Positions 1-64,000 of a stretch of 64,000 nt of DNA are shown piece by piece; position 1 is the first letter of the stretch, and every line of letters starts with the position of its first letter. The stretch is from a virus: IMG/VR virus record IMGVR_UViG_3300043772_003377, positions 40,514-104,513 of that record; one strand, written 5' to 3'. The notes under the pieces are model-generated. The model searched no databases. It was given only the letters and a program-made list of their open reading frames with translations, and was not told where the DNA came from. The position numbers and the translations under genes were made by a program.

Positions 1-1
1 A

Positions 2-358
2 ACATCAGCTGACGGTAAAACTTATAATATATCTTGTGGTAAAGGTGATGAAGATGTTGTAACAACTACCACAACTATTAGTGGAGGAAAATGGAGAAAA
101 TGTAGTGGGACTTATAGTAGAGGATGTTATGAAACTGAACAAGACGGACCTATACATCAAGTTCAAACTTGTATAGGTACAACGTCTGATGGTAAATTTG
201 GTCCTAAAACCGAGGCGGCTTTAAAACAAAAAACAGGAAAAACATCTTTTACTGATGCGGATATTGAGAAAATTTGTGGCGGTGCTCAAGAGGATGAAAA
301 AGGTGATGATTGGAAAAATATAGAGCCTGAAACAGGGGATGATAGTGCGGAGGGTTAA
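2..358 (+). CDS. Partial (5'-truncated) protein with peptidoglycan-binding-like motif
   Basis: Open frame from base 2 to TAA at 356-358, translated by hand; contains GPIHQVQTCIGTTSDGKFGPKTEAALK (PG_binding_1-like DGxFGPxT) and ends in SAEG. Confidence 0.7.
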   Translation, partial: TSADGKTYNISCGKGDEDVVTTTTTISGGKWRKCSGTYSRGCYETEQDGPIHQVQTCIGTTSDGKFGPKTEAALKQKTGKTSFTDADIEKICGGAQEDEKGDDWKNIEPETGDDSAEG

Positions 359-399
359 ATATATTAAAAATAATAATTAAATGGTAGAATTAAAATATT

Positions 400-1458
400 A
401 TGAAAAAAATAATTAAAGAGCAGAATGAACATAGTATAGATCTAGTTAAAGGTAGGGATATGTATAAATGTCCTTTCTTAATTGGTGCCGAATTAGGAGA
501 TAGTCAAAAATTTGGTAAAGGTGTTATGAGAAGAATCGCGAACAGTGATAGTCCTAAGAAAAATTATTTAGTTGGTGACACTTTAATTATAAAGTCAAAC
601 TATACTTATGATGTTATAAGAAACAATTCGTATGTTAAACAAGGACTTCCTTGGAAATGTTCTACTATGGGAACGATTGAGGTTAAACCTCAATTATCCG
701 CAGACCAACAAAGAAGTGTTGACGATAAGATTAGTTTTTATAAATCTGAAGACGGCCAACCTTTATATCAAAAAGAAACTCCTACTGCGGATCAAATGAA
801 TGACTTTGAAAAAATTAATTTAAAAGATGACCCAAATTTTAAAGAATTAATAAAGTTCGATTATTTTATTTGGAAAAGAAAAGGTTTAAGACAAACTGAA
901 GGTCCCCAACAAAGGGCAATTATTAAAACTTTTACAGATCAAGGTTATCTTGATAAGGGAGGTAAAATAAATCCTGCTGAGGAAGATATGTACGAAGTTA
1001 TTGACCTTAGCACCGTATATCCTACAGAATTTACTAAACCTTATAAAGTATATAGAAAATTAGAATCTGCGGATACTAATAAAATAGTAAAAGAACTTGA
1101 TTCTTTAGTAAGACAAAGAAATTATGGAGATAGAGAATTTTGTAGAAATTTTATTAGAAACTATGATAATGCGAGAAAATTAAAAGCACCTGTAAGTGGT
1201 CCTCAAATATTAAAATGGAAATCAGGTGTTAAAATGTGTAAACAAAAAAATACAAATTTCTTAGATTTAAATATAACTAACAGAATTCTAAAAAAATTAG
1301 AGACCGATACCGGAAAATATGGTATTTCAGATAACGCGACTCCAGCAAACCAACAATCTATGAACGAATCTTTTTATAATTCAAATAAAATTTTAAAATC
1401 AAGAATCCATAATATGTTACTGGAGACTTATTATAAAAAAAAATATAACAAAAAATGA
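400..1458 (+). CDS. Hypothetical protein, possibly virion-internal
   Basis: 352-aa ORF; N-terminal MKKIIKE and C-terminal IHNMLLE motifs; no family recognised. Confidence 0.7.
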   Translation: MKKIIKEQNEHSIDLVKGRDMYKCPFLIGAELGDSQKFGKGVMRRIANSDSPKKNYLVGDTLIIKSNYTYDVIRNNSYVKQGLPWKCSTMGTIEVKPQLSADQQRSVDDKISFYKSEDGQPLYQKETPTADQMNDFEKINLKDDPNFKELIKFDYFIWKRKGLRQTEGPQQRAIIKTFTDQGYLDKGGKINPAEEDMYEVIDLSTVYPTEFTKPYKVYRKLESADTNKIVKELDSLVRQRNYGDREFCRNFIRNYDNARKLKAPVSGPQILKWKSGVKMCKQKNTNFLDLNITNRILKKLETDTGKYGISDNATPANQQSMNESFYNSNKILKSRIHNMLLETYYKKKYNKK

Positions 1459-2597
1459 AAAATTTATTTATAATAAACGAAGATGAGAGAAAAAGAATTT
1501 TAGGTCTTCACGAAAATGCAACTAAAAAACAATATTTAGGTGAAGCCAAAATAACTGGTGACCAATATAGCGGAAGAAATATTAAATTTGATTCTGAAGA
1601 TCCGATCACCCAAAGTATTTTTAATCTTGTTCACAATGTATCTGATATTGATGAGACTAAATTAGTTAAGGAAATTCTTAAAATAAAAGACAAAAATACA
1701 TTTGTTAAAATTAATAACGAATTAAAGAATGTTTTTAAAATGATGGGGTCTAAATATACTGGTTTGGATAGTGTAATTGCAGATGCGATGGATTATGATT
1801 ACGACCAATATGATACGTATAAAGTATTAGAACCTCACCTAAAAAAAATAGGAATTAATACAGATAGATTGGGGTATGACGACTACGTTTTCAAAAATCT
1901 ACCAACTAATACAAGTATGGCGGCAAATCCTGACCAAAATAAAAAAACAGATACTTTAACACCGGCTCAAAGAGAAATGAGTTTCGCAAGTAAATATGGT
2001 CAAACCTATCCTTGTGTTGTTGGTGGTACTAAATTAAAATACACTAAAAATGATGGAGGTTTTTATTATAAACTTGGTGATGTTGCGTATTATATAAATG
2101 GTGAGTATAAAAACCTTACAACAGGATCCAAAGGAACTTTTAAATGTAATGGTAAACAAATTTCATTGGATGGTAAAACAACCGCAAATCCTGATGTAAC
2201 TCCAAAACAAAGAGTTGTGCCAACAACTAGCGACGAATTATTACAAGGTAAAGGGTATTTAAAATTAAATGATAAAAATGATTTGGTAAAACTAGTTCAA
2301 AATCAATTAATAAGTGCTGGAGAAACCGTTACACCATCAGGAATTTTTGACAAGACCACATATGATGCGGTTAAATCATTCCAAAGTAAACAAACCCCAC
2401 CATTAAAGACCGATGGAATTGTAGGTAAAGGTACTTGGTTAATATTATCTAAAGTAAAGTCAGAAATGATGACACCTAAAGAAGTTACATTAACTAATCC
2501 ACAACAAAATAGTTCCACAACAAACGATAAATCGGTAACAAGTAATTCAACACAACCAACACCTACAAGTAATCAACCTGATGAAGCCGAAGGATAA
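1455..2597 (+). CDS. Peptidoglycan-binding domain protein
   Basis: C-terminal LKLNDKNDLVKLVQNQL..SGIFDKTTYDAVKSFQ..LKTDGIVGKGTW fits PG_binding_1; leader INEDERKRILGLHE. Confidence 0.8.
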   Translation: MKNLFIINEDERKRILGLHENATKKQYLGEAKITGDQYSGRNIKFDSEDPITQSIFNLVHNVSDIDETKLVKEILKIKDKNTFVKINNELKNVFKMMGSKYTGLDSVIADAMDYDYDQYDTYKVLEPHLKKIGINTDRLGYDDYVFKNLPTNTSMAANPDQNKKTDTLTPAQREMSFASKYGQTYPCVVGGTKLKYTKNDGGFYYKLGDVAYYINGEYKNLTTGSKGTFKCNGKQISLDGKTTANPDVTPKQRVVPTTSDELLQGKGYLKLNDKNDLVKLVQNQLISAGETVTPSGIFDKTTYDAVKSFQSKQTPPLKTDGIVGKGTWLILSKVKSEMMTPKEVTLTNPQQNSSTTNDKSVTSNSTQPTPTSNQPDEAEG

Positions 2598-2598
2598 T

Positions 2599-2811
2599 TT
2601 ATTTTTCTTTAGATAAGACCCTTATAGATTTAGAAATAATTTCTGTCTCCCCAATTGAAAACGCGCCTGAATGATAGGCGTGTTTTACTGCTTGTATAAG
2701 TATGTATTTTGAAAACTCTTCATTCATATTATTATATAATGTATCAAAATGGTCTTCACTTAATAAGGGTATTGAATTAAATAACTTTCCGTAAACTTTT
2801 TCTTCTTCCAT
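2599..2811 (-). CDS. Hypothetical protein
   Basis: 70-aa ORF with ATG that fills the gap between neighbours. Confidence 0.65.
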   Translation of the reverse strand: MEEEKVYGKLFNSIPLLSEDHFDTLYNNMNEEFSKYILIQAVKHAYHSGAFSIGETEIISKSIRVLSKEK

Positions 2812-2827
2812 TTTATATAGTTTGTTA

Positions 2828-2835
2828 TATTTATA
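2828..2835 (+). promoter_or_regulatory. Putative phage late promoter TATTTATA
   Basis: Motif 22 nt upstream of ATG 2858; recurs before about 15 genes. Confidence 0.6.
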
Positions 2836-2857
2836 ATAATAAGAACTTTTTATTTAA

Positions 2858-3637
2858 ATGTTAAGAGATTTAATAAAACAAATATTGAGAGAAGCGACAT
2901 CTGATAGTACAGGTGCGAGAGGATCGTATGTACTTCCATTACAACCTGGTTTAAGAAAATTTAAAAAAAATGAATTAAAACCTTTTACCGAAGAATTATC
3001 TGAAATAGATAACGCCGAAAAATATTGGGATAGTTTGGATGGTGATTTAACTAAAACAAAAAATAAAAGATTATCTGAAACCGATATTGATAGAATAGTT
3101 AAAAATATTTTAGAATCGGATTCTTCCGTGTCTGCCGGTGAATATAGTGGTCCTATAGAGTTAGGTATAAAAAAGTGGTCTAAAAGTGAATTAGGACCTT
3201 TTTATGAGTTTGTTGATACAGAACACAATCATAAGAAGGTTAAGAGTACCACTAAGAATAATATAGAAAGAGAAGTGGGAATGTGGGAAAAAGGTAAAGA
3301 TGGTACTTATGATATTGATACCCACCCTGTTCATACCATAAAAGAAGATTTAGCCGTTTGGTTTGGTACTAAAAAGAAACCTAAAGGTAGTTCACAACCT
3401 AAAGGTCCTTGGGTTAATATATGTAAAAAGGTTGATGGTAAACATCCACCTTGTGGTAGACCTGAAGCAACTGATAAAGCGTATCCTAAATGTAGGGCAG
3501 CTGGTGTGGCAGGTAAAATGTCAGATTCTCAAAAGAGAGCGGCGTGTAATCAAAAAAGAAGGGCTGAAAAATCAAACCCTAAACCTGGTACAGGAAACAA
3601 ACCTAAAATGGTAAGTTACAAACCTAGAAAGAAATAA
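2858..3637 (+). CDS. Hypothetical protein with internal duplication and basic Cys-containing C-terminal domain
   Basis: Two related segments (PLQPGLRKFKKNELKPFTE and PIELGIKKWSKSELGPFYE), then WF..WVNIC..CGR..YPKCR. Confidence 0.75.
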   Translation: MLRDLIKQILREATSDSTGARGSYVLPLQPGLRKFKKNELKPFTEELSEIDNAEKYWDSLDGDLTKTKNKRLSETDIDRIVKNILESDSSVSAGEYSGPIELGIKKWSKSELGPFYEFVDTEHNHKKVKSTTKNNIEREVGMWEKGKDGTYDIDTHPVHTIKEDLAVWFGTKKKPKGSSQPKGPWVNICKKVDGKHPPCGRPEATDKAYPKCRAAGVAGKMSDSQKRAACNQKRRAEKSNPKPGTGNKPKMVSYKPRKK

Positions 3638-3901
3638 TTATAAACTATCTTTCTTTGTTTCCTCTACTCTAACTTCTTCTTTTACTTCAGTTTTTTTTGG
3701 TTTTTTTTCATTAACACGAATTGTGTCATAAAAAATTTTTTTAACTTTAACGGTATCATATACCACTTTTTTATCAACACTGGTGTAATCTTTATCTTTT
3801 TTAGGGCCTATTATACTGAGTGTCGACATTAAAATTATAAGCAAAATAGGTGTACCAATTAATGTTAATCCTGTTAAGAATATCTTATCAAATTTGTTCA
3901 T
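3638..3901 (-). CDS. Small membrane-anchored protein
   Basis: N-terminal hydrophobic helix; charged tail containing DTV, DTI and DSL. Confidence 0.7.
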   Translation of the reverse strand: MNKFDKIFLTGLTLIGTPILLIILMSTLSIIGPKKDKDYTSVDKKVVYDTVKVKKIFYDTIRVNEKKPKKTEVKEEVRVEETKKDSL

Positions 3902-4301
3902 TTGTGATGTTTTTAAAAATGTTACTTAATGAATGTTTTACGTTAGACCTGATTTCGTCTTCCATTTTCTTTCTACGAGTTTCTACCTCATTATCAAATG
4001 AATTGTATAACCTATCACTTGTTTTAGGTGTTAGTTCGATTGTATAACTATAATTGTGATTTACGATGGTGATGACTCTTTTATCCATAATAATAAAGAT
4101 TTGGTCATCATAACTCTTAATATACCTTTTTCCTGAGATTGGGGAAATTAGTAATTTTGTGGATTCCTTGTTAATCAGGTTCTTACAAATGCCGATACAT
4201 TCATACTCATACTCTGATTTAACATACTCTTCTTTGGGGGTTGTTTTTTTTATGAAGGTAATCCCTACTTTTTGGAAGAACCTCTTTATTTTGTGTTTCA
4301 T
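3888..4301 (-). CDS. Hypothetical early protein (start revised to ATG 4301)
   Basis: The track start at 4316 overlaps the promoter element; ATG at 4301 gives MKHKIKRFF. Confidence 0.7.
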   Translation of the reverse strand: MKHKIKRFFQKVGITFIKKTTPKEEYVKSEYEYECIGICKNLINKESTKLLISPISGKRYIKSYDDQIFIIMDKRVITIVNHNYSYTIELTPKTSDRLYNSFDNEVETRRKKMEDEIRSNVKHSLSNIFKNITNEQI

Positions 4302-4305
4302 AATA

Positions 4306-4336
4306 CAAAGATACAACTTTTTTTAGAAACTACAAA
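4306..4336 (-). promoter_or_regulatory. Bacteroidota-type primary-sigma promoter
   Basis: Minus strand reads TTTG-N19-TATCTTTG, matching the -33 TTTG / -7 TAnnTTTG consensus, 4 nt before the ATG. Confidence 0.7.
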
Positions 4337-4347
4337 AAAAAATTAAA

Positions 4348-4827
4348 TTATTTTTTCTTCCATTTACCACCCTTTTCTTTATATCTTTTTGCGGCGGCAC
4401 CATTACAATAAGCGCTTGGACATACTTTGTATCTTGATTTAGCCCAAGATAAGCATTGAGACCATAATTTCGGGTTTGTTGGTACATTTTTTTTCTTTTT
4501 ACCTTCTTCCATCATTTCGGGTTCAGAAGGAACCATAACCTCATCTTCCATTTTATGATAACGTTTTGTTTCATTCATAATGAAGTCAAAAACTTGGTCA
4601 AGGTTATTTTTGGATTCTGCTATGTGATCTTGAGCCCAATCGTGACCATTTTCCAATAACTCAGTAACTTCATTTTTATCCAAATTTAATAACAATTCAC
4701 ATTGTCTTTTCATTTGTTCTAAATTTGAAAAGAACATATATCGAGATGAATCATCATCGTGAGTCTCATTTAGAACTCTTTGAACTATCTTAGTTAAGTC
4801 CGATTCTTTTAGTTTAATGACTCTCAT
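4348..4827 (-). CDS. Hypothetical protein with LxESDL leader and basic C-terminal domain
   Basis: Leader MRVIKLKESDLTKIVQRVLNE; C-terminus PTNPKLW..PSAYCNG..YKEKGGKW resembles a small basic viral domain (DUF5872-like, unverified). Confidence 0.75.
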   Translation of the reverse strand: MRVIKLKESDLTKIVQRVLNETHDDDSSRYMFFSNLEQMKRQCELLLNLDKNEVTELLENGHDWAQDHIAESKNNLDQVFDFIMNETKRYHKMEDEVMVPSEPEMMEEGKKKKNVPTNPKLWSQCLSWAKSRYKVCPSAYCNGAAAKRYKEKGGKWKKK

Positions 4828-5129
4828 TATTCTTCGTCTTTTAACATAGTTGTATCCAACATATTTAAATCCAATAAACGTTTGGTTAAAGTTTTTCTAC
4901 CTAACTTTCTTAAATATCTAATAACAATAGGAGGAACATCGTCAGAGTACTTTCCAAATAAAGTCGCAATTTCATCTTCTTTTGGTGTGGATTCATAATC
5001 CGCTCTTGATCTTGATGATCTAATACCTCTAGGACCTTTTTCATAAGGAGTCTCGTCTTCACTTTCTTTGATTACTCTTTTTACGATTTGTTCTAAATCT
5101 GATTCAGTAAGTTTAACAATTTTTTTCAT
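4827..5129 (-). CDS. Hypothetical protein with LTESDL leader
   Basis: MKKIVKLTESDLEQIVKRVIKE. Confidence 0.75.
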   Translation of the reverse strand: MKKIVKLTESDLEQIVKRVIKESEDETPYEKGPRGIRSSRSRADYESTPKEDEIATLFGKYSDDVPPIVIRYLRKLGRKTLTKRLLDLNMLDTTMLKDEE

Positions 5130-5130
5130 A

Positions 5131-5517
5131 TTAATTTAATGTTTGTTTTGATAACGTTTCTATTTTATTTATCTCATCGGCATATTTTTTAAAATGATTG
5201 GTTGCCAAATCAATATGACTAACTAATTCATCTTTTTTATCTTGAGGCATTTTAGATGAATTTATATTATTTTTTAATGAATCTAAATCAATCATTATTT
5301 TATGATTTGGCTCATCTAATTTTTTTAATTTAGACATTAATCTTTGTAAACTACTTAAATGTTTGAAGTAAGGAAATCCGTGACCTCTAAAAAATCCTTT
5401 AGCCCCTTGATACAAGTCTTTAACGTCTCCAAATAAATCTTCATTTAAGTTTGGATTATTAACTTCATTTACCAATTTTTGTAATTGTTTTTCCGTTATT
5501 TTAACTGAAGTCTTCAT
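5131..5517 (-). CDS. Hypothetical protein with ITEKQL leader
   Basis: MKTSVKITEKQLQKLVNE; sense-strand TATTTAT upstream at 5522-5528. Confidence 0.75.
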   Translation of the reverse strand: MKTSVKITEKQLQKLVNEVNNPNLNEDLFGDVKDLYQGAKGFFRGHGFPYFKHLSSLQRLMSKLKKLDEPNHKIMIDLDSLKNNINSSKMPQDKKDELVSHIDLATNHFKKYADEINKIETLSKQTLN

Positions 5518-5535
5518 ATTAATAAATATATTATT

Positions 5536-5928
5536 TTAAGAGTTTAATCCGTTAGGACCTCCTAAAGTTATTGCGTTTAATTGAGTTATAGGTTTTCCGT
5601 ATCCGTCAGTCCAAACAGGATGAGGAGGAACTATTTCGGTGAAAGTTCCGGTAGTACAAGTCTCAACACATACTATGGTTTCGGTATTTGCACTTTTTGG
5701 TAGGTTAATTAAACAATTAAAACAAACATCAAAAGATTCTGATAATGTTATTGATGAATAACTTCCAGAGTCTCCGGTTAAAATTGTGAAACAAGATGTA
5801 ATAGGAATCCCTCCATCGGTAATCTCTAATTGGTAAACACCATTAATTGTTAGAGAATCATCAACAATTGTTGATGAGGAATATTCAAAATTAGTATCAC
5901 AATCTTTATAAATGTAGTAAGATGCCAT
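5536..5928 (-). CDS. Small Cys-containing putative structural protein
   Basis: C-terminus PPHPVWTDGYG..LNAITLGGPNGLN is paralogous to 9944-10183; late motif at 5941-5948. Confidence 0.7.
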   Translation of the reverse strand: MASYYIYKDCDTNFEYSSSTIVDDSLTINGVYQLEITDGGIPITSCFTILTGDSGSYSSITLSESFDVCFNCLINLPKSANTETIVCVETCTTGTFTEIVPPHPVWTDGYGKPITQLNAITLGGPNGLNS

Positions 5929-5988
5929 AGTTTTTTATATTATAAATATCTAATTTATTTGTAATTTTATTTTAAATTATTTATATTT

Positions 5989-6996
5989 TTATTCGCCTAC
6001 CCATCTTGCTTGGAACCAAGACCTTGACGCGAATTGACTTCTTGAATTTGATGCTCCACCAACATTTACAATGTTTATGAAATCAGTTGATCCGTTTAGA
6101 TATACAATTTTTGTTATTGTTTGAGCCACCGAGTTAAAAGAACCCGCGGCAGCAACAATTACATTATTTTTCTTAATTCCCATACTCGCTTCAGTATTTC
6201 TATAAACATCATACGACGCAGTAATTTCCCAATAACCTACCTTTTGCGGTGTAAATGTATAATTAGATGTATTAAACCAACTACTTGATACATTAACCGA
6301 ATTACTTACAATACTATATCTACAAGGATCTTCAGTAAATGAACCCGGTAAGTTATAAGTTATATCCTCAGTTGTTGCTTCAAGTAAATAAAGAGTTGGT
6401 ACAAGATTTGTGGATACACTATTCCCTAAAGTAGTCAAATCAAAATACCCACCTCTAGCATTACCACCCTGCTCAAAGATTCTTAATCTATTTTGATAAA
6501 CATCAATTGTTATACCATCACCCGAAAGTGACGTGTTGGTTGCCGCTTTCCCTAATAAAATCTCACCTCCTTCATCCCCTGATTGAAACAAAAGACTTAA
6601 TTTAGCGCCATCAAAAGTAATAAGTGATTCTGCGTTTAATTCGCCAACGTTTCCTGTTGCCGTAATTATTCTGTTGTTTACATTATTTAATATAGTCACT
6701 CCAGAATCAGTCCCACCTGTATAAGCGGTTGTTTGTATGGTGTCATCAGGAAAAGTTAGACCTGTCGAAGAAAAACTCCAGGCAGTTCCGATTCCATAGG
6801 AGAAGTTAATGTCAACATCTGTTTCGTTTGCAACAACGGCAGTTCCAGGTGCCGTTGGCCCACTACTTATAGAAGTTGGGATTGGTAAATTTGAATAAGT
6901 GTTAGCAGAAATTGTATCTGTAATAATTGTTGTTGAATTTATTTCAGATATTGTTTGTCCTGATAAATTATTTACTATGTATTTTGTTATTGACAT
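5989..6996 (-). CDS. Tail fibre-like protein with C1q/TNF-like beta-sandwich C-terminus
   Basis: Fibre motifs LTFPDDTIQTTA and NNRIITATG; C-terminal YTFTPQKVGYWEITAS..VYLNGSTDFI. Confidence 0.6.
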   Translation of the reverse strand: MSITKYIVNNLSGQTISEINSTTIITDTISANTYSNLPIPTSISSGPTAPGTAVVANETDVDINFSYGIGTAWSFSSTGLTFPDDTIQTTAYTGGTDSGVTILNNVNNRIITATGNVGELNAESLITFDGAKLSLLFQSGDEGGEILLGKAATNTSLSGDGITIDVYQNRLRIFEQGGNARGGYFDLTTLGNSVSTNLVPTLYLLEATTEDITYNLPGSFTEDPCRYSIVSNSVNVSSSWFNTSNYTFTPQKVGYWEITASYDVYRNTEASMGIKKNNVIVAAAGSFNSVAQTITKIVYLNGSTDFINIVNVGGASNSRSQFASRSWFQARWVGE

Positions 6997-6998
6997 TT

Positions 6999-9941
6999 TT
7001 ATTCATTTATATTTTTTATTGTTAATACATCTGATTCGTCATAGTATGATAACCTATTTGTTAATGATGAATTTTTAAAAATCTGACAAGTGTATAATTC
7101 ATAAACAGATGGTGTTTGACTAACACCCGTAACGGTAACAATAACACCATTAGAATAAACTGAATCTACCGTTATTGATATATCTTCCGTACCACCAAAT
7201 ACAGATCCGGTTATTGTTAATATTTCTCCAACCGCATATCCAGTACCACCCTGATTTAATACTACACTATTAACTAATCCATCAACAACCTCAACATCAA
7301 ATGTTGCGTTTTCACCACCAGTACCTTGTGCAAATATATTAGGGTATGAACCTGTGACACCTGTTACACTACTCACAAACCAATTATTAGGGATAATGTT
7401 CCAAGTGCTACCGGAGTCCGAACTATATAATAAAATTACAATGTCAACACCACTTCTTTCCTGCATTCTAACTTTGATAGGATATGTTCCACCTGTTAAT
7501 GTTATAGGATACTGATTTCCGTTCGGAAGATTTCCACTATCACCATGCCCCCCATACCAATCAGCAACTTTAATTCCATTAATGAATGCGTCTGAACCAT
7601 CATCACTACTTAATCCAAAATAGTATGTATTGTTGGAAGGAATGTTTATAATACCTTCAATTACCATTCCATAGTCACTTTGATCAACACCTGTTTGTGT
7701 TGAATATGAAACGCCCTGAATATTAGGAGAATTGTATGTATCAAAAAGAGGACTATTATTTATTAGATAATCCATTTCTGTTTCATTAGTTGGGTAAGTA
7801 TATGTTGAATCGGCAGGTTTATAAATTTTAACACTTAGTTTGTTATTAATTGAAAACCCATTTATAGTGCCCGAAGAACCGCCAATTTCAGTTCCTGGTA
7901 TTGTTATTGTATCACCTACTTGGTATAACTTACCTGATGTATTACCACTGACACCTATTACAGTATTCCCCGAAACTTCAACATCAAAAGACGCATTAAT
8001 ACCGTTACCGTTTGTTGTTCCGGTTAAATTAGTGTAAATACCATCGGTTGCTCCAGTACCTAAAGCGTTATATGTAAACGCAGTTATAATACCGTAATTT
8101 GTTGTAAAATCAACATTATTTACATATGTGTCAACGATATTCCATTGGAAGAATTCCCCAATTGTGTTATTGTAAAAGTTATCAGGAATTGTATTATTGT
8201 AGAAGTATTCACCAATAGTATTATTATAAAAATAATTCCCGATCCTATTACCTTGATTAGATGAACCACCAAATCCAAAATCAGGTGCAATAGAATTGTT
8301 ACTAAATAAATTTCCAATTTGGTTATATGAGAACTTATCACCAACTGTATTGTTATTAAATTCGTTTCCAATTACATTAAATTGAACATCTCCAAGTGTA
8401 TCATTTGAGTAAAAATCATTACCAATCTTATTTCCACTAAAATCATATAACCCAATAGTTAAATTGGTTCCGATATCATTATTATTAAAAACGTGTTCAA
8501 TATTATTTTCGTAGAAATTTGAATATATGGTATTACCATTATAACCGTTTCCAATTAAATTACGATAAAATTCTGAATAGATTTCATTTTGATTATATCC
8601 ATTACCAATATCATTATTATAGAAGTCATCATAAATTTTATTATCATTAAACTGGTTTCCTATTTCATTATTTTGAAAATCATTATTAGTCCAAACATTA
8701 TTATTAAAATTATTTCCAATATTGTTTCTATAAAAATCACTACCTAGTAAAGTGTTACCATAAAAATCACTACCAATTCTATTATTATTGAAATTTGATG
8801 TGATGTAATTGTTCCTAAAATTTTCCCCAATTATGTTACCGTCAAAGTCATCATTTGTTGAGTTGTTATAAAAACTATCACCTATTTGATTATTATCACA
8901 ATCATCGTTAAATGTGTTATTATAAGAACCGTTACCAATGGTGTTGTTTCTAAATGAACCATTTAATAATACATTATTTGCAAGTAAAAAATCTCCAGTA
9001 CCAAATTCTAAATGTAAATTAGAATAGTTACCAATATAGTTATTAACCGCGCCACCATCATCAATAGCATCACCAAATGTTGTGTATTCGTAAACTTGAT
9101 TTTGTCTTATATTAGGTTGATAATAACTCATTATACCATCGTCATTTCCAAAATAATAAAGTGAGTCAGTAGTTTCATTTATTGTCACACCTGATATAAT
9201 TGCTAAAGAATTACTCTCTACAGAGATGATTTCAAAAAACACAGGATCTAAATTTCGTACTGAAACAATGTCACCAGTTGAGAAATTTGAAACAAATGTT
9301 GTACCTGTATTACCATATAACACTGCAGTTGTCCCTGTTAAACCACTTATACCAACAAGACCACTTAATGGACTATCTTCGTCATATGAATATCCATTAT
9401 ATCTTTTAAATAAGATACTTCTGTGATCGTAGTCGGTTCTGTTATTGTATTGATCAATTCTTTCTGTAATTCTACCTTTTGCTGGACCACTAGTGATTTC
9501 AGTCGTATCCCAAGTAATATCGTAAGTTATATGATCTTGAGGGTATAATGCGGAATATATGGTAGGTGAAAAATCTGTTGTAGATATCGCCAATAATAAT
9601 ATAGGCTCTGTTGTTCCTGTTTTATAATTACCTGTAGTAATAGGGTTTTTGGTATTATCGTAGTTTGGTTGGTCATAACACGTTTGGAAATCTGTTATTA
9701 AATAATAAGAACCTTCAGTTAAACTTGATGAACCAATTAAACTGGTTAATTCTGAATACGTAACTTCGGTAACTCCACTCGACCCTGAAGACCCGCTTAG
9801 TATATAAGTTTTAAGGTCGTTTAATGTTGTATGTTTTGTTTCTCCCAAAACACCTAAATAACTTACGTTTACAAATAAGTCACCAGGAGTATATCCTGTG
9901 TAACCAACGTAAGGTAAATCTGAAATTCTAATATCTTCCAT
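6999..9941 (-). CDS. Fibre/spike protein with beta-helix repeats and PA14 domain
   Basis: About 10-aa N-x-IG-N-x-F repeats (approx. 8110-8960); PA14-like YYFGLSSDDGSDAFING..YPIKVRMQE (approx. 7380-7840). Confidence 0.75.
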   Translation of the reverse strand: MEDIRISDLPYVGYTGYTPGDLFVNVSYLGVLGETKHTTLNDLKTYILSGSSGSSGVTEVTYSELTSLIGSSSLTEGSYYLITDFQTCYDQPNYDNTKNPITTGNYKTGTTEPILLLAISTTDFSPTIYSALYPQDHITYDITWDTTEITSGPAKGRITERIDQYNNRTDYDHRSILFKRYNGYSYDEDSPLSGLVGISGLTGTTAVLYGNTGTTFVSNFSTGDIVSVRNLDPVFFEIISVESNSLAIISGVTINETTDSLYYFGNDDGIMSYYQPNIRQNQVYEYTTFGDAIDDGGAVNNYIGNYSNLHLEFGTGDFLLANNVLLNGSFRNNTIGNGSYNNTFNDDCDNNQIGDSFYNNSTNDDFDGNIIGENFRNNYITSNFNNNRIGSDFYGNTLLGSDFYRNNIGNNFNNNVWTNNDFQNNEIGNQFNDNKIYDDFYNNDIGNGYNQNEIYSEFYRNLIGNGYNGNTIYSNFYENNIEHVFNNNDIGTNLTIGLYDFSGNKIGNDFYSNDTLGDVQFNVIGNEFNNNTVGDKFSYNQIGNLFSNNSIAPDFGFGGSSNQGNRIGNYFYNNTIGEYFYNNTIPDNFYNNTIGEFFQWNIVDTYVNNVDFTTNYGIITAFTYNALGTGATDGIYTNLTGTTNGNGINASFDVEVSGNTVIGVSGNTSGKLYQVGDTITIPGTEIGGSSGTINGFSINNKLSVKIYKPADSTYTYPTNETEMDYLINNSPLFDTYNSPNIQGVSYSTQTGVDQSDYGMVIEGIINIPSNNTYYFGLSSDDGSDAFINGIKVADWYGGHGDSGNLPNGNQYPITLTGGTYPIKVRMQERSGVDIVILLYSSDSGSTWNIIPNNWFVSSVTGVTGSYPNIFAQGTGGENATFDVEVVDGLVNSVVLNQGGTGYAVGEILTITGSVFGGTEDISITVDSVYSNGVIVTVTGVSQTPSVYELYTCQIFKNSSLTNRLSYYDESDVLTIKNINE

Positions 9942-9943
9942 TT

Positions 9944-10183
9944 TTATCCATTTAATCCATTACCTCCAATTAAAACAGCGTCTTTTAATAGTACTTCAAT
10001 ACCATAAGAATTTGTCCAAGTTGGTTTTGGTGGGTTTATTTTAACTAAAGTATAAATAGTGGTACTATCCCCAATATAATATAGAGTATCTTGAGTAATT
10101 ATTGGTTTATAATTCTCAGTAACCAATCTAAAAACTGATTTTTTGATACAAGTTGTACATATTACACCTGTTTGATTACTCAT
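9944..10183 (-). CDS. Small protein paralogous to 5536-5928
   Basis: C-terminus PPKPTWTNSYG..KDAVLIGGNGLNG. Confidence 0.65.
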   Translation of the reverse strand: MSNQTGVICTTCIKKSVFRLVTENYKPIITQDTLYYIGDSTTIYTLVKINPPKPTWTNSYGIEVLLKDAVLIGGNGLNG

Positions 10184-11649
10184 TATTTATAGTTAACTAT
10201 TTGAAATTTTATTTGTTTTTTATAAATACTAATTTCACCCGAACTTTCCACTTTAATATCAATATAATATTCGTTTGGAATTTTGTCCCTAGTGTCAAAG
10301 ATAAAATAATACTCGTTTGGAGTTCTATTTATTTGAGTCCAATCTTGAACTTGAACTTCCGTTTGACCTTCTCTAACATAAATTCTATATTCGGCATGAA
10401 CTTTATTTAATAATTTGTTTGTTGTGTAGGCCTGTTTAATTATAACACCAACTTTTCTAATATCGGTATTGAAAATTTTCTCGTCTTGTTTAATACCATA
10501 AAAATCAAATCCATAAAGTTTTGGTTCTACTGAATTAGTCCCAATCTGTAATGAACTTTTCAATGGTAATAATGTAAATTCGTTAAAAATATCCGGTAAA
10601 GAAAAACCATTTAATGTTATATTAGTCCATTTGTCCGTAAACGTACAAGGAGTTTTATAACCTAATAATGGTGGTATTGTAACTTCATAAACACCTTTTG
10701 TTCTCCTACAACTTGTTAAACCTGTTAAACCCGCAATAGGTTCACCTGAATTATCCAGTATGTTAACTTCGGGAGTATAATCCAAATTAACAGGAATTCC
10801 ATTATCGTAAACATATAGATATAATTTATTTACTTTACCTAAAGTAAAAAGATTTCTGTCATCATCGATTAAATCGTTATAAATTGTTTCAAGAAAAGGT
10901 TCGTAAAATGTTTGTGTATGTCTTGTAAAAAATTGAACTTCGTAAGATTCACTTAATCCTGATAAATTTTCTAATTGAGGTTTAAAAGCGATTACCCAAC
11001 CTGAAACATTATCTAATGTACCATCAAGAATCTGATTGATTTCATTTGTCATATCAAATTCAATATTTTCATTACCAAATTCAAAATGTTGCTCCGCAAT
11101 TTTTGTTAACGCGCTATAAGGATAAAACCCTTCGTTATTATTGTTATATAATCCAGGTTCATCCCAAACTCCAATAGTTGTCGTTTGATACCAATTTGAC
11201 GGTCTATCGGAAAAATTTTTATCCGAATCGGAAATTGTGTATTGTAAATCAGCGAAATCATACCCAACACCCTCATCCCAAATTTGGGGTGTGTCAGGGT
11301 TGTAATCAATAAAAGGTATTCTAAATAATTCTAAATCAAACGAGGTCGCTCTTTTCCTTCCTTGCGAAGTTGAGGTATTTAAGAATTCTAAATCAAATGT
11401 TGATGTATTAGTCATTCTTAAAATGTGTTTCATATTATTAACACAATCATTTGAAATAGTTCCGTCAATTACTTTATTTTTTAATAAAGTTAAATCTAAA
11501 TTAAAGATGAATCTACTAAAACCAGTAGGATACTGAGTCGAAATAGGTGTTCCAAAAAATAGTTCGGTGACAGGGTTTCTACCTGTATTAGTAAAACTAT
11601 TTGATATTAATGTATTATTTTTACTAAAGTAAGAATTATTAATTGACAT
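10183..11649 (-). CDS. Putative baseplate/tail structural protein
   Basis: 488-aa beta-rich ORF next to the spike gene; late motif at 11667-11674. Confidence 0.55.
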   Translation of the reverse strand: MSINNSYFSKNNTLISNSFTNTGRNPVTELFFGTPISTQYPTGFSRFIFNLDLTLLKNKVIDGTISNDCVNNMKHILRMTNTSTFDLEFLNTSTSQGRKRATSFDLELFRIPFIDYNPDTPQIWDEGVGYDFADLQYTISDSDKNFSDRPSNWYQTTTIGVWDEPGLYNNNNEGFYPYSALTKIAEQHFEFGNENIEFDMTNEINQILDGTLDNVSGWVIAFKPQLENLSGLSESYEVQFFTRHTQTFYEPFLETIYNDLIDDDRNLFTLGKVNKLYLYVYDNGIPVNLDYTPEVNILDNSGEPIAGLTGLTSCRRTKGVYEVTIPPLLGYKTPCTFTDKWTNITLNGFSLPDIFNEFTLLPLKSSLQIGTNSVEPKLYGFDFYGIKQDEKIFNTDIRKVGVIIKQAYTTNKLLNKVHAEYRIYVREGQTEVQVQDWTQINRTPNEYYFIFDTRDKIPNEYYIDIKVESSGEISIYKKQIKFQIVNYK

Positions 11650-11674
11650 TATAAAGTTGTTTAACTTATAAATA

Positions 11675-13261
11675 TCAATTAATTCGGATATTTTGATTTA
11701 GAATTGTATTTTCTGCATTAGATAATAATTCCTCGATTGTTTGAATCGTAACTCCACTACCCTCACTTTGTTTACAAGGAGACATAAATGCTATTGGGTG
11801 TACGTGGTCTCGTAAAAATACAAACATAATTCTAATTAAAGATAATAATTCTTCCCCTCTTACAGATGAATATGTTAAATTTTGAATACTATTTTCGTTA
11901 CCCACAAATTTATCTTGAGGGATACCATATAAAGTTTCATTTAAATTTATCCCTCCTTTAGGTCCTATAGAATCTTGAGATAATAAATATAATTTTTGAG
12001 CACCCATAACTCCATAACTTGTTGGTGTTGGAGTATATTTTGACGGAGTTATTTCAGTTGTTTTTATTTCTTTTTGAGGTCCAAAAATAGGTTTATCCTT
12101 ATTTAACCCTGAAACAATAAAAAAACCTTTTTGTTTATTTAAAGATATTTCGGTTGAGAATTTTGAAAAATTGGCAAATTCTTTAGTATCTACCGACAAA
12201 TCTGTTAAATTAAATTTACTACCTTTCAAATAAGTTATTTTGTTTGGAGTTACCAAAAATGGGAATTGATCGGTTATTTCATAAGTTAAGGGCGAGCTAT
12301 ATCCCGGTAGTCCAGGTAAATTAATCTTATTCTTTAAAACACCATAAATATATAAATTTATCAGATTTACCGTATCAACAAATGACGAACCACTAAATGA
12401 TGCCAAACTTTCATTAATTATTTTATAGTCAATTCCTTCATTATATTTTGTGATTGTCTGTCTGTCGGCGGTCGTTGTTGTTATTTGACTATTTATCACA
12501 TCATATAAAGCGATTTGTCCCGTAAAGGAGTCTTGGTCGTTTTCTAAATTGATTATTGTCCAAATAACCATCTTCTTAATTTCTTGTGACTTTTCTTTTG
12601 TGGATATTATAGTTTCCGTATTACCCTCTTCTTTTTTAGTGTCAAAATGTGATAGCTGAATAAATGACCTATTAATATTTGATGTTGGGGTTAATGTAGT
12701 ATCTAATTCTCCGTTGTATTTACCTGATCTAAGTAGTACTTCATTTTTTTTAACAATAACGTCAGAATTACCTCGACCTAATAATGAATTATCTCCGGGG
12801 TCAGGAAAAATACCGGCACTATCACCGGTATACACTACTAAATTATTTAAAGAAAATTGAGTTCCTTGTGCTAGCATTGATTTAGCAACTCGATAATCTT
12901 CTTTTTTAATATTTCTCACGTCAGTTAAAACGTTAGAAATGTAAAATTGATTTTTAAATTCATACCTATTATCGTAATAAATTACGTTAACATATTCGTC
13001 TTTTAAAGGTACAGGATTAATTGTGTAGGGTAATAAAGGTAAAAATAATTTTGGGTCATTAGTATCCCACTCTTTATAATTTGGGCTGGCAGATCCGGTT
13101 GCGGACATAACTTTACCCTCAACCTCAATTCTTAGTCTACCTAACTTTCTTGGGTCATCGCTACTAATAACCTTACCAGGAAACAAAACTTGAGTGATTT
13201 GTTTTTCTTGAATGTACTGGTCAACAACCTCCCTAATTAAAGAGTTATCCGGTTTATTCAT
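11675..13261 (-). CDS. Baseplate hub/spike protein (gp5/VgrG/gpV-like)
   Basis: N-terminal OB-fold motif GKVISSDDPRKLGRLRIEV..P...EYVNV; C-terminal DHVHP (HxH metal-binding apex). Confidence 0.7.
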   Translation of the reverse strand: MNKPDNSLIREVVDQYIQEKQITQVLFPGKVISSDDPRKLGRLRIEVEGKVMSATGSASPNYKEWDTNDPKLFLPLLPYTINPVPLKDEYVNVIYYDNRYEFKNQFYISNVLTDVRNIKKEDYRVAKSMLAQGTQFSLNNLVVYTGDSAGIFPDPGDNSLLGRGNSDVIVKKNEVLLRSGKYNGELDTTLTPTSNINRSFIQLSHFDTKKEEGNTETIISTKEKSQEIKKMVIWTIINLENDQDSFTGQIALYDVINSQITTTTADRQTITKYNEGIDYKIINESLASFSGSSFVDTVNLINLYIYGVLKNKINLPGLPGYSSPLTYEITDQFPFLVTPNKITYLKGSKFNLTDLSVDTKEFANFSKFSTEISLNKQKGFFIVSGLNKDKPIFGPQKEIKTTEITPSKYTPTPTSYGVMGAQKLYLLSQDSIGPKGGINLNETLYGIPQDKFVGNENSIQNLTYSSVRGEELLSLIRIMFVFLRDHVHPIAFMSPCKQSEGSGVTIQTIEELLSNAENTILNQNIRIN

Positions 13262-13472
13262 TAGTCTTAGTCCTTTCTTCGTATTCTTTAAGAATTAAAT
13301 TATAAGTGTTTTCTAATTTATCTAAATGATTTGTCATTCTGATTAAATTTGATTTGGTTTCCTCAAAATCCTCTTTTATAAAGTCTAACGCAAATATTAA
13401 ATCTTTGTTATTAGATGATTTATAATCTTTAACAATTTTTAAAACTTTTTCTGCCTGTTCTTTTTTTGTCAT
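13254..13472 (-). CDS. Small coiled-coil hypothetical protein
   Basis: 72-aa ORF overlapping or abutting its neighbours. Confidence 0.65.
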   Translation of the reverse strand: MTKKEQAEKVLKIVKDYKSSNNKDLIFALDFIKEDFEETKSNLIRMTNHLDKLENTYNLILKEYEERTKTNE

Positions 13473-13474
13473 AA

Positions 13475-15391
13475 TTAAAACTTTTTACCTGATGTCGTTA
13501 AGGGAAAGGTAACTAATGTTGGTGCAACAATTAATGATGGTATTGGTATATCTGTTCTACCGTTTTCCGCTTCTTCACTTGCCATAGCCTTCATCTGTCC
13601 AAAACGAGACAATAAATCTAAATTAGGACTACCATCAGGTAAAGTCCCTGTTGGAATTCCCAAACTTTGAAATTCGTCTATCATCCCTATAAATGCTCTT
13701 GTTTCGGAATATCCATCTAAAAATTTTGAAAGTATTAATAATGGTAATGGAACTCCGTTCGGATTATTTGGTATTAATTTTAATAAGGATAAAATATCGT
13801 CTATAACACTTTTACACTTTCTCCAATCCTGAATTAGGTTAGCAACAACTATTAATATCTCGGTTAATTTAGCAATCATTTTGAGTTTTTTATTGTTACT
13901 TTCTTTAAGAATATCCGAAATAACTTGTTGAACTAGCACTTTAATATCTTTTTTAATTAATTCAAATAATTCCTCAATAAAAAGTGCTCCTACCTTAGAG
14001 ACCAAATTAACGACTAATCCGTAGAATTGTCTTGTAAATTGTACAAATGAATCAATGATGTCTACAATATCATTACCCAAACCTTTAAATGCGATATAAA
14101 TAGGTAGTAACACTTTAGGAGATAATAACGAAACTATTAGTCCTTGGGACATAAGTTTTACAAAATTAACATTTAAAGTTGCCTGTATATCGAACCCATT
14201 AAATTGTGGGTCATTGTTTACTTGATTAGTTAGATTATCGGCCTCGTCAATTAAATTATTACCCTCAACAAATACTAAATTATTTAAGGAATTTATAATT
14301 GCATTTGAGTCAACAGGAATATCCACATAGTCACATTCCAAAAATTTAACAACACCATTTCTTATATTCGCAACTCTTTCCTCAATTGTGGATAAATCAT
14401 TATCCGTAAATTCAAAAAACGAATCGTCAGCCCCATCCAACTCACTAACTTTAGCGTTCCCACTAACATTTATTTCTTTATCTTCATCAAAACATAAACC
14501 TAAAATTCTTTGTAATATTATTTGGAATTTTGTCATATCTTCAATTTGAAACTGCCCCGCACCAATACTGATAGAAATCATTCCGGTAAGTTGTTCCATA
14601 ATTGACGCAACAATATTCTCAAATTCAACAACTTTAATAGTTTTGAAATAATCTAATAAAAACTCAGAAATTAAAAACCTACCTCCTCTATTTCTAATAT
14701 CTACTTTATACCACCCTCCACCTTCTCCTGTAACTGGATGCGATTCTAAAAATGTTATATCGAATAATGGTTGATTTGATTTACCTAAATAATCAGTCCC
14801 GTATTGTGAATTAAAACTAACACCAGGAAATTGTATTCTGTTATATAACTCTTTATTAGTTGAGTTTGGTCTGTCGTTAGGGGCTAATGTTCTTTTTTCA
14901 TATAAACATTTACCCTCAATATCGTTAGGGTCTATTTTTAATAAATCGGATAAATCGATAGATTTAACTTTAATATAAACGGTAGTGTTTTGATTGAATG
15001 CTTGTTGCTGATCACAACCAACCACCTTAAAAATTTCTTTATATAGAATATCTAAAACTTTAGGTTCAATATTATTTAAAGCCTTTAAAAAAGTTCTCTT
15101 AATATAATTGTATGTATTACCACCATTTTCATTTGTTAGTGTTAATACTTCTAATAAATGTTCAAATTGAGTTTTAAGATTTTTTTTAAATTTTTTTGAC
15201 TTTTGAGTTATGTCATCGGCGTTTTTTTTTGTATTTGAAAGTTTTTTGTTTGTTTTAACCTTACTTTCCTCAAAAGAATTGACCGCCTTTTTTTTAAGTT
15301 TAGAATACTGATTCTGTAAATCTTTATAATTTTTTATAGATTTAACCTTATCCTTAGCCTTTTTATAATCATTTTCTAAATCTAAAGACAT
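13475..15391 (-). CDS. Large hypothetical protein, probably structural (baseplate region)
   Basis: 638-aa ORF in the same operon as the spike gene. Confidence 0.65.
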   Translation of the reverse strand: MSLDLENDYKKAKDKVKSIKNYKDLQNQYSKLKKKAVNSFEESKVKTNKKLSNTKKNADDITQKSKKFKKNLKTQFEHLLEVLTLTNENGGNTYNYIKRTFLKALNNIEPKVLDILYKEIFKVVGCDQQQAFNQNTTVYIKVKSIDLSDLLKIDPNDIEGKCLYEKRTLAPNDRPNSTNKELYNRIQFPGVSFNSQYGTDYLGKSNQPLFDITFLESHPVTGEGGGWYKVDIRNRGGRFLISEFLLDYFKTIKVVEFENIVASIMEQLTGMISISIGAGQFQIEDMTKFQIILQRILGLCFDEDKEINVSGNAKVSELDGADDSFFEFTDNDLSTIEERVANIRNGVVKFLECDYVDIPVDSNAIINSLNNLVFVEGNNLIDEADNLTNQVNNDPQFNGFDIQATLNVNFVKLMSQGLIVSLLSPKVLLPIYIAFKGLGNDIVDIIDSFVQFTRQFYGLVVNLVSKVGALFIEELFELIKKDIKVLVQQVISDILKESNNKKLKMIAKLTEILIVVANLIQDWRKCKSVIDDILSLLKLIPNNPNGVPLPLLILSKFLDGYSETRAFIGMIDEFQSLGIPTGTLPDGSPNLDLLSRFGQMKAMASEEAENGRTDIPIPSLIVAPTLVTFPLTTSGKKF

Positions 15392-15762
15392 TATTTTTTC
15401 ATTTTAAAAGGTGTATTGTTATCAACGTCTTTGTTAATTAACTCTGATAATATGTTATCGTCAACATCTAAATCAGATAGAGAGAACGATTCTTGGGTTG
15501 AATTCGTTTTCTCCCAAATACTGGATTGTAGTTTAGAAAGTGCCAATTTTTTATCGACACAATCATTCACTATTTTTTGTTGTTTCTCGATTACAGGACC
15601 TATTAGAGTCATATCTTCAGGTTCTTTCATCATCGCTAACATTTTATTTTGAATCCTAATGGCGGTAGTTCTTTGTTCTACCAATTCATTATAAATCTCT
15701 TGCATTAGAGATAAAATAGATTCTTTAGTTAAATTTATTTCTTTTTTTGGAGGTCTTCCCAT
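15391..15762 (-). CDS. Hypothetical helical protein
   Basis: 123-aa ORF; late motif at 15767-15774. Confidence 0.7.
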   Translation of the reverse strand: MGRPPKKEINLTKESILSLMQEIYNELVEQRTTAIRIQNKMLAMMKEPEDMTLIGPVIEKQQKIVNDCVDKKLALSKLQSSIWEKTNSTQESFSLSDLDVDDNILSELINKDVDNNTPFKMKK

Positions 15763-15774
15763 AATGTATAAATA

Positions 15775-16524
15775 TTATTTTACCATATTTTGAATTAGGT
15801 TCTCATATATTATTTTATATTTTTTCATTGAATTCCTAATTTCTTTGGTACTTAGATTAGTCATTTCTCTTATTGATAATAAAATAATATTTTTATTAAA
15901 TTTATTATTATCATTACCGATAAAAATATCATCATAATCTTCAAATATATCATATAACGCCTTACCCAATTTAACTTCATTTTCGGTTAAATCTTTTTTA
16001 ATCAAAAATAAATCAAGTTCCTTTAAAAAATTTTTAATTACTAATTCAGAGTCCATATGTTCCCTATCTATAGTATATGAGAATTCTTCATTGTTTTCTA
16101 AATCAGATGAAATGTCTTCGTAAGATATTTTACGATTAGTTTCTTTTTGGTCTTTTATTATTTGACCCATAAGGTAATTCTTACATATCGTACCAAAATA
16201 AGAATACGCTTTTTTCTCTTTTGACGGTTTAAACTTCTCAAGTTTTGTCATAAGGAAGGAGTGAGTATCTATATGGATTTCATAAAAATCCATATCTTTT
16301 CTATATAATTTATATCTTCTAATAATTGAAGATATCATTTTGTCTAAAGGTTTTCTTAAAAACTCATTATATATTTTATTTCTATCCTCTAAGGAAGTGG
16401 CCTCTAAGAATCTTATAACGGCCATTTCCTCTCGGACATCAAAATAATTAGTTTGAGTTGGTTTTCGACCTTTCTTCTTAACTTCGAAACCAGTTTCTAA
16501 TATTTGTGGAGTATTTTCTGACAT
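15775..16524 (-). CDS. Late-transcription sigma factor (T4 gp55-like)
   Basis: N-terminal NYFD motif and region-2-like KFKPSKEKKAYSYFGTICKNYL, resembling the gp55-family F-AYFT motif. Confidence 0.6.
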   Translation of the reverse strand: MSENTPQILETGFEVKKKGRKPTQTNYFDVREEMAVIRFLEATSLEDRNKIYNEFLRKPLDKMISSIIRRYKLYRKDMDFYEIHIDTHSFLMTKLEKFKPSKEKKAYSYFGTICKNYLMGQIIKDQKETNRKISYEDISSDLENNEEFSYTIDREHMDSELVIKNFLKELDLFLIKKDLTENEVKLGKALYDIFEDYDDIFIGNDNNKFNKNIILLSIREMTNLSTKEIRNSMKKYKIIYENLIQNMVK

Positions 16525-17327
16525 TAAACTTCACTAGGTTCGTATTTTATGGCTCTATCATTAATAAAGAAATATTCTTTTTTTGCCGAGTCAATCCAAA
16601 ATTTAACCTCACTATCAGTCAAAATATTGTCACCATTTTTGTAGTTCCAGAATATAGAACCTTCTCTTAAATTAGTATGTTTGTATCCAATTCTTGGTAT
16701 TGTCAAAAATTTAACAGAATTATGAGTCATTCTTAGAAAGAACTCATAACCAAATGTTAATTTAAATGAAGGTTTAAAAAGTCCAAAATCAACGAAAGAC
16801 GATTTTTTAATAACCATTCCTGATGTTTGGAAGTTTTGATAATTTTGTAATGTTTCGTTTGTTAATAAACCCATTTCAGAAGAAATGTTAAGTGCAAATG
16901 TCGCCTCATTTGTAAATCCTGCAAATGATTCTTTATTATCTGTGTCAATAACAATCGGTAAAAACGCGTCAACATCAGGGTAAGATTCTGAAAACTTTTT
17001 AACGTTTTTGAACCAAATTTTAGAATACTCATCGTCAAATTCAAATAATGATACCCATTTAGATTTGGCACTTCTAACTCCAAAGTTAACTTGTCCTGAA
17101 TAATTAGGTTCTTTAGTCCATTCAATTTTTACAACATTGATATCACCAAAATCAAATTGGTTAAGATATTCGACTAGTGAAGTTTCATTAGTGTGAACTA
17201 TAATTAGTTCATTAATCCCTATAACTTGTTGTTTTAAAGATTCTATACATTTTTTAAAGTAATCTTCAAACCATACGTTTGATGAAGATTTAATTGGTAA
17301 TACTACCGATACGTCAAATTTTTCCAT
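16524..17327 (-). CDS. Glycosyltransferase family 2
   Basis: VSVVLPI, CIESLKQQ, NFGVRSAKSKWVSLFEFDD (GT-A fold). Confidence 0.8.
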   Translation of the reverse strand: MEKFDVSVVLPIKSSSNVWFEDYFKKCIESLKQQVIGINELIIVHTNETSLVEYLNQFDFGDINVVKIEWTKEPNYSGQVNFGVRSAKSKWVSLFEFDDEYSKIWFKNVKKFSESYPDVDAFLPIVIDTDNKESFAGFTNEATFALNISSEMGLLTNETLQNYQNFQTSGMVIKKSSFVDFGLFKPSFKLTFGYEFFLRMTHNSVKFLTIPRIGYKHTNLREGSIFWNYKNGDNILTDSEVKFWIDSAKKEYFFINDRAIKYEPSEV

Positions 17328-18391
17328 TATTGTTCTACTGCTTGAAGTTTATTTAATTGTTCTTCAAAAGATTCTAATCTTTTGTTAATATATGATTCAA
17401 ATAATTCTACCGATTTTGAATAAAATTCTTGTTCTGTCGGTAACTCAGATACGGTTTTTTTCATCCCTTCAAATAAACCTTCACTAACATTATCTTCTAA
17501 CCAATTCTGTAAAAATTGGGAAGTAAAATCAACCAATTGATTTTTATTATTAATCCATAATCCATTATCTTCATTCATCCAACTAGGTACTAAATTAGGT
17601 ACTAATCCGATAACAGGAACTCCTGACTTCATAGATTCTAAAGGAAATGTTCCATAAGCACTTGTCTCGTCAATCCATATTGAAACAAAACAATCTTTTA
17701 AATTTTTTGCAAATTCTTTTTGAGACAACCCTCTCATATCTTTAAATGTAATCCATCTGTATTGAGGGAATTTAATATAAAAAGTCTTAATAAAGTTTGA
17801 AGTATCTCTTTGTTCTCTTGAGTGGATTGCGATAATTGGTTTTGCAGGATAATTACTTGGAACAAAATGTTCAGAAATAAAAGGTTTTAAAACATCATAA
17901 GAAACGCTTCTCATAACACTTTCAAGATATTCTTTTTGAATCTCAGAAGTTGTAATACATTTATAAAATCCGTGTTGAGTCCAAGTTTGACCTGGTTGTA
18001 ATGTTTCTAACATATGGTCGTACGCTTGACACAAAATAATCTTACCACAAGGTAAATTTGCTATCTGACTCATTACAAATCCAAATAATTCGGGGATAAT
18101 AATAAAGTCTTCAGGTGCAACTTCCAAATTTTGTCCCTCAATAGCTTTATGAGGTAATTTTTCCATATATTCAGACCCTAACCACCCAGATACTCCAGTA
18201 TAATCAGGTTTTTCGTGTAACATAATAACATTGTAACCCGATTTTAATAACGACATACCTAAATTGTAAATGTAACCAATTGAGGCTTTCGCATTACCTT
18301 TTGTGTCCTGAACCAAAAGATAAATTCTCGATTTTTTTTCTTTTAAATTTTTAACTGATAATTCCAGTTTTGATGTTTGTTCTTGATTCAT
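17327..18391 (-). CDS. GT-B glycosyltransferase (GT4-like)
   Basis: DFIIIPE; SAYGTFPLESMKSGVPVIG resembles the GT4 ExFGxxxxEAM motif. Confidence 0.7.
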   Translation of the reverse strand: MNQEQTSKLELSVKNLKEKKSRIYLLVQDTKGNAKASIGYIYNLGMSLLKSGYNVIMLHEKPDYTGVSGWLGSEYMEKLPHKAIEGQNLEVAPEDFIIIPELFGFVMSQIANLPCGKIILCQAYDHMLETLQPGQTWTQHGFYKCITTSEIQKEYLESVMRSVSYDVLKPFISEHFVPSNYPAKPIIAIHSREQRDTSNFIKTFYIKFPQYRWITFKDMRGLSQKEFAKNLKDCFVSIWIDETSAYGTFPLESMKSGVPVIGLVPNLVPSWMNEDNGLWINNKNQLVDFTSQFLQNWLEDNVSEGLFEGMKKTVSELPTEQEFYSKSVELFESYINKRLESFEEQLNKLQAVEQ

Positions 18392-18394
18392 AAT

Positions 18395-18670
18395 TTAATA
18401 TTTGTTTATTAATTTTTTATTTAATAAAGAGTTAAATGATAATTTAAAAGGTATTGATAAATCGTTAGTTCCTTTTAAACCTAACGTTTCATCCACCTCA
18501 GCGTCTTCAGTTAAAACCGTATCAATTAACATTTTTACCATCTCATATTTAACCACAGATATTTGGTTTGTAGTGTCTCCCGAAAATTCGCTTTCTATAG
18601 GGTCTACATTTATGAAATCCTCAATTTCATCTAAATCGAAATAGTAGTGGTCACCTAAAATTTTTAACAT
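18395..18670 (-). CDS. Hypothetical protein
   Basis: 91-aa acidic ORF coupled to its neighbours. Confidence 0.7.
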   Translation of the reverse strand: MLKILGDHYYFDLDEIEDFINVDPIESEFSGDTTNQISVVKYEMVKMLIDTVLTEDAEVDETLGLKGTNDLSIPFKLSFNSLLNKKLINKY

Positions 18671-19263
18671 ATTACTTCTTTTAATTTGTTTTCAAAATCT
18701 TTAATAGTTGTAATCGTATTTTGATTTTGAATTTGTTTATTGTAGTCAGTCTCAAATTTTATAACAATTTTGTCTGACGGATAGTCTAATAATAAGGAAG
18801 GATTTGATGTAAGTAAAACATCAATTTCCTCCCACATAGAATTAATTGTGTAATTACTATAAAATTTTACCTTTTCAAATAGACAACCGAACTTAGATAG
18901 GAAAAATAAAGTGGCCGGTTTTGATTTACCAATCTCATCTGATATAATGACAAAATCGTGATCATCTCTCATATTAAGATAAATTTGATTTAAATCGTTA
19001 AATGATGAATATTCTGTTGATTGAGAATGTCCAAATATTTCCATCGGAAATTCTTCATAAAGAAATGAAAATAATTCTTCATCATTTCTAAAATTAAAAT
19101 GTTCCTTCAAGTCTAAAGACTCAATAGGTAATTTAATTTCATATTTAAAATCTTCTTCAGACTCGATTCCTTCAGTTTTATCTATTAGGAATTTTTGATA
19201 TGTCTGAGTGATTTTATCCATAGTGTTTCTTAATACACCATTAACATCAACTCCTATTCTCAT
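18664..19263 (-). CDS. HAD-superfamily 5'(3')-nucleotidase-like protein with degenerate motif I
   Basis: MRIGVDVNGVLRN (DxN in place of DxD); start revised to ATG 19263. Confidence 0.6.
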   Translation of the reverse strand: MRIGVDVNGVLRNTMDKITQTYQKFLIDKTEGIESEEDFKYEIKLPIESLDLKEHFNFRNDEELFSFLYEEFPMEIFGHSQSTEYSSFNDLNQIYLNMRDDHDFVIISDEIGKSKPATLFFLSKFGCLFEKVKFYSNYTINSMWEEIDVLLTSNPSLLLDYPSDKIVIKFETDYNKQIQNQNTITTIKDFENKLKEVIC

Positions 19264-19269
19264 AAACAA

Positions 19270-19297
19270 ATTATATTGTTTAACAAAAAAATGTAAA
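19270..19297 (-). promoter_or_regulatory. Possible sigma70-like promoter
   Basis: TTTACA-N16-TATAAT on the minus strand just before ATG 19263. Confidence 0.4.
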
Positions 19298-19349
19298 GTT
19301 TTTTGTTAATTTTAGAAAAAAAAGAATAATTAGGATATTTATTTAATAT

Positions 19350-20348
19350 ATGGAAGAAAATAAAAAAAAGATTTGGTCTGAAGAAGAAATTATTTTTTTA
19401 AAGAAAAATTATTCAGATATGTTTAATTACGAATTGTGTGAAGTTTTACGTAGAACTGAACAATCTATTTATTTAAAGGCCAATAAATTAGGATTATTAA
19501 AATCAAAAATACACAAATCAAAATGTATTTCTAAGAGAAATAAAATGGTTGGTAGAGATTTGGATAATGATATGTTGTTATTAATCGCTAAAAAATATAA
19601 AACCAGATCAGAATTCCAAAAGAATGACCCCGCAGCGTACTCAACTTCAAGAAGAAAGGGTATTTTGGATGAAATTTGTTCTCATATGATTTCTAAATCA
19701 TTTAGTATTCCACAATTAATACTTAAAGATATTGTTTCTAAATTATATAAAACCGATAATGTAATTTATAACGATAAAAAAACATTAAATCCTTACGAAA
19801 TCGATGTGTATTTACCTGATTATAATCTTGGGTTTGAGTATAACGGTAAAGGGTGGCACATCGATAATGTAAGAGATAAATTAAAAAATGAATTATCTTT
19901 ATTAAATAACATTTTATTAATAACTATAACCGAAAATAATAGAGATTATGAGTCGGACATTAAAAATCAATTAATTTTTAATATTGAAAATTTCAAAATA
20001 AAAACTTCTGTTAATGAAATTAATGATATTATCATAGATAATCCATATTCTAAAATATATGATATAGACGATTTAATTAGAATTACCAAATCCTACAACT
20101 CTTTTAAAGATTTTTATAAAAATGAACAATCAGTATATGTTAAAATATCAAAATTGGGTTTAATTGACGAATTAACCAAACATATGTGTTGTAGAAGGAA
20201 AAAACGAGAATTAAACGAAGTAATTGAAAAAATAAATATGTACCAATATCTTAATGAATTAATCACTAAAGATCGTGGCACTTATCTGTATGTTAAGAAA
20301 AATAAATTAGAATATTTATTGAACAACCTAAAAAGAATTAAAAATTAA
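19350..20348 (+). CDS. Free-standing putative homing endonuclease (PD-(D/E)xK/Vsr-like)
   Basis: YEIDVYLPDYNLGFEYNGKGWH nuclease motif; N-terminal WSEEEIIFLKKNY helical domain; repeated YKTRSEFQK / YNSFKDFYK units; opposite orientation to the surrounding operon. Confidence 0.65.
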   Translation: MEENKKKIWSEEEIIFLKKNYSDMFNYELCEVLRRTEQSIYLKANKLGLLKSKIHKSKCISKRNKMVGRDLDNDMLLLIAKKYKTRSEFQKNDPAAYSTSRRKGILDEICSHMISKSFSIPQLILKDIVSKLYKTDNVIYNDKKTLNPYEIDVYLPDYNLGFEYNGKGWHIDNVRDKLKNELSLLNNILLITITENNRDYESDIKNQLIFNIENFKIKTSVNEINDIIIDNPYSKIYDIDDLIRITKSYNSFKDFYKNEQSVYVKISKLGLIDELTKHMCCRRKKRELNEVIEKINMYQYLNELITKDRGTYLYVKKNKLEYLLNNLKRIKN

Positions 20349-21073
20349 TCGTTGTAACGTTTAATTATTTCTTTAATTATTGGATTTCTAACGACATCAC
20401 TATCAGTAAAAGTACTGATTCCAATACCTCTTACATTATTAAGTCGTTTTATCGCGTCATATAGACCCGATTTCTCCTTATCTTTAAATTTGTCCGATTG
20501 TTCAATATCTCCTGATATGAAAAATTTGCTATTAAAACCAATCCTTGTTAATATCAATTTCATTTCTAACGGGGTTGTATTCTGACTTTCCTCAACCACA
20601 CAAATCGCATTGTCTATGTTAAACCCTCTAAGGTATGAAATAGATAGAACCTCAATAAAACCAGCATCTTTTAATTTTTCCCTCGATTCTTTACCTATAA
20701 TTTTATTTAATAAGTAATAGGATGGTAAAATATAAGGCTCCATTTTTTCCTCGTAAGTACCGGGAAGACTTCCTAAACGGGAGTCCCCACCCTCAACAAC
20801 GGGTCTAATAATTATTATCTTTTCATATGGTGTTGTTGGGTCACCTAATAAATCAATAGCCGCCTTCATAGAAATGTAACTTTTACCTGTACCCGCAGGA
20901 CCTGAGCAAATGGTTATTTCATTGTCTAATAGAGTGTCATAGTATTTCTTTTGATTTTCAGTTAAAAATTTTTGTTTAGTTTTCTTTTTTACAATTTCAC
21001 AAATAATTTCTTTTTTTGTTTTATAAATTTTTTGTTCATCGTTTTGAACACTTGGTTTTTTCTTTTGAGTCAT
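20345..21073 (-). CDS. phoH: PhoH-like ATPase
   Basis: GPAGTGKS Walker A, IIIIRP, LGSLPG, YLRG, EESQN, RIG, GDIEQSD, VVRNP. Confidence 0.92.
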   Translation of the reverse strand: MTQKKKPSVQNDEQKIYKTKKEIICEIVKKKTKQKFLTENQKKYYDTLLDNEITICSGPAGTGKSYISMKAAIDLLGDPTTPYEKIIIIRPVVEGGDSRLGSLPGTYEEKMEPYILPSYYLLNKIIGKESREKLKDAGFIEVLSISYLRGFNIDNAICVVEESQNTTPLEMKLILTRIGFNSKFFISGDIEQSDKFKDKEKSGLYDAIKRLNNVRGIGISTFTDSDVVRNPIIKEIIKRYND

Positions 21074-21083
21074 ATATTATTTT

Positions 21084-22592
21084 TTACTCGAAATGAAGTT
21101 TATCTTTTAATTTTTCGATATTACTTACAACAAAAGGTAATAGATTATTTTTATAATCATAGTGTAATTTATTTATATTTTCAGAGTCCTCGTTTCTACT
21201 TACAGATTCGTAATGGTACGCAACCAAATTACCATCAGTATAATTTTCTAAACCATTTAATATACAAGACATATTAAGTTCAACATCCTCAAAACAGCTA
21301 ACATATTTTTCATTAAAAAAATTACACTTTTCAAAAATATTTTTACGAATCATTAATAATCCGCCGGTATTACCTAAAACTTTTTTTATGGATAAATCAA
21401 AATTATAGTAACAATTAAGTCCTATGTGAGAAACTCCAAATATTTTATTTTTATTTATAATTCCGTAGATTCCATTATGTTGTATGGTGTTATTTTCATA
21501 ATGTAATCTACACCCAACGGTTCCAACTTTAACATTTTCCTTAAAAATTTTTAACATACCATAGATAATGTTATTCATAACTTTAATGTCGTTATTTGAA
21601 AATAGGATAAATTCGTATTCGTTACTAATATGATTTTTAACAACATCATTATTTATTTTGGCGAAGTTATAGTAATCATATTCTATTAAATTTATGTTAT
21701 CGTGTGAAGAAATAAAATTTTTAATTTTTGTTTTTTCTTCTTCACTTGACCCTGTATCGGCAATAAAAATACTGAACATATTTTTATTACAATGTTCATA
21801 GAAAGAATTGATACAATCGAATAACATTTCAATTTTACCTTTTGTGGGTATAACAATCGCAACCTTACCTATATTTTTAATAAGTTTTTCTTTAATCTCA
21901 GGAACATAAATTTTATTAGGTTTTAAATCTAAAGGTAATACGTGTCTCCATTTTTGTAAGAATTTTTCTTTTGACTCATAGAATTCTTGATTTGGTCTCC
22001 CTACAGACTGATGAGTAATTTCAAATGAAGATGTTACACCAATTTTAACGTCATCCATATAATTTGGTATACAAAATAAATGATCGTAAAAGTGAAACTT
22101 ACCAATCGATTCATCAAATTTATGTTTGATTTTAGTCTTATCAAATGAAATGAACAAACCATCAATTGTTACTACCGGTATTAAAAAAGGTAATTTTGGA
22201 GAATATTTACTTAGAAATTTTTTTTGACCTTCAGGTTGATGATAAACTTGACCGACCATAGTTTGGAACATTTTCTCCCAATAAACTCCTGATTCGGGAA
22301 AATAACAAGAACCGGCTTTCCCAATTATACCAAATTCAGAATTATTTGAAAAATCTGATAGTAGTTTTTTACCCCAACCTTTTTCAAGGTGAATGTCATT
22401 ATGACAACAAACAACAATGTCGAATTTAGATTGTTCAATACCATAATTATAAACTTGAGATAATGAATGAGTGTTGTGATTAACAAACTCAATTATTTGA
22501 ACATCCTTTAAACCAACACTATCTAAGATATGTTGTTTAAATTTTTTATTGTAGTTCTCGTCTTTGTGCGTTGAATAAATTATTGTTATCAT
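21084..22592 (-). CDS. Two-domain glycosyltransferase family 2
   Basis: Domain 1 CCHNDI..FHFYD; domain 2 VAIVIPTK..FSNNDI..FEDVEL..HYESVSR. Confidence 0.85.
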   Translation of the reverse strand: MITIIYSTHKDENYNKKFKQHILDSVGLKDVQIIEFVNHNTHSLSQVYNYGIEQSKFDIVVCCHNDIHLEKGWGKKLLSDFSNNSEFGIIGKAGSCYFPESGVYWEKMFQTMVGQVYHQPEGQKKFLSKYSPKLPFLIPVVTIDGLFISFDKTKIKHKFDESIGKFHFYDHLFCIPNYMDDVKIGVTSSFEITHQSVGRPNQEFYESKEKFLQKWRHVLPLDLKPNKIYVPEIKEKLIKNIGKVAIVIPTKGKIEMLFDCINSFYEHCNKNMFSIFIADTGSSEEEKTKIKNFISSHDNINLIEYDYYNFAKINNDVVKNHISNEYEFILFSNNDIKVMNNIIYGMLKIFKENVKVGTVGCRLHYENNTIQHNGIYGIINKNKIFGVSHIGLNCYYNFDLSIKKVLGNTGGLLMIRKNIFEKCNFFNEKYVSCFEDVELNMSCILNGLENYTDGNLVAYHYESVSRNEDSENINKLHYDYKNNLLPFVVSNIEKLKDKLHFE

Positions 22593-22622
22593 ATTTGTTT
22601 ATTTTAATAAAAATACCTGTAA

Positions 22623-23183
22623 CTATAGTTTTTCAAAAACCATTATAGTGTTTCTAAAATAAGAACATTTATCTTCAGGAACTAGTCTTGCATCTTCGCT
22701 CAACCCCTTTAAATACCTAAAACCTAAATCTTCAATTAATGGAAGTATCTCATCATTATTAAGTTCATTAAAATGCCCATACCCCCCTTGACCTCTAACC
22801 GCCCAAGATAGGATTAAATACTTATCGCAATTATTTTTTAGATTATTCAGTAATATTTGTTGATATTCTTTAGGTATATGTTCACCCACTTCTAAACAAA
22901 TAACAATTCCTTTTTTATCCAATACAATTGGTTGGGCTAAATTTAATTTTAAAATGTTAAACTCGTAATCAGTTTTCATAGGGTCAGCTTCAACACCTGT
23001 AATATTTTTAAACCCCCTATTATGTAAATCATTTAGATAATAACCTAAACCACATCCAAAATCATAAATTTGATGTTCTTTATAATCATTTAAAAAATTA
23101 GAAATCCAATTACTTAGATTCTCACTATGTATATGATGTGAAACCGAATTTTCTTTTAACCAATAACCTGTGTTGTGTATCAT
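22623..23183 (-). CDS. Class I SAM-dependent methyltransferase
   Basis: IYDFGCGLG; ICLEVGEHIP; GQGGYGHFNE. Confidence 0.85.
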   Translation of the reverse strand: MIHNTGYWLKENSVSHHIHSENLSNWISNFLNDYKEHQIYDFGCGLGYYLNDLHNRGFKNITGVEADPMKTDYEFNILKLNLAQPIVLDKKGIVICLEVGEHIPKEYQQILLNNLKNNCDKYLILSWAVRGQGGYGHFNELNNDEILPLIEDLGFRYLKGLSEDARLVPEDKCSYFRNTIMVFEKL

Positions 23184-23207
23184 ATTTTATTTTATTTTAT
23201 TTTATTG

Positions 23208-23873
23208 TTATATTAAAAAATTATTAGTTCGTCTATATCCAATGTGGTAGCAAGATGTATTTTCTAACGTTGCGGATAAGTAATTAAATTGTTTTGTATG
23301 TACAGAACAATAATATTCGTCCCCGAAAGCTGAAATTCCATGTGGAAACATTTTATTATAATCAGATTTTCTTCGTAATCCTGGATTCCAAGAATATCCA
23401 TTCCATATTTGAGTTGTTGATACGACATAACTTTGTGTTAATAACCTATATGGGACTAATTTGGTGGTTAGAAGTTTTTCTGAACTAATAGGATGTAAAT
23501 AATCATATCTATGTCTAATATAGACTTGATGTATACTTAAATTTTCTTGTAGTATCTCTAAAGAATCTGAAATAAAATTAGAATTACCATCAAACAACCA
23601 ATCGTCCTCACAATGAAATATATATTCATTTTTAGAATTAGTAAATAAATTATCCAAGCTTTTAGATAACCCTAATCTTGGGTTATTTTTTATTATTCTA
23701 AATTTATCACCAAACTTACTAACTAATAATTCGTTAGTTTCATCATTACCGGAATCGTCTGACATTATGAATTCATCAATGGGGTAATTACTTGTTTTAA
23801 AAAAACTATCAATTGTTTTCTCTAATAAACCAATTCTATTACAAGATGTGATAGTAAATGTTATAGGTATCAT
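23208..23873 (-). CDS. Glycosyltransferase family 2
   Basis: ITSCNR, DDSG, IFHCEDDW, HIG. Confidence 0.8.
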   Translation of the reverse strand: MIPITFTITSCNRIGLLEKTIDSFFKTSNYPIDEFIMSDDSGNDETNELLVSKFGDKFRIIKNNPRLGLSKSLDNLFTNSKNEYIFHCEDDWLFDGNSNFISDSLEILQENLSIHQVYIRHRYDYLHPISSEKLLTTKLVPYRLLTQSYVVSTTQIWNGYSWNPGLRRKSDYNKMFPHGISAFGDEYYCSVHTKQFNYLSATLENTSCYHIGYRRTNNFLI

Positions 23874-24598
23874 AAAATCACCATATTTTTTTCGTTTAAA
23901 ATTTTATCCATCATATTGTAAACCCATTCAATTTCCGAGTAATGTTTACCCCATTTTTTCGTTTTATTTAATTCACTTAGTCTTGATAATCTTTGTTTAT
24001 AAATGTTGCCAACATATTCTTTACCCAAATATTTATAATGTAATATTTTAATTTCGTCACAATATGAAAATATTGAATTATTTGATGTACAATGATGTGC
24101 TCCTACATCAAATCTAATATCTATCTTTGGGTTAAAAATTATTGATTTAGATAAATACGTCATTTTTCCTGACCCTATTTTAACTTTTTCAAGTAATGAT
24201 TTCCCGTCGTATTCTGGAAATACTTCAGAAACCATTTCGTGTCCTGAAGTATTAATTATAGTTATACCTTCGTTTTTGTAACGGGATAAAACATTTAATA
24301 AATTCGGGTGATAAACAAATTCATCACAATCACACGTTATTACCCAATCAACATTATTTCTACTTCTGTCTTTATAACAATTACTTTTAATATCGACATA
24401 ATTCATTTCATTAATTTCATTATTACTATTCCACTTAATAACCTCAACCTTTGGGTATTTAGAATATATTTCATCGGACGAATCTGTCGACATATTATCC
24501 CAAACAAAAATTTTTTCACAAAATGACGAATAATGGTCTAATGTAAATGGTAGCATTTTTTCCTCATTATAGGATAATATATGTGCGTGTATATTCAT
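23870..24598 (-). CDS. Glycosyltransferase family 2-like
   Basis: YNEEKML, DNMSTDSS, DWVITCDCDEF, LHYKY. Confidence 0.8.
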   Translation of the reverse strand: MNIHAHILSYNEEKMLPFTLDHYSSFCEKIFVWDNMSTDSSDEIYSKYPKVEVIKWNSNNEINEMNYVDIKSNCYKDRSRNNVDWVITCDCDEFVYHPNLLNVLSRYKNEGITIINTSGHEMVSEVFPEYDGKSLLEKVKIGSGKMTYLSKSIIFNPKIDIRFDVGAHHCTSNNSIFSYCDEIKILHYKYLGKEYVGNIYKQRLSRLSELNKTKKWGKHYSEIEWVYNMMDKILNEKNMVIL

Positions 24599-24599
24599 A

Positions 24600-25304
24600 T
24601 TATAGAACTAAATTAAATTTTTTATTAACAAATTCAGATATACCGTCTAAATTATTTTCTCTCGGTTTTCTTGGGTAGATATTAACAATCTCAGATTTCA
24701 ATGATAAAGTTTCTAATAAAAATAAATTAGATGTCGATACTGTATGTATTTCGGAAGCATTTTCAATAATTTTACCCCAATCTAATAATGTAAAACCATT
24801 TATAAAATCCATATTAACAATATCAAAATTAGACTCCGTTTGAATTGGGACATTCCCATCACTCCATCTACTATTCACCAAAATGTAATTTTCATTTTTT
24901 ACCAATAAATTATACAATTCATTTTCTTTTTCTATATTCCTTTCCCAACTCAATGTTTTCCATAAATTTTCAGATAGATTTAACATTCGGTATTTATCTA
25001 ACATAGTGTGATATTGATCCGAATAATCGTGAGGATTTAAATTTCTAAAAATTGGATTTGCAAATCTTAGAGGTATGTGAATAATAGAATCATTAATTTT
25101 ACCAAAAAAAGTATTTTCATAATTAAAATTAAAATCACTTTTTTTTACAAAATTAATATATGGTATATAATCTTTTATCCAAAAATATTCGTCTAAAATA
25201 GGCCAAATAATTTCATTTTTACCATTCTCATATAAATGTTTTGCTATAGGTTCACAAAATAATATATCCCCCAATCCTTGAAATTGATTAATTAAGTACT
25301 TCAT
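24600..25304 (-). CDS. Putative GT-B glycosyltransferase (GT9-like N-terminus)
   Basis: QGLGDILFCEPIAKHL; IENASEIHTVSTS; start revised to ATG 25304, which overlaps the upstream stop. Confidence 0.5.
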   Translation of the reverse strand: MKYLINQFQGLGDILFCEPIAKHLYENGKNEIIWPILDEYFWIKDYIPYINFVKKSDFNFNYENTFFGKINDSIIHIPLRFANPIFRNLNPHDYSDQYHTMLDKYRMLNLSENLWKTLSWERNIEKENELYNLLVKNENYILVNSRWSDGNVPIQTESNFDIVNMDFINGFTLLDWGKIIENASEIHTVSTSNLFLLETLSLKSEIVNIYPRKPRENNLDGISEFVNKKFNLVL

Positions 25305-25789
25305 TTTTCGCACATCGACATAAAAGAATTATTTAAATCGGTCTGACTGACAAAAATATTCTTATAATTTTTATGGGTTAGATAATTTTTAATTATTTCG
25401 GGTGTAAAAATATTTAAATGTTTTCTATTATTCCAAGGTCTCCAATATTCTTGCGAATAATCGGGTAGATATATAAATAACGTACCACCAATTTTCAATG
25501 TATCATACCAATAATCCATAACCTCAACCCAATTTTGGATATGTTCTAAACAATGACTTGAAAATATGTAATCAACATCCTGTTTTGGTAAGTTTAATGC
25601 GTGATACCCATCTTTAAATGATTCGTCTATTGGAATTGAACCTGGAAACGACCATTCAATTTTCATACACCCAATGTCATAACCTTCCCCTATACATACG
25701 TGTTTTGCGAATGGAAACGCGAATTGAGACGCAAAACCTTCACATTGAAAGTGCGGATATATTTTATTTTTATAATTAATAATCTTCAT
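25301..25789 (-). CDS. SAM-dependent methyltransferase (type 11-like)
   Basis: GYDIGC, DYIFSSHCLEH, LKIGGTLFIYLP. Confidence 0.85.
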   Translation of the reverse strand: MKIINYKNKIYPHFQCEGFASQFAFPFAKHVCIGEGYDIGCMKIEWSFPGSIPIDESFKDGYHALNLPKQDVDYIFSSHCLEHIQNWVEVMDYWYDTLKIGGTLFIYLPDYSQEYWRPWNNRKHLNIFTPEIIKNYLTHKNYKNIFVSQTDLNNSFMSMCEK

Positions 25790-25800
25790 AATAAATTTAA

Positions 25801-26340
25801 TTATTTTTTAATTCCCCAAAAATACAAATCACAATCAATAGGATTAAACGTAAATTCATATTTGGAGAATATGTTATCAGGATTAATAACGTCTCTTATA
25901 TCTTCTTCTGTTAAATTTTTATAATAATTTCCCCATTCATCTAACCCATTAAGTAATGGGGCGTCTTGAGGTTTGGTTCTTCTAGTTCCGTGTTCTGGTC
26001 GACCTGTAGACGCACAGGTAAACGTGAATAATCCCCCTGATTTAGTTAATAATATGGCATTTTTAATTGTTTCAGAATAAAACATATCGTGTTCAAAACA
26101 TTCTGAACTAATTACGATATCGAACAAAACTTCACTTCTGTATTCGTGACCTTTACTAACAATGTCTACATTTGGTCCTTTACCAACATCTACTCCAACA
26201 TAAGTATATTCATCGAATAAAAATCGGTTATTACCATTAATATCTAAAGATCCTATATCTAATACCGAACAATTGATGAATTTTTCGGGAAATAATTTTT
26301 TAACATTAATGAAAAAATTTTTTTGTGCCAGATGAGCCAT
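25801..26340 (-). CDS. SAM-dependent methyltransferase
   Basis: VLDIGSLDING, FDIVISSECFEHD, KSGGL. Confidence 0.85.
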   Translation of the reverse strand: MAHLAQKNFFINVKKLFPEKFINCSVLDIGSLDINGNNRFLFDEYTYVGVDVGKGPNVDIVSKGHEYRSEVLFDIVISSECFEHDMFYSETIKNAILLTKSGGLFTFTCASTGRPEHGTRRTKPQDAPLLNGLDEWGNYYKNLTEEDIRDVINPDNIFSKYEFTFNPIDCDLYFWGIKK

Positions 26341-26367
26341 ATTATTTTTATTTATTTTTATTTATTT

Positions 26368-26964
26368 TTAAATACCTGTCGAACCGAACCCGTTACTGCC
26401 GCGGTCTTTATCAAATTTATTATTGCTTTCAGTTGGATTTACCCACTTACCATTAACCACAGGACATAAAACCGCTTGAGCAATTTTCATACCTTTATTA
26501 ATTGTGAAAGGTTCTTTATTTGTATTAAAAATAATAACCTTTACTTCACCTGTATAAGAATTGTCCACGGTTCCTGGCGAATTTAAACACATTAAACCTT
26601 GATTTATAGCTAACCCACTTTTAGATCTAACCTGAATCTCATATCCATCTTTAATGTCAAAAGATAATCCTGTAGGGACTAATGCTCTACCTAACCCATC
26701 AACAACAACTTCTTCAGTAGAATATAAATCAAATCCCGAATCTCCATCATAATTGTATTTTGGACTAACAGCGTCTTCGTGTAATTTATGGAATGGTAAA
26801 TCCATTTTTGGAACATAATTGGACATATCCTTTTCTAACCCAAGAATATCCACCCCATATTCCTCTTCAATTAAATTGTAATCAATATCGTTATTTTCAT
26901 CATCACCTAACATTGACCTCAATTTTTTTGTTTGTTCTCTGAGAGAATTTAAATCGTAATTCAT
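26368..26964 (-). CDS. dut: Trimeric dUTPase with N-terminal extension
   Basis: Five motifs: SGFDL, RSKSGL, GTVDNSYTGEV, IAQAV, RGSNGFGSTG. Confidence 0.93.
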   Translation of the reverse strand: MNYDLNSLREQTKKLRSMLGDDENNDIDYNLIEEEYGVDILGLEKDMSNYVPKMDLPFHKLHEDAVSPKYNYDGDSGFDLYSTEEVVVDGLGRALVPTGLSFDIKDGYEIQVRSKSGLAINQGLMCLNSPGTVDNSYTGEVKVIIFNTNKEPFTINKGMKIAQAVLCPVVNGKWVNPTESNNKFDKDRGSNGFGSTGI

Positions 26965-27695
26965 TCTAACTCTTTTAATTTTTTAATTACTTTTATTAAT
27001 ACATTAACATCTTCTTCACAATATTCGGATATTTCTTTTAATTTCCCACCATTCCAATAAGAATCGTGAACATTATCTCCTTTAACTTCCCCTTCTTTTG
27101 ATGAAGGTAATCCAAGACAAGAACATAATAAATCTAAGGAACCTATTGAACTATATGAACCATATTGCCAAATTTCTTTTGTATCAATCGCTTTTATTTC
27201 CCAAGGTTTTGTGTCATAACTCGGTAAAATAGATGAAGGCATTATTCCGTTTACTATCATTCTTTTGGCAATCATTGGAATATCAAAATTCTTTAAATTA
27301 TGTCCGCACAAAAAGAACTCTAATTTTGAACATCTATCAAGTAAAACTTTACAAGATTTTAGTAATTCTTTTTCATCGTGACCTGAAAATGTTTGTCTTT
27401 TAATATCTCCACTATCAGTAACAAACGCGAAACTAACACAAACTATTTTGGCGAACTCAGGAACTAAAGCCGATCTTTTAATGAAAACATTATTTTTATG
27501 GTCGAAAATTTCCTGAAGATTAGCGCCAGTTCCAATATCGTCTTCAGGAAATCTTTTCAAGAACCAATCAAAATATTTATCGAATTGCGAACATAAGTTT
27601 ACGTCTTGTTCTAAAAAGGTCGTGTAGTTTTTATAACATCCGACCGTTTCAATATCCATAAATAATATCTTAGTTAAAGGAATTTTTACAATCAT
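26961..27695 (-). CDS. DEDD 3'-5' exonuclease (PolB-exonuclease-like)
   Basis: FMDIETV, GHNLKNFDIP, YCEEDV. Confidence 0.85.
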   Translation of the reverse strand: MIVKIPLTKILFMDIETVGCYKNYTTFLEQDVNLCSQFDKYFDWFLKRFPEDDIGTGANLQEIFDHKNNVFIKRSALVPEFAKIVCVSFAFVTDSGDIKRQTFSGHDEKELLKSCKVLLDRCSKLEFFLCGHNLKNFDIPMIAKRMIVNGIMPSSILPSYDTKPWEIKAIDTKEIWQYGSYSSIGSLDLLCSCLGLPSSKEGEVKGDNVHDSYWNGGKLKEISEYCEEDVNVLIKVIKKLKELE

Positions 27696-28909
27696 TTTAC
27701 CAAATCTTTATAAATTTCACTTCTTGTTTTCGTCACATTTTTAAGATGATACGTATCTTTAACCTCCTCATATAGACGATTACCCATATCTTCAATCATA
27801 TTTGGATTGGTAACTAATTTTTTAATGTATTTAGCCCAATCACTATGATTTTTTTGTTCATCAACCAATAAAGCGTTACCATCAACAAAATTACCATCTT
27901 TTAAACAATGTTTTAAATCTATCGTGTAAGGACCTATATTAGACGCAATTAATGCTTTTTTATAGAAACCCGCCTCAATAACTTTTAATTGAGATTTAAC
28001 TCTATTAAAGATATGATTTTTAATTGGTGCTAATGAAATATCAAACTTTGAGTAGTTCTTAGCGTAAGTAGTTACAGGTAATGTCCAAACTCTTCTATAT
28101 GGTAAGATATAATCCGAGGTATACTCATCATCTTTAAATTCCATTAAGAATTTTTTATAATTTTCATCAATTGTTTTATAGTTATTTGTGAAAATTTCTT
28201 CATATCTAGCCCAAACCGTTTCGTGAGGTAAAATATCTCTCCTTGTTTGTTTACCTGTCTCTTTATTAATTTCGGTTACAGAACCTCTTGTATCAAATCC
28301 ACATAAAACATATTGAATATTTTTATTGAAGTCTTCTCCGTTTTTTGAAATGAATCCGTCTAATAGTTTTAAGTCGTGAAAATGAGAAGAACCTCCTAAC
28401 CAACCAATTCTAATTTTATCAGACTTTAATGTTGGTTCTTTAAATTGTGGTTCGTCAGGATTAATTGCGTTTGGTAATATGTAAACATTTTTATTATATT
28501 TACGAATTTCATTAGCAAATAATGTTGTAGTTGTTGTAACACAACTTGCGACTTTTAAGTTTGCGATAATTTTTTCGTGAATTTTATTTTGAACAATAAT
28601 ACTATGTATTGGATGTTCCATTGTCGGTAACCAATAATCGTCCAAATCCACAATAACCACAATACCCATAGACTTTAATTTAGTAATTAACGCCGGTACT
28701 TTATCATAATCTTGTCCAATACTTCTATGGGCGTGGACTATTTGATATTTTTTCCAATAATTATCGTTTTCTATTTGGGGGTTATAATCAATATCCACGT
28801 GAAATTCATCGGGATACATATTTTGTAACATTACGTGCGGGTCAACTGATCTAAATTTTCCAACTCCCGTATAGTCAGATGCGAGTACTAAAACATTAAT
28901 TTTTGACAT
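27692..28909 (-). CDS. GT-B glycosyltransferase (GT4-like)
   Basis: DLDDYW, ILPNAI, IGWLGGSSH, DISLAPI..FNRVKSQLKVIEAG. Confidence 0.8.
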   Translation of the reverse strand: MSKINVLVLASDYTGVGKFRSVDPHVMLQNMYPDEFHVDIDYNPQIENDNYWKKYQIVHAHRSIGQDYDKVPALITKLKSMGIVVIVDLDDYWLPTMEHPIHSIIVQNKIHEKIIANLKVASCVTTTTTLFANEIRKYNKNVYILPNAINPDEPQFKEPTLKSDKIRIGWLGGSSHFHDLKLLDGFISKNGEDFNKNIQYVLCGFDTRGSVTEINKETGKQTRRDILPHETVWARYEEIFTNNYKTIDENYKKFLMEFKDDEYTSDYILPYRRVWTLPVTTYAKNYSKFDISLAPIKNHIFNRVKSQLKVIEAGFYKKALIASNIGPYTIDLKHCLKDGNFVDGNALLVDEQKNHSDWAKYIKKLVTNPNMIEDMGNRLYEEVKDTYHLKNVTKTRSEIYKDLVK

Positions 28910-28929
28910 ATTTGTTAAATCTTTAATAA

Positions 28930-28958
28930 AGTATAAAACAAATAGGTTAAAATATCAA
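28930..28958 (-). promoter_or_regulatory. Sigma70-like promoter for the GT/dUTPase operon
   Basis: TTGATA-N17-TATACT on the minus strand, 20 nt before ATG 28909. Confidence 0.6.
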
Positions 28959-28966
28959 CTTTAAAT

Positions 28967-28995
28967 AAAAAATCCCCACATTAATTGTGAGGATT
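28967..28995 (-). terminator. Rho-independent terminator
   Basis: Minus strand AATCCTCACA-attaa-TGTGGGGATT followed by a T run, downstream of the 29018 stop. Confidence 0.75.
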
Positions 28996-29017
28996 CGTAT
29001 AATAATTTTAATTTATT

Positions 29018-29599
29018 TTATTGGACTTTCTTAATCTTAGTAACCTTACCTTCAAAAATATGTTTCCCAACTCTAAATGAAAATACATCATTAGTTTTTG
29101 AGGTCGACTCTACTAATAATCCATTTTCAGATAAAACTTCCTCAACGGTTTCTCTAACTATTGATTTAATAGTTTCCGCATCAATTCCAATATTAGTTTT
29201 CTGAACAGGTTGGGATTTATTAGTTTGCTGACCAGCAGCATTTGTATTCATAAGTCTTGCCGCTTTCTCAACTAAATCATTAGAGAGTGATGGACTTGTA
29301 GAAGTATTCGGTTGATTAATTGGGTGTTCGATCATTAATCTTTTAATTTCATCGGGTAATTTCGATGACATAACTCTTTCCTCAGTTATTGGTTGGGGAC
29401 TTATAGTCTTTTTATTTTCAATTGCAAATTCATCAGGTAACGAATATTTTGCTGATGGTGCGTTAAATTCTTGTACTTCAGGTGTTGATAACTCTTCATT
29501 CATAGGTAATTCATTTCCTGATCTTGGCATTTGCTTATGTTTATCCATTATTTGTTTGGATATCATTAATTTTTTAATTAAATCGTTTTCGTTTGTCAT
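29018..29599 (-). CDS. Hypothetical protein
   Basis: 193-aa ORF containing IKSIVRETVEEVLSE. Confidence 0.7.
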   Translation of the reverse strand: MTNENDLIKKLMISKQIMDKHKQMPRSGNELPMNEELSTPEVQEFNAPSAKYSLPDEFAIENKKTISPQPITEERVMSSKLPDEIKRLMIEHPINQPNTSTSPSLSNDLVEKAARLMNTNAAGQQTNKSQPVQKTNIGIDAETIKSIVRETVEEVLSENGLLVESTSKTNDVFSFRVGKHIFEGKVTKIKKVQ

Positions 29600-30000
29600 T
29601 ATTCCGCCATTCTTGTATCGTCAAAAGACGTGTTTATTATTACTCTTGTCATTCCTTTATCACCTGTTTTATTATATCCAGGTCTAATCTCACTAAAATC
29701 TTCACCTGAAGGTTTAAAAGATAGAATTTTGTCAACTCTAAACAATCTCCACCCCGGTAAAGGTTGTTCTCCCGTATAATTAGTATGGGAAGATCCTTCA
29801 GAATCCCACGCTCTTAAAACAGGATTATCTGCTTTACTATAACCAAAACAAACGGGTTCAATTTCTCTCAAACCTCTTCCTCCTGGCTCATCTCCATCAT
29901 AGTAAATTATCACTTTTTTTCTTTTTTTAATAGCGTCAACGATAGAATCGATTGATGCTACTTCTAAAATAAGTGATTTTGCTATGTTGTAAAGTTTCAT
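29599..30000 (-). CDS. Stand-alone WYL-domain protein
   Basis: AIKKRKKVIIYY..REIEPVCFG..LRAW..WRLFRVDKI fits the WYL fold; no HTH domain. Confidence 0.75.
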   Translation of the reverse strand: MKLYNIAKSLILEVASIDSIVDAIKKRKKVIIYYDGDEPGGRGLREIEPVCFGYSKADNPVLRAWDSEGSSHTNYTGEQPLPGWRLFRVDKILSFKPSGEDFSEIRPGYNKTGDKGMTRVIINTSFDDTRMAE

Positions 30001-30290
30001 TATGTTGTTGGTTTTGTATATGGTTTTGATGGTCCGTATTCATTAATAGCTAACTCTTTTTTTCTTTCTACAATGTCTTGAACCGCACCTGCTTTATCAT
30101 TAAAAATATCCAAAAATTGACCAGTACCCTTACCATTTTCGTCCCCATCAGCTAAAGCGTCCTTATTAACCGCAGAGTATTCATTTTTTTTATTAAAATC
30201 ATTTTTTGGTAAAAGTCGAGATCTTTCCATCTCAGCAACTTCAGTAAGTTTGTTTTTTGGTTGTTCAAAATTTAATGGTTCTTGTATCAT
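30000..30290 (-). CDS. Hypothetical protein
   Basis: 96-aa coupled ORF. Confidence 0.7.
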   Translation of the reverse strand: MIQEPLNFEQPKNKLTEVAEMERSRLLPKNDFNKKNEYSAVNKDALADGDENGKGTGQFLDIFNDKAGAVQDIVERKKELAINEYGPSKPYTKPTT

Positions 30291-30294
30291 AACT

Positions 30295-30753
30295 TTAAAT
30301 TATTTTATTTATTATGTCCTTTATTCTTCTAAGACTTTCTGTAACTTGTAAATCATATTGACCCAAATTAGTTTTATGTGATTTTGACGGTCTATTTAAA
30401 TTTCTAACATCAATATTAGTGTAAGGGTCTTCAGGATCGTGAGGTCTGAACTCATCATTTGATTTTGTATCTCTTCTCATACCATCTAAAGTTTTATCAA
30501 CCCAATCTTTAACATAATGACCACCATTTAATATGTAGGGTAACTCATTTTCTTGTCCGTTAAAGTTATCAAAGAAATTTTTCATTCTTTTTAGTTGTTG
30601 ATAAGTAACTTCCCTACTATCTCTTAGTTCTTTATTTCTTTTAAACCCTTCGGTTTTATCATCAGCACCTTTCGCAGCGTCAAAACATTGTCCCAAATAA
30701 GTGACAACATCTTCAGGTAATTCAATTTTATTTCCGTATAATTTACTATTCAC
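30295..30753 (-). CDS. Hypothetical phage protein
   Basis: 152-aa ORF; LKRMKNFF..GG..W motif; C-terminal VTESLRRIKDII. Confidence 0.7.
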   Translation of the reverse strand: MNSKLYGNKIELPEDVVTYLGQCFDAAKGADDKTEGFKRNKELRDSREVTYQQLKRMKNFFDNFNGQENELPYILNGGHYVKDWVDKTLDGMRRDTKSNDEFRPHDPEDPYTNIDVRNLNRPSKSHKTNLGQYDLQVTESLRRIKDIINKII

Positions 30754-31456
30754 CAGTCTTTAAAACTTTAATTAATTGATTAATACTAATACCTTCTTTG
30801 TCGGCCAATTTTTTAATATTTTGAAGATTTTTAGTTAAAATTTTACTTACAGATGTTTCTTTTTCAATAACATCATTTTCTTTTTTAGATTTTTTCGCCA
30901 AAATATCCTCAACCATTTTAATCATTCTTTTTTTCTGCTCTTCTTCTAAACTATCTTTCTCAACAAGTCTTTGTTTTAACACTTTTTTACCTGTTTTAGT
31001 CTTTTTTACTTTTTTACCTCTTAATTTTCCAAAAGCTTGAGCTCTTTCATCTCTCTCAAAAGGGTCTTCAATACCCATCTTTTTTAGTGTTTTAATTGTA
31101 CCGTTATAATCCAAGTCTTTTGTCTCTTCATAACCGAAAGCGTCTGAAAAATCCATCTCAGAAACAACGTTTTCGTCCTTTTCTTCACTTTCACCCCAAT
31201 ACACACGATAACCTCTTGATACAGGGTCATTAGGTGTTCTTGTCCCTACAATGGTCTGATCCATAGTTTTTCTAGGGTGTAATGTTGCGTTATATAATGG
31301 TACTTTACTACCCAATAAACCTCCGTCAGAATCAACTAATTCGTCTAATTCTCCTTTTAATTTATCTAATTCATTCTTAACATCATCATCGGATATCGAA
31401 TCTTCATTAGATGGTTTAATTTTTTTTGAGTTTAAATTCTTTTTTTCCTTTTTCAT
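30746..31456 (-). CDS. Hypothetical protein
   Basis: 236-aa charged ORF; late motifs at 31474-31481 and 31500-31506. Confidence 0.7.
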   Translation of the reverse strand: MKKEKKNLNSKKIKPSNEDSISDDDVKNELDKLKGELDELVDSDGGLLGSKVPLYNATLHPRKTMDQTIVGTRTPNDPVSRGYRVYWGESEEKDENVVSEMDFSDAFGYEETKDLDYNGTIKTLKKMGIEDPFERDERAQAFGKLRGKKVKKTKTGKKVLKQRLVEKDSLEEEQKKRMIKMVEDILAKKSKKENDVIEKETSVSKILTKNLQNIKKLADKEGISINQLIKVLKTGE

Positions 31457-31537
31457 AATTGATTTATAACTATTATAAATATTCTCAGCTTTTTTAATAA
31501 TAAATACTTCACTTTAATGTATTTATCATAAAAAAAG

Positions 31538-34369
31538 ATGTCAAATCAAAATATTAATCATTGGGCTAACTCAAAATGGTTTCCTAAGTTGTCTTTGGGG
31601 TCTTACGATATGTCATTAACTACTGACGAGACTGAATTTAATCAGGAAGTAGTGTTTTCGCCATATCTAATATCTCAAACATATGGTAATAAATTACCTT
31701 TTTATTTTGATTTAAATAATTCAGGTACTACTCAAAACATTGTTTTAAATTACAAAGAATATAATGCAGATAACATAATAGTTTCTCAGAACTATTATAA
31801 TCCTAATAATGAAAACCTTAGTTGTTTTACTTCATCAACATCTTGTGATATTGGATTAACAGGTACAGATAATGGACTCGTAAATAAAATGACAGGAGAG
31901 ACCATAACATTTACAAATGGATTATTAAGCAATAGTTCAAAATTTGATAGATTACATTTTGATAGAAGATTAAAATTATTTCAAGTTACGGGTTACACTC
32001 AATCACCTAATGTTAAATTTTCAGGTATACAAAACACGACCCTATATGAGGTTGTTAGTAAAGAAGATTCATCATTTGGGAAATATCACGAATTGTATGG
32101 AGGATTTTACCAAGGATTTTATAAATTATTTGGTTATGATTATGAAATTTTTCCTGAGAGATTTAATAAGGGATGGTCAGTTGAGATGTTAATGAGGCCT
32201 AGATTATATGATGAATATAGTCCTGGTTTGGGTGAAACAACATTAAATCAAATATACCCTAATAACAAAAATATATTCTTTTATTTTGGTACTAGATCCG
32301 AAAACAAATATTACCATCATGCGGATGGAACACCAAATTGTTTTACAGGATATACCAGAGTTACATCGGATTTAACGGGGGTAACCACTTGTTCTTGTTG
32401 TAATGAAAATATTACAAATAGTAGGTGTATCTTTATATATCCCCCACGATCAGTTAATGGGGTTCACGACCCTCACGTAAATTACGGGTGTAGTAGTTGT
32501 AATGGTGATAAAAATGTTAGCGTTACCTGTGGATGTAATTGTTATAAAACAGAATGTGAAACTTGTGGTTGGGAATGTCAAACACATAAATGCGACACAA
32601 TTATAACCGCATCAACGACTACCACAACAACCACAATAATTGATGATTGTACAATCACTACCACTTGTAGTGAAATTTGTCAAACTTGCTCTGATTGTTC
32701 AGATTGTGACACTTGCGAAGAGACTTTCGATTCAATAGAGGATACTTGTGAGAAAAACCCATTATATGATGGAATGTCAAATGCGTTTGCGTTAAAACTT
32801 TGCGGAGACCCAAAAAACCCTCAAATAGGTGTTAGATTTTTAAGATTTACCGGTGATTGTGTTACGACAGGGACTTGTGAAACAGGTAACACATATAGTA
32901 CAGGATATACAATAACAGAATATTGTACACCACCAATTTACTCAAGATGTCAAAAAGAAAACCCGTCTTGGTTAGATATTGAACATTGGTTTCAGGTTAA
33001 TGTTGTTTGGGAACGATATACATTTTTAGATGAATGTGATTTAAAATATAGAGGAGGTTTATCAGACATAACCAAAAAAATATTTTTAGAATCTTTAGCG
33101 AATAACACGGCCTCGTTAATTACCACTCCTTATACTAACGGTAAAAAAACAGCGTTACAGATGGAGTTAGTTAATTTAAATGAAAAATGGTTATTAGATG
33201 GTAAATTTAGAAAAGGTAGATTAAAAATCTATGTTAACGGTAAATTACACGATACTATTGAGGATTTTGAGGAGATAATTCCAAGGGCGTTAAATACCGA
33301 CAAGGAAAGACAAATTGGAGTTCCGTTTAATATTTCTTGGGGTGGGGGAACTCAAGGACTTAGAGACCACTTAGTTTTTAGTTCATCAACTCAATTAGAA
33401 GGACCATATATACAAGACCCCGAATTATTTCCTACAAATGTATTGTCAGGAACAACTTTTAGTGGTTTAAACACTAACATACAAATAGAACAAAATTTTG
33501 CAGGAACTTTTGAGGGCGGGATTTCTCAGTTTAGAATGTACATAGAACCTTTAAGTGCTCCTGAAGTAAAACATAATTTCAAAATTTTAAAGGATCAGTT
33601 CATTATGTTTGACCCTGATTGTCCTAATTGTAATACGACATTTTGTGAGCCTAATGATTTCGAATACGATATTTTAACTACCACAACAACAAGTATGGAA
33701 TTATTCCAAGACTTGGGATTTGGATTGGGTAGGGAATTAAAAATTGATAAAAGGGATTTAAATTATTTAATTGAGAATAAAATTAATTTACCGAAAACTT
33801 TATTAACTGAAAAGTATTGGGATGCCGATGGATGGTGGGGTAATCAAAAAAATACACCTCATTGTGTCGGATTTTCTTGGGCTCATTGGATTGATGACGG
33901 ACCAATAAAACACGTGGGTCTCAAACCAAATACTGACCCTGTTTTAATTTATCGAAATGCTCAAAAATTAGATGAATGGCCGGGAGAAAATTATAATGGA
34001 ACTTCAGTTAGAGGAGGAGCTAAATACTTAAAAAGTGTTGGAAAAATAAAATCATATTTATGGACTTTCAATATAAACACTTTAATACAAACATTATTAA
34101 CTCAAGGACCTGTTGTGGTTGGAACAAATTGGTATACGGGAATGTTTTATCCGAATAAAGACGGATTAATAAAATTAAGTGGTAGAGTTGCCGGTGGACA
34201 TGCTTACGTATTAAATGGTGTTAACACTAAAAAACAACAATTTAGAATAAAAAATAGTTGGGGGAAATCTTGGGGATTATCAGGACACGCTTTTATAAGT
34301 TTTTCTGATATGCAAAGATTAATAAAAGAAAATGGTGAAATTTGTTTAGCGGTTGAGAATAATTTTTAA
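31538..34369 (+). CDS. Cys-rich structural protein fused to a papain-like (C1) cysteine peptidase
   Basis: LamG-like segments (LKIYVNG, GGISQFRMY); Cys clusters; C-terminal NQKNTPHCVGF, GGHAY and IKNSWG motifs. Confidence 0.8.
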   Translation: MSNQNINHWANSKWFPKLSLGSYDMSLTTDETEFNQEVVFSPYLISQTYGNKLPFYFDLNNSGTTQNIVLNYKEYNADNIIVSQNYYNPNNENLSCFTSSTSCDIGLTGTDNGLVNKMTGETITFTNGLLSNSSKFDRLHFDRRLKLFQVTGYTQSPNVKFSGIQNTTLYEVVSKEDSSFGKYHELYGGFYQGFYKLFGYDYEIFPERFNKGWSVEMLMRPRLYDEYSPGLGETTLNQIYPNNKNIFFYFGTRSENKYYHHADGTPNCFTGYTRVTSDLTGVTTCSCCNENITNSRCIFIYPPRSVNGVHDPHVNYGCSSCNGDKNVSVTCGCNCYKTECETCGWECQTHKCDTIITASTTTTTTTIIDDCTITTTCSEICQTCSDCSDCDTCEETFDSIEDTCEKNPLYDGMSNAFALKLCGDPKNPQIGVRFLRFTGDCVTTGTCETGNTYSTGYTITEYCTPPIYSRCQKENPSWLDIEHWFQVNVVWERYTFLDECDLKYRGGLSDITKKIFLESLANNTASLITTPYTNGKKTALQMELVNLNEKWLLDGKFRKGRLKIYVNGKLHDTIEDFEEIIPRALNTDKERQIGVPFNISWGGGTQGLRDHLVFSSSTQLEGPYIQDPELFPTNVLSGTTFSGLNTNIQIEQNFAGTFEGGISQFRMYIEPLSAPEVKHNFKILKDQFIMFDPDCPNCNTTFCEPNDFEYDILTTTTTSMELFQDLGFGLGRELKIDKRDLNYLIENKINLPKTLLTEKYWDADGWWGNQKNTPHCVGFSWAHWIDDGPIKHVGLKPNTDPVLIYRNAQKLDEWPGENYNGTSVRGGAKYLKSVGKIKSYLWTFNINTLIQTLLTQGPVVVGTNWYTGMFYPNKDGLIKLSGRVAGGHAYVLNGVNTKKQQFRIKNSWGKSWGLSGHAFISFSDMQRLIKENGEICLAVENNF

Positions 34370-34371
34370 TT

Positions 34372-35295
34372 ATGAGTAATTTTATTGAAATAAAAAGTGT
34401 TAATTATGATGGGGAGGAAGCCAATATTCTTTTCACCCCATATCAAGAATCTAACGTTATAAATTTAGGAATTGTAACTTTACCATTCATATTTGAACCT
34501 GATTTATTAGTTCCGCCAAAAAATATTTACGGAAATTATACGATATTAGTTAAAGGAAGTAATTGTCCTTATATTTTAAATGTTCCGTCGCCGCCACCCA
34601 CTCCAACACCTACTCCAACACCAAGACCAACAAGGACTCCAACTCCCACACCCACCCCAACTCCTACCCCAACCGAAACTTGTCCCACACCAACACCAAC
34701 TCCAACTCCCACACCAACACCAACTCCATTTGTGGAATCGGCATTTTTATTTATTGAACCGGTTTCAGGATCCTCAGCAATTGGTCAATGGATGTATGAT
34801 AATGGTTCCAATTTCTTTGGTTTCACCAACGCGTCTCAGCCGGCTCAAAATCAACCCCAATTTAATATTGATATGAATTTGTACGTTGATTTTGGCGCAT
34901 GGACTTGCGGTCAATTTCCAAAAATTATTAGTCAATTAGTTCCACAAACTACTGGTGGTTTAGATTCTTTTGGTAACTTAAAAGTTGCTTACAATTTTTT
35001 AACAACGGAAGTTCCTGAAAATTATGTGGGTGGAGAAGCTTGGTACACTTGGATAATACCGGTTTCGTTAACAAATAATGAAACACAAACAATGATTGAT
35101 ATAAACACGAATAATAGTCCTAATTTAATGACCGCAGTATCTACTGAAGGTGCAATAAATTCTTACACATTTACTTATTCGGGAACAACAATACCTAAAA
35201 CAACTTATAAAGTTTATACAACTTTCCCTAATACAATTTTCCAAATAAACAATAGTCAGAATATTTATTTCAAAGGTAATACTATATCACCTTAA
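34372..35295 (+). CDS. Structural protein with Pro-Thr linker
   Basis: About 48-aa (PT)n tract between two beta-rich domains. Confidence 0.7.
   Translation: MSNFIEIKSVNYDGEEANILFTPYQESNVINLGIVTLPFIFEPDLLVPPKNIYGNYTILVKGSNCPYILNVPSPPPTPTPTPTPRPTRTPTPTPTPTPTPTETCPTPTPTPTPTPTPTPFVESAFLFIEPVSGSSAIGQWMYDNGSNFFGFTNASQPAQNQPQFNIDMNLYVDFGAWTCGQFPKIISQLVPQTTGGLDSFGNLKVAYNFLTTEVPENYVGGEAWYTWIIPVSLTNNETQTMIDINTNNSPNLMTAVSTEGAINSYTFTYSGTTIPKTTYKVYTTFPNTIFQINNSQNIYFKGNTISP
34584..34728 (+). repeat. (Pro-Thr)n coding low-complexity repeat
   Basis: CCN-ACN hexamer repeats. Confidence 0.9.
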
Positions 35296-35306
35296 TCTAC
35301 CTTAAA

Positions 35307-36293
35307 ATGAGTTTTAATTATAAAAATCCGTTAACCCCCCTAACTGCTTTAGGTAACATAAGTACCAAAAGAGATGACGTATTTGGTACACACTTTAGTA
35401 TTTTATCTACGGGTGGTTATATGGAGGTGTTTAGTCTCGATGATTTAATATATAGTATACCACCATCTACAACAGGTTTAATAAAATTTTCAGGGAATAC
35501 GATACCAATACAATTTAACAAAGGTAGTGGTTCTGTATTTTCACCAGATGTTTTAACTCTTAATTCAGATAATTTTTCTTCAGGTAGAAGAAGAATTGGT
35601 ATGTTGGTTTATGTTAAGGAAGTTGACCAAGTTTACCAATATCAAATACCAAATTTTGATTCGTTATGGTCTTCAGTTACGGGAGCGACAGGACCTGGAG
35701 GGAACACAACAATATTTTCAAATTTTGGAACAACAATCAAAAATAACTCGGTTCAAGGTCAAAATTTTATTAATTCTTGGACAGGTTCAACAATTGAAGG
35801 TATTAGTGGTAATACGAGAAGTAATTCTAATTGGATTAAATATTATGGGACAACGTTAGCGATAACAGGTGGGACATATGATTCGACAACCAACACTCTC
35901 GATTTAGTTAACATAACGGGGGGTTCGATTTCTATATCTGGATTCAGTTCTTTTACTGGTGGTTCGGGTAATTGTGTTACAGAATTGTTTGTAGATGAAA
36001 TAAGTTCTTGTTTAACCGCGATAACAATCAATAACGAATTAATTGTATTAAGTGGTATAACATTAACTGGTAATATAATTCCGTCTTCAGATGGTCAATC
36101 TGATATTGGAAGTCCTATAAAAAGGTTTAGAGATATAAACACAATTAGTGGAACATCGACCATATGGTCGGCAACGACAAAAATTTATACACCCGAAGTT
36201 GACTTAGGTTTAGATAGTTTGGGTAATAGTAGAATAATAACACCAGATAGTTCCGTATTGAATAACGATATTTTATCGGGAGGAACATTTTAA
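35307..36293 (+). CDS. Tail fibre-associated protein
   Basis: RRRIGMLVYV motif; fibre motif DIGSPIKRFRDI; ends ILSGGTF. Confidence 0.65.
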   Translation: MSFNYKNPLTPLTALGNISTKRDDVFGTHFSILSTGGYMEVFSLDDLIYSIPPSTTGLIKFSGNTIPIQFNKGSGSVFSPDVLTLNSDNFSSGRRRIGMLVYVKEVDQVYQYQIPNFDSLWSSVTGATGPGGNTTIFSNFGTTIKNNSVQGQNFINSWTGSTIEGISGNTRSNSNWIKYYGTTLAITGGTYDSTTNTLDLVNITGGSISISGFSSFTGGSGNCVTELFVDEISSCLTAITINNELIVLSGITLTGNIIPSSDGQSDIGSPIKRFRDINTISGTSTIWSATTKIYTPEVDLGLDSLGNSRIITPDSSVLNNDILSGGTF

Positions 36294-36325
36294 AAGTAAA
36301 GATATTTATATAAAAAAACAAAAAA

Positions 36326-37825
36326 ATGGCAAATAGAAGTACAACGTTTTTATTAAAAAACTCAACAACATCAGGAGCGACATTACCCTCAGTATTAAAA
36401 GGTGAACCATTGGTTAACCTATATAATGGTATTATGTATTTTTCGGGTGTTACGGGTGGTGACTTTACTACGGGTAATACGAATACAAGTTATTTTGAGG
36501 TTGGTTCTCATTTAACAAACTTAAAACTGGATGGGCGTATACAAAAATACGATAATACTACGGCTTTAAGTGGTAAGTTCTTGTCGGGTACATCTCAAGG
36601 ATTTGTTTTGGCGGATATTACCCAAATTGGGGGTATTTCAGATTTTGATTATTATCCTTTAACCAATACTTTTGTAATAACCGCGTCAGACTCATCAACG
36701 TATTCGGCAACCGTTACTTCAGTTTCAGGTTTAACCGTAAATGGTGATTTGTCGGTAACTGGAAATACAAATACAAACAATATTTACGTAACGACTTCAG
36801 CGATTACAAATAATCTATCAATTACAGGAACAGGTTATTATAGTCAAACCGCAACGGGTGCGAGCTCAAACGAACTCGTTAATTACGGTACTTTAACAGG
36901 ATTTTCACAAACGAATGATGTTTATGTTACAGGTTCTACTTTAACTCCGGCGGATAATAATACTAACACACAATCATCTCAATTATTATATCACGGAACT
37001 CCTATCGGTGGACCATATACAATAGATACTGAAAACACTTATACCACAGGAGGTACTTATTCGGCGGGAACTATAACGTTCACAAAAAACGACTCAACAA
37101 CCTATCAAGTAACAGGAATTGATGGTACTGATACATATGTGACAGGATTTACGTATAATCCGTCAAACAATACTTTAACTATTTCCAGAAATGAAGGTGA
37201 ACCTGATTTAACCGCGTATATAGATTCTGTATCGGGTTTAACAATAAATGGTAATTTAAATGTAACAGGAACAACAACTACAGGAACTATTAGTGCGACA
37301 ACTTATGACACTAACTTAACACCTGGTACCGTTGTATATGTTAATGGGTCAGGTGAATTGACGAGTGAAAATGAGTTTAGTTATAATGATGGTACAAAAA
37401 CTCTAACCGTTGATAATATTTTAGCGAATCAGAATGTTATAATTAATGGTGATTTAACGGTATTTGGTGCTGCGATATCCGCGTTCACGACAAACCTATA
37501 TGTTGAAGATAAAAATATTACTCTAAACTATAATCCAACAGGTAGTACGTCAGCAACTTCAGTAAATGCGGGATTCACAATACAAGACGGAAATGGAACT
37601 GGTGGTGGTGATGTTAATTTTGATATTATTAGATTACAAAATCTATCCGGAGTTACGGTTGGTGAATATACTTCCGACACAGGTTATACTAATAGAGGCT
37701 GGATTACCCAATTAAATGACATTGTAATTAGAAGTACAGATGTTGTTGATGAGGGAGGTGCTAACTCAGTAACAGGTGTTAGAGTCTTATGTGAACGGGA
37801 TATTTTAGATGGAGGTTCTTATTGA
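36326..37825 (+). CDS. Tail fibre protein
   Basis: Mtd_N-like start (FLLKNS..GEPLVN..G); LTVNGDLSVTG repeats; VEDKNITLN; ends ILDGGSY. Confidence 0.7.
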   Translation: MANRSTTFLLKNSTTSGATLPSVLKGEPLVNLYNGIMYFSGVTGGDFTTGNTNTSYFEVGSHLTNLKLDGRIQKYDNTTALSGKFLSGTSQGFVLADITQIGGISDFDYYPLTNTFVITASDSSTYSATVTSVSGLTVNGDLSVTGNTNTNNIYVTTSAITNNLSITGTGYYSQTATGASSNELVNYGTLTGFSQTNDVYVTGSTLTPADNNTNTQSSQLLYHGTPIGGPYTIDTENTYTTGGTYSAGTITFTKNDSTTYQVTGIDGTDTYVTGFTYNPSNNTLTISRNEGEPDLTAYIDSVSGLTINGNLNVTGTTTTGTISATTYDTNLTPGTVVYVNGSGELTSENEFSYNDGTKTLTVDNILANQNVIINGDLTVFGAAISAFTTNLYVEDKNITLNYNPTGSTSATSVNAGFTIQDGNGTGGGDVNFDIIRLQNLSGVTVGEYTSDTGYTNRGWITQLNDIVIRSTDVVDEGGANSVTGVRVLCERDILDGGSY

Positions 37826-37850
37826 GTTTAATATCTCAAAATAATAAATT

Positions 37851-37878
37851 AAAAGGAAGGTTTTACCTTCCTTTTTTT
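37851..37878 (+). terminator. Rho-independent terminator
   Basis: AAAAGGAAGGT-ttt-ACCTTCCTTTTTTT. Confidence 0.8.
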
Positions 37879-37937
37879 GTTTATATTATATTTATAAATT
37901 GAGGTTATATAATCTTATAAATTTATAGGTCATATAT

Positions 37938-40900
37938 ATGGCAAATCGAAATTCAACGTTTTTATTAAAACGTTCAAATATTATTGATAAAGTCCCAAAT
38001 CTTACGGGACTCACAATTGGGGAATTGGCTCTAAACACGGCAGATTCAAAGTTATATACAATTTTTACATCAGGAACAACAGGTGCTACAGAAGTTAGAC
38101 AAATTGGTTGGGATAGAGTTAGTAGAACTGGTGATACAATCACAGGTGATTTATATGTAACAGGAAAAACAATAACAAATCAACTACAAGTAACGGGAGG
38201 AACATTAACTTCAGGTTATGTTTTAACTTCAGATGGTGTTGGAAACGCTACTTGGGTTTCTCCAACAATTGTTTCCGGTTATTATCTACCTCTGTCAGGT
38301 GGTACCGTAACAGGTGGAACTAGTTTTAATAGTGGTCTAACGGCAAATACAATTTATACGGATTATATTGATTTTAATACAAATCCAACCGTACCTTCTC
38401 CAACAGGAGGAACACTTTATTTTGATTCAAATGAAAACGCTTTATCATACAAACCATTAACAAATCAAAATGATGTTACGGTTAATTTAGGTCAAGAATC
38501 GTTAATTAAAATTTACAATAATTTAGGATATCAAATTAATAATGGTCAAGTTTTACATATAACAGGTGCAACTGGTGGGGTACCAACGGTTGCGTTAGCG
38601 AACGCTTCAAAATTGGGGACAACATTTACTGAAAGTATCGCTCAAACTTCGGGTGTTGCGACTCACGACATACCGACAGGGGAATTTGGTTTTATGACAA
38701 ACTTTGGTATTGTTAGGGATTTAAACACAACCGCGTTTACCGTAGGTCAAGAAGTTTTTTTGTCAGACACTATTGATGGTGCCTTAACCAATGACCCAAA
38801 TAATATTGCCTTCACATCAAGGATATCGACCGTTGGATATTGTATCGAATCTGACCCAACTAATGGAAAGATACTTGTTGTAATAACAAATGAAAATGCG
38901 TTACAAAGTTTAACTCAACAAGAAATAAATGTTTTATTAGGTAATACGATTTCAACCGGTGCGTATTTTTATACGGGAGCAACAACTGCGTCAACAACAA
39001 CAATAAATGTATCACCAGTTAGAGGGTGGATAGTTTATAACACAGGAAGTCAGTACGCGACAAATCCTTTAGTTCTTAATGTTTATTATAGTGGTGGTAC
39101 AAATTTACCAGTTACGGGTTTAACTAGTTCATCCGACACTTATTTATTAGTTAATAGTGGCGGTACTTTATATCAAACAAACACATTCCCATCACCAGAG
39201 GAGAGAAGATATAATATATTTTTAGGTAGGGTAGTTCATCCAAACAAAACAACAATACTAAATGTTGAACAATCTGTGGATTATGATGTTTCCCCATTAT
39301 CATCTCTTAGAGATTTATGGGTTCCGATTAAAATAATAAATGAAGGTGTGGTGCCAAGTCCTAATGGTGCTACTTTAACATTTAAAACTTCATCCGGTAC
39401 TTTTTGGGGTAATGGGATAGGTTTCCCAACAAATGAACTTAATCCAAATTCAATCACCGTACCCGCTTATATTCCGGCGTCTTTTTATTATACAACACAA
39501 ACAGGTGGAACTTTTACCGCAACCACGACAACCGTTGATTCTGAAAATTATGACGTTGGTGGTGTTATAACTAATATACCCGGAGCCGGAAATTACTCGA
39601 CTCAAAGAATTTATATGTCACAAAGTGGTGTGATTAGACTTCAGTATGGTCAAAATTATTATTCCACTTTAGCGAAAGCAATTGCAGCAATACCAAGTGA
39701 GACATTTATTGTTAATCCCGATAATTCATTGGATTGTACTTTAATTGGTTTATTGACCGTTAAAGATGGTACATCAGATTTGAGTAATGCTGATGACGCA
39801 ATTTTTACATTTGTGTCTAAGTTCGGTGAAATTTTAGGTGGTACCGGAGGGATTTCAACCACAACATTACAACAGGCTTATGATAATTCGATTAACCCCG
39901 AAATTGTTACAAATACCACTTTAGGTGGAGTTCAATTTAAAGGGGGTACTGGAAATAATACCGATAAAAATATTATCATTGAAAATAATAGTAGTGTTGA
40001 AACGGGTTATTGGAACGCCGACGGTTCATTGTTCGCTTCGACAATAACTGGGGGTACAACAACAATTAATGGTAATTTAACCGTAACGGGAAATACAAGT
40101 TTACAATCGTTAACTGCGGGGACTAGTACTATAAATGGTAATTTAACCGTAACGGGAAATACAAGTTTACAATCGTTAACTGCGGGGACTAGTACTATAA
40201 ATGGTAATTTAACCGTAACGGGAAATACAAGTTTACAAGGGTTGACCGCGACAACAATTTCGGCAACAACTTACCAAAATTTACCAACTGATATTAGAGT
40301 TACAGGAGCTAGTTATTCGAACAACACGTTCACATATACTAACAATACGGGAGGAACTTTTTCAGTATTATTCAATACCTTAACGGGTTTAACCGTGAAT
40401 GGTAATTTAACCGTAACGGGAAATACGAGTTTACAATCATTAACCGCAGGAACTAGTACCATAAATGGTAATCTATCGGTAACAGGTAATACGTCAATGA
40501 CGGGTACGTTAAGTGTTACGGGTAATACAAATATTAGGTCATTTACAGGAACGAGTGGTTATATATCGGGTAGTGGACAAAATATTTTAACCGTAATTGG
40601 TTCGGGTAATAGTACGACATCACCATTATTTACTGTACAAGGTTCATCGGGTGAATTGTTTAGTGTTACAGATTCATTAACGGGTTCTTTATTTAGTGTT
40701 AATGATATTTCGGGTTTACCAATATTAGAAGTCTTTTCTGATAATAGAATATTACAAGGAAGTTATTTAGCACCATCACTTAATACAACGGTCAGAACAT
40801 CATTAACCGCTGGAACTAATAGTGTTTACTCAATTCCGACAAGTGCTTATACGGGAGCATTTTTCGATTACACCTTAATAAGTACTGGTAGTACGGGTGC

Positions 40901-41087
40901 AAGAGCTGGAACGATTATGTCAATATGGAGTGGTTCAACCACACAATATACTGATGTTTCAACGAATGATATTGGAACAACAACTGGGGTCACATTCTCA
41001 GTCGCGGTCTCAGGTAGTAACGCAGTTCTAAGTAGTTCTGCAACAACAACGGGATGGACATTAAAAACAATTGTTAGGTCAATATGA
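37938..41087 (+). CDS. Long tail fibre protein
   Basis: Mtd_N-like FLLKRS..VP..L..GELALNTADSKLY; 22-aa repeats; C-terminal GAFFDYTL..RAGTIMSIW domain. Confidence 0.75.
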   Translation: MANRNSTFLLKRSNIIDKVPNLTGLTIGELALNTADSKLYTIFTSGTTGATEVRQIGWDRVSRTGDTITGDLYVTGKTITNQLQVTGGTLTSGYVLTSDGVGNATWVSPTIVSGYYLPLSGGTVTGGTSFNSGLTANTIYTDYIDFNTNPTVPSPTGGTLYFDSNENALSYKPLTNQNDVTVNLGQESLIKIYNNLGYQINNGQVLHITGATGGVPTVALANASKLGTTFTESIAQTSGVATHDIPTGEFGFMTNFGIVRDLNTTAFTVGQEVFLSDTIDGALTNDPNNIAFTSRISTVGYCIESDPTNGKILVVITNENALQSLTQQEINVLLGNTISTGAYFYTGATTASTTTINVSPVRGWIVYNTGSQYATNPLVLNVYYSGGTNLPVTGLTSSSDTYLLVNSGGTLYQTNTFPSPEERRYNIFLGRVVHPNKTTILNVEQSVDYDVSPLSSLRDLWVPIKIINEGVVPSPNGATLTFKTSSGTFWGNGIGFPTNELNPNSITVPAYIPASFYYTTQTGGTFTATTTTVDSENYDVGGVITNIPGAGNYSTQRIYMSQSGVIRLQYGQNYYSTLAKAIAAIPSETFIVNPDNSLDCTLIGLLTVKDGTSDLSNADDAIFTFVSKFGEILGGTGGISTTTLQQAYDNSINPEIVTNTTLGGVQFKGGTGNNTDKNIIIENNSSVETGYWNADGSLFASTITGGTTTINGNLTVTGNTSLQSLTAGTSTINGNLTVTGNTSLQSLTAGTSTINGNLTVTGNTSLQGLTATTISATTYQNLPTDIRVTGASYSNNTFTYTNNTGGTFSVLFNTLTGLTVNGNLTVTGNTSLQSLTAGTSTINGNLSVTGNTSMTGTLSVTGNTNIRSFTGTSGYISGSGQNILTVIGSGNSTTSPLFTVQGSSGELFSVTDSLTGSLFSVNDISGLPILEVFSDNRILQGSYLAPSLNTTVRTSLTAGTNSVYSIPTSAYTGAFFDYTLISTGSTGARAGTIMSIWSGSTTQYTDVSTNDIGTTTGVTFSVAVSGSNAVLSSSATTTGWTLKTIVRSI
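40068..40238 (+). repeat. Perfect 66-bp tandem repeat (about 2.6 copies; diverged copy near 40398-40472)
   Basis: Units start at 40068, 40134 and 40200 and encode NGNLTVTGNTSLQSLTAGTSTI. Confidence 0.9.
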
Positions 41088-41770
41088 GTTATAATTTTTC
41101 CCCTAAAATAGTTACCGATGGTCTTGTCTTTTATTTGGATGCTGCGAATACCAAATCATATATTGGTTCAGGTACAACTTGGACAGATTTAAGTAGAGGT
41201 GATAATAGTGGGATTTTAAATGGGGCGGTCTTTAATAGTTTAAATGGTGGTAGTATATCTTTTGATGGTGTTGATGATAATGTAAATTGTGGAAATAATT
41301 CCGCGTTGGACGTTGGAAACAATATTACGGTAAATGCTTGGATTTTTTTACCTAGTGCGGGAGCAATTACAGGTTATAGACCAATAGTGTCCAAAGTTGT
41401 TAGTGGAGCGACATTGGGTTGGGAGATGGGAAATAGTGCGGGAACTCTTAGGTGTGTATTCAGACCAACATCAAGTATTATAGACCTTTCAGGACCAACA
41501 TTATCTATAGGTGTTTGGCAGATGTGTACATTTACTTATAATAATGTAACCGCTAGATTATATTTAAACGGGGTTTTAGGGGCGTCGACATCAAGTGGAG
41601 GTCCTGTAACATTAAACTCAACACAACCACTTCAGGTTGCGACAAGAGGTATTGGCGGTAGTACATTTTTTGGTAGAATATCGATGGTTTCAGTATATAA
41701 TCGAGCTTTATCTACTACAGAAATATTACAAAACTACAACGCGAATAAATCAAGATTTGGATTAAGTTAA
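41084..41770 (+). CDS. LamG/concanavalin A-like domain protein 1
   Basis: DGLVFYLDAAN..SY..WTDLS; FDGVDD; LYLNG; VYNRALS..EILQNYNA. Confidence 0.85.
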   Translation: MSYNFSPKIVTDGLVFYLDAANTKSYIGSGTTWTDLSRGDNSGILNGAVFNSLNGGSISFDGVDDNVNCGNNSALDVGNNITVNAWIFLPSAGAITGYRPIVSKVVSGATLGWEMGNSAGTLRCVFRPTSSIIDLSGPTLSIGVWQMCTFTYNNVTARLYLNGVLGASTSSGGPVTLNSTQPLQVATRGIGGSTFFGRISMVSVYNRALSTTEILQNYNANKSRFGLS

Positions 41771-41771
41771 A

Positions 41772-42467
41772 ATGGCGGGAAGAATATCATATTTAGGTGG
41801 AATCGTAAAGGATGGTCTAGTATTAGATTTAGATGCGGGTAAAATAGATTCTTATCCAAGAACAGGAACTTTATGGAGAGATTTAAGTGGTAATAACAAT
41901 AATGGTACTTTAACAAACTTTGGTTCTCAAACTATATGGAATGGTGATAATGGGGGAAGTATTATTTTTGATGGTAGTAATGATATCGTTTCGGTAAATA
42001 ATGTCGTACCAACTGGGGATAGTTCTAAAAGTGTCTTTATGATTTTTAAATCAACAACTACGATATCAACAAGACAATGGTTATTTTATTCTGGTACCGA
42101 AACTGTTGGTGGTAGATTTGCGTTAGAAATAGAAAATAGTAGGTTTACCTTTAATTATTATAGCGCGGCACTACAACCAACAACACTTATCAGTAATACT
42201 TGGTACTACGGAGGTGTAACATATAACTCAACAACAAAACAATTATTAATATATTTAAATGGTGTATTACAAAGTACTACAACTTTTCCGGTAGCATCAA
42301 TTAGTTTAAACACAGGTAATGGTGCTACAAACTACGTTGGGAATATTTTTAACGCCAGTTTCCCTTTAAACGGGAACATTGCCGTAACACAAGTGTATAA
42401 TAAAGTGTTATCACAATCAGAAGTAACACAAAACTACAACGCATTAAAAGGAAGATATAATTTATAA
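41772..42467 (+). CDS. LamG/concanavalin A-like domain protein 2
   Basis: Same motifs as paralogue 1. Confidence 0.85.
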   Translation: MAGRISYLGGIVKDGLVLDLDAGKIDSYPRTGTLWRDLSGNNNNGTLTNFGSQTIWNGDNGGSIIFDGSNDIVSVNNVVPTGDSSKSVFMIFKSTTTISTRQWLFYSGTETVGGRFALEIENSRFTFNYYSAALQPTTLISNTWYYGGVTYNSTTKQLLIYLNGVLQSTTTFPVASISLNTGNGATNYVGNIFNASFPLNGNIAVTQVYNKVLSQSEVTQNYNALKGRYNL

Positions 42468-42470
42468 AAT

Positions 42471-42740
42471 ATGGAAACACAATTATACGAAAACAGAAAA
42501 TTTATGATATTTGATGTTAGTGAACTACCAAATATTGATTTCACTCAAGTATGTGAAACTTCAATTGATACGGTTAGAAAATCGGTTGACGGAACAAAAA
42601 CATTTGTTAAATGGGATACTGAAGGAATTCCTTCATCAGTAGATAGTTTAACAACTAAAGAAGGTCCATACAACTATGAAGAGATATTAACAATATTATC
42701 AACCCCAGAATGGACTAATCCAAATCCAATGACAATATGA
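42471..42740 (+). CDS. Small acidic protein accompanying the LamG genes
   Basis: 89 aa; IDFTQVCETS..VRKSVDGTKTFVKW. Confidence 0.7.
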   Translation: METQLYENRKFMIFDVSELPNIDFTQVCETSIDTVRKSVDGTKTFVKWDTEGIPSSVDSLTTKEGPYNYEEILTILSTPEWTNPNPMTI

Positions 42741-43483
42741 GTACGGTAAATGGTAATTATTATGGTGGAATTGTAAAAGATGGTTTGGTGTTATTGTTGG
42801 ATGCCGCCAAGAGAGATTCTTATCCTAGAGTCGGTACTACCTGGACTGATATTACTTGGAATGGAAATAATGGTACTTTAACAAACTTTGGTTCTCAAAC
42901 GATATGGAATGGTGATAATGGAGGTAGTATTATTTTTGACGGAACTAATGATTATCTTATAAACACTTCACTTCCAACATTTAATGTTGGTTCTATTAAT
43001 ATATGGTTTAAACCAACCACCACAATAAATGCTAGTTCTCCCGTTTCAACATTAATACAATTAAGGTACGGGACATCGATAGGAAGTGGATGGTATATAC
43101 AATTTGGACCTGCAACTTCATTATTAACCAACGAATATTTAACAATAATCGACTTAGTATCCGGTCGTAGACAAGGGTTAACCACAGTAGGCGGTTCTTT
43201 TTTAGCGAATACTTGGTATAACTTGGTTTTCAATTATGAAAGTACTCAATATCAAATATATGTGAATAGTGTTTTAAACACATCCACATCGTCACCTAGT
43301 GGTGTTGGTTTATTGACCAACCCAAATAGATTATTGATAGGAGCGGGTAGTGGTGAGGGTATAGTAAACCCATTTGACTTTCTTAACGGAAACGTCTCAA
43401 TCGTACAGATTTATAATAGAACTCTTTCCACATCTGAAATAACTCAAAACTATAACGCTCAAAAAGGTCGTTTTGGTTTATAA
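42737..43483 (+). CDS. LamG/concanavalin A-like domain protein 3
   Basis: Same motifs; shares NNGTLTNFGSQTIWNGDNGGSIIFDG with paralogue 2. Confidence 0.85.
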   Translation: MSTVNGNYYGGIVKDGLVLLLDAAKRDSYPRVGTTWTDITWNGNNGTLTNFGSQTIWNGDNGGSIIFDGTNDYLINTSLPTFNVGSINIWFKPTTTINASSPVSTLIQLRYGTSIGSGWYIQFGPATSLLTNEYLTIIDLVSGRRQGLTTVGGSFLANTWYNLVFNYESTQYQIYVNSVLNTSTSSPSGVGLLTNPNRLLIGAGSGEGIVNPFDFLNGNVSIVQIYNRTLSTSEITQNYNAQKGRFGL

Positions 43484-43518
43484 CATTTCACAAATTCAAC
43501 ATATTTATAATAAAATAA

Positions 43519-43542
43519 AATTACTGGATAGGGAAAGTAATT
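43519..43542 (+). promoter_or_regulatory. Leader hairpin abutting the start codon
   Basis: AATTACT-ggatagggaa-AGTAATT directly before ATG 43543 and downstream of TATTTATA at 43502-43509. Confidence 0.5.
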
Positions 43543-43782
43543 ATGCCAAACGAATTTGTAATTAAAAACGGCTACATTAGCCAAGGAAACTCAACGGTCA
43601 ACGCGATATTATCGGCAAATACCGTTTACGTATCATCCACACCAACAAGTGGAATAACATCAACACAAATTTTAATGAGAAATTCATCAACAGGTCTTGT
43701 TGAGATAACGGATAATACTTCTCCTTCCATATTTAATTATGGTTTGTCATACGCGATGGCAAACTTTAATTTTACAACATAA
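43543..43782 (+). CDS. Short fibre-like adaptor protein
   Basis: 79 aa; starts MPNEFVIKNG. Confidence 0.65.
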   Translation: MPNEFVIKNGYISQGNSTVNAILSANTVYVSSTPTSGITSTQILMRNSSTGLVEITDNTSPSIFNYGLSYAMANFNFTT

Positions 43783-43804
43783 TAAAAAATAAAAATTATT
43801 TACT

Positions 43805-44230
43805 ATGCCAGCAAACGTACAACCAATCTATACGAGATTACCTGATGTACAATGGACGGTTTCAGCTATGACTACCGCCAACACAACTAAAGATTTAACG
43901 GGAGGTACAATATACTTAGCGTTTACCGCTGATTCAACTAACGGAAGTTATGTTCAAAGGATAAGATTTAGGCCGTTAGGTACAAACTCAAACGCCACGG
44001 TTGCCAGGGTTTGGATTAATAATGGTTCAGCAACAACTACTGCGTCAAATAATACTTTATTTGACGAGATAACTTTACCAACTATTACCAACATAGAGAC
44101 TGCTGCCCAGTCAAATTATGAATTACCGTTAAATTTTGGTTTAAATCCAGGATATAGGATATACGTAACCGTTGGTACCGCTCCAACATCGGCGGGTTGG
44201 AACGCGACGGTAATTGGTGGTGATTATTAA
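43805..44230 (+). CDS. Putative structural beta-sandwich protein
   Basis: 141 aa; MPANVQPIY...IGGDY. Confidence 0.7.
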   Translation: MPANVQPIYTRLPDVQWTVSAMTTANTTKDLTGGTIYLAFTADSTNGSYVQRIRFRPLGTNSNATVARVWINNGSATTTASNNTLFDEITLPTITNIETAAQSNYELPLNFGLNPGYRIYVTVGTAPTSAGWNATVIGGDY

Positions 44231-44243
44231 AAAAAATTACATT

Positions 44244-44426
44244 ATGATATATAGTTTATGTGAATTTGAATACGGATACGAAGGTCGTTTCTATCAAGAA
44301 AGTGATTATAACGGATTGGTTAGATTTATTGATTTAAGTGGAAATACTTTAGAGTTAATCCCACCATATGGTTATTATGTGATTGAGGATAATTTACCAG
44401 AACCGAACTGGGTTAACAATGGTTGA
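44244..44426 (+). CDS. Small hypothetical protein (start revised to ATG 44244)
   Basis: 60-aa acidic/aromatic ORF between structural genes. Confidence 0.55.
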   Translation: MIYSLCEFEYGYEGRFYQESDYNGLVRFIDLSGNTLELIPPYGYYVIEDNLPEPNWVNNG

Positions 44427-45354
44427 TTATTTTAACATACCACAAATAACCAATTGTCAAACTTTTTTTGCTGCTGGGTCAACATCTTGGCAGACTTGGC
44501 AAAAACCAAAAAACACCAAATTTGTTTATATAACCGCAATTGGTGGTGGTGCTGGTGGTGGAGGTGGTGCAAATACATCTGGAAATGGTGGAGGTGGAGG
44601 AGGTGGTGGTTCATCATCAATTACAAACATACTAATCCCATCAATATTAATTCCTGACACATTATATATTCAAGTTGGGTCAGGTGGTAACGGTGGAACT
44701 TCCGGAGGAAATGGTTCATCGGGACAATTATCCTATGTTTCAATTTTACCTAGTACAGGTGCTACCAATGTTATTATATCATCAGGAACAATTGCCCCTT
44801 CGGGTGGTAATTTAGGTAACCTGTCTGTTGGTGGTACCGGAGGTAGTGGTGGAACCGTATTTACAAGTTCTGTCGGTTTTTTGTCATCGTTAGGAAGATG
44901 GTCATCAACATCGGGAGATACGGGGGCAAATGGTGCTTTTGGATTTGTCGGTGGTGGTACTAAAACCGCATTAACCTCGTTAGTTTTAACTGGTGGTGGA
45001 GGTGGTGGAGGTAAAAGTAACACTAATGGTGGTGCTGGTGGTTCTATTTTAGCAGGTGGAGTTTTAGGTAGAGTCGCTGGTGGAATCGGAGGGACAACGG
45101 GTCAAAATGGAGGTAAAGGTATTATAACTATAAACCCTATTTTATTAACCTATTCTTCGACAGAATTTCCGTTTGCAACTACAGGTGGGTCTGGTGGTGG
45201 AGGAAGAGCTGGTGCTCCCCCAGATGAACCCACATCAAATGGAGGTGATGGTGAAATTGGTAGTGGTGGTGGTGGAGGAGGTTCTTCAAACAGTGGTTCA
45301 GGAAGATTAGGTGGTAGAGGTGGTAACGGAATTGTATTTATAACAACATTTTAA
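44419..45354 (+). CDS. Glycine-rich (polyglycine) adhesin-like protein 1
   Basis: WQTWQKP..VYITAIGGGAGGGGG; many Gly runs; ends GGNGIVFITTF; start revised to ATG 44419. Confidence 0.8.
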   Translation: MVDYFNIPQITNCQTFFAAGSTSWQTWQKPKNTKFVYITAIGGGAGGGGGANTSGNGGGGGGGGSSSITNILIPSILIPDTLYIQVGSGGNGGTSGGNGSSGQLSYVSILPSTGATNVIISSGTIAPSGGNLGNLSVGGTGGSGGTVFTSSVGFLSSLGRWSSTSGDTGANGAFGFVGGGTKTALTSLVLTGGGGGGGKSNTNGGAGGSILAGGVLGRVAGGIGGTTGQNGGKGIITINPILLTYSSTEFPFATTGGSGGGGRAGAPPDEPTSNGGDGEIGSGGGGGGSSNSGSGRLGGRGGNGIVFITTF

Positions 45355-45363
45355 ATTTAACAT

Positions 45364-46317
45364 ATGATAGATATTTTTAACATACCAAACATAACAAATA
45401 CCCAAGTTTTTTACACTCAAGGTTCTGGTATTTGGCAGACTTGGCAAAAACCAAGAAATTGTAAATTCACCTATATTTTTGTATTAGGTGGTGGCGGTGG
45501 TGGAGGTGGAGGAAGAGGTTCTGCCTCTAACGCGGCAATTGGTGGGGGAGGAGGAGCGTCATCTTCATTAACTACGGGAATTTTTCAAACAAACTTATTA
45601 CCCGACACATTATATATCCAAGTCGGTCCTGGTGGTTCTGCGGGTACCGCTGGTTCGGCAACGAATGGTGGTGTTGGAGGTAGTGGTAATTTATCATATG
45701 TTTCAATATTATCAAGTACATCCGCTGCGAATGTTTTATTATCAAGTGGTACTGCAGTACCAACAGGTGGTGGTGGAGGTCTAACAGGTCCTGGTACATC
45801 GAGCGGGGGAACTGTGGGAACAATATTCACAAATTCGGTAGGTATTTTATCATCATTAGGTATGTTTACATCTATTGCCGGTCAAAGTGGTGTTTTAGGT
45901 CAAAATACACAACAGGGTGATAGTATAACAATTGCCGGAGTAACTTCAGGAGGTGCTGGTGGTGGTGGAGCTACAAGTTCATTATCTTCGTTTTCAGGTG
46001 GTTCAATAACAACATCCGGTTTTATACCACAATTAAATGGTGGCGCATTAGGTTTTGTCACAAGTGGTGGAACTGGTAATTCGGGGTTTATTGGTTTAAA
46101 CCCCTCTTCTTTATCAACATCAAGATTGCCTTTCTTAACCACGGGAGGTGCTGGTGGTGGAGGGTCAACAAATAACGCGTCAGGAACTTTTAATGGTGGT
46201 ATTGGGGGTAATGGTGGTTTTGGGTCTGGTGGTGGAGGTGGTGGAGGAGCTTATAATGGAGCTGGTGGTGTTGGTGGAAGAGGTGGTGACGGTTTAGTGA
46301 TAATTACTTGTTGGTAA
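45364..46317 (+). CDS. Glycine-rich adhesin-like protein 2
   Basis: Paralogue of the previous gene (WQTWQKP, PDTLYIQVG, GGRGGDGLVII). Confidence 0.8.
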   Translation: MIDIFNIPNITNTQVFYTQGSGIWQTWQKPRNCKFTYIFVLGGGGGGGGGRGSASNAAIGGGGGASSSLTTGIFQTNLLPDTLYIQVGPGGSAGTAGSATNGGVGGSGNLSYVSILSSTSAANVLLSSGTAVPTGGGGGLTGPGTSSGGTVGTIFTNSVGILSSLGMFTSIAGQSGVLGQNTQQGDSITIAGVTSGGAGGGGATSSLSSFSGGSITTSGFIPQLNGGALGFVTSGGTGNSGFIGLNPSSLSTSRLPFLTTGGAGGGGSTNNASGTFNGGIGGNGGFGSGGGGGGGAYNGAGGVGGRGGDGLVIITCW

Positions 46318-46330
46318 TATATTTATAGTT

Positions 46331-47092
46331 ATGCAAATTATTGAAATAACAAATGCGGTAGGGTCAGGAACGTATGATATTTATTTGTGTGATATAACAT
46401 TAACTTATTGTTTTTTAATATCAGGGTCAACATCAATCCCGCCAACCGTATCTTTTGAGTTACCATCATCTTTACCAAATCCTAATTCTCCTCCTACGAC
46501 AATATCTTTTGATGGGGCGACTTCAGTAATAGTTAAATTGGTCGATTCCGTAACAGGGTGTGAAAAATTTATAGTCCGAAATTGCGGTGACACCCAACCA
46601 TGCTCCTGTTCGTACTCTATGTTGGATAGTGTTGGATATATTGAGGATGTTGTTAATGGATTTGAGTCGGTATCGGCTTTAACATATACATTAACCGGAA
46701 TAACAATCAATTCAAATCCGATAATCCCACTAACATATTCTTCGGAAACTATTAACATCTCAACGGTAAATTGGGTACCGGCAACAACCTTAGACGGTAC
46801 GGTTTATACCAATGTGTATGATTTTGTAAGTAGTATAATTTCAACATATAATTTAACAGGATATTCATCTTCATTGATAACGACTCCAAATTTTATTGGT
46901 TTAGATAGAACCGCGATATCAATAACCTACCCTTGTGGGGATACATTTATTTTTAATATTGTTATTTATGGTAGTCAGGTAGGGACTTCAAATCAATTAT
47001 ATATGGGTGAATATAACTATACTAACAATGGTTATTCATTTTTAACACCAAATATGTATTCAGTCTATCAAGATAGCGAGTGTTTGAGTTAA
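46331..47092 (+). CDS. Putative structural protein
   Basis: Ser/Thr-rich beta-type sequence; late motif at 46320-46327. Confidence 0.6.
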   Translation: MQIIEITNAVGSGTYDIYLCDITLTYCFLISGSTSIPPTVSFELPSSLPNPNSPPTTISFDGATSVIVKLVDSVTGCEKFIVRNCGDTQPCSCSYSMLDSVGYIEDVVNGFESVSALTYTLTGITINSNPIIPLTYSSETINISTVNWVPATTLDGTVYTNVYDFVSSIISTYNLTGYSSSLITTPNFIGLDRTAISITYPCGDTFIFNIVIYGSQVGTSNQLYMGEYNYTNNGYSFLTPNMYSVYQDSECLS

Positions 47093-47388
47093 TAACATAT
47101 AAAAATGGTGTTAGACCTAACAGAGGTAAATTAAATGATTTTTACGATTTACCGATAGAAAAACAAAATATTTTTAAAGAAATTAAAAATAAAGTTAATA
47201 ACGAATTTGGTAATCATATTGATTTATATGTTTTTGGTAGTTACTTAAAGGGTGTCTGGAACGAATCCTCAGATTTTGATGTTGTAACAAGTGAACCAAA
47301 TTTTAAAATAAGAGAATTAAAATTTAAAAACATAAAAGTTGATTTTATTTATTTTAATAATTTTGATGGAATGGTAAAAATCCCTTAA
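47080..47388 (+). CDS. Minimal nucleotidyltransferase (Pol-beta superfamily)
   Basis: LYVFGSYLKGVWNESSDFDVV matches GS-x10-DxD, with later KVD; GTG start uncertain. Confidence 0.75.
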   Translation: MFELITYKNGVRPNRGKLNDFYDLPIEKQNIFKEIKNKVNNEFGNHIDLYVFGSYLKGVWNESSDFDVVTSEPNFKIRELKFKNIKVDFIYFNNFDGMVKIP

Positions 47389-47433
47389 TACTTTATTTGT
47401 AAAGTTTATTTTTTAATTTTAAAATAAAAAAAT

Positions 47434-64000: not shown

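Follow-up and report, generated by a model that had tools for sequence, protein, structure and literature searches.

Two candidate glycosylation modules in the fibre-type gene block of an uncultured jumbo phage

Phage virion glycosylation is already known, but the glycosyltransferase family GT60 and the DUF2827 family had not been known in that role, and we found neither of them in the literature on phage virion glycosylation. Experimental cases of glycosylated phage particles are few; the glycan coat there alters antibody recognition, which is relevant to phage therapy. In the mycobacteriophages Che8 and Rita (Freeman et al., 2023, as described in PMC11256854), phage transferases glycosylate the phages' own structural proteins in the cytoplasm, giving a glycan coat. 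The targets there are the major capsid proteins, whose glycosylation is proven, whereas at the locus described here a coiled-coil fibre and the linkers of fibre-type proteins are the likely targets. Among giant eukaryotic viruses, glycosyltransferase clusters of chloroviruses and of mimivirus decorate capsid or fibril proteins (PMC4691112); like those of our locus, these clusters are virus-encoded and vary between clades, but the viruses are eukaryotic and both enzymes and targets differ.

In the cultured phage XacN1, a gene cluster running from GT60 to HtrL is convergent with genes for the baseplate hub and wedge and for a protein of 3313 aa that bears three PT tracts. XacN1 virions show at least two PAS-positive bands, for which the authors suggest that the phage's two glycosyltransferases are responsible (PMC5852040). 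Like our locus, XacN1, Xoo-sp13, Stenotrophomonas CM1 and RAS14 have a GT60 homologue (43-47% identity to ours), and the XacN1-type cluster likewise lies near structural genes and a (PT)n-tract protein. GT60 is paired with HtrL_YibB in that cluster but stands without it at our locus. XacN1 also belongs to a different phage lineage (49% GC), its cluster includes a carbamoyltransferase and a GT9 gene, and the phage has no DUF2827.

Bacteria have dedicated systems for adhesin glycosylation, such as streptococcal GtfA/GtfB, which act on serine-rich repeat proteins, and the heptosyltransferases TibC/Aah, which act on AIDA-I/TibA. The shared logic is a cytoplasmic transferase encoded beside a repetitive Ser-rich surface fibre, with modification before export or assembly. 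Homology to our genes was seen at no closer level than the GT-B or GT9 superfamily. GtfA and TibC are absent among the DUF2827 structural matches listed. In one close relative, DUF2827 forms a fusion with a heptosyltransferase-like GT9 domain. In protists, GT60 enzymes are polypeptide Thr/Ser or hydroxyproline alpha-GlcNAc transferases, kin to the GT27 mucin initiators, and members of the family also modify the cytoplasmic regulator Skp1 (PMC8724618, PMC6939170).

The locus lies in the window, the 64,000-nucleotide stretch analysed here, which is part of a 104-kb contig covering about 33% of the roughly 300-kb genome of an uncultured jumbo phage. About 200 related loci from phages and bacteria served for comparison; a search for cultured relatives of the fibre genes found none. 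An earlier note on this DNA had reported three glycosyltransferase-type genes within or directly after a fibre region, and Pfam bears this out: between 47434 and 62284, genes for a GT60 protein, a DUF2827 protein and a DUF2827-GT25 fusion, all predicted to be soluble, stand amid fibre-like genes encoding Thr runs, (PT)n linkers and a Ser-rich coiled coil (Table 1).

Table 1. Features of the fibre-type block and its glycosyltransferase genes (window coordinates).
Feature	Coordinates	Strand	Basis or remarks
First gene of variable fibre-type block	31538..34369	+	N-terminal 713 aa conserved across clade (synteny)
307-aa (PT)n protein	34372..35295	+	Three (PT)n tracts, 13-15 residues each; T 15%, P 13%
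Two S/T/G-rich, low-K/E fibre-type ORFs	35307-36293, 36326-37825	+	Composition
Tail-fibre-like protein, 1049 aa	37938..41087	+	phrog_16641 'tail fiber protein', 8.6e-17
Three Laminin_G_3 (ConA-like lectin) paralogues (starts 41084, 41772, 42737)	41084..43483	+	Pfam PF13385 (2.9e-20, 5.4e-11 and 1.2e-14); phrog_8510 virion structural protein match
Small ORF, 89 aa	start 42471	+	Within Laminin_G_3 paralogue region
Two Gly_rich_2 / minor-tail-protein-type paralogues (starts 44383, 45364)	44383..46317	+	29% Gly; PF21722; phrog_754, phrog_863
S/T-rich protein, 253 aa	46331..47092	+	Synteny
GT60-family glycosyltransferase, 416 aa	47434..48684	+	PF11397 'GlcNAc'; soluble (predicted)
Modular beta-sandwich protein	48725..49957	+	Three folded domains (AF2 model); directly after GT60
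161-aa protein	49979..50464	+	Always precedes Ser-rich fibre in relatives
Ser-rich coiled-coil-type repeat fibre, 1438 aa	50821..55137	+	18.6% Ser; C-terminal non-repeat domain
Terminator	55155-55173		After Ser-rich fibre
Two paralogous two-domain S/T/G-rich proteins	55475-57226, 57292-58935	+	phrog_17104, phrog_26223
Bidirectional terminator hairpin, then TATTTATA promoter-like motif	58957-58985, 58999-59006	+	Sequence
DUF2827 protein, GT4-like GT-B fold (predicted)	59021..60232	+	PF10933, E 2.4e-94, full length
DUF2827 (aa 3-369) + GT25 (aa 415-596) fusion	60236..62284	+	PF10933, 4.8e-93; PF01755
J-domain-like protein, 185 aa	62335..62892	-	HPD at aa 93-95; Pfam DnaJ 2.6e-4, below cut-off

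The Thr runs, (PT)n tracts and Ser-rich repeats that the earlier note had remarked on in neighbouring proteins are present in ORFs 31538, 34372, 48725 and 50821. ORF 31538 has Thr runs at aa 359 and aa 714, with STTTTTTT and TTTTTS present, and its C-terminal part is a papain-like peptidase of the C1 type (aa ~730-940; Pfam PF00112; phrog_16701 peptidase, 5.1e-56), while the N-terminal 79 aa of ORF 34372 are conserved in four related loci. The three folded domains of ORF 48725 are connected by two linkers, one a disordered Thr run at aa 148-162 and the other (PT)11 at aa 275-299, and the ORF has PTTTTTSTSTTTTTT; its N-domain (aa 1-137) is a separate 125-aa gene in most relatives, and generic Ig-like strings were the sole Foldseek matches of its model. 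The repeat units of ORF 50821 are 29 and 18 residues long, and its Ser residues belong to a predicted coiled coil rather than to a disordered tract of mucin type. In several relatives the protein usually encoded just before GT60 corresponds to the N-terminal ~85 aa of ORF 46331. Pfam and PHROG searches with ORFs 35307-36293 and 36326-37825 returned no match. Gene 55475 probably starts at the ATG at 55508, because its product, MPVQVINGVG at the N-terminus, then matches the paralogue. Weak PHROG matches, amino-acid composition and gene position suggest that the proposed acceptors are virion proteins.

The HMM and structure searches that the earlier note had called for placed PF11397, both copies of PF10933, and PF01755 above their cut-offs. 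The GT60 protein matched PF11397 with an E-value of 3.8e-65 and 221 bits (cut-off 21), over profile positions 98-349 and an N-terminal stretch. Its DSH (aa 93-95), the predicted GT-A metal-binding motif of DxH/DxD type, is invariant in 60 distinct homologues, including those of XacN1 and Xoo-sp13, as is HGEE (aa 203-206). PF11397 was the only Pfam domain found, with no C-terminal ricin-type lectin domain, an absence that distinguishes GT60 from GT27 (PMC8724618). Family membership thus makes the protein a putative retaining UDP-GlcNAc:polypeptide alpha-GlcNAc transferase. No transmembrane segment is predicted in it or in either DUF2827 protein, because the maximum KD19 is below 1.3 in all three. 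With the protist enzymes (Dictyostelium, T. cruzi; Skp1 Gnt1) it shares Pfam/CAZy family, DxH motif, lack of a ricin-type domain and solubility, and the Thr/Pro-rich mucin-like tracts encoded beside it add to the likeness; it differs in its bacterial cytoplasmic setting and in having no linked prolyl hydroxylase that we could find. The hydroxylase of a Skp1-type hydroxyproline pathway (PF13640) was not found in the 104-kb contig, about a third of the genome, or in the GT60-bearing relatives G006 and G007, and the three PF13640 genes of the complete genomes G001 and G002 all lie far from GT60. Thr or Ser is therefore a likelier acceptor than hydroxyproline.

IMG/VR holds at least 155 loci with GT60 homologues. 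We assembled 56 distinct GT60 loci, of which 37 had a usable upstream flank and were informative, and searched proteins up to 6.5 kb upstream for tracts, defined as S/T/P runs of at least six residues. The earlier note had staked its proposal on co-occurrence of the transferases with low-complexity tracts, and an S/T/P-tract protein lies upstream of GT60 in 34/37 loci, encoded by the adjacent ORF in 26, although these loci, like the phage DUF2827 loci counted below, belong to phages akin to one another and so lack phylogenetic independence. Tracts occur in 71/131 ORFs upstream of GT60 compared with 7/298 downstream; the background in G001 is 20/356 ORFs. The genes that precede GT60 in those 34 loci are low-charge and fibre-type, so that the transferase gene sits with genes whose products bear candidate acceptor tracts, and this adjacency is tight and repeated in three different genomic contexts. 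In G006, for example, GT60 lies 55 kb from its usual site, again amid PT-tract fibre-type genes and with HtrL adjoining. A comparison of one genome with one other pointed the same way: G009, which has no GT60, encodes no protein with more than one tract, while G001, which has it, encodes seven with at least four. However, (PT)n proteins of G001 are also encoded far from GT60 (at 5, 117, 250 and 305-314 kb), and (PT)n linkers are common without glycosylation. In most relatives GT60 heads a hypervariable cassette of two to nine further enzyme genes, with GT25, GT32, GT10, GT34, RXYLT1-like and HtrL_YibB domains, the last gene being HtrL_YibB. The window, from a contig with about 33% of the genome, has no such cassette after GT60, nor the HtrL partner present in the relatives examined.

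The two DUF2827 copies scored 316.6 and 312.3 bits against PF10933 (cut-off 25). Both keep all 28 family-conserved residues (6 invariant and 22 near-invariant), and the fusion is 64% identical to the first copy. The fusion's GT25 domain scored 36.8 bits against a cut-off of 24 (39.4 bits in a genome scan) and has LEDD as its acidic motif of DxD type. The AF2 model of the first copy (pLDDT 96.4, pTM 0.93) matched BshA (Foldseek 6.9e-11; VIA Z 25.1, rmsd 3.9, 326 aligned), and also WaaG, TarM and PimA, so that DUF2827 is a GT4-like GT-B fold as modelled. The fold is silent on the acceptor, because small-molecule, teichoic-acid, LPS and DNA enzymes match almost equally (Z 20-25). The family has 746 homologues at E <= 1e-5 in a collection of protein clusters, made at 90% identity from public genomes and metagenomes, and fusions of its members with another transferase (GT9, PLOD-GT, GT32 or GT25) recur.

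DUF2827 keeps company with long Ser/Thr-rich fibrous proteins, often in tandem copies, both in phages and in Burkholderiales. A fibre like ORF 50821 is present in 7/7 DUF2827 phage loci and, in the reverse direction, DUF2827 and the J-domain-like gene lie within 0.1-6 kb in 12/12 informative loci with such a fibre, the other half of the co-occurrence on which the earlier note relied. The J-domain-like gene accompanies DUF2827 in every related locus, and in two complete relatives of 317-321 kb all three, DUF2827, Ser-rich fibre and J-like gene, are missing together. In Burkholderiales, 27/80 DUF2827 loci have within 8 kb an adhesin-type ORF that is 500 aa or longer, contains 3-106 SLST motifs and has a Ser content of 12-36%. 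SLST repeats are found in BoaA and BoaB (PMC2955633), and 327 DUF2827 genes have been described beside trimeric autotransporter adhesins, often two or three in tandem (preprint 10.64898/2026.01.22.700529). The bacterial and phage genes thus share PF10933, tandem copies, predicted cytoplasmic products and a very long periodic Ser/Thr-rich fibre alongside; the phages differ in having the J-domain-like gene in addition, and BLAST detected no similarity between ORF 50821 and the bacterial SLST proteins.

From gene content and synteny, we lean towards the explanation that the phage carries two separate, portable modules that glycosylate its own fibre-type proteins, both acting in the host cytoplasm before assembly. 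In the first, GT60 would most likely add the first sugar to a Thr or Ser residue in the disordered linkers, Thr-run or (PT)n, between the beta-sandwich domains of neighbouring proteins, with ORFs 31538, 34372, 48725 and others as candidate acceptors. In most relatives the hypervariable cassette ending in the HtrL_YibB enzyme would extend this sugar, which, if true, implies diversifying selection on the virion glycan. Since the cassette is missing here, the glycan would be a single residue or would be extended by transferases encoded elsewhere, possibly in the variable island at 22.6-26.3 kb. In the second, the DUF2827 gene and the fusion provide three catalytic domains in one operon, which most likely glycosylate the Ser-rich coiled-coil fibre; a similar proposal exists for the Burkholderiales DUF2827 genes beside Ser-rich trimeric adhesins. 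We infer the donor sugars, the acceptors and their virion location, as well as a benefit that might be linker stiffening, protease protection, shielding or adhesion. More tentatively, and with less than even confidence, we suggest that large uncultured phages possess two kits for fibre glycosylation, both portable and dedicated: a mucin-type kit, in which GT60 puts GlcNAc on Thr/Pro linkers and the variable cassette builds a strain-specific coat, and a second kit, in which DUF2827 and the J-protein glycosylate the Ser-rich coiled-coil fibre, the same family serving the trimeric adhesins of Burkholderiales. Phages and bacteria would then share a route for glycosylating coiled-coil stalks. If our explanation is right, a large and widespread environmental group of jumbo phages decorates its fibres with enzymes new to phages, and DUF2827 gains a first testable function; since DUF2827 lies beside adhesins of Burkholderia and relatives, the result would bear on their adhesin biology too.

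The enzymes could instead remodel the host envelope, altering LPS, capsule or another surface glycan, for instance to block superinfection or to keep progeny from adhering to debris, with fibre adjacency explained by the evolution of both with the receptor. We regard this as unlikely. The cassette and fusion partners (GT25, GT9, HtrL_YibB, GT32) do belong to families named for LPS/LOS core synthesis, but the first and conserved enzyme, GT60, is of a family in which the characterised members act on polypeptides. The best match of XacN1 ORF328 (GT9) is in its host (PMC5852040), DUF2827 has the fold of WaaG, TarM and PimA, and the hypervariable cassettes are similar to O-antigen loci; yet all three proteins lack a predicted transmembrane segment, searches of the window revealed no flippase, polymerase or lipid-carrier transferase, and DUF2827 tracks one fibre gene through joint presence and absence, not the phage backbone.

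The earlier note had drawn the three genes into a single pathway, in which GT60 starts an O-glycan and the DUF2827 pair and GT25 extend it on the same proteins. Its suggestion of virion glycosylation fits the soluble transferases, the tract co-occurrence and the PAS-positive virion proteins of XacN1, but the joint pathway did not hold up, and we give it only a slim chance. Each module can occur without the other (GT60 without DUF2827 in G001 and G002, the reverse in G009), DUF2827 covaries with the Ser-rich fibre and not with GT60 or (PT)n tracts, and here the genes form separate transcription units 10 kb apart. In its favour, the cassette is missing here, the fibre block has no transferases besides GT60 and the DUF2827 genes, and DUF2827 is often fused to elongating-type domains; however, the enzymes proposed to elongate the GT60 sugar in relatives are another set, encoded directly downstream, whose GT25 genes are not orthologues of the GT25 domain in the fusion.

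Non-virion targets, that is, host proteins as with bacterial glycosylating effectors, non-structural phage proteins or proteins released by lysis, seem less plausible still. Soluble, cytoplasmic enzymes, the Skp1 precedent and the putative virion status of the neighbours would all allow them, but the tight adjacency to fibre-type genes in three genomic contexts, the glycoproteins of XacN1 virions (PMC5852040) and the lack of a GT60-linked prolyl hydroxylase in the contig, G006 and G007 speak against them. Glycosylation of DNA bases against restriction, as by the T4 alpha- and beta-glucosyltransferases, is very improbable: DNA modification is frequent in jumbo phages and DUF2827 aligns with the T4 alpha-glucosyltransferase at VIA Z 20-21, but dozens of other GT-B enzymes match no worse, DUF2827 is an accessory gene that goes with one particular fibre gene, its bacterial counterparts adjoin adhesin-type genes, and GT60 is a GT-A polypeptide transferase family.

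The DUF2827 operon appears to be a unit of its own, with its own terminator and a ATATTTATA promoter-like motif ahead of it and the J-domain-like gene beside it. TATTTATA, which together with ATATTTAT is the top upstream 8-mer, lies 15 nt 5' of the first DUF2827 gene and just 3' of the terminator hairpin; a single copy serves the pair, because the second gene starts 3 nt after the first. The GT60 gene has no TATTTATA upstream. Raw enrichment of the motif in the window is weak (28 copies against 18.6 +/- 4.2), and 11 of these copies stand in sense orientation no more than 60 nt before 11/59 genes. The earlier note was right that the DUF2827 pair shares the motif of structural genes, since it also lies 5' of the fibre-type genes 36326 and 37938, but the motif is not specific to them: it also precedes the J-domain-like gene, 62892(-), as well as 31456(-), 15762(-), 11649(-), 5928(-) and 2858(+).

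All three glycosyltransferase-type genes that the earlier note had read from the raw sequence were borne out by Pfam profiles, with matches well over the curated thresholds (table). Hydrophobic segments are lacking from all three enzymes, whose highest 19-residue Kyte-Doolittle means are 0.88-1.28; we therefore predict that they are cytoplasmic. The GT60 motifs DSH (DxH) and HGEE are invariant across 60 distinct homologues. DUF2827 was modelled as a GT-B fold (pLDDT 96.4) whose nearest folds are retaining GT4 enzymes, with BshA at the top (Foldseek 6.9e-11; VIA Z 25.1), followed by TarM, HepE, PimA and MshA; this likeness would be compatible with other acceptors too, DNA included. The two DUF2827 copies are 64% identical, and both have all 28 conserved family residues. 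DUF2827 is often joined to a second domain (GT9, PLOD-GT, GT32, GT25 or Methyltransf), a habit that the DUF2827-GT25 fusion fits; among the phage loci mapped, this fusion occurs only in the window and one near-identical contig. PDB sequence searches with GT60, the fusion and the Ser-rich fibre returned no match.

The neighbouring genes are of fibre type, with a PHROG tail-fibre match, three Laminin_G_3 lectin-fold paralogues and two Gly_rich_2/minor-tail-like paralogues, and their proteins are high in Ser, Thr and Gly and low in Lys and Glu. The low-complexity tracts named in the earlier note, such as Thr runs and (PT)n linkers (S/T/P tracts), are indeed present in these ORFs. The product of 48725 (48725-49957), directly after GT60, was modelled as three beta-sandwich domains with a disordered Thr run and (PT)11 linker between them; Foldseek with this model returned generic Ig-like strings only.

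Features of the window discussed in the text
Coordinates or start	Strand	Feature
22623-26340	-	methyltransferase, two GT2 genes, ORFs without assignment
31538-34369		ORF with conserved N-terminal part
33695-34369		papain-like C1 peptidase (PF00112), C-terminus of ORF 31538
47080-47388		minimal nucleotidyltransferase (PF01909), 102 aa, GTG start
47434-48684		GT60 (PF11397)
50821		repeat fibre, 18.6% Ser
55453-55488		predicted hairpin
59021-60232		DUF2827
60236-62284		DUF2827+GT25
62335-62892	-	J-domain-like gene, 185 aa
2858	+	gene preceded by ATATTTATA
5928, 11649, 15762, 31456, 62892	-	genes preceded by ATATTTATA
36326, 37938, 45364, 46331, 59021		genes preceded by ATATTTATA

Some of the fibre genes show domain shuffling. 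In most relatives the N-terminal domain of 48725 has a gene of its own (125 aa) beside the polymerase, and in other phages (L006, L008, L009, L011) its C-terminal domain (aa ~300-410) is joined to a 34372-type N-terminal domain; (PT)n linkers mark the boundaries between the shuffled domains in 48725 and in those same loci. Identification of the N-terminal domain as the baseplate anchor BppU_N, based on an Atlas lead of 13% share, was unsupported. The C1 peptidase of ORF 31538 (phrog_16701 at 5.1e-56) is connected through a TTTTTS linker to a conserved 713-aa N-terminal part. Among the mapped loci, only the close relative L013 has the full-length form; in other relatives the match ends at around aa 700-750, with other, PT-rich C-termini in the few ORFs that were read. 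The nucleotidyltransferase gene is the immediate upstream neighbour of GT60, and the end of 46331 overlaps with it. Because a locus with a 99% identical GT60 (L012) matches only aa 7-87 of 46331 before GT60 and leaves the nucleotidyltransferase unmatched, a recent insertion of ~0.7 kb upstream of GT60 is suggested. The 55475 protein gave one insignificant match against PDB sequences. The TTG start listed for this ORF is probably wrong, and the predicted hairpin overlaps it; we favour the ATG at 55508 since the resulting MPVQVINGVG is identical to the start of the paralogue 57292.

We mapped the window proteins onto 80 GT60 loci from IMG/VR. The conserved order runs from a minus-strand block (27692 to 30746) through the N-terminal 713 aa of 31538 and variable fibre-type genes to GT60, and then through variable enzyme-type genes and a 125-aa protein (equivalent to 48725 aa 1-137) to a family-B DNA polymerase. 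Usable upstream sequence was available in 37 of the 56 distinct loci, which come from related genomes; in 34 of these 37 a protein with S/T/P tracts is encoded at most 6.5 kb upstream of GT60, in 26 cases by the gene next to it. Tracts were found in 71 of 131 ORFs upstream of GT60 versus 7 of 298 downstream. For comparison, 20 of 356 ORFs carry tracts across the genome of a complete relative, and (PT)n proteins occur far from GT60 as well. The co-occurrence of transferases and low-complexity proteins across relatives that the earlier note had proposed as a check was thus found for GT60, and likewise for DUF2827 with a 50821-like fibre (12 of 12 informative loci).

Relatives carry two to nine genes 3' of GT60, differing between phages. 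Sampled cassettes encode GT25, GT32 with Caps_synth, a GT10 fucosyltransferase, GT34 and an RXYLT1-like domain, and nearly always end in HtrL_YibB, of roughly 557 aa. A gene of this family accompanied GT60 in the four loci examined for it (L219 of phage XacN1, L069, L094 and L128), and most other relatives have an ORF of like size (~557 aa) at its position. One 281-kb relative (G006) serves as a natural control: its GT60 lies 55 kb off the usual locus and is again flanked by PT-tract fibre-type genes, with HtrL directly after it. The GT60-HtrL pair may be the true conserved core. The window has no cassette, 48725 being immediately 3' of GT60, and neither HtrL_YibB nor a second GT25 was found in the 104-kb contig; the GT60 glycan of this phage may be a single residue, or it may be extended by enzymes encoded elsewhere. 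The GT25 domain of the fusion was rejected as a relocated cassette GT25, as the family motif alone aligns. GT60 enzymes that have been characterised initiate O-glycans, either on Thr/Ser in mucin-like domains or on Skp1 hydroxyproline (PMC8724618, PMC6939170). A prolyl hydroxylase gene linked to GT60 was found neither in this contig nor in two of the genomes compared (G006, G007), which makes a Thr/Ser acceptor likelier. On the far side of the conserved block, the methyltransferase-GT2 segment has no counterpart in a complete relative (G001), where gene order is kept on either side (21084-N, and from 26368 on); we read this segment as a second variable glycosylation island.

DUF2827 follows a different partner. 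All seven IMG/VR DUF2827 loci contain a 50821-like fibre, a small 49979-like gene and a J-domain-like 62335 gene. In the reverse search from the fibre, DUF2827 and the J-like gene lay within 0.1-6 kb in all 12 informative loci; a further fibre locus (L097) has neither in the 6.4 kb up to its contig end. The position of the module varies: it may follow 31538 or lie in the stretch from 48725 to the polymerase. DUF2827 and the Ser-rich fibre are jointly absent from two complete relatives, and a more distant complete phage genome of 166 kb (G009) has the DUF2827 module, no GT60 and at most one S/T/P tract in any protein. From this separate occurrence we conclude that the two modules are independent, each tracking its own kind of low-complexity protein. 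In the 62335 protein, an HPD motif lies within a helix of J-domain-like type (Pfam DnaJ 21.5 bits, under the cut-off). The gene adjoins DUF2827 in all related phage loci, and its product may assist as a co-chaperone when the fibre is folded or glycosylated.

Outside phages, a genome scan with a DUF2827 profile made from a subset of eight sequences gave 409 loci, of which the 80 listed are all in Burkholderiales-type genomes. Within 8 kb, 27 of these 80 loci have an ORF of 500 aa or more with 3-106 SLST motifs and 12-36% Ser. This count agrees with a preprint that places DUF2827 genes, often two or three in tandem, beside trimeric autotransporter adhesins and puts forward glycosylation in the cytoplasm (10.64898/2026.01.22.700529), and with the SLST repeats present in BoaA and BoaB (PMC2955633). 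The phage fibre had no BLASTP match to the bacterial SLST proteins at E < 1e-3; the resemblance is thus architectural, in composition and periodicity, and not homology.

On this genomic evidence, the explanation with the best support is that phage-encoded enzymes glycosylate the fibre proteins, and we hold it to be somewhat more probable than all others together; we infer that the proposed acceptors are virion proteins. The single pathway of the earlier note, with GT60 initiating and DUF2827/GT25 elongating, is not supported, since the modules occur independently and the fusion GT25 is not the cassette GT25. Remodelling of the host envelope by the transferases seems improbable to us; it stays a real rival because several partner enzyme families are known from LPS synthesis. 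Virion glycosylation by phage-encoded enzymes is known in mycobacteriophages (PMC11256854) and hinted at in XacN1. XacN1 virions show at least two periodic-acid-Schiff-positive bands, for which the two phage glycosyltransferases were suggested as the cause (PMC5852040). As a further natural control, the GT60...HtrL cluster of XacN1 runs convergently towards genes for baseplate hub and wedge, for GT9, and for a 3313-aa protein whose three PT tracts lie at aa 3088-3157. Our literature search found no published link of GT60 or DUF2827 to phages.

The 104.5-kb IMG/VR record, whose final 64 kb form the window, has an estimated completeness of 33% and therefore comes from a jumbo phage of ~300 kb; complete relatives measure 317-321 kb, with terminal repeats in one. 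The window has a GC content of about 30%, no tRNA genes, and A-rich leaders with no visible Shine-Dalgarno sequence. Among cultured phages, GT60 occurs only in the Xanthomonas/Stenotrophomonas jumbo phages XacN1, Xoo-sp13, CM1 and RAS14, at 43-47% identity. Neither DUF2827 (DNA and protein searches) nor the backbone proteins 31538-N, 48725-N and 10183 matched any of 50,697 deposited phage genomes, and the DNA polymerase found distant Salinibacter and Nostoc phages only; the fibre and backbone genes thus have no cultured relative.

The commonest upstream 8-mer in the window is TATTTATA/ATATTTAT, with 11 of its 28 copies upstream of 11 of the 59 genes. The earlier note had DUF2827 sharing its motif with the structural genes; the motif does also precede fibre-type genes, but it is not specific to them, as it precedes minus-strand genes too. 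It is a promoter-like motif and no marker for structural genes. The DUF2827 operon has the motif upstream and its own terminator just 5' of the operon, and GT60 has no copy upstream. The leading upstream word (table) is probably a phage promoter class, and a variant, GTATTTATCATAAAAAAA, lies upstream of 31538 and 48725.
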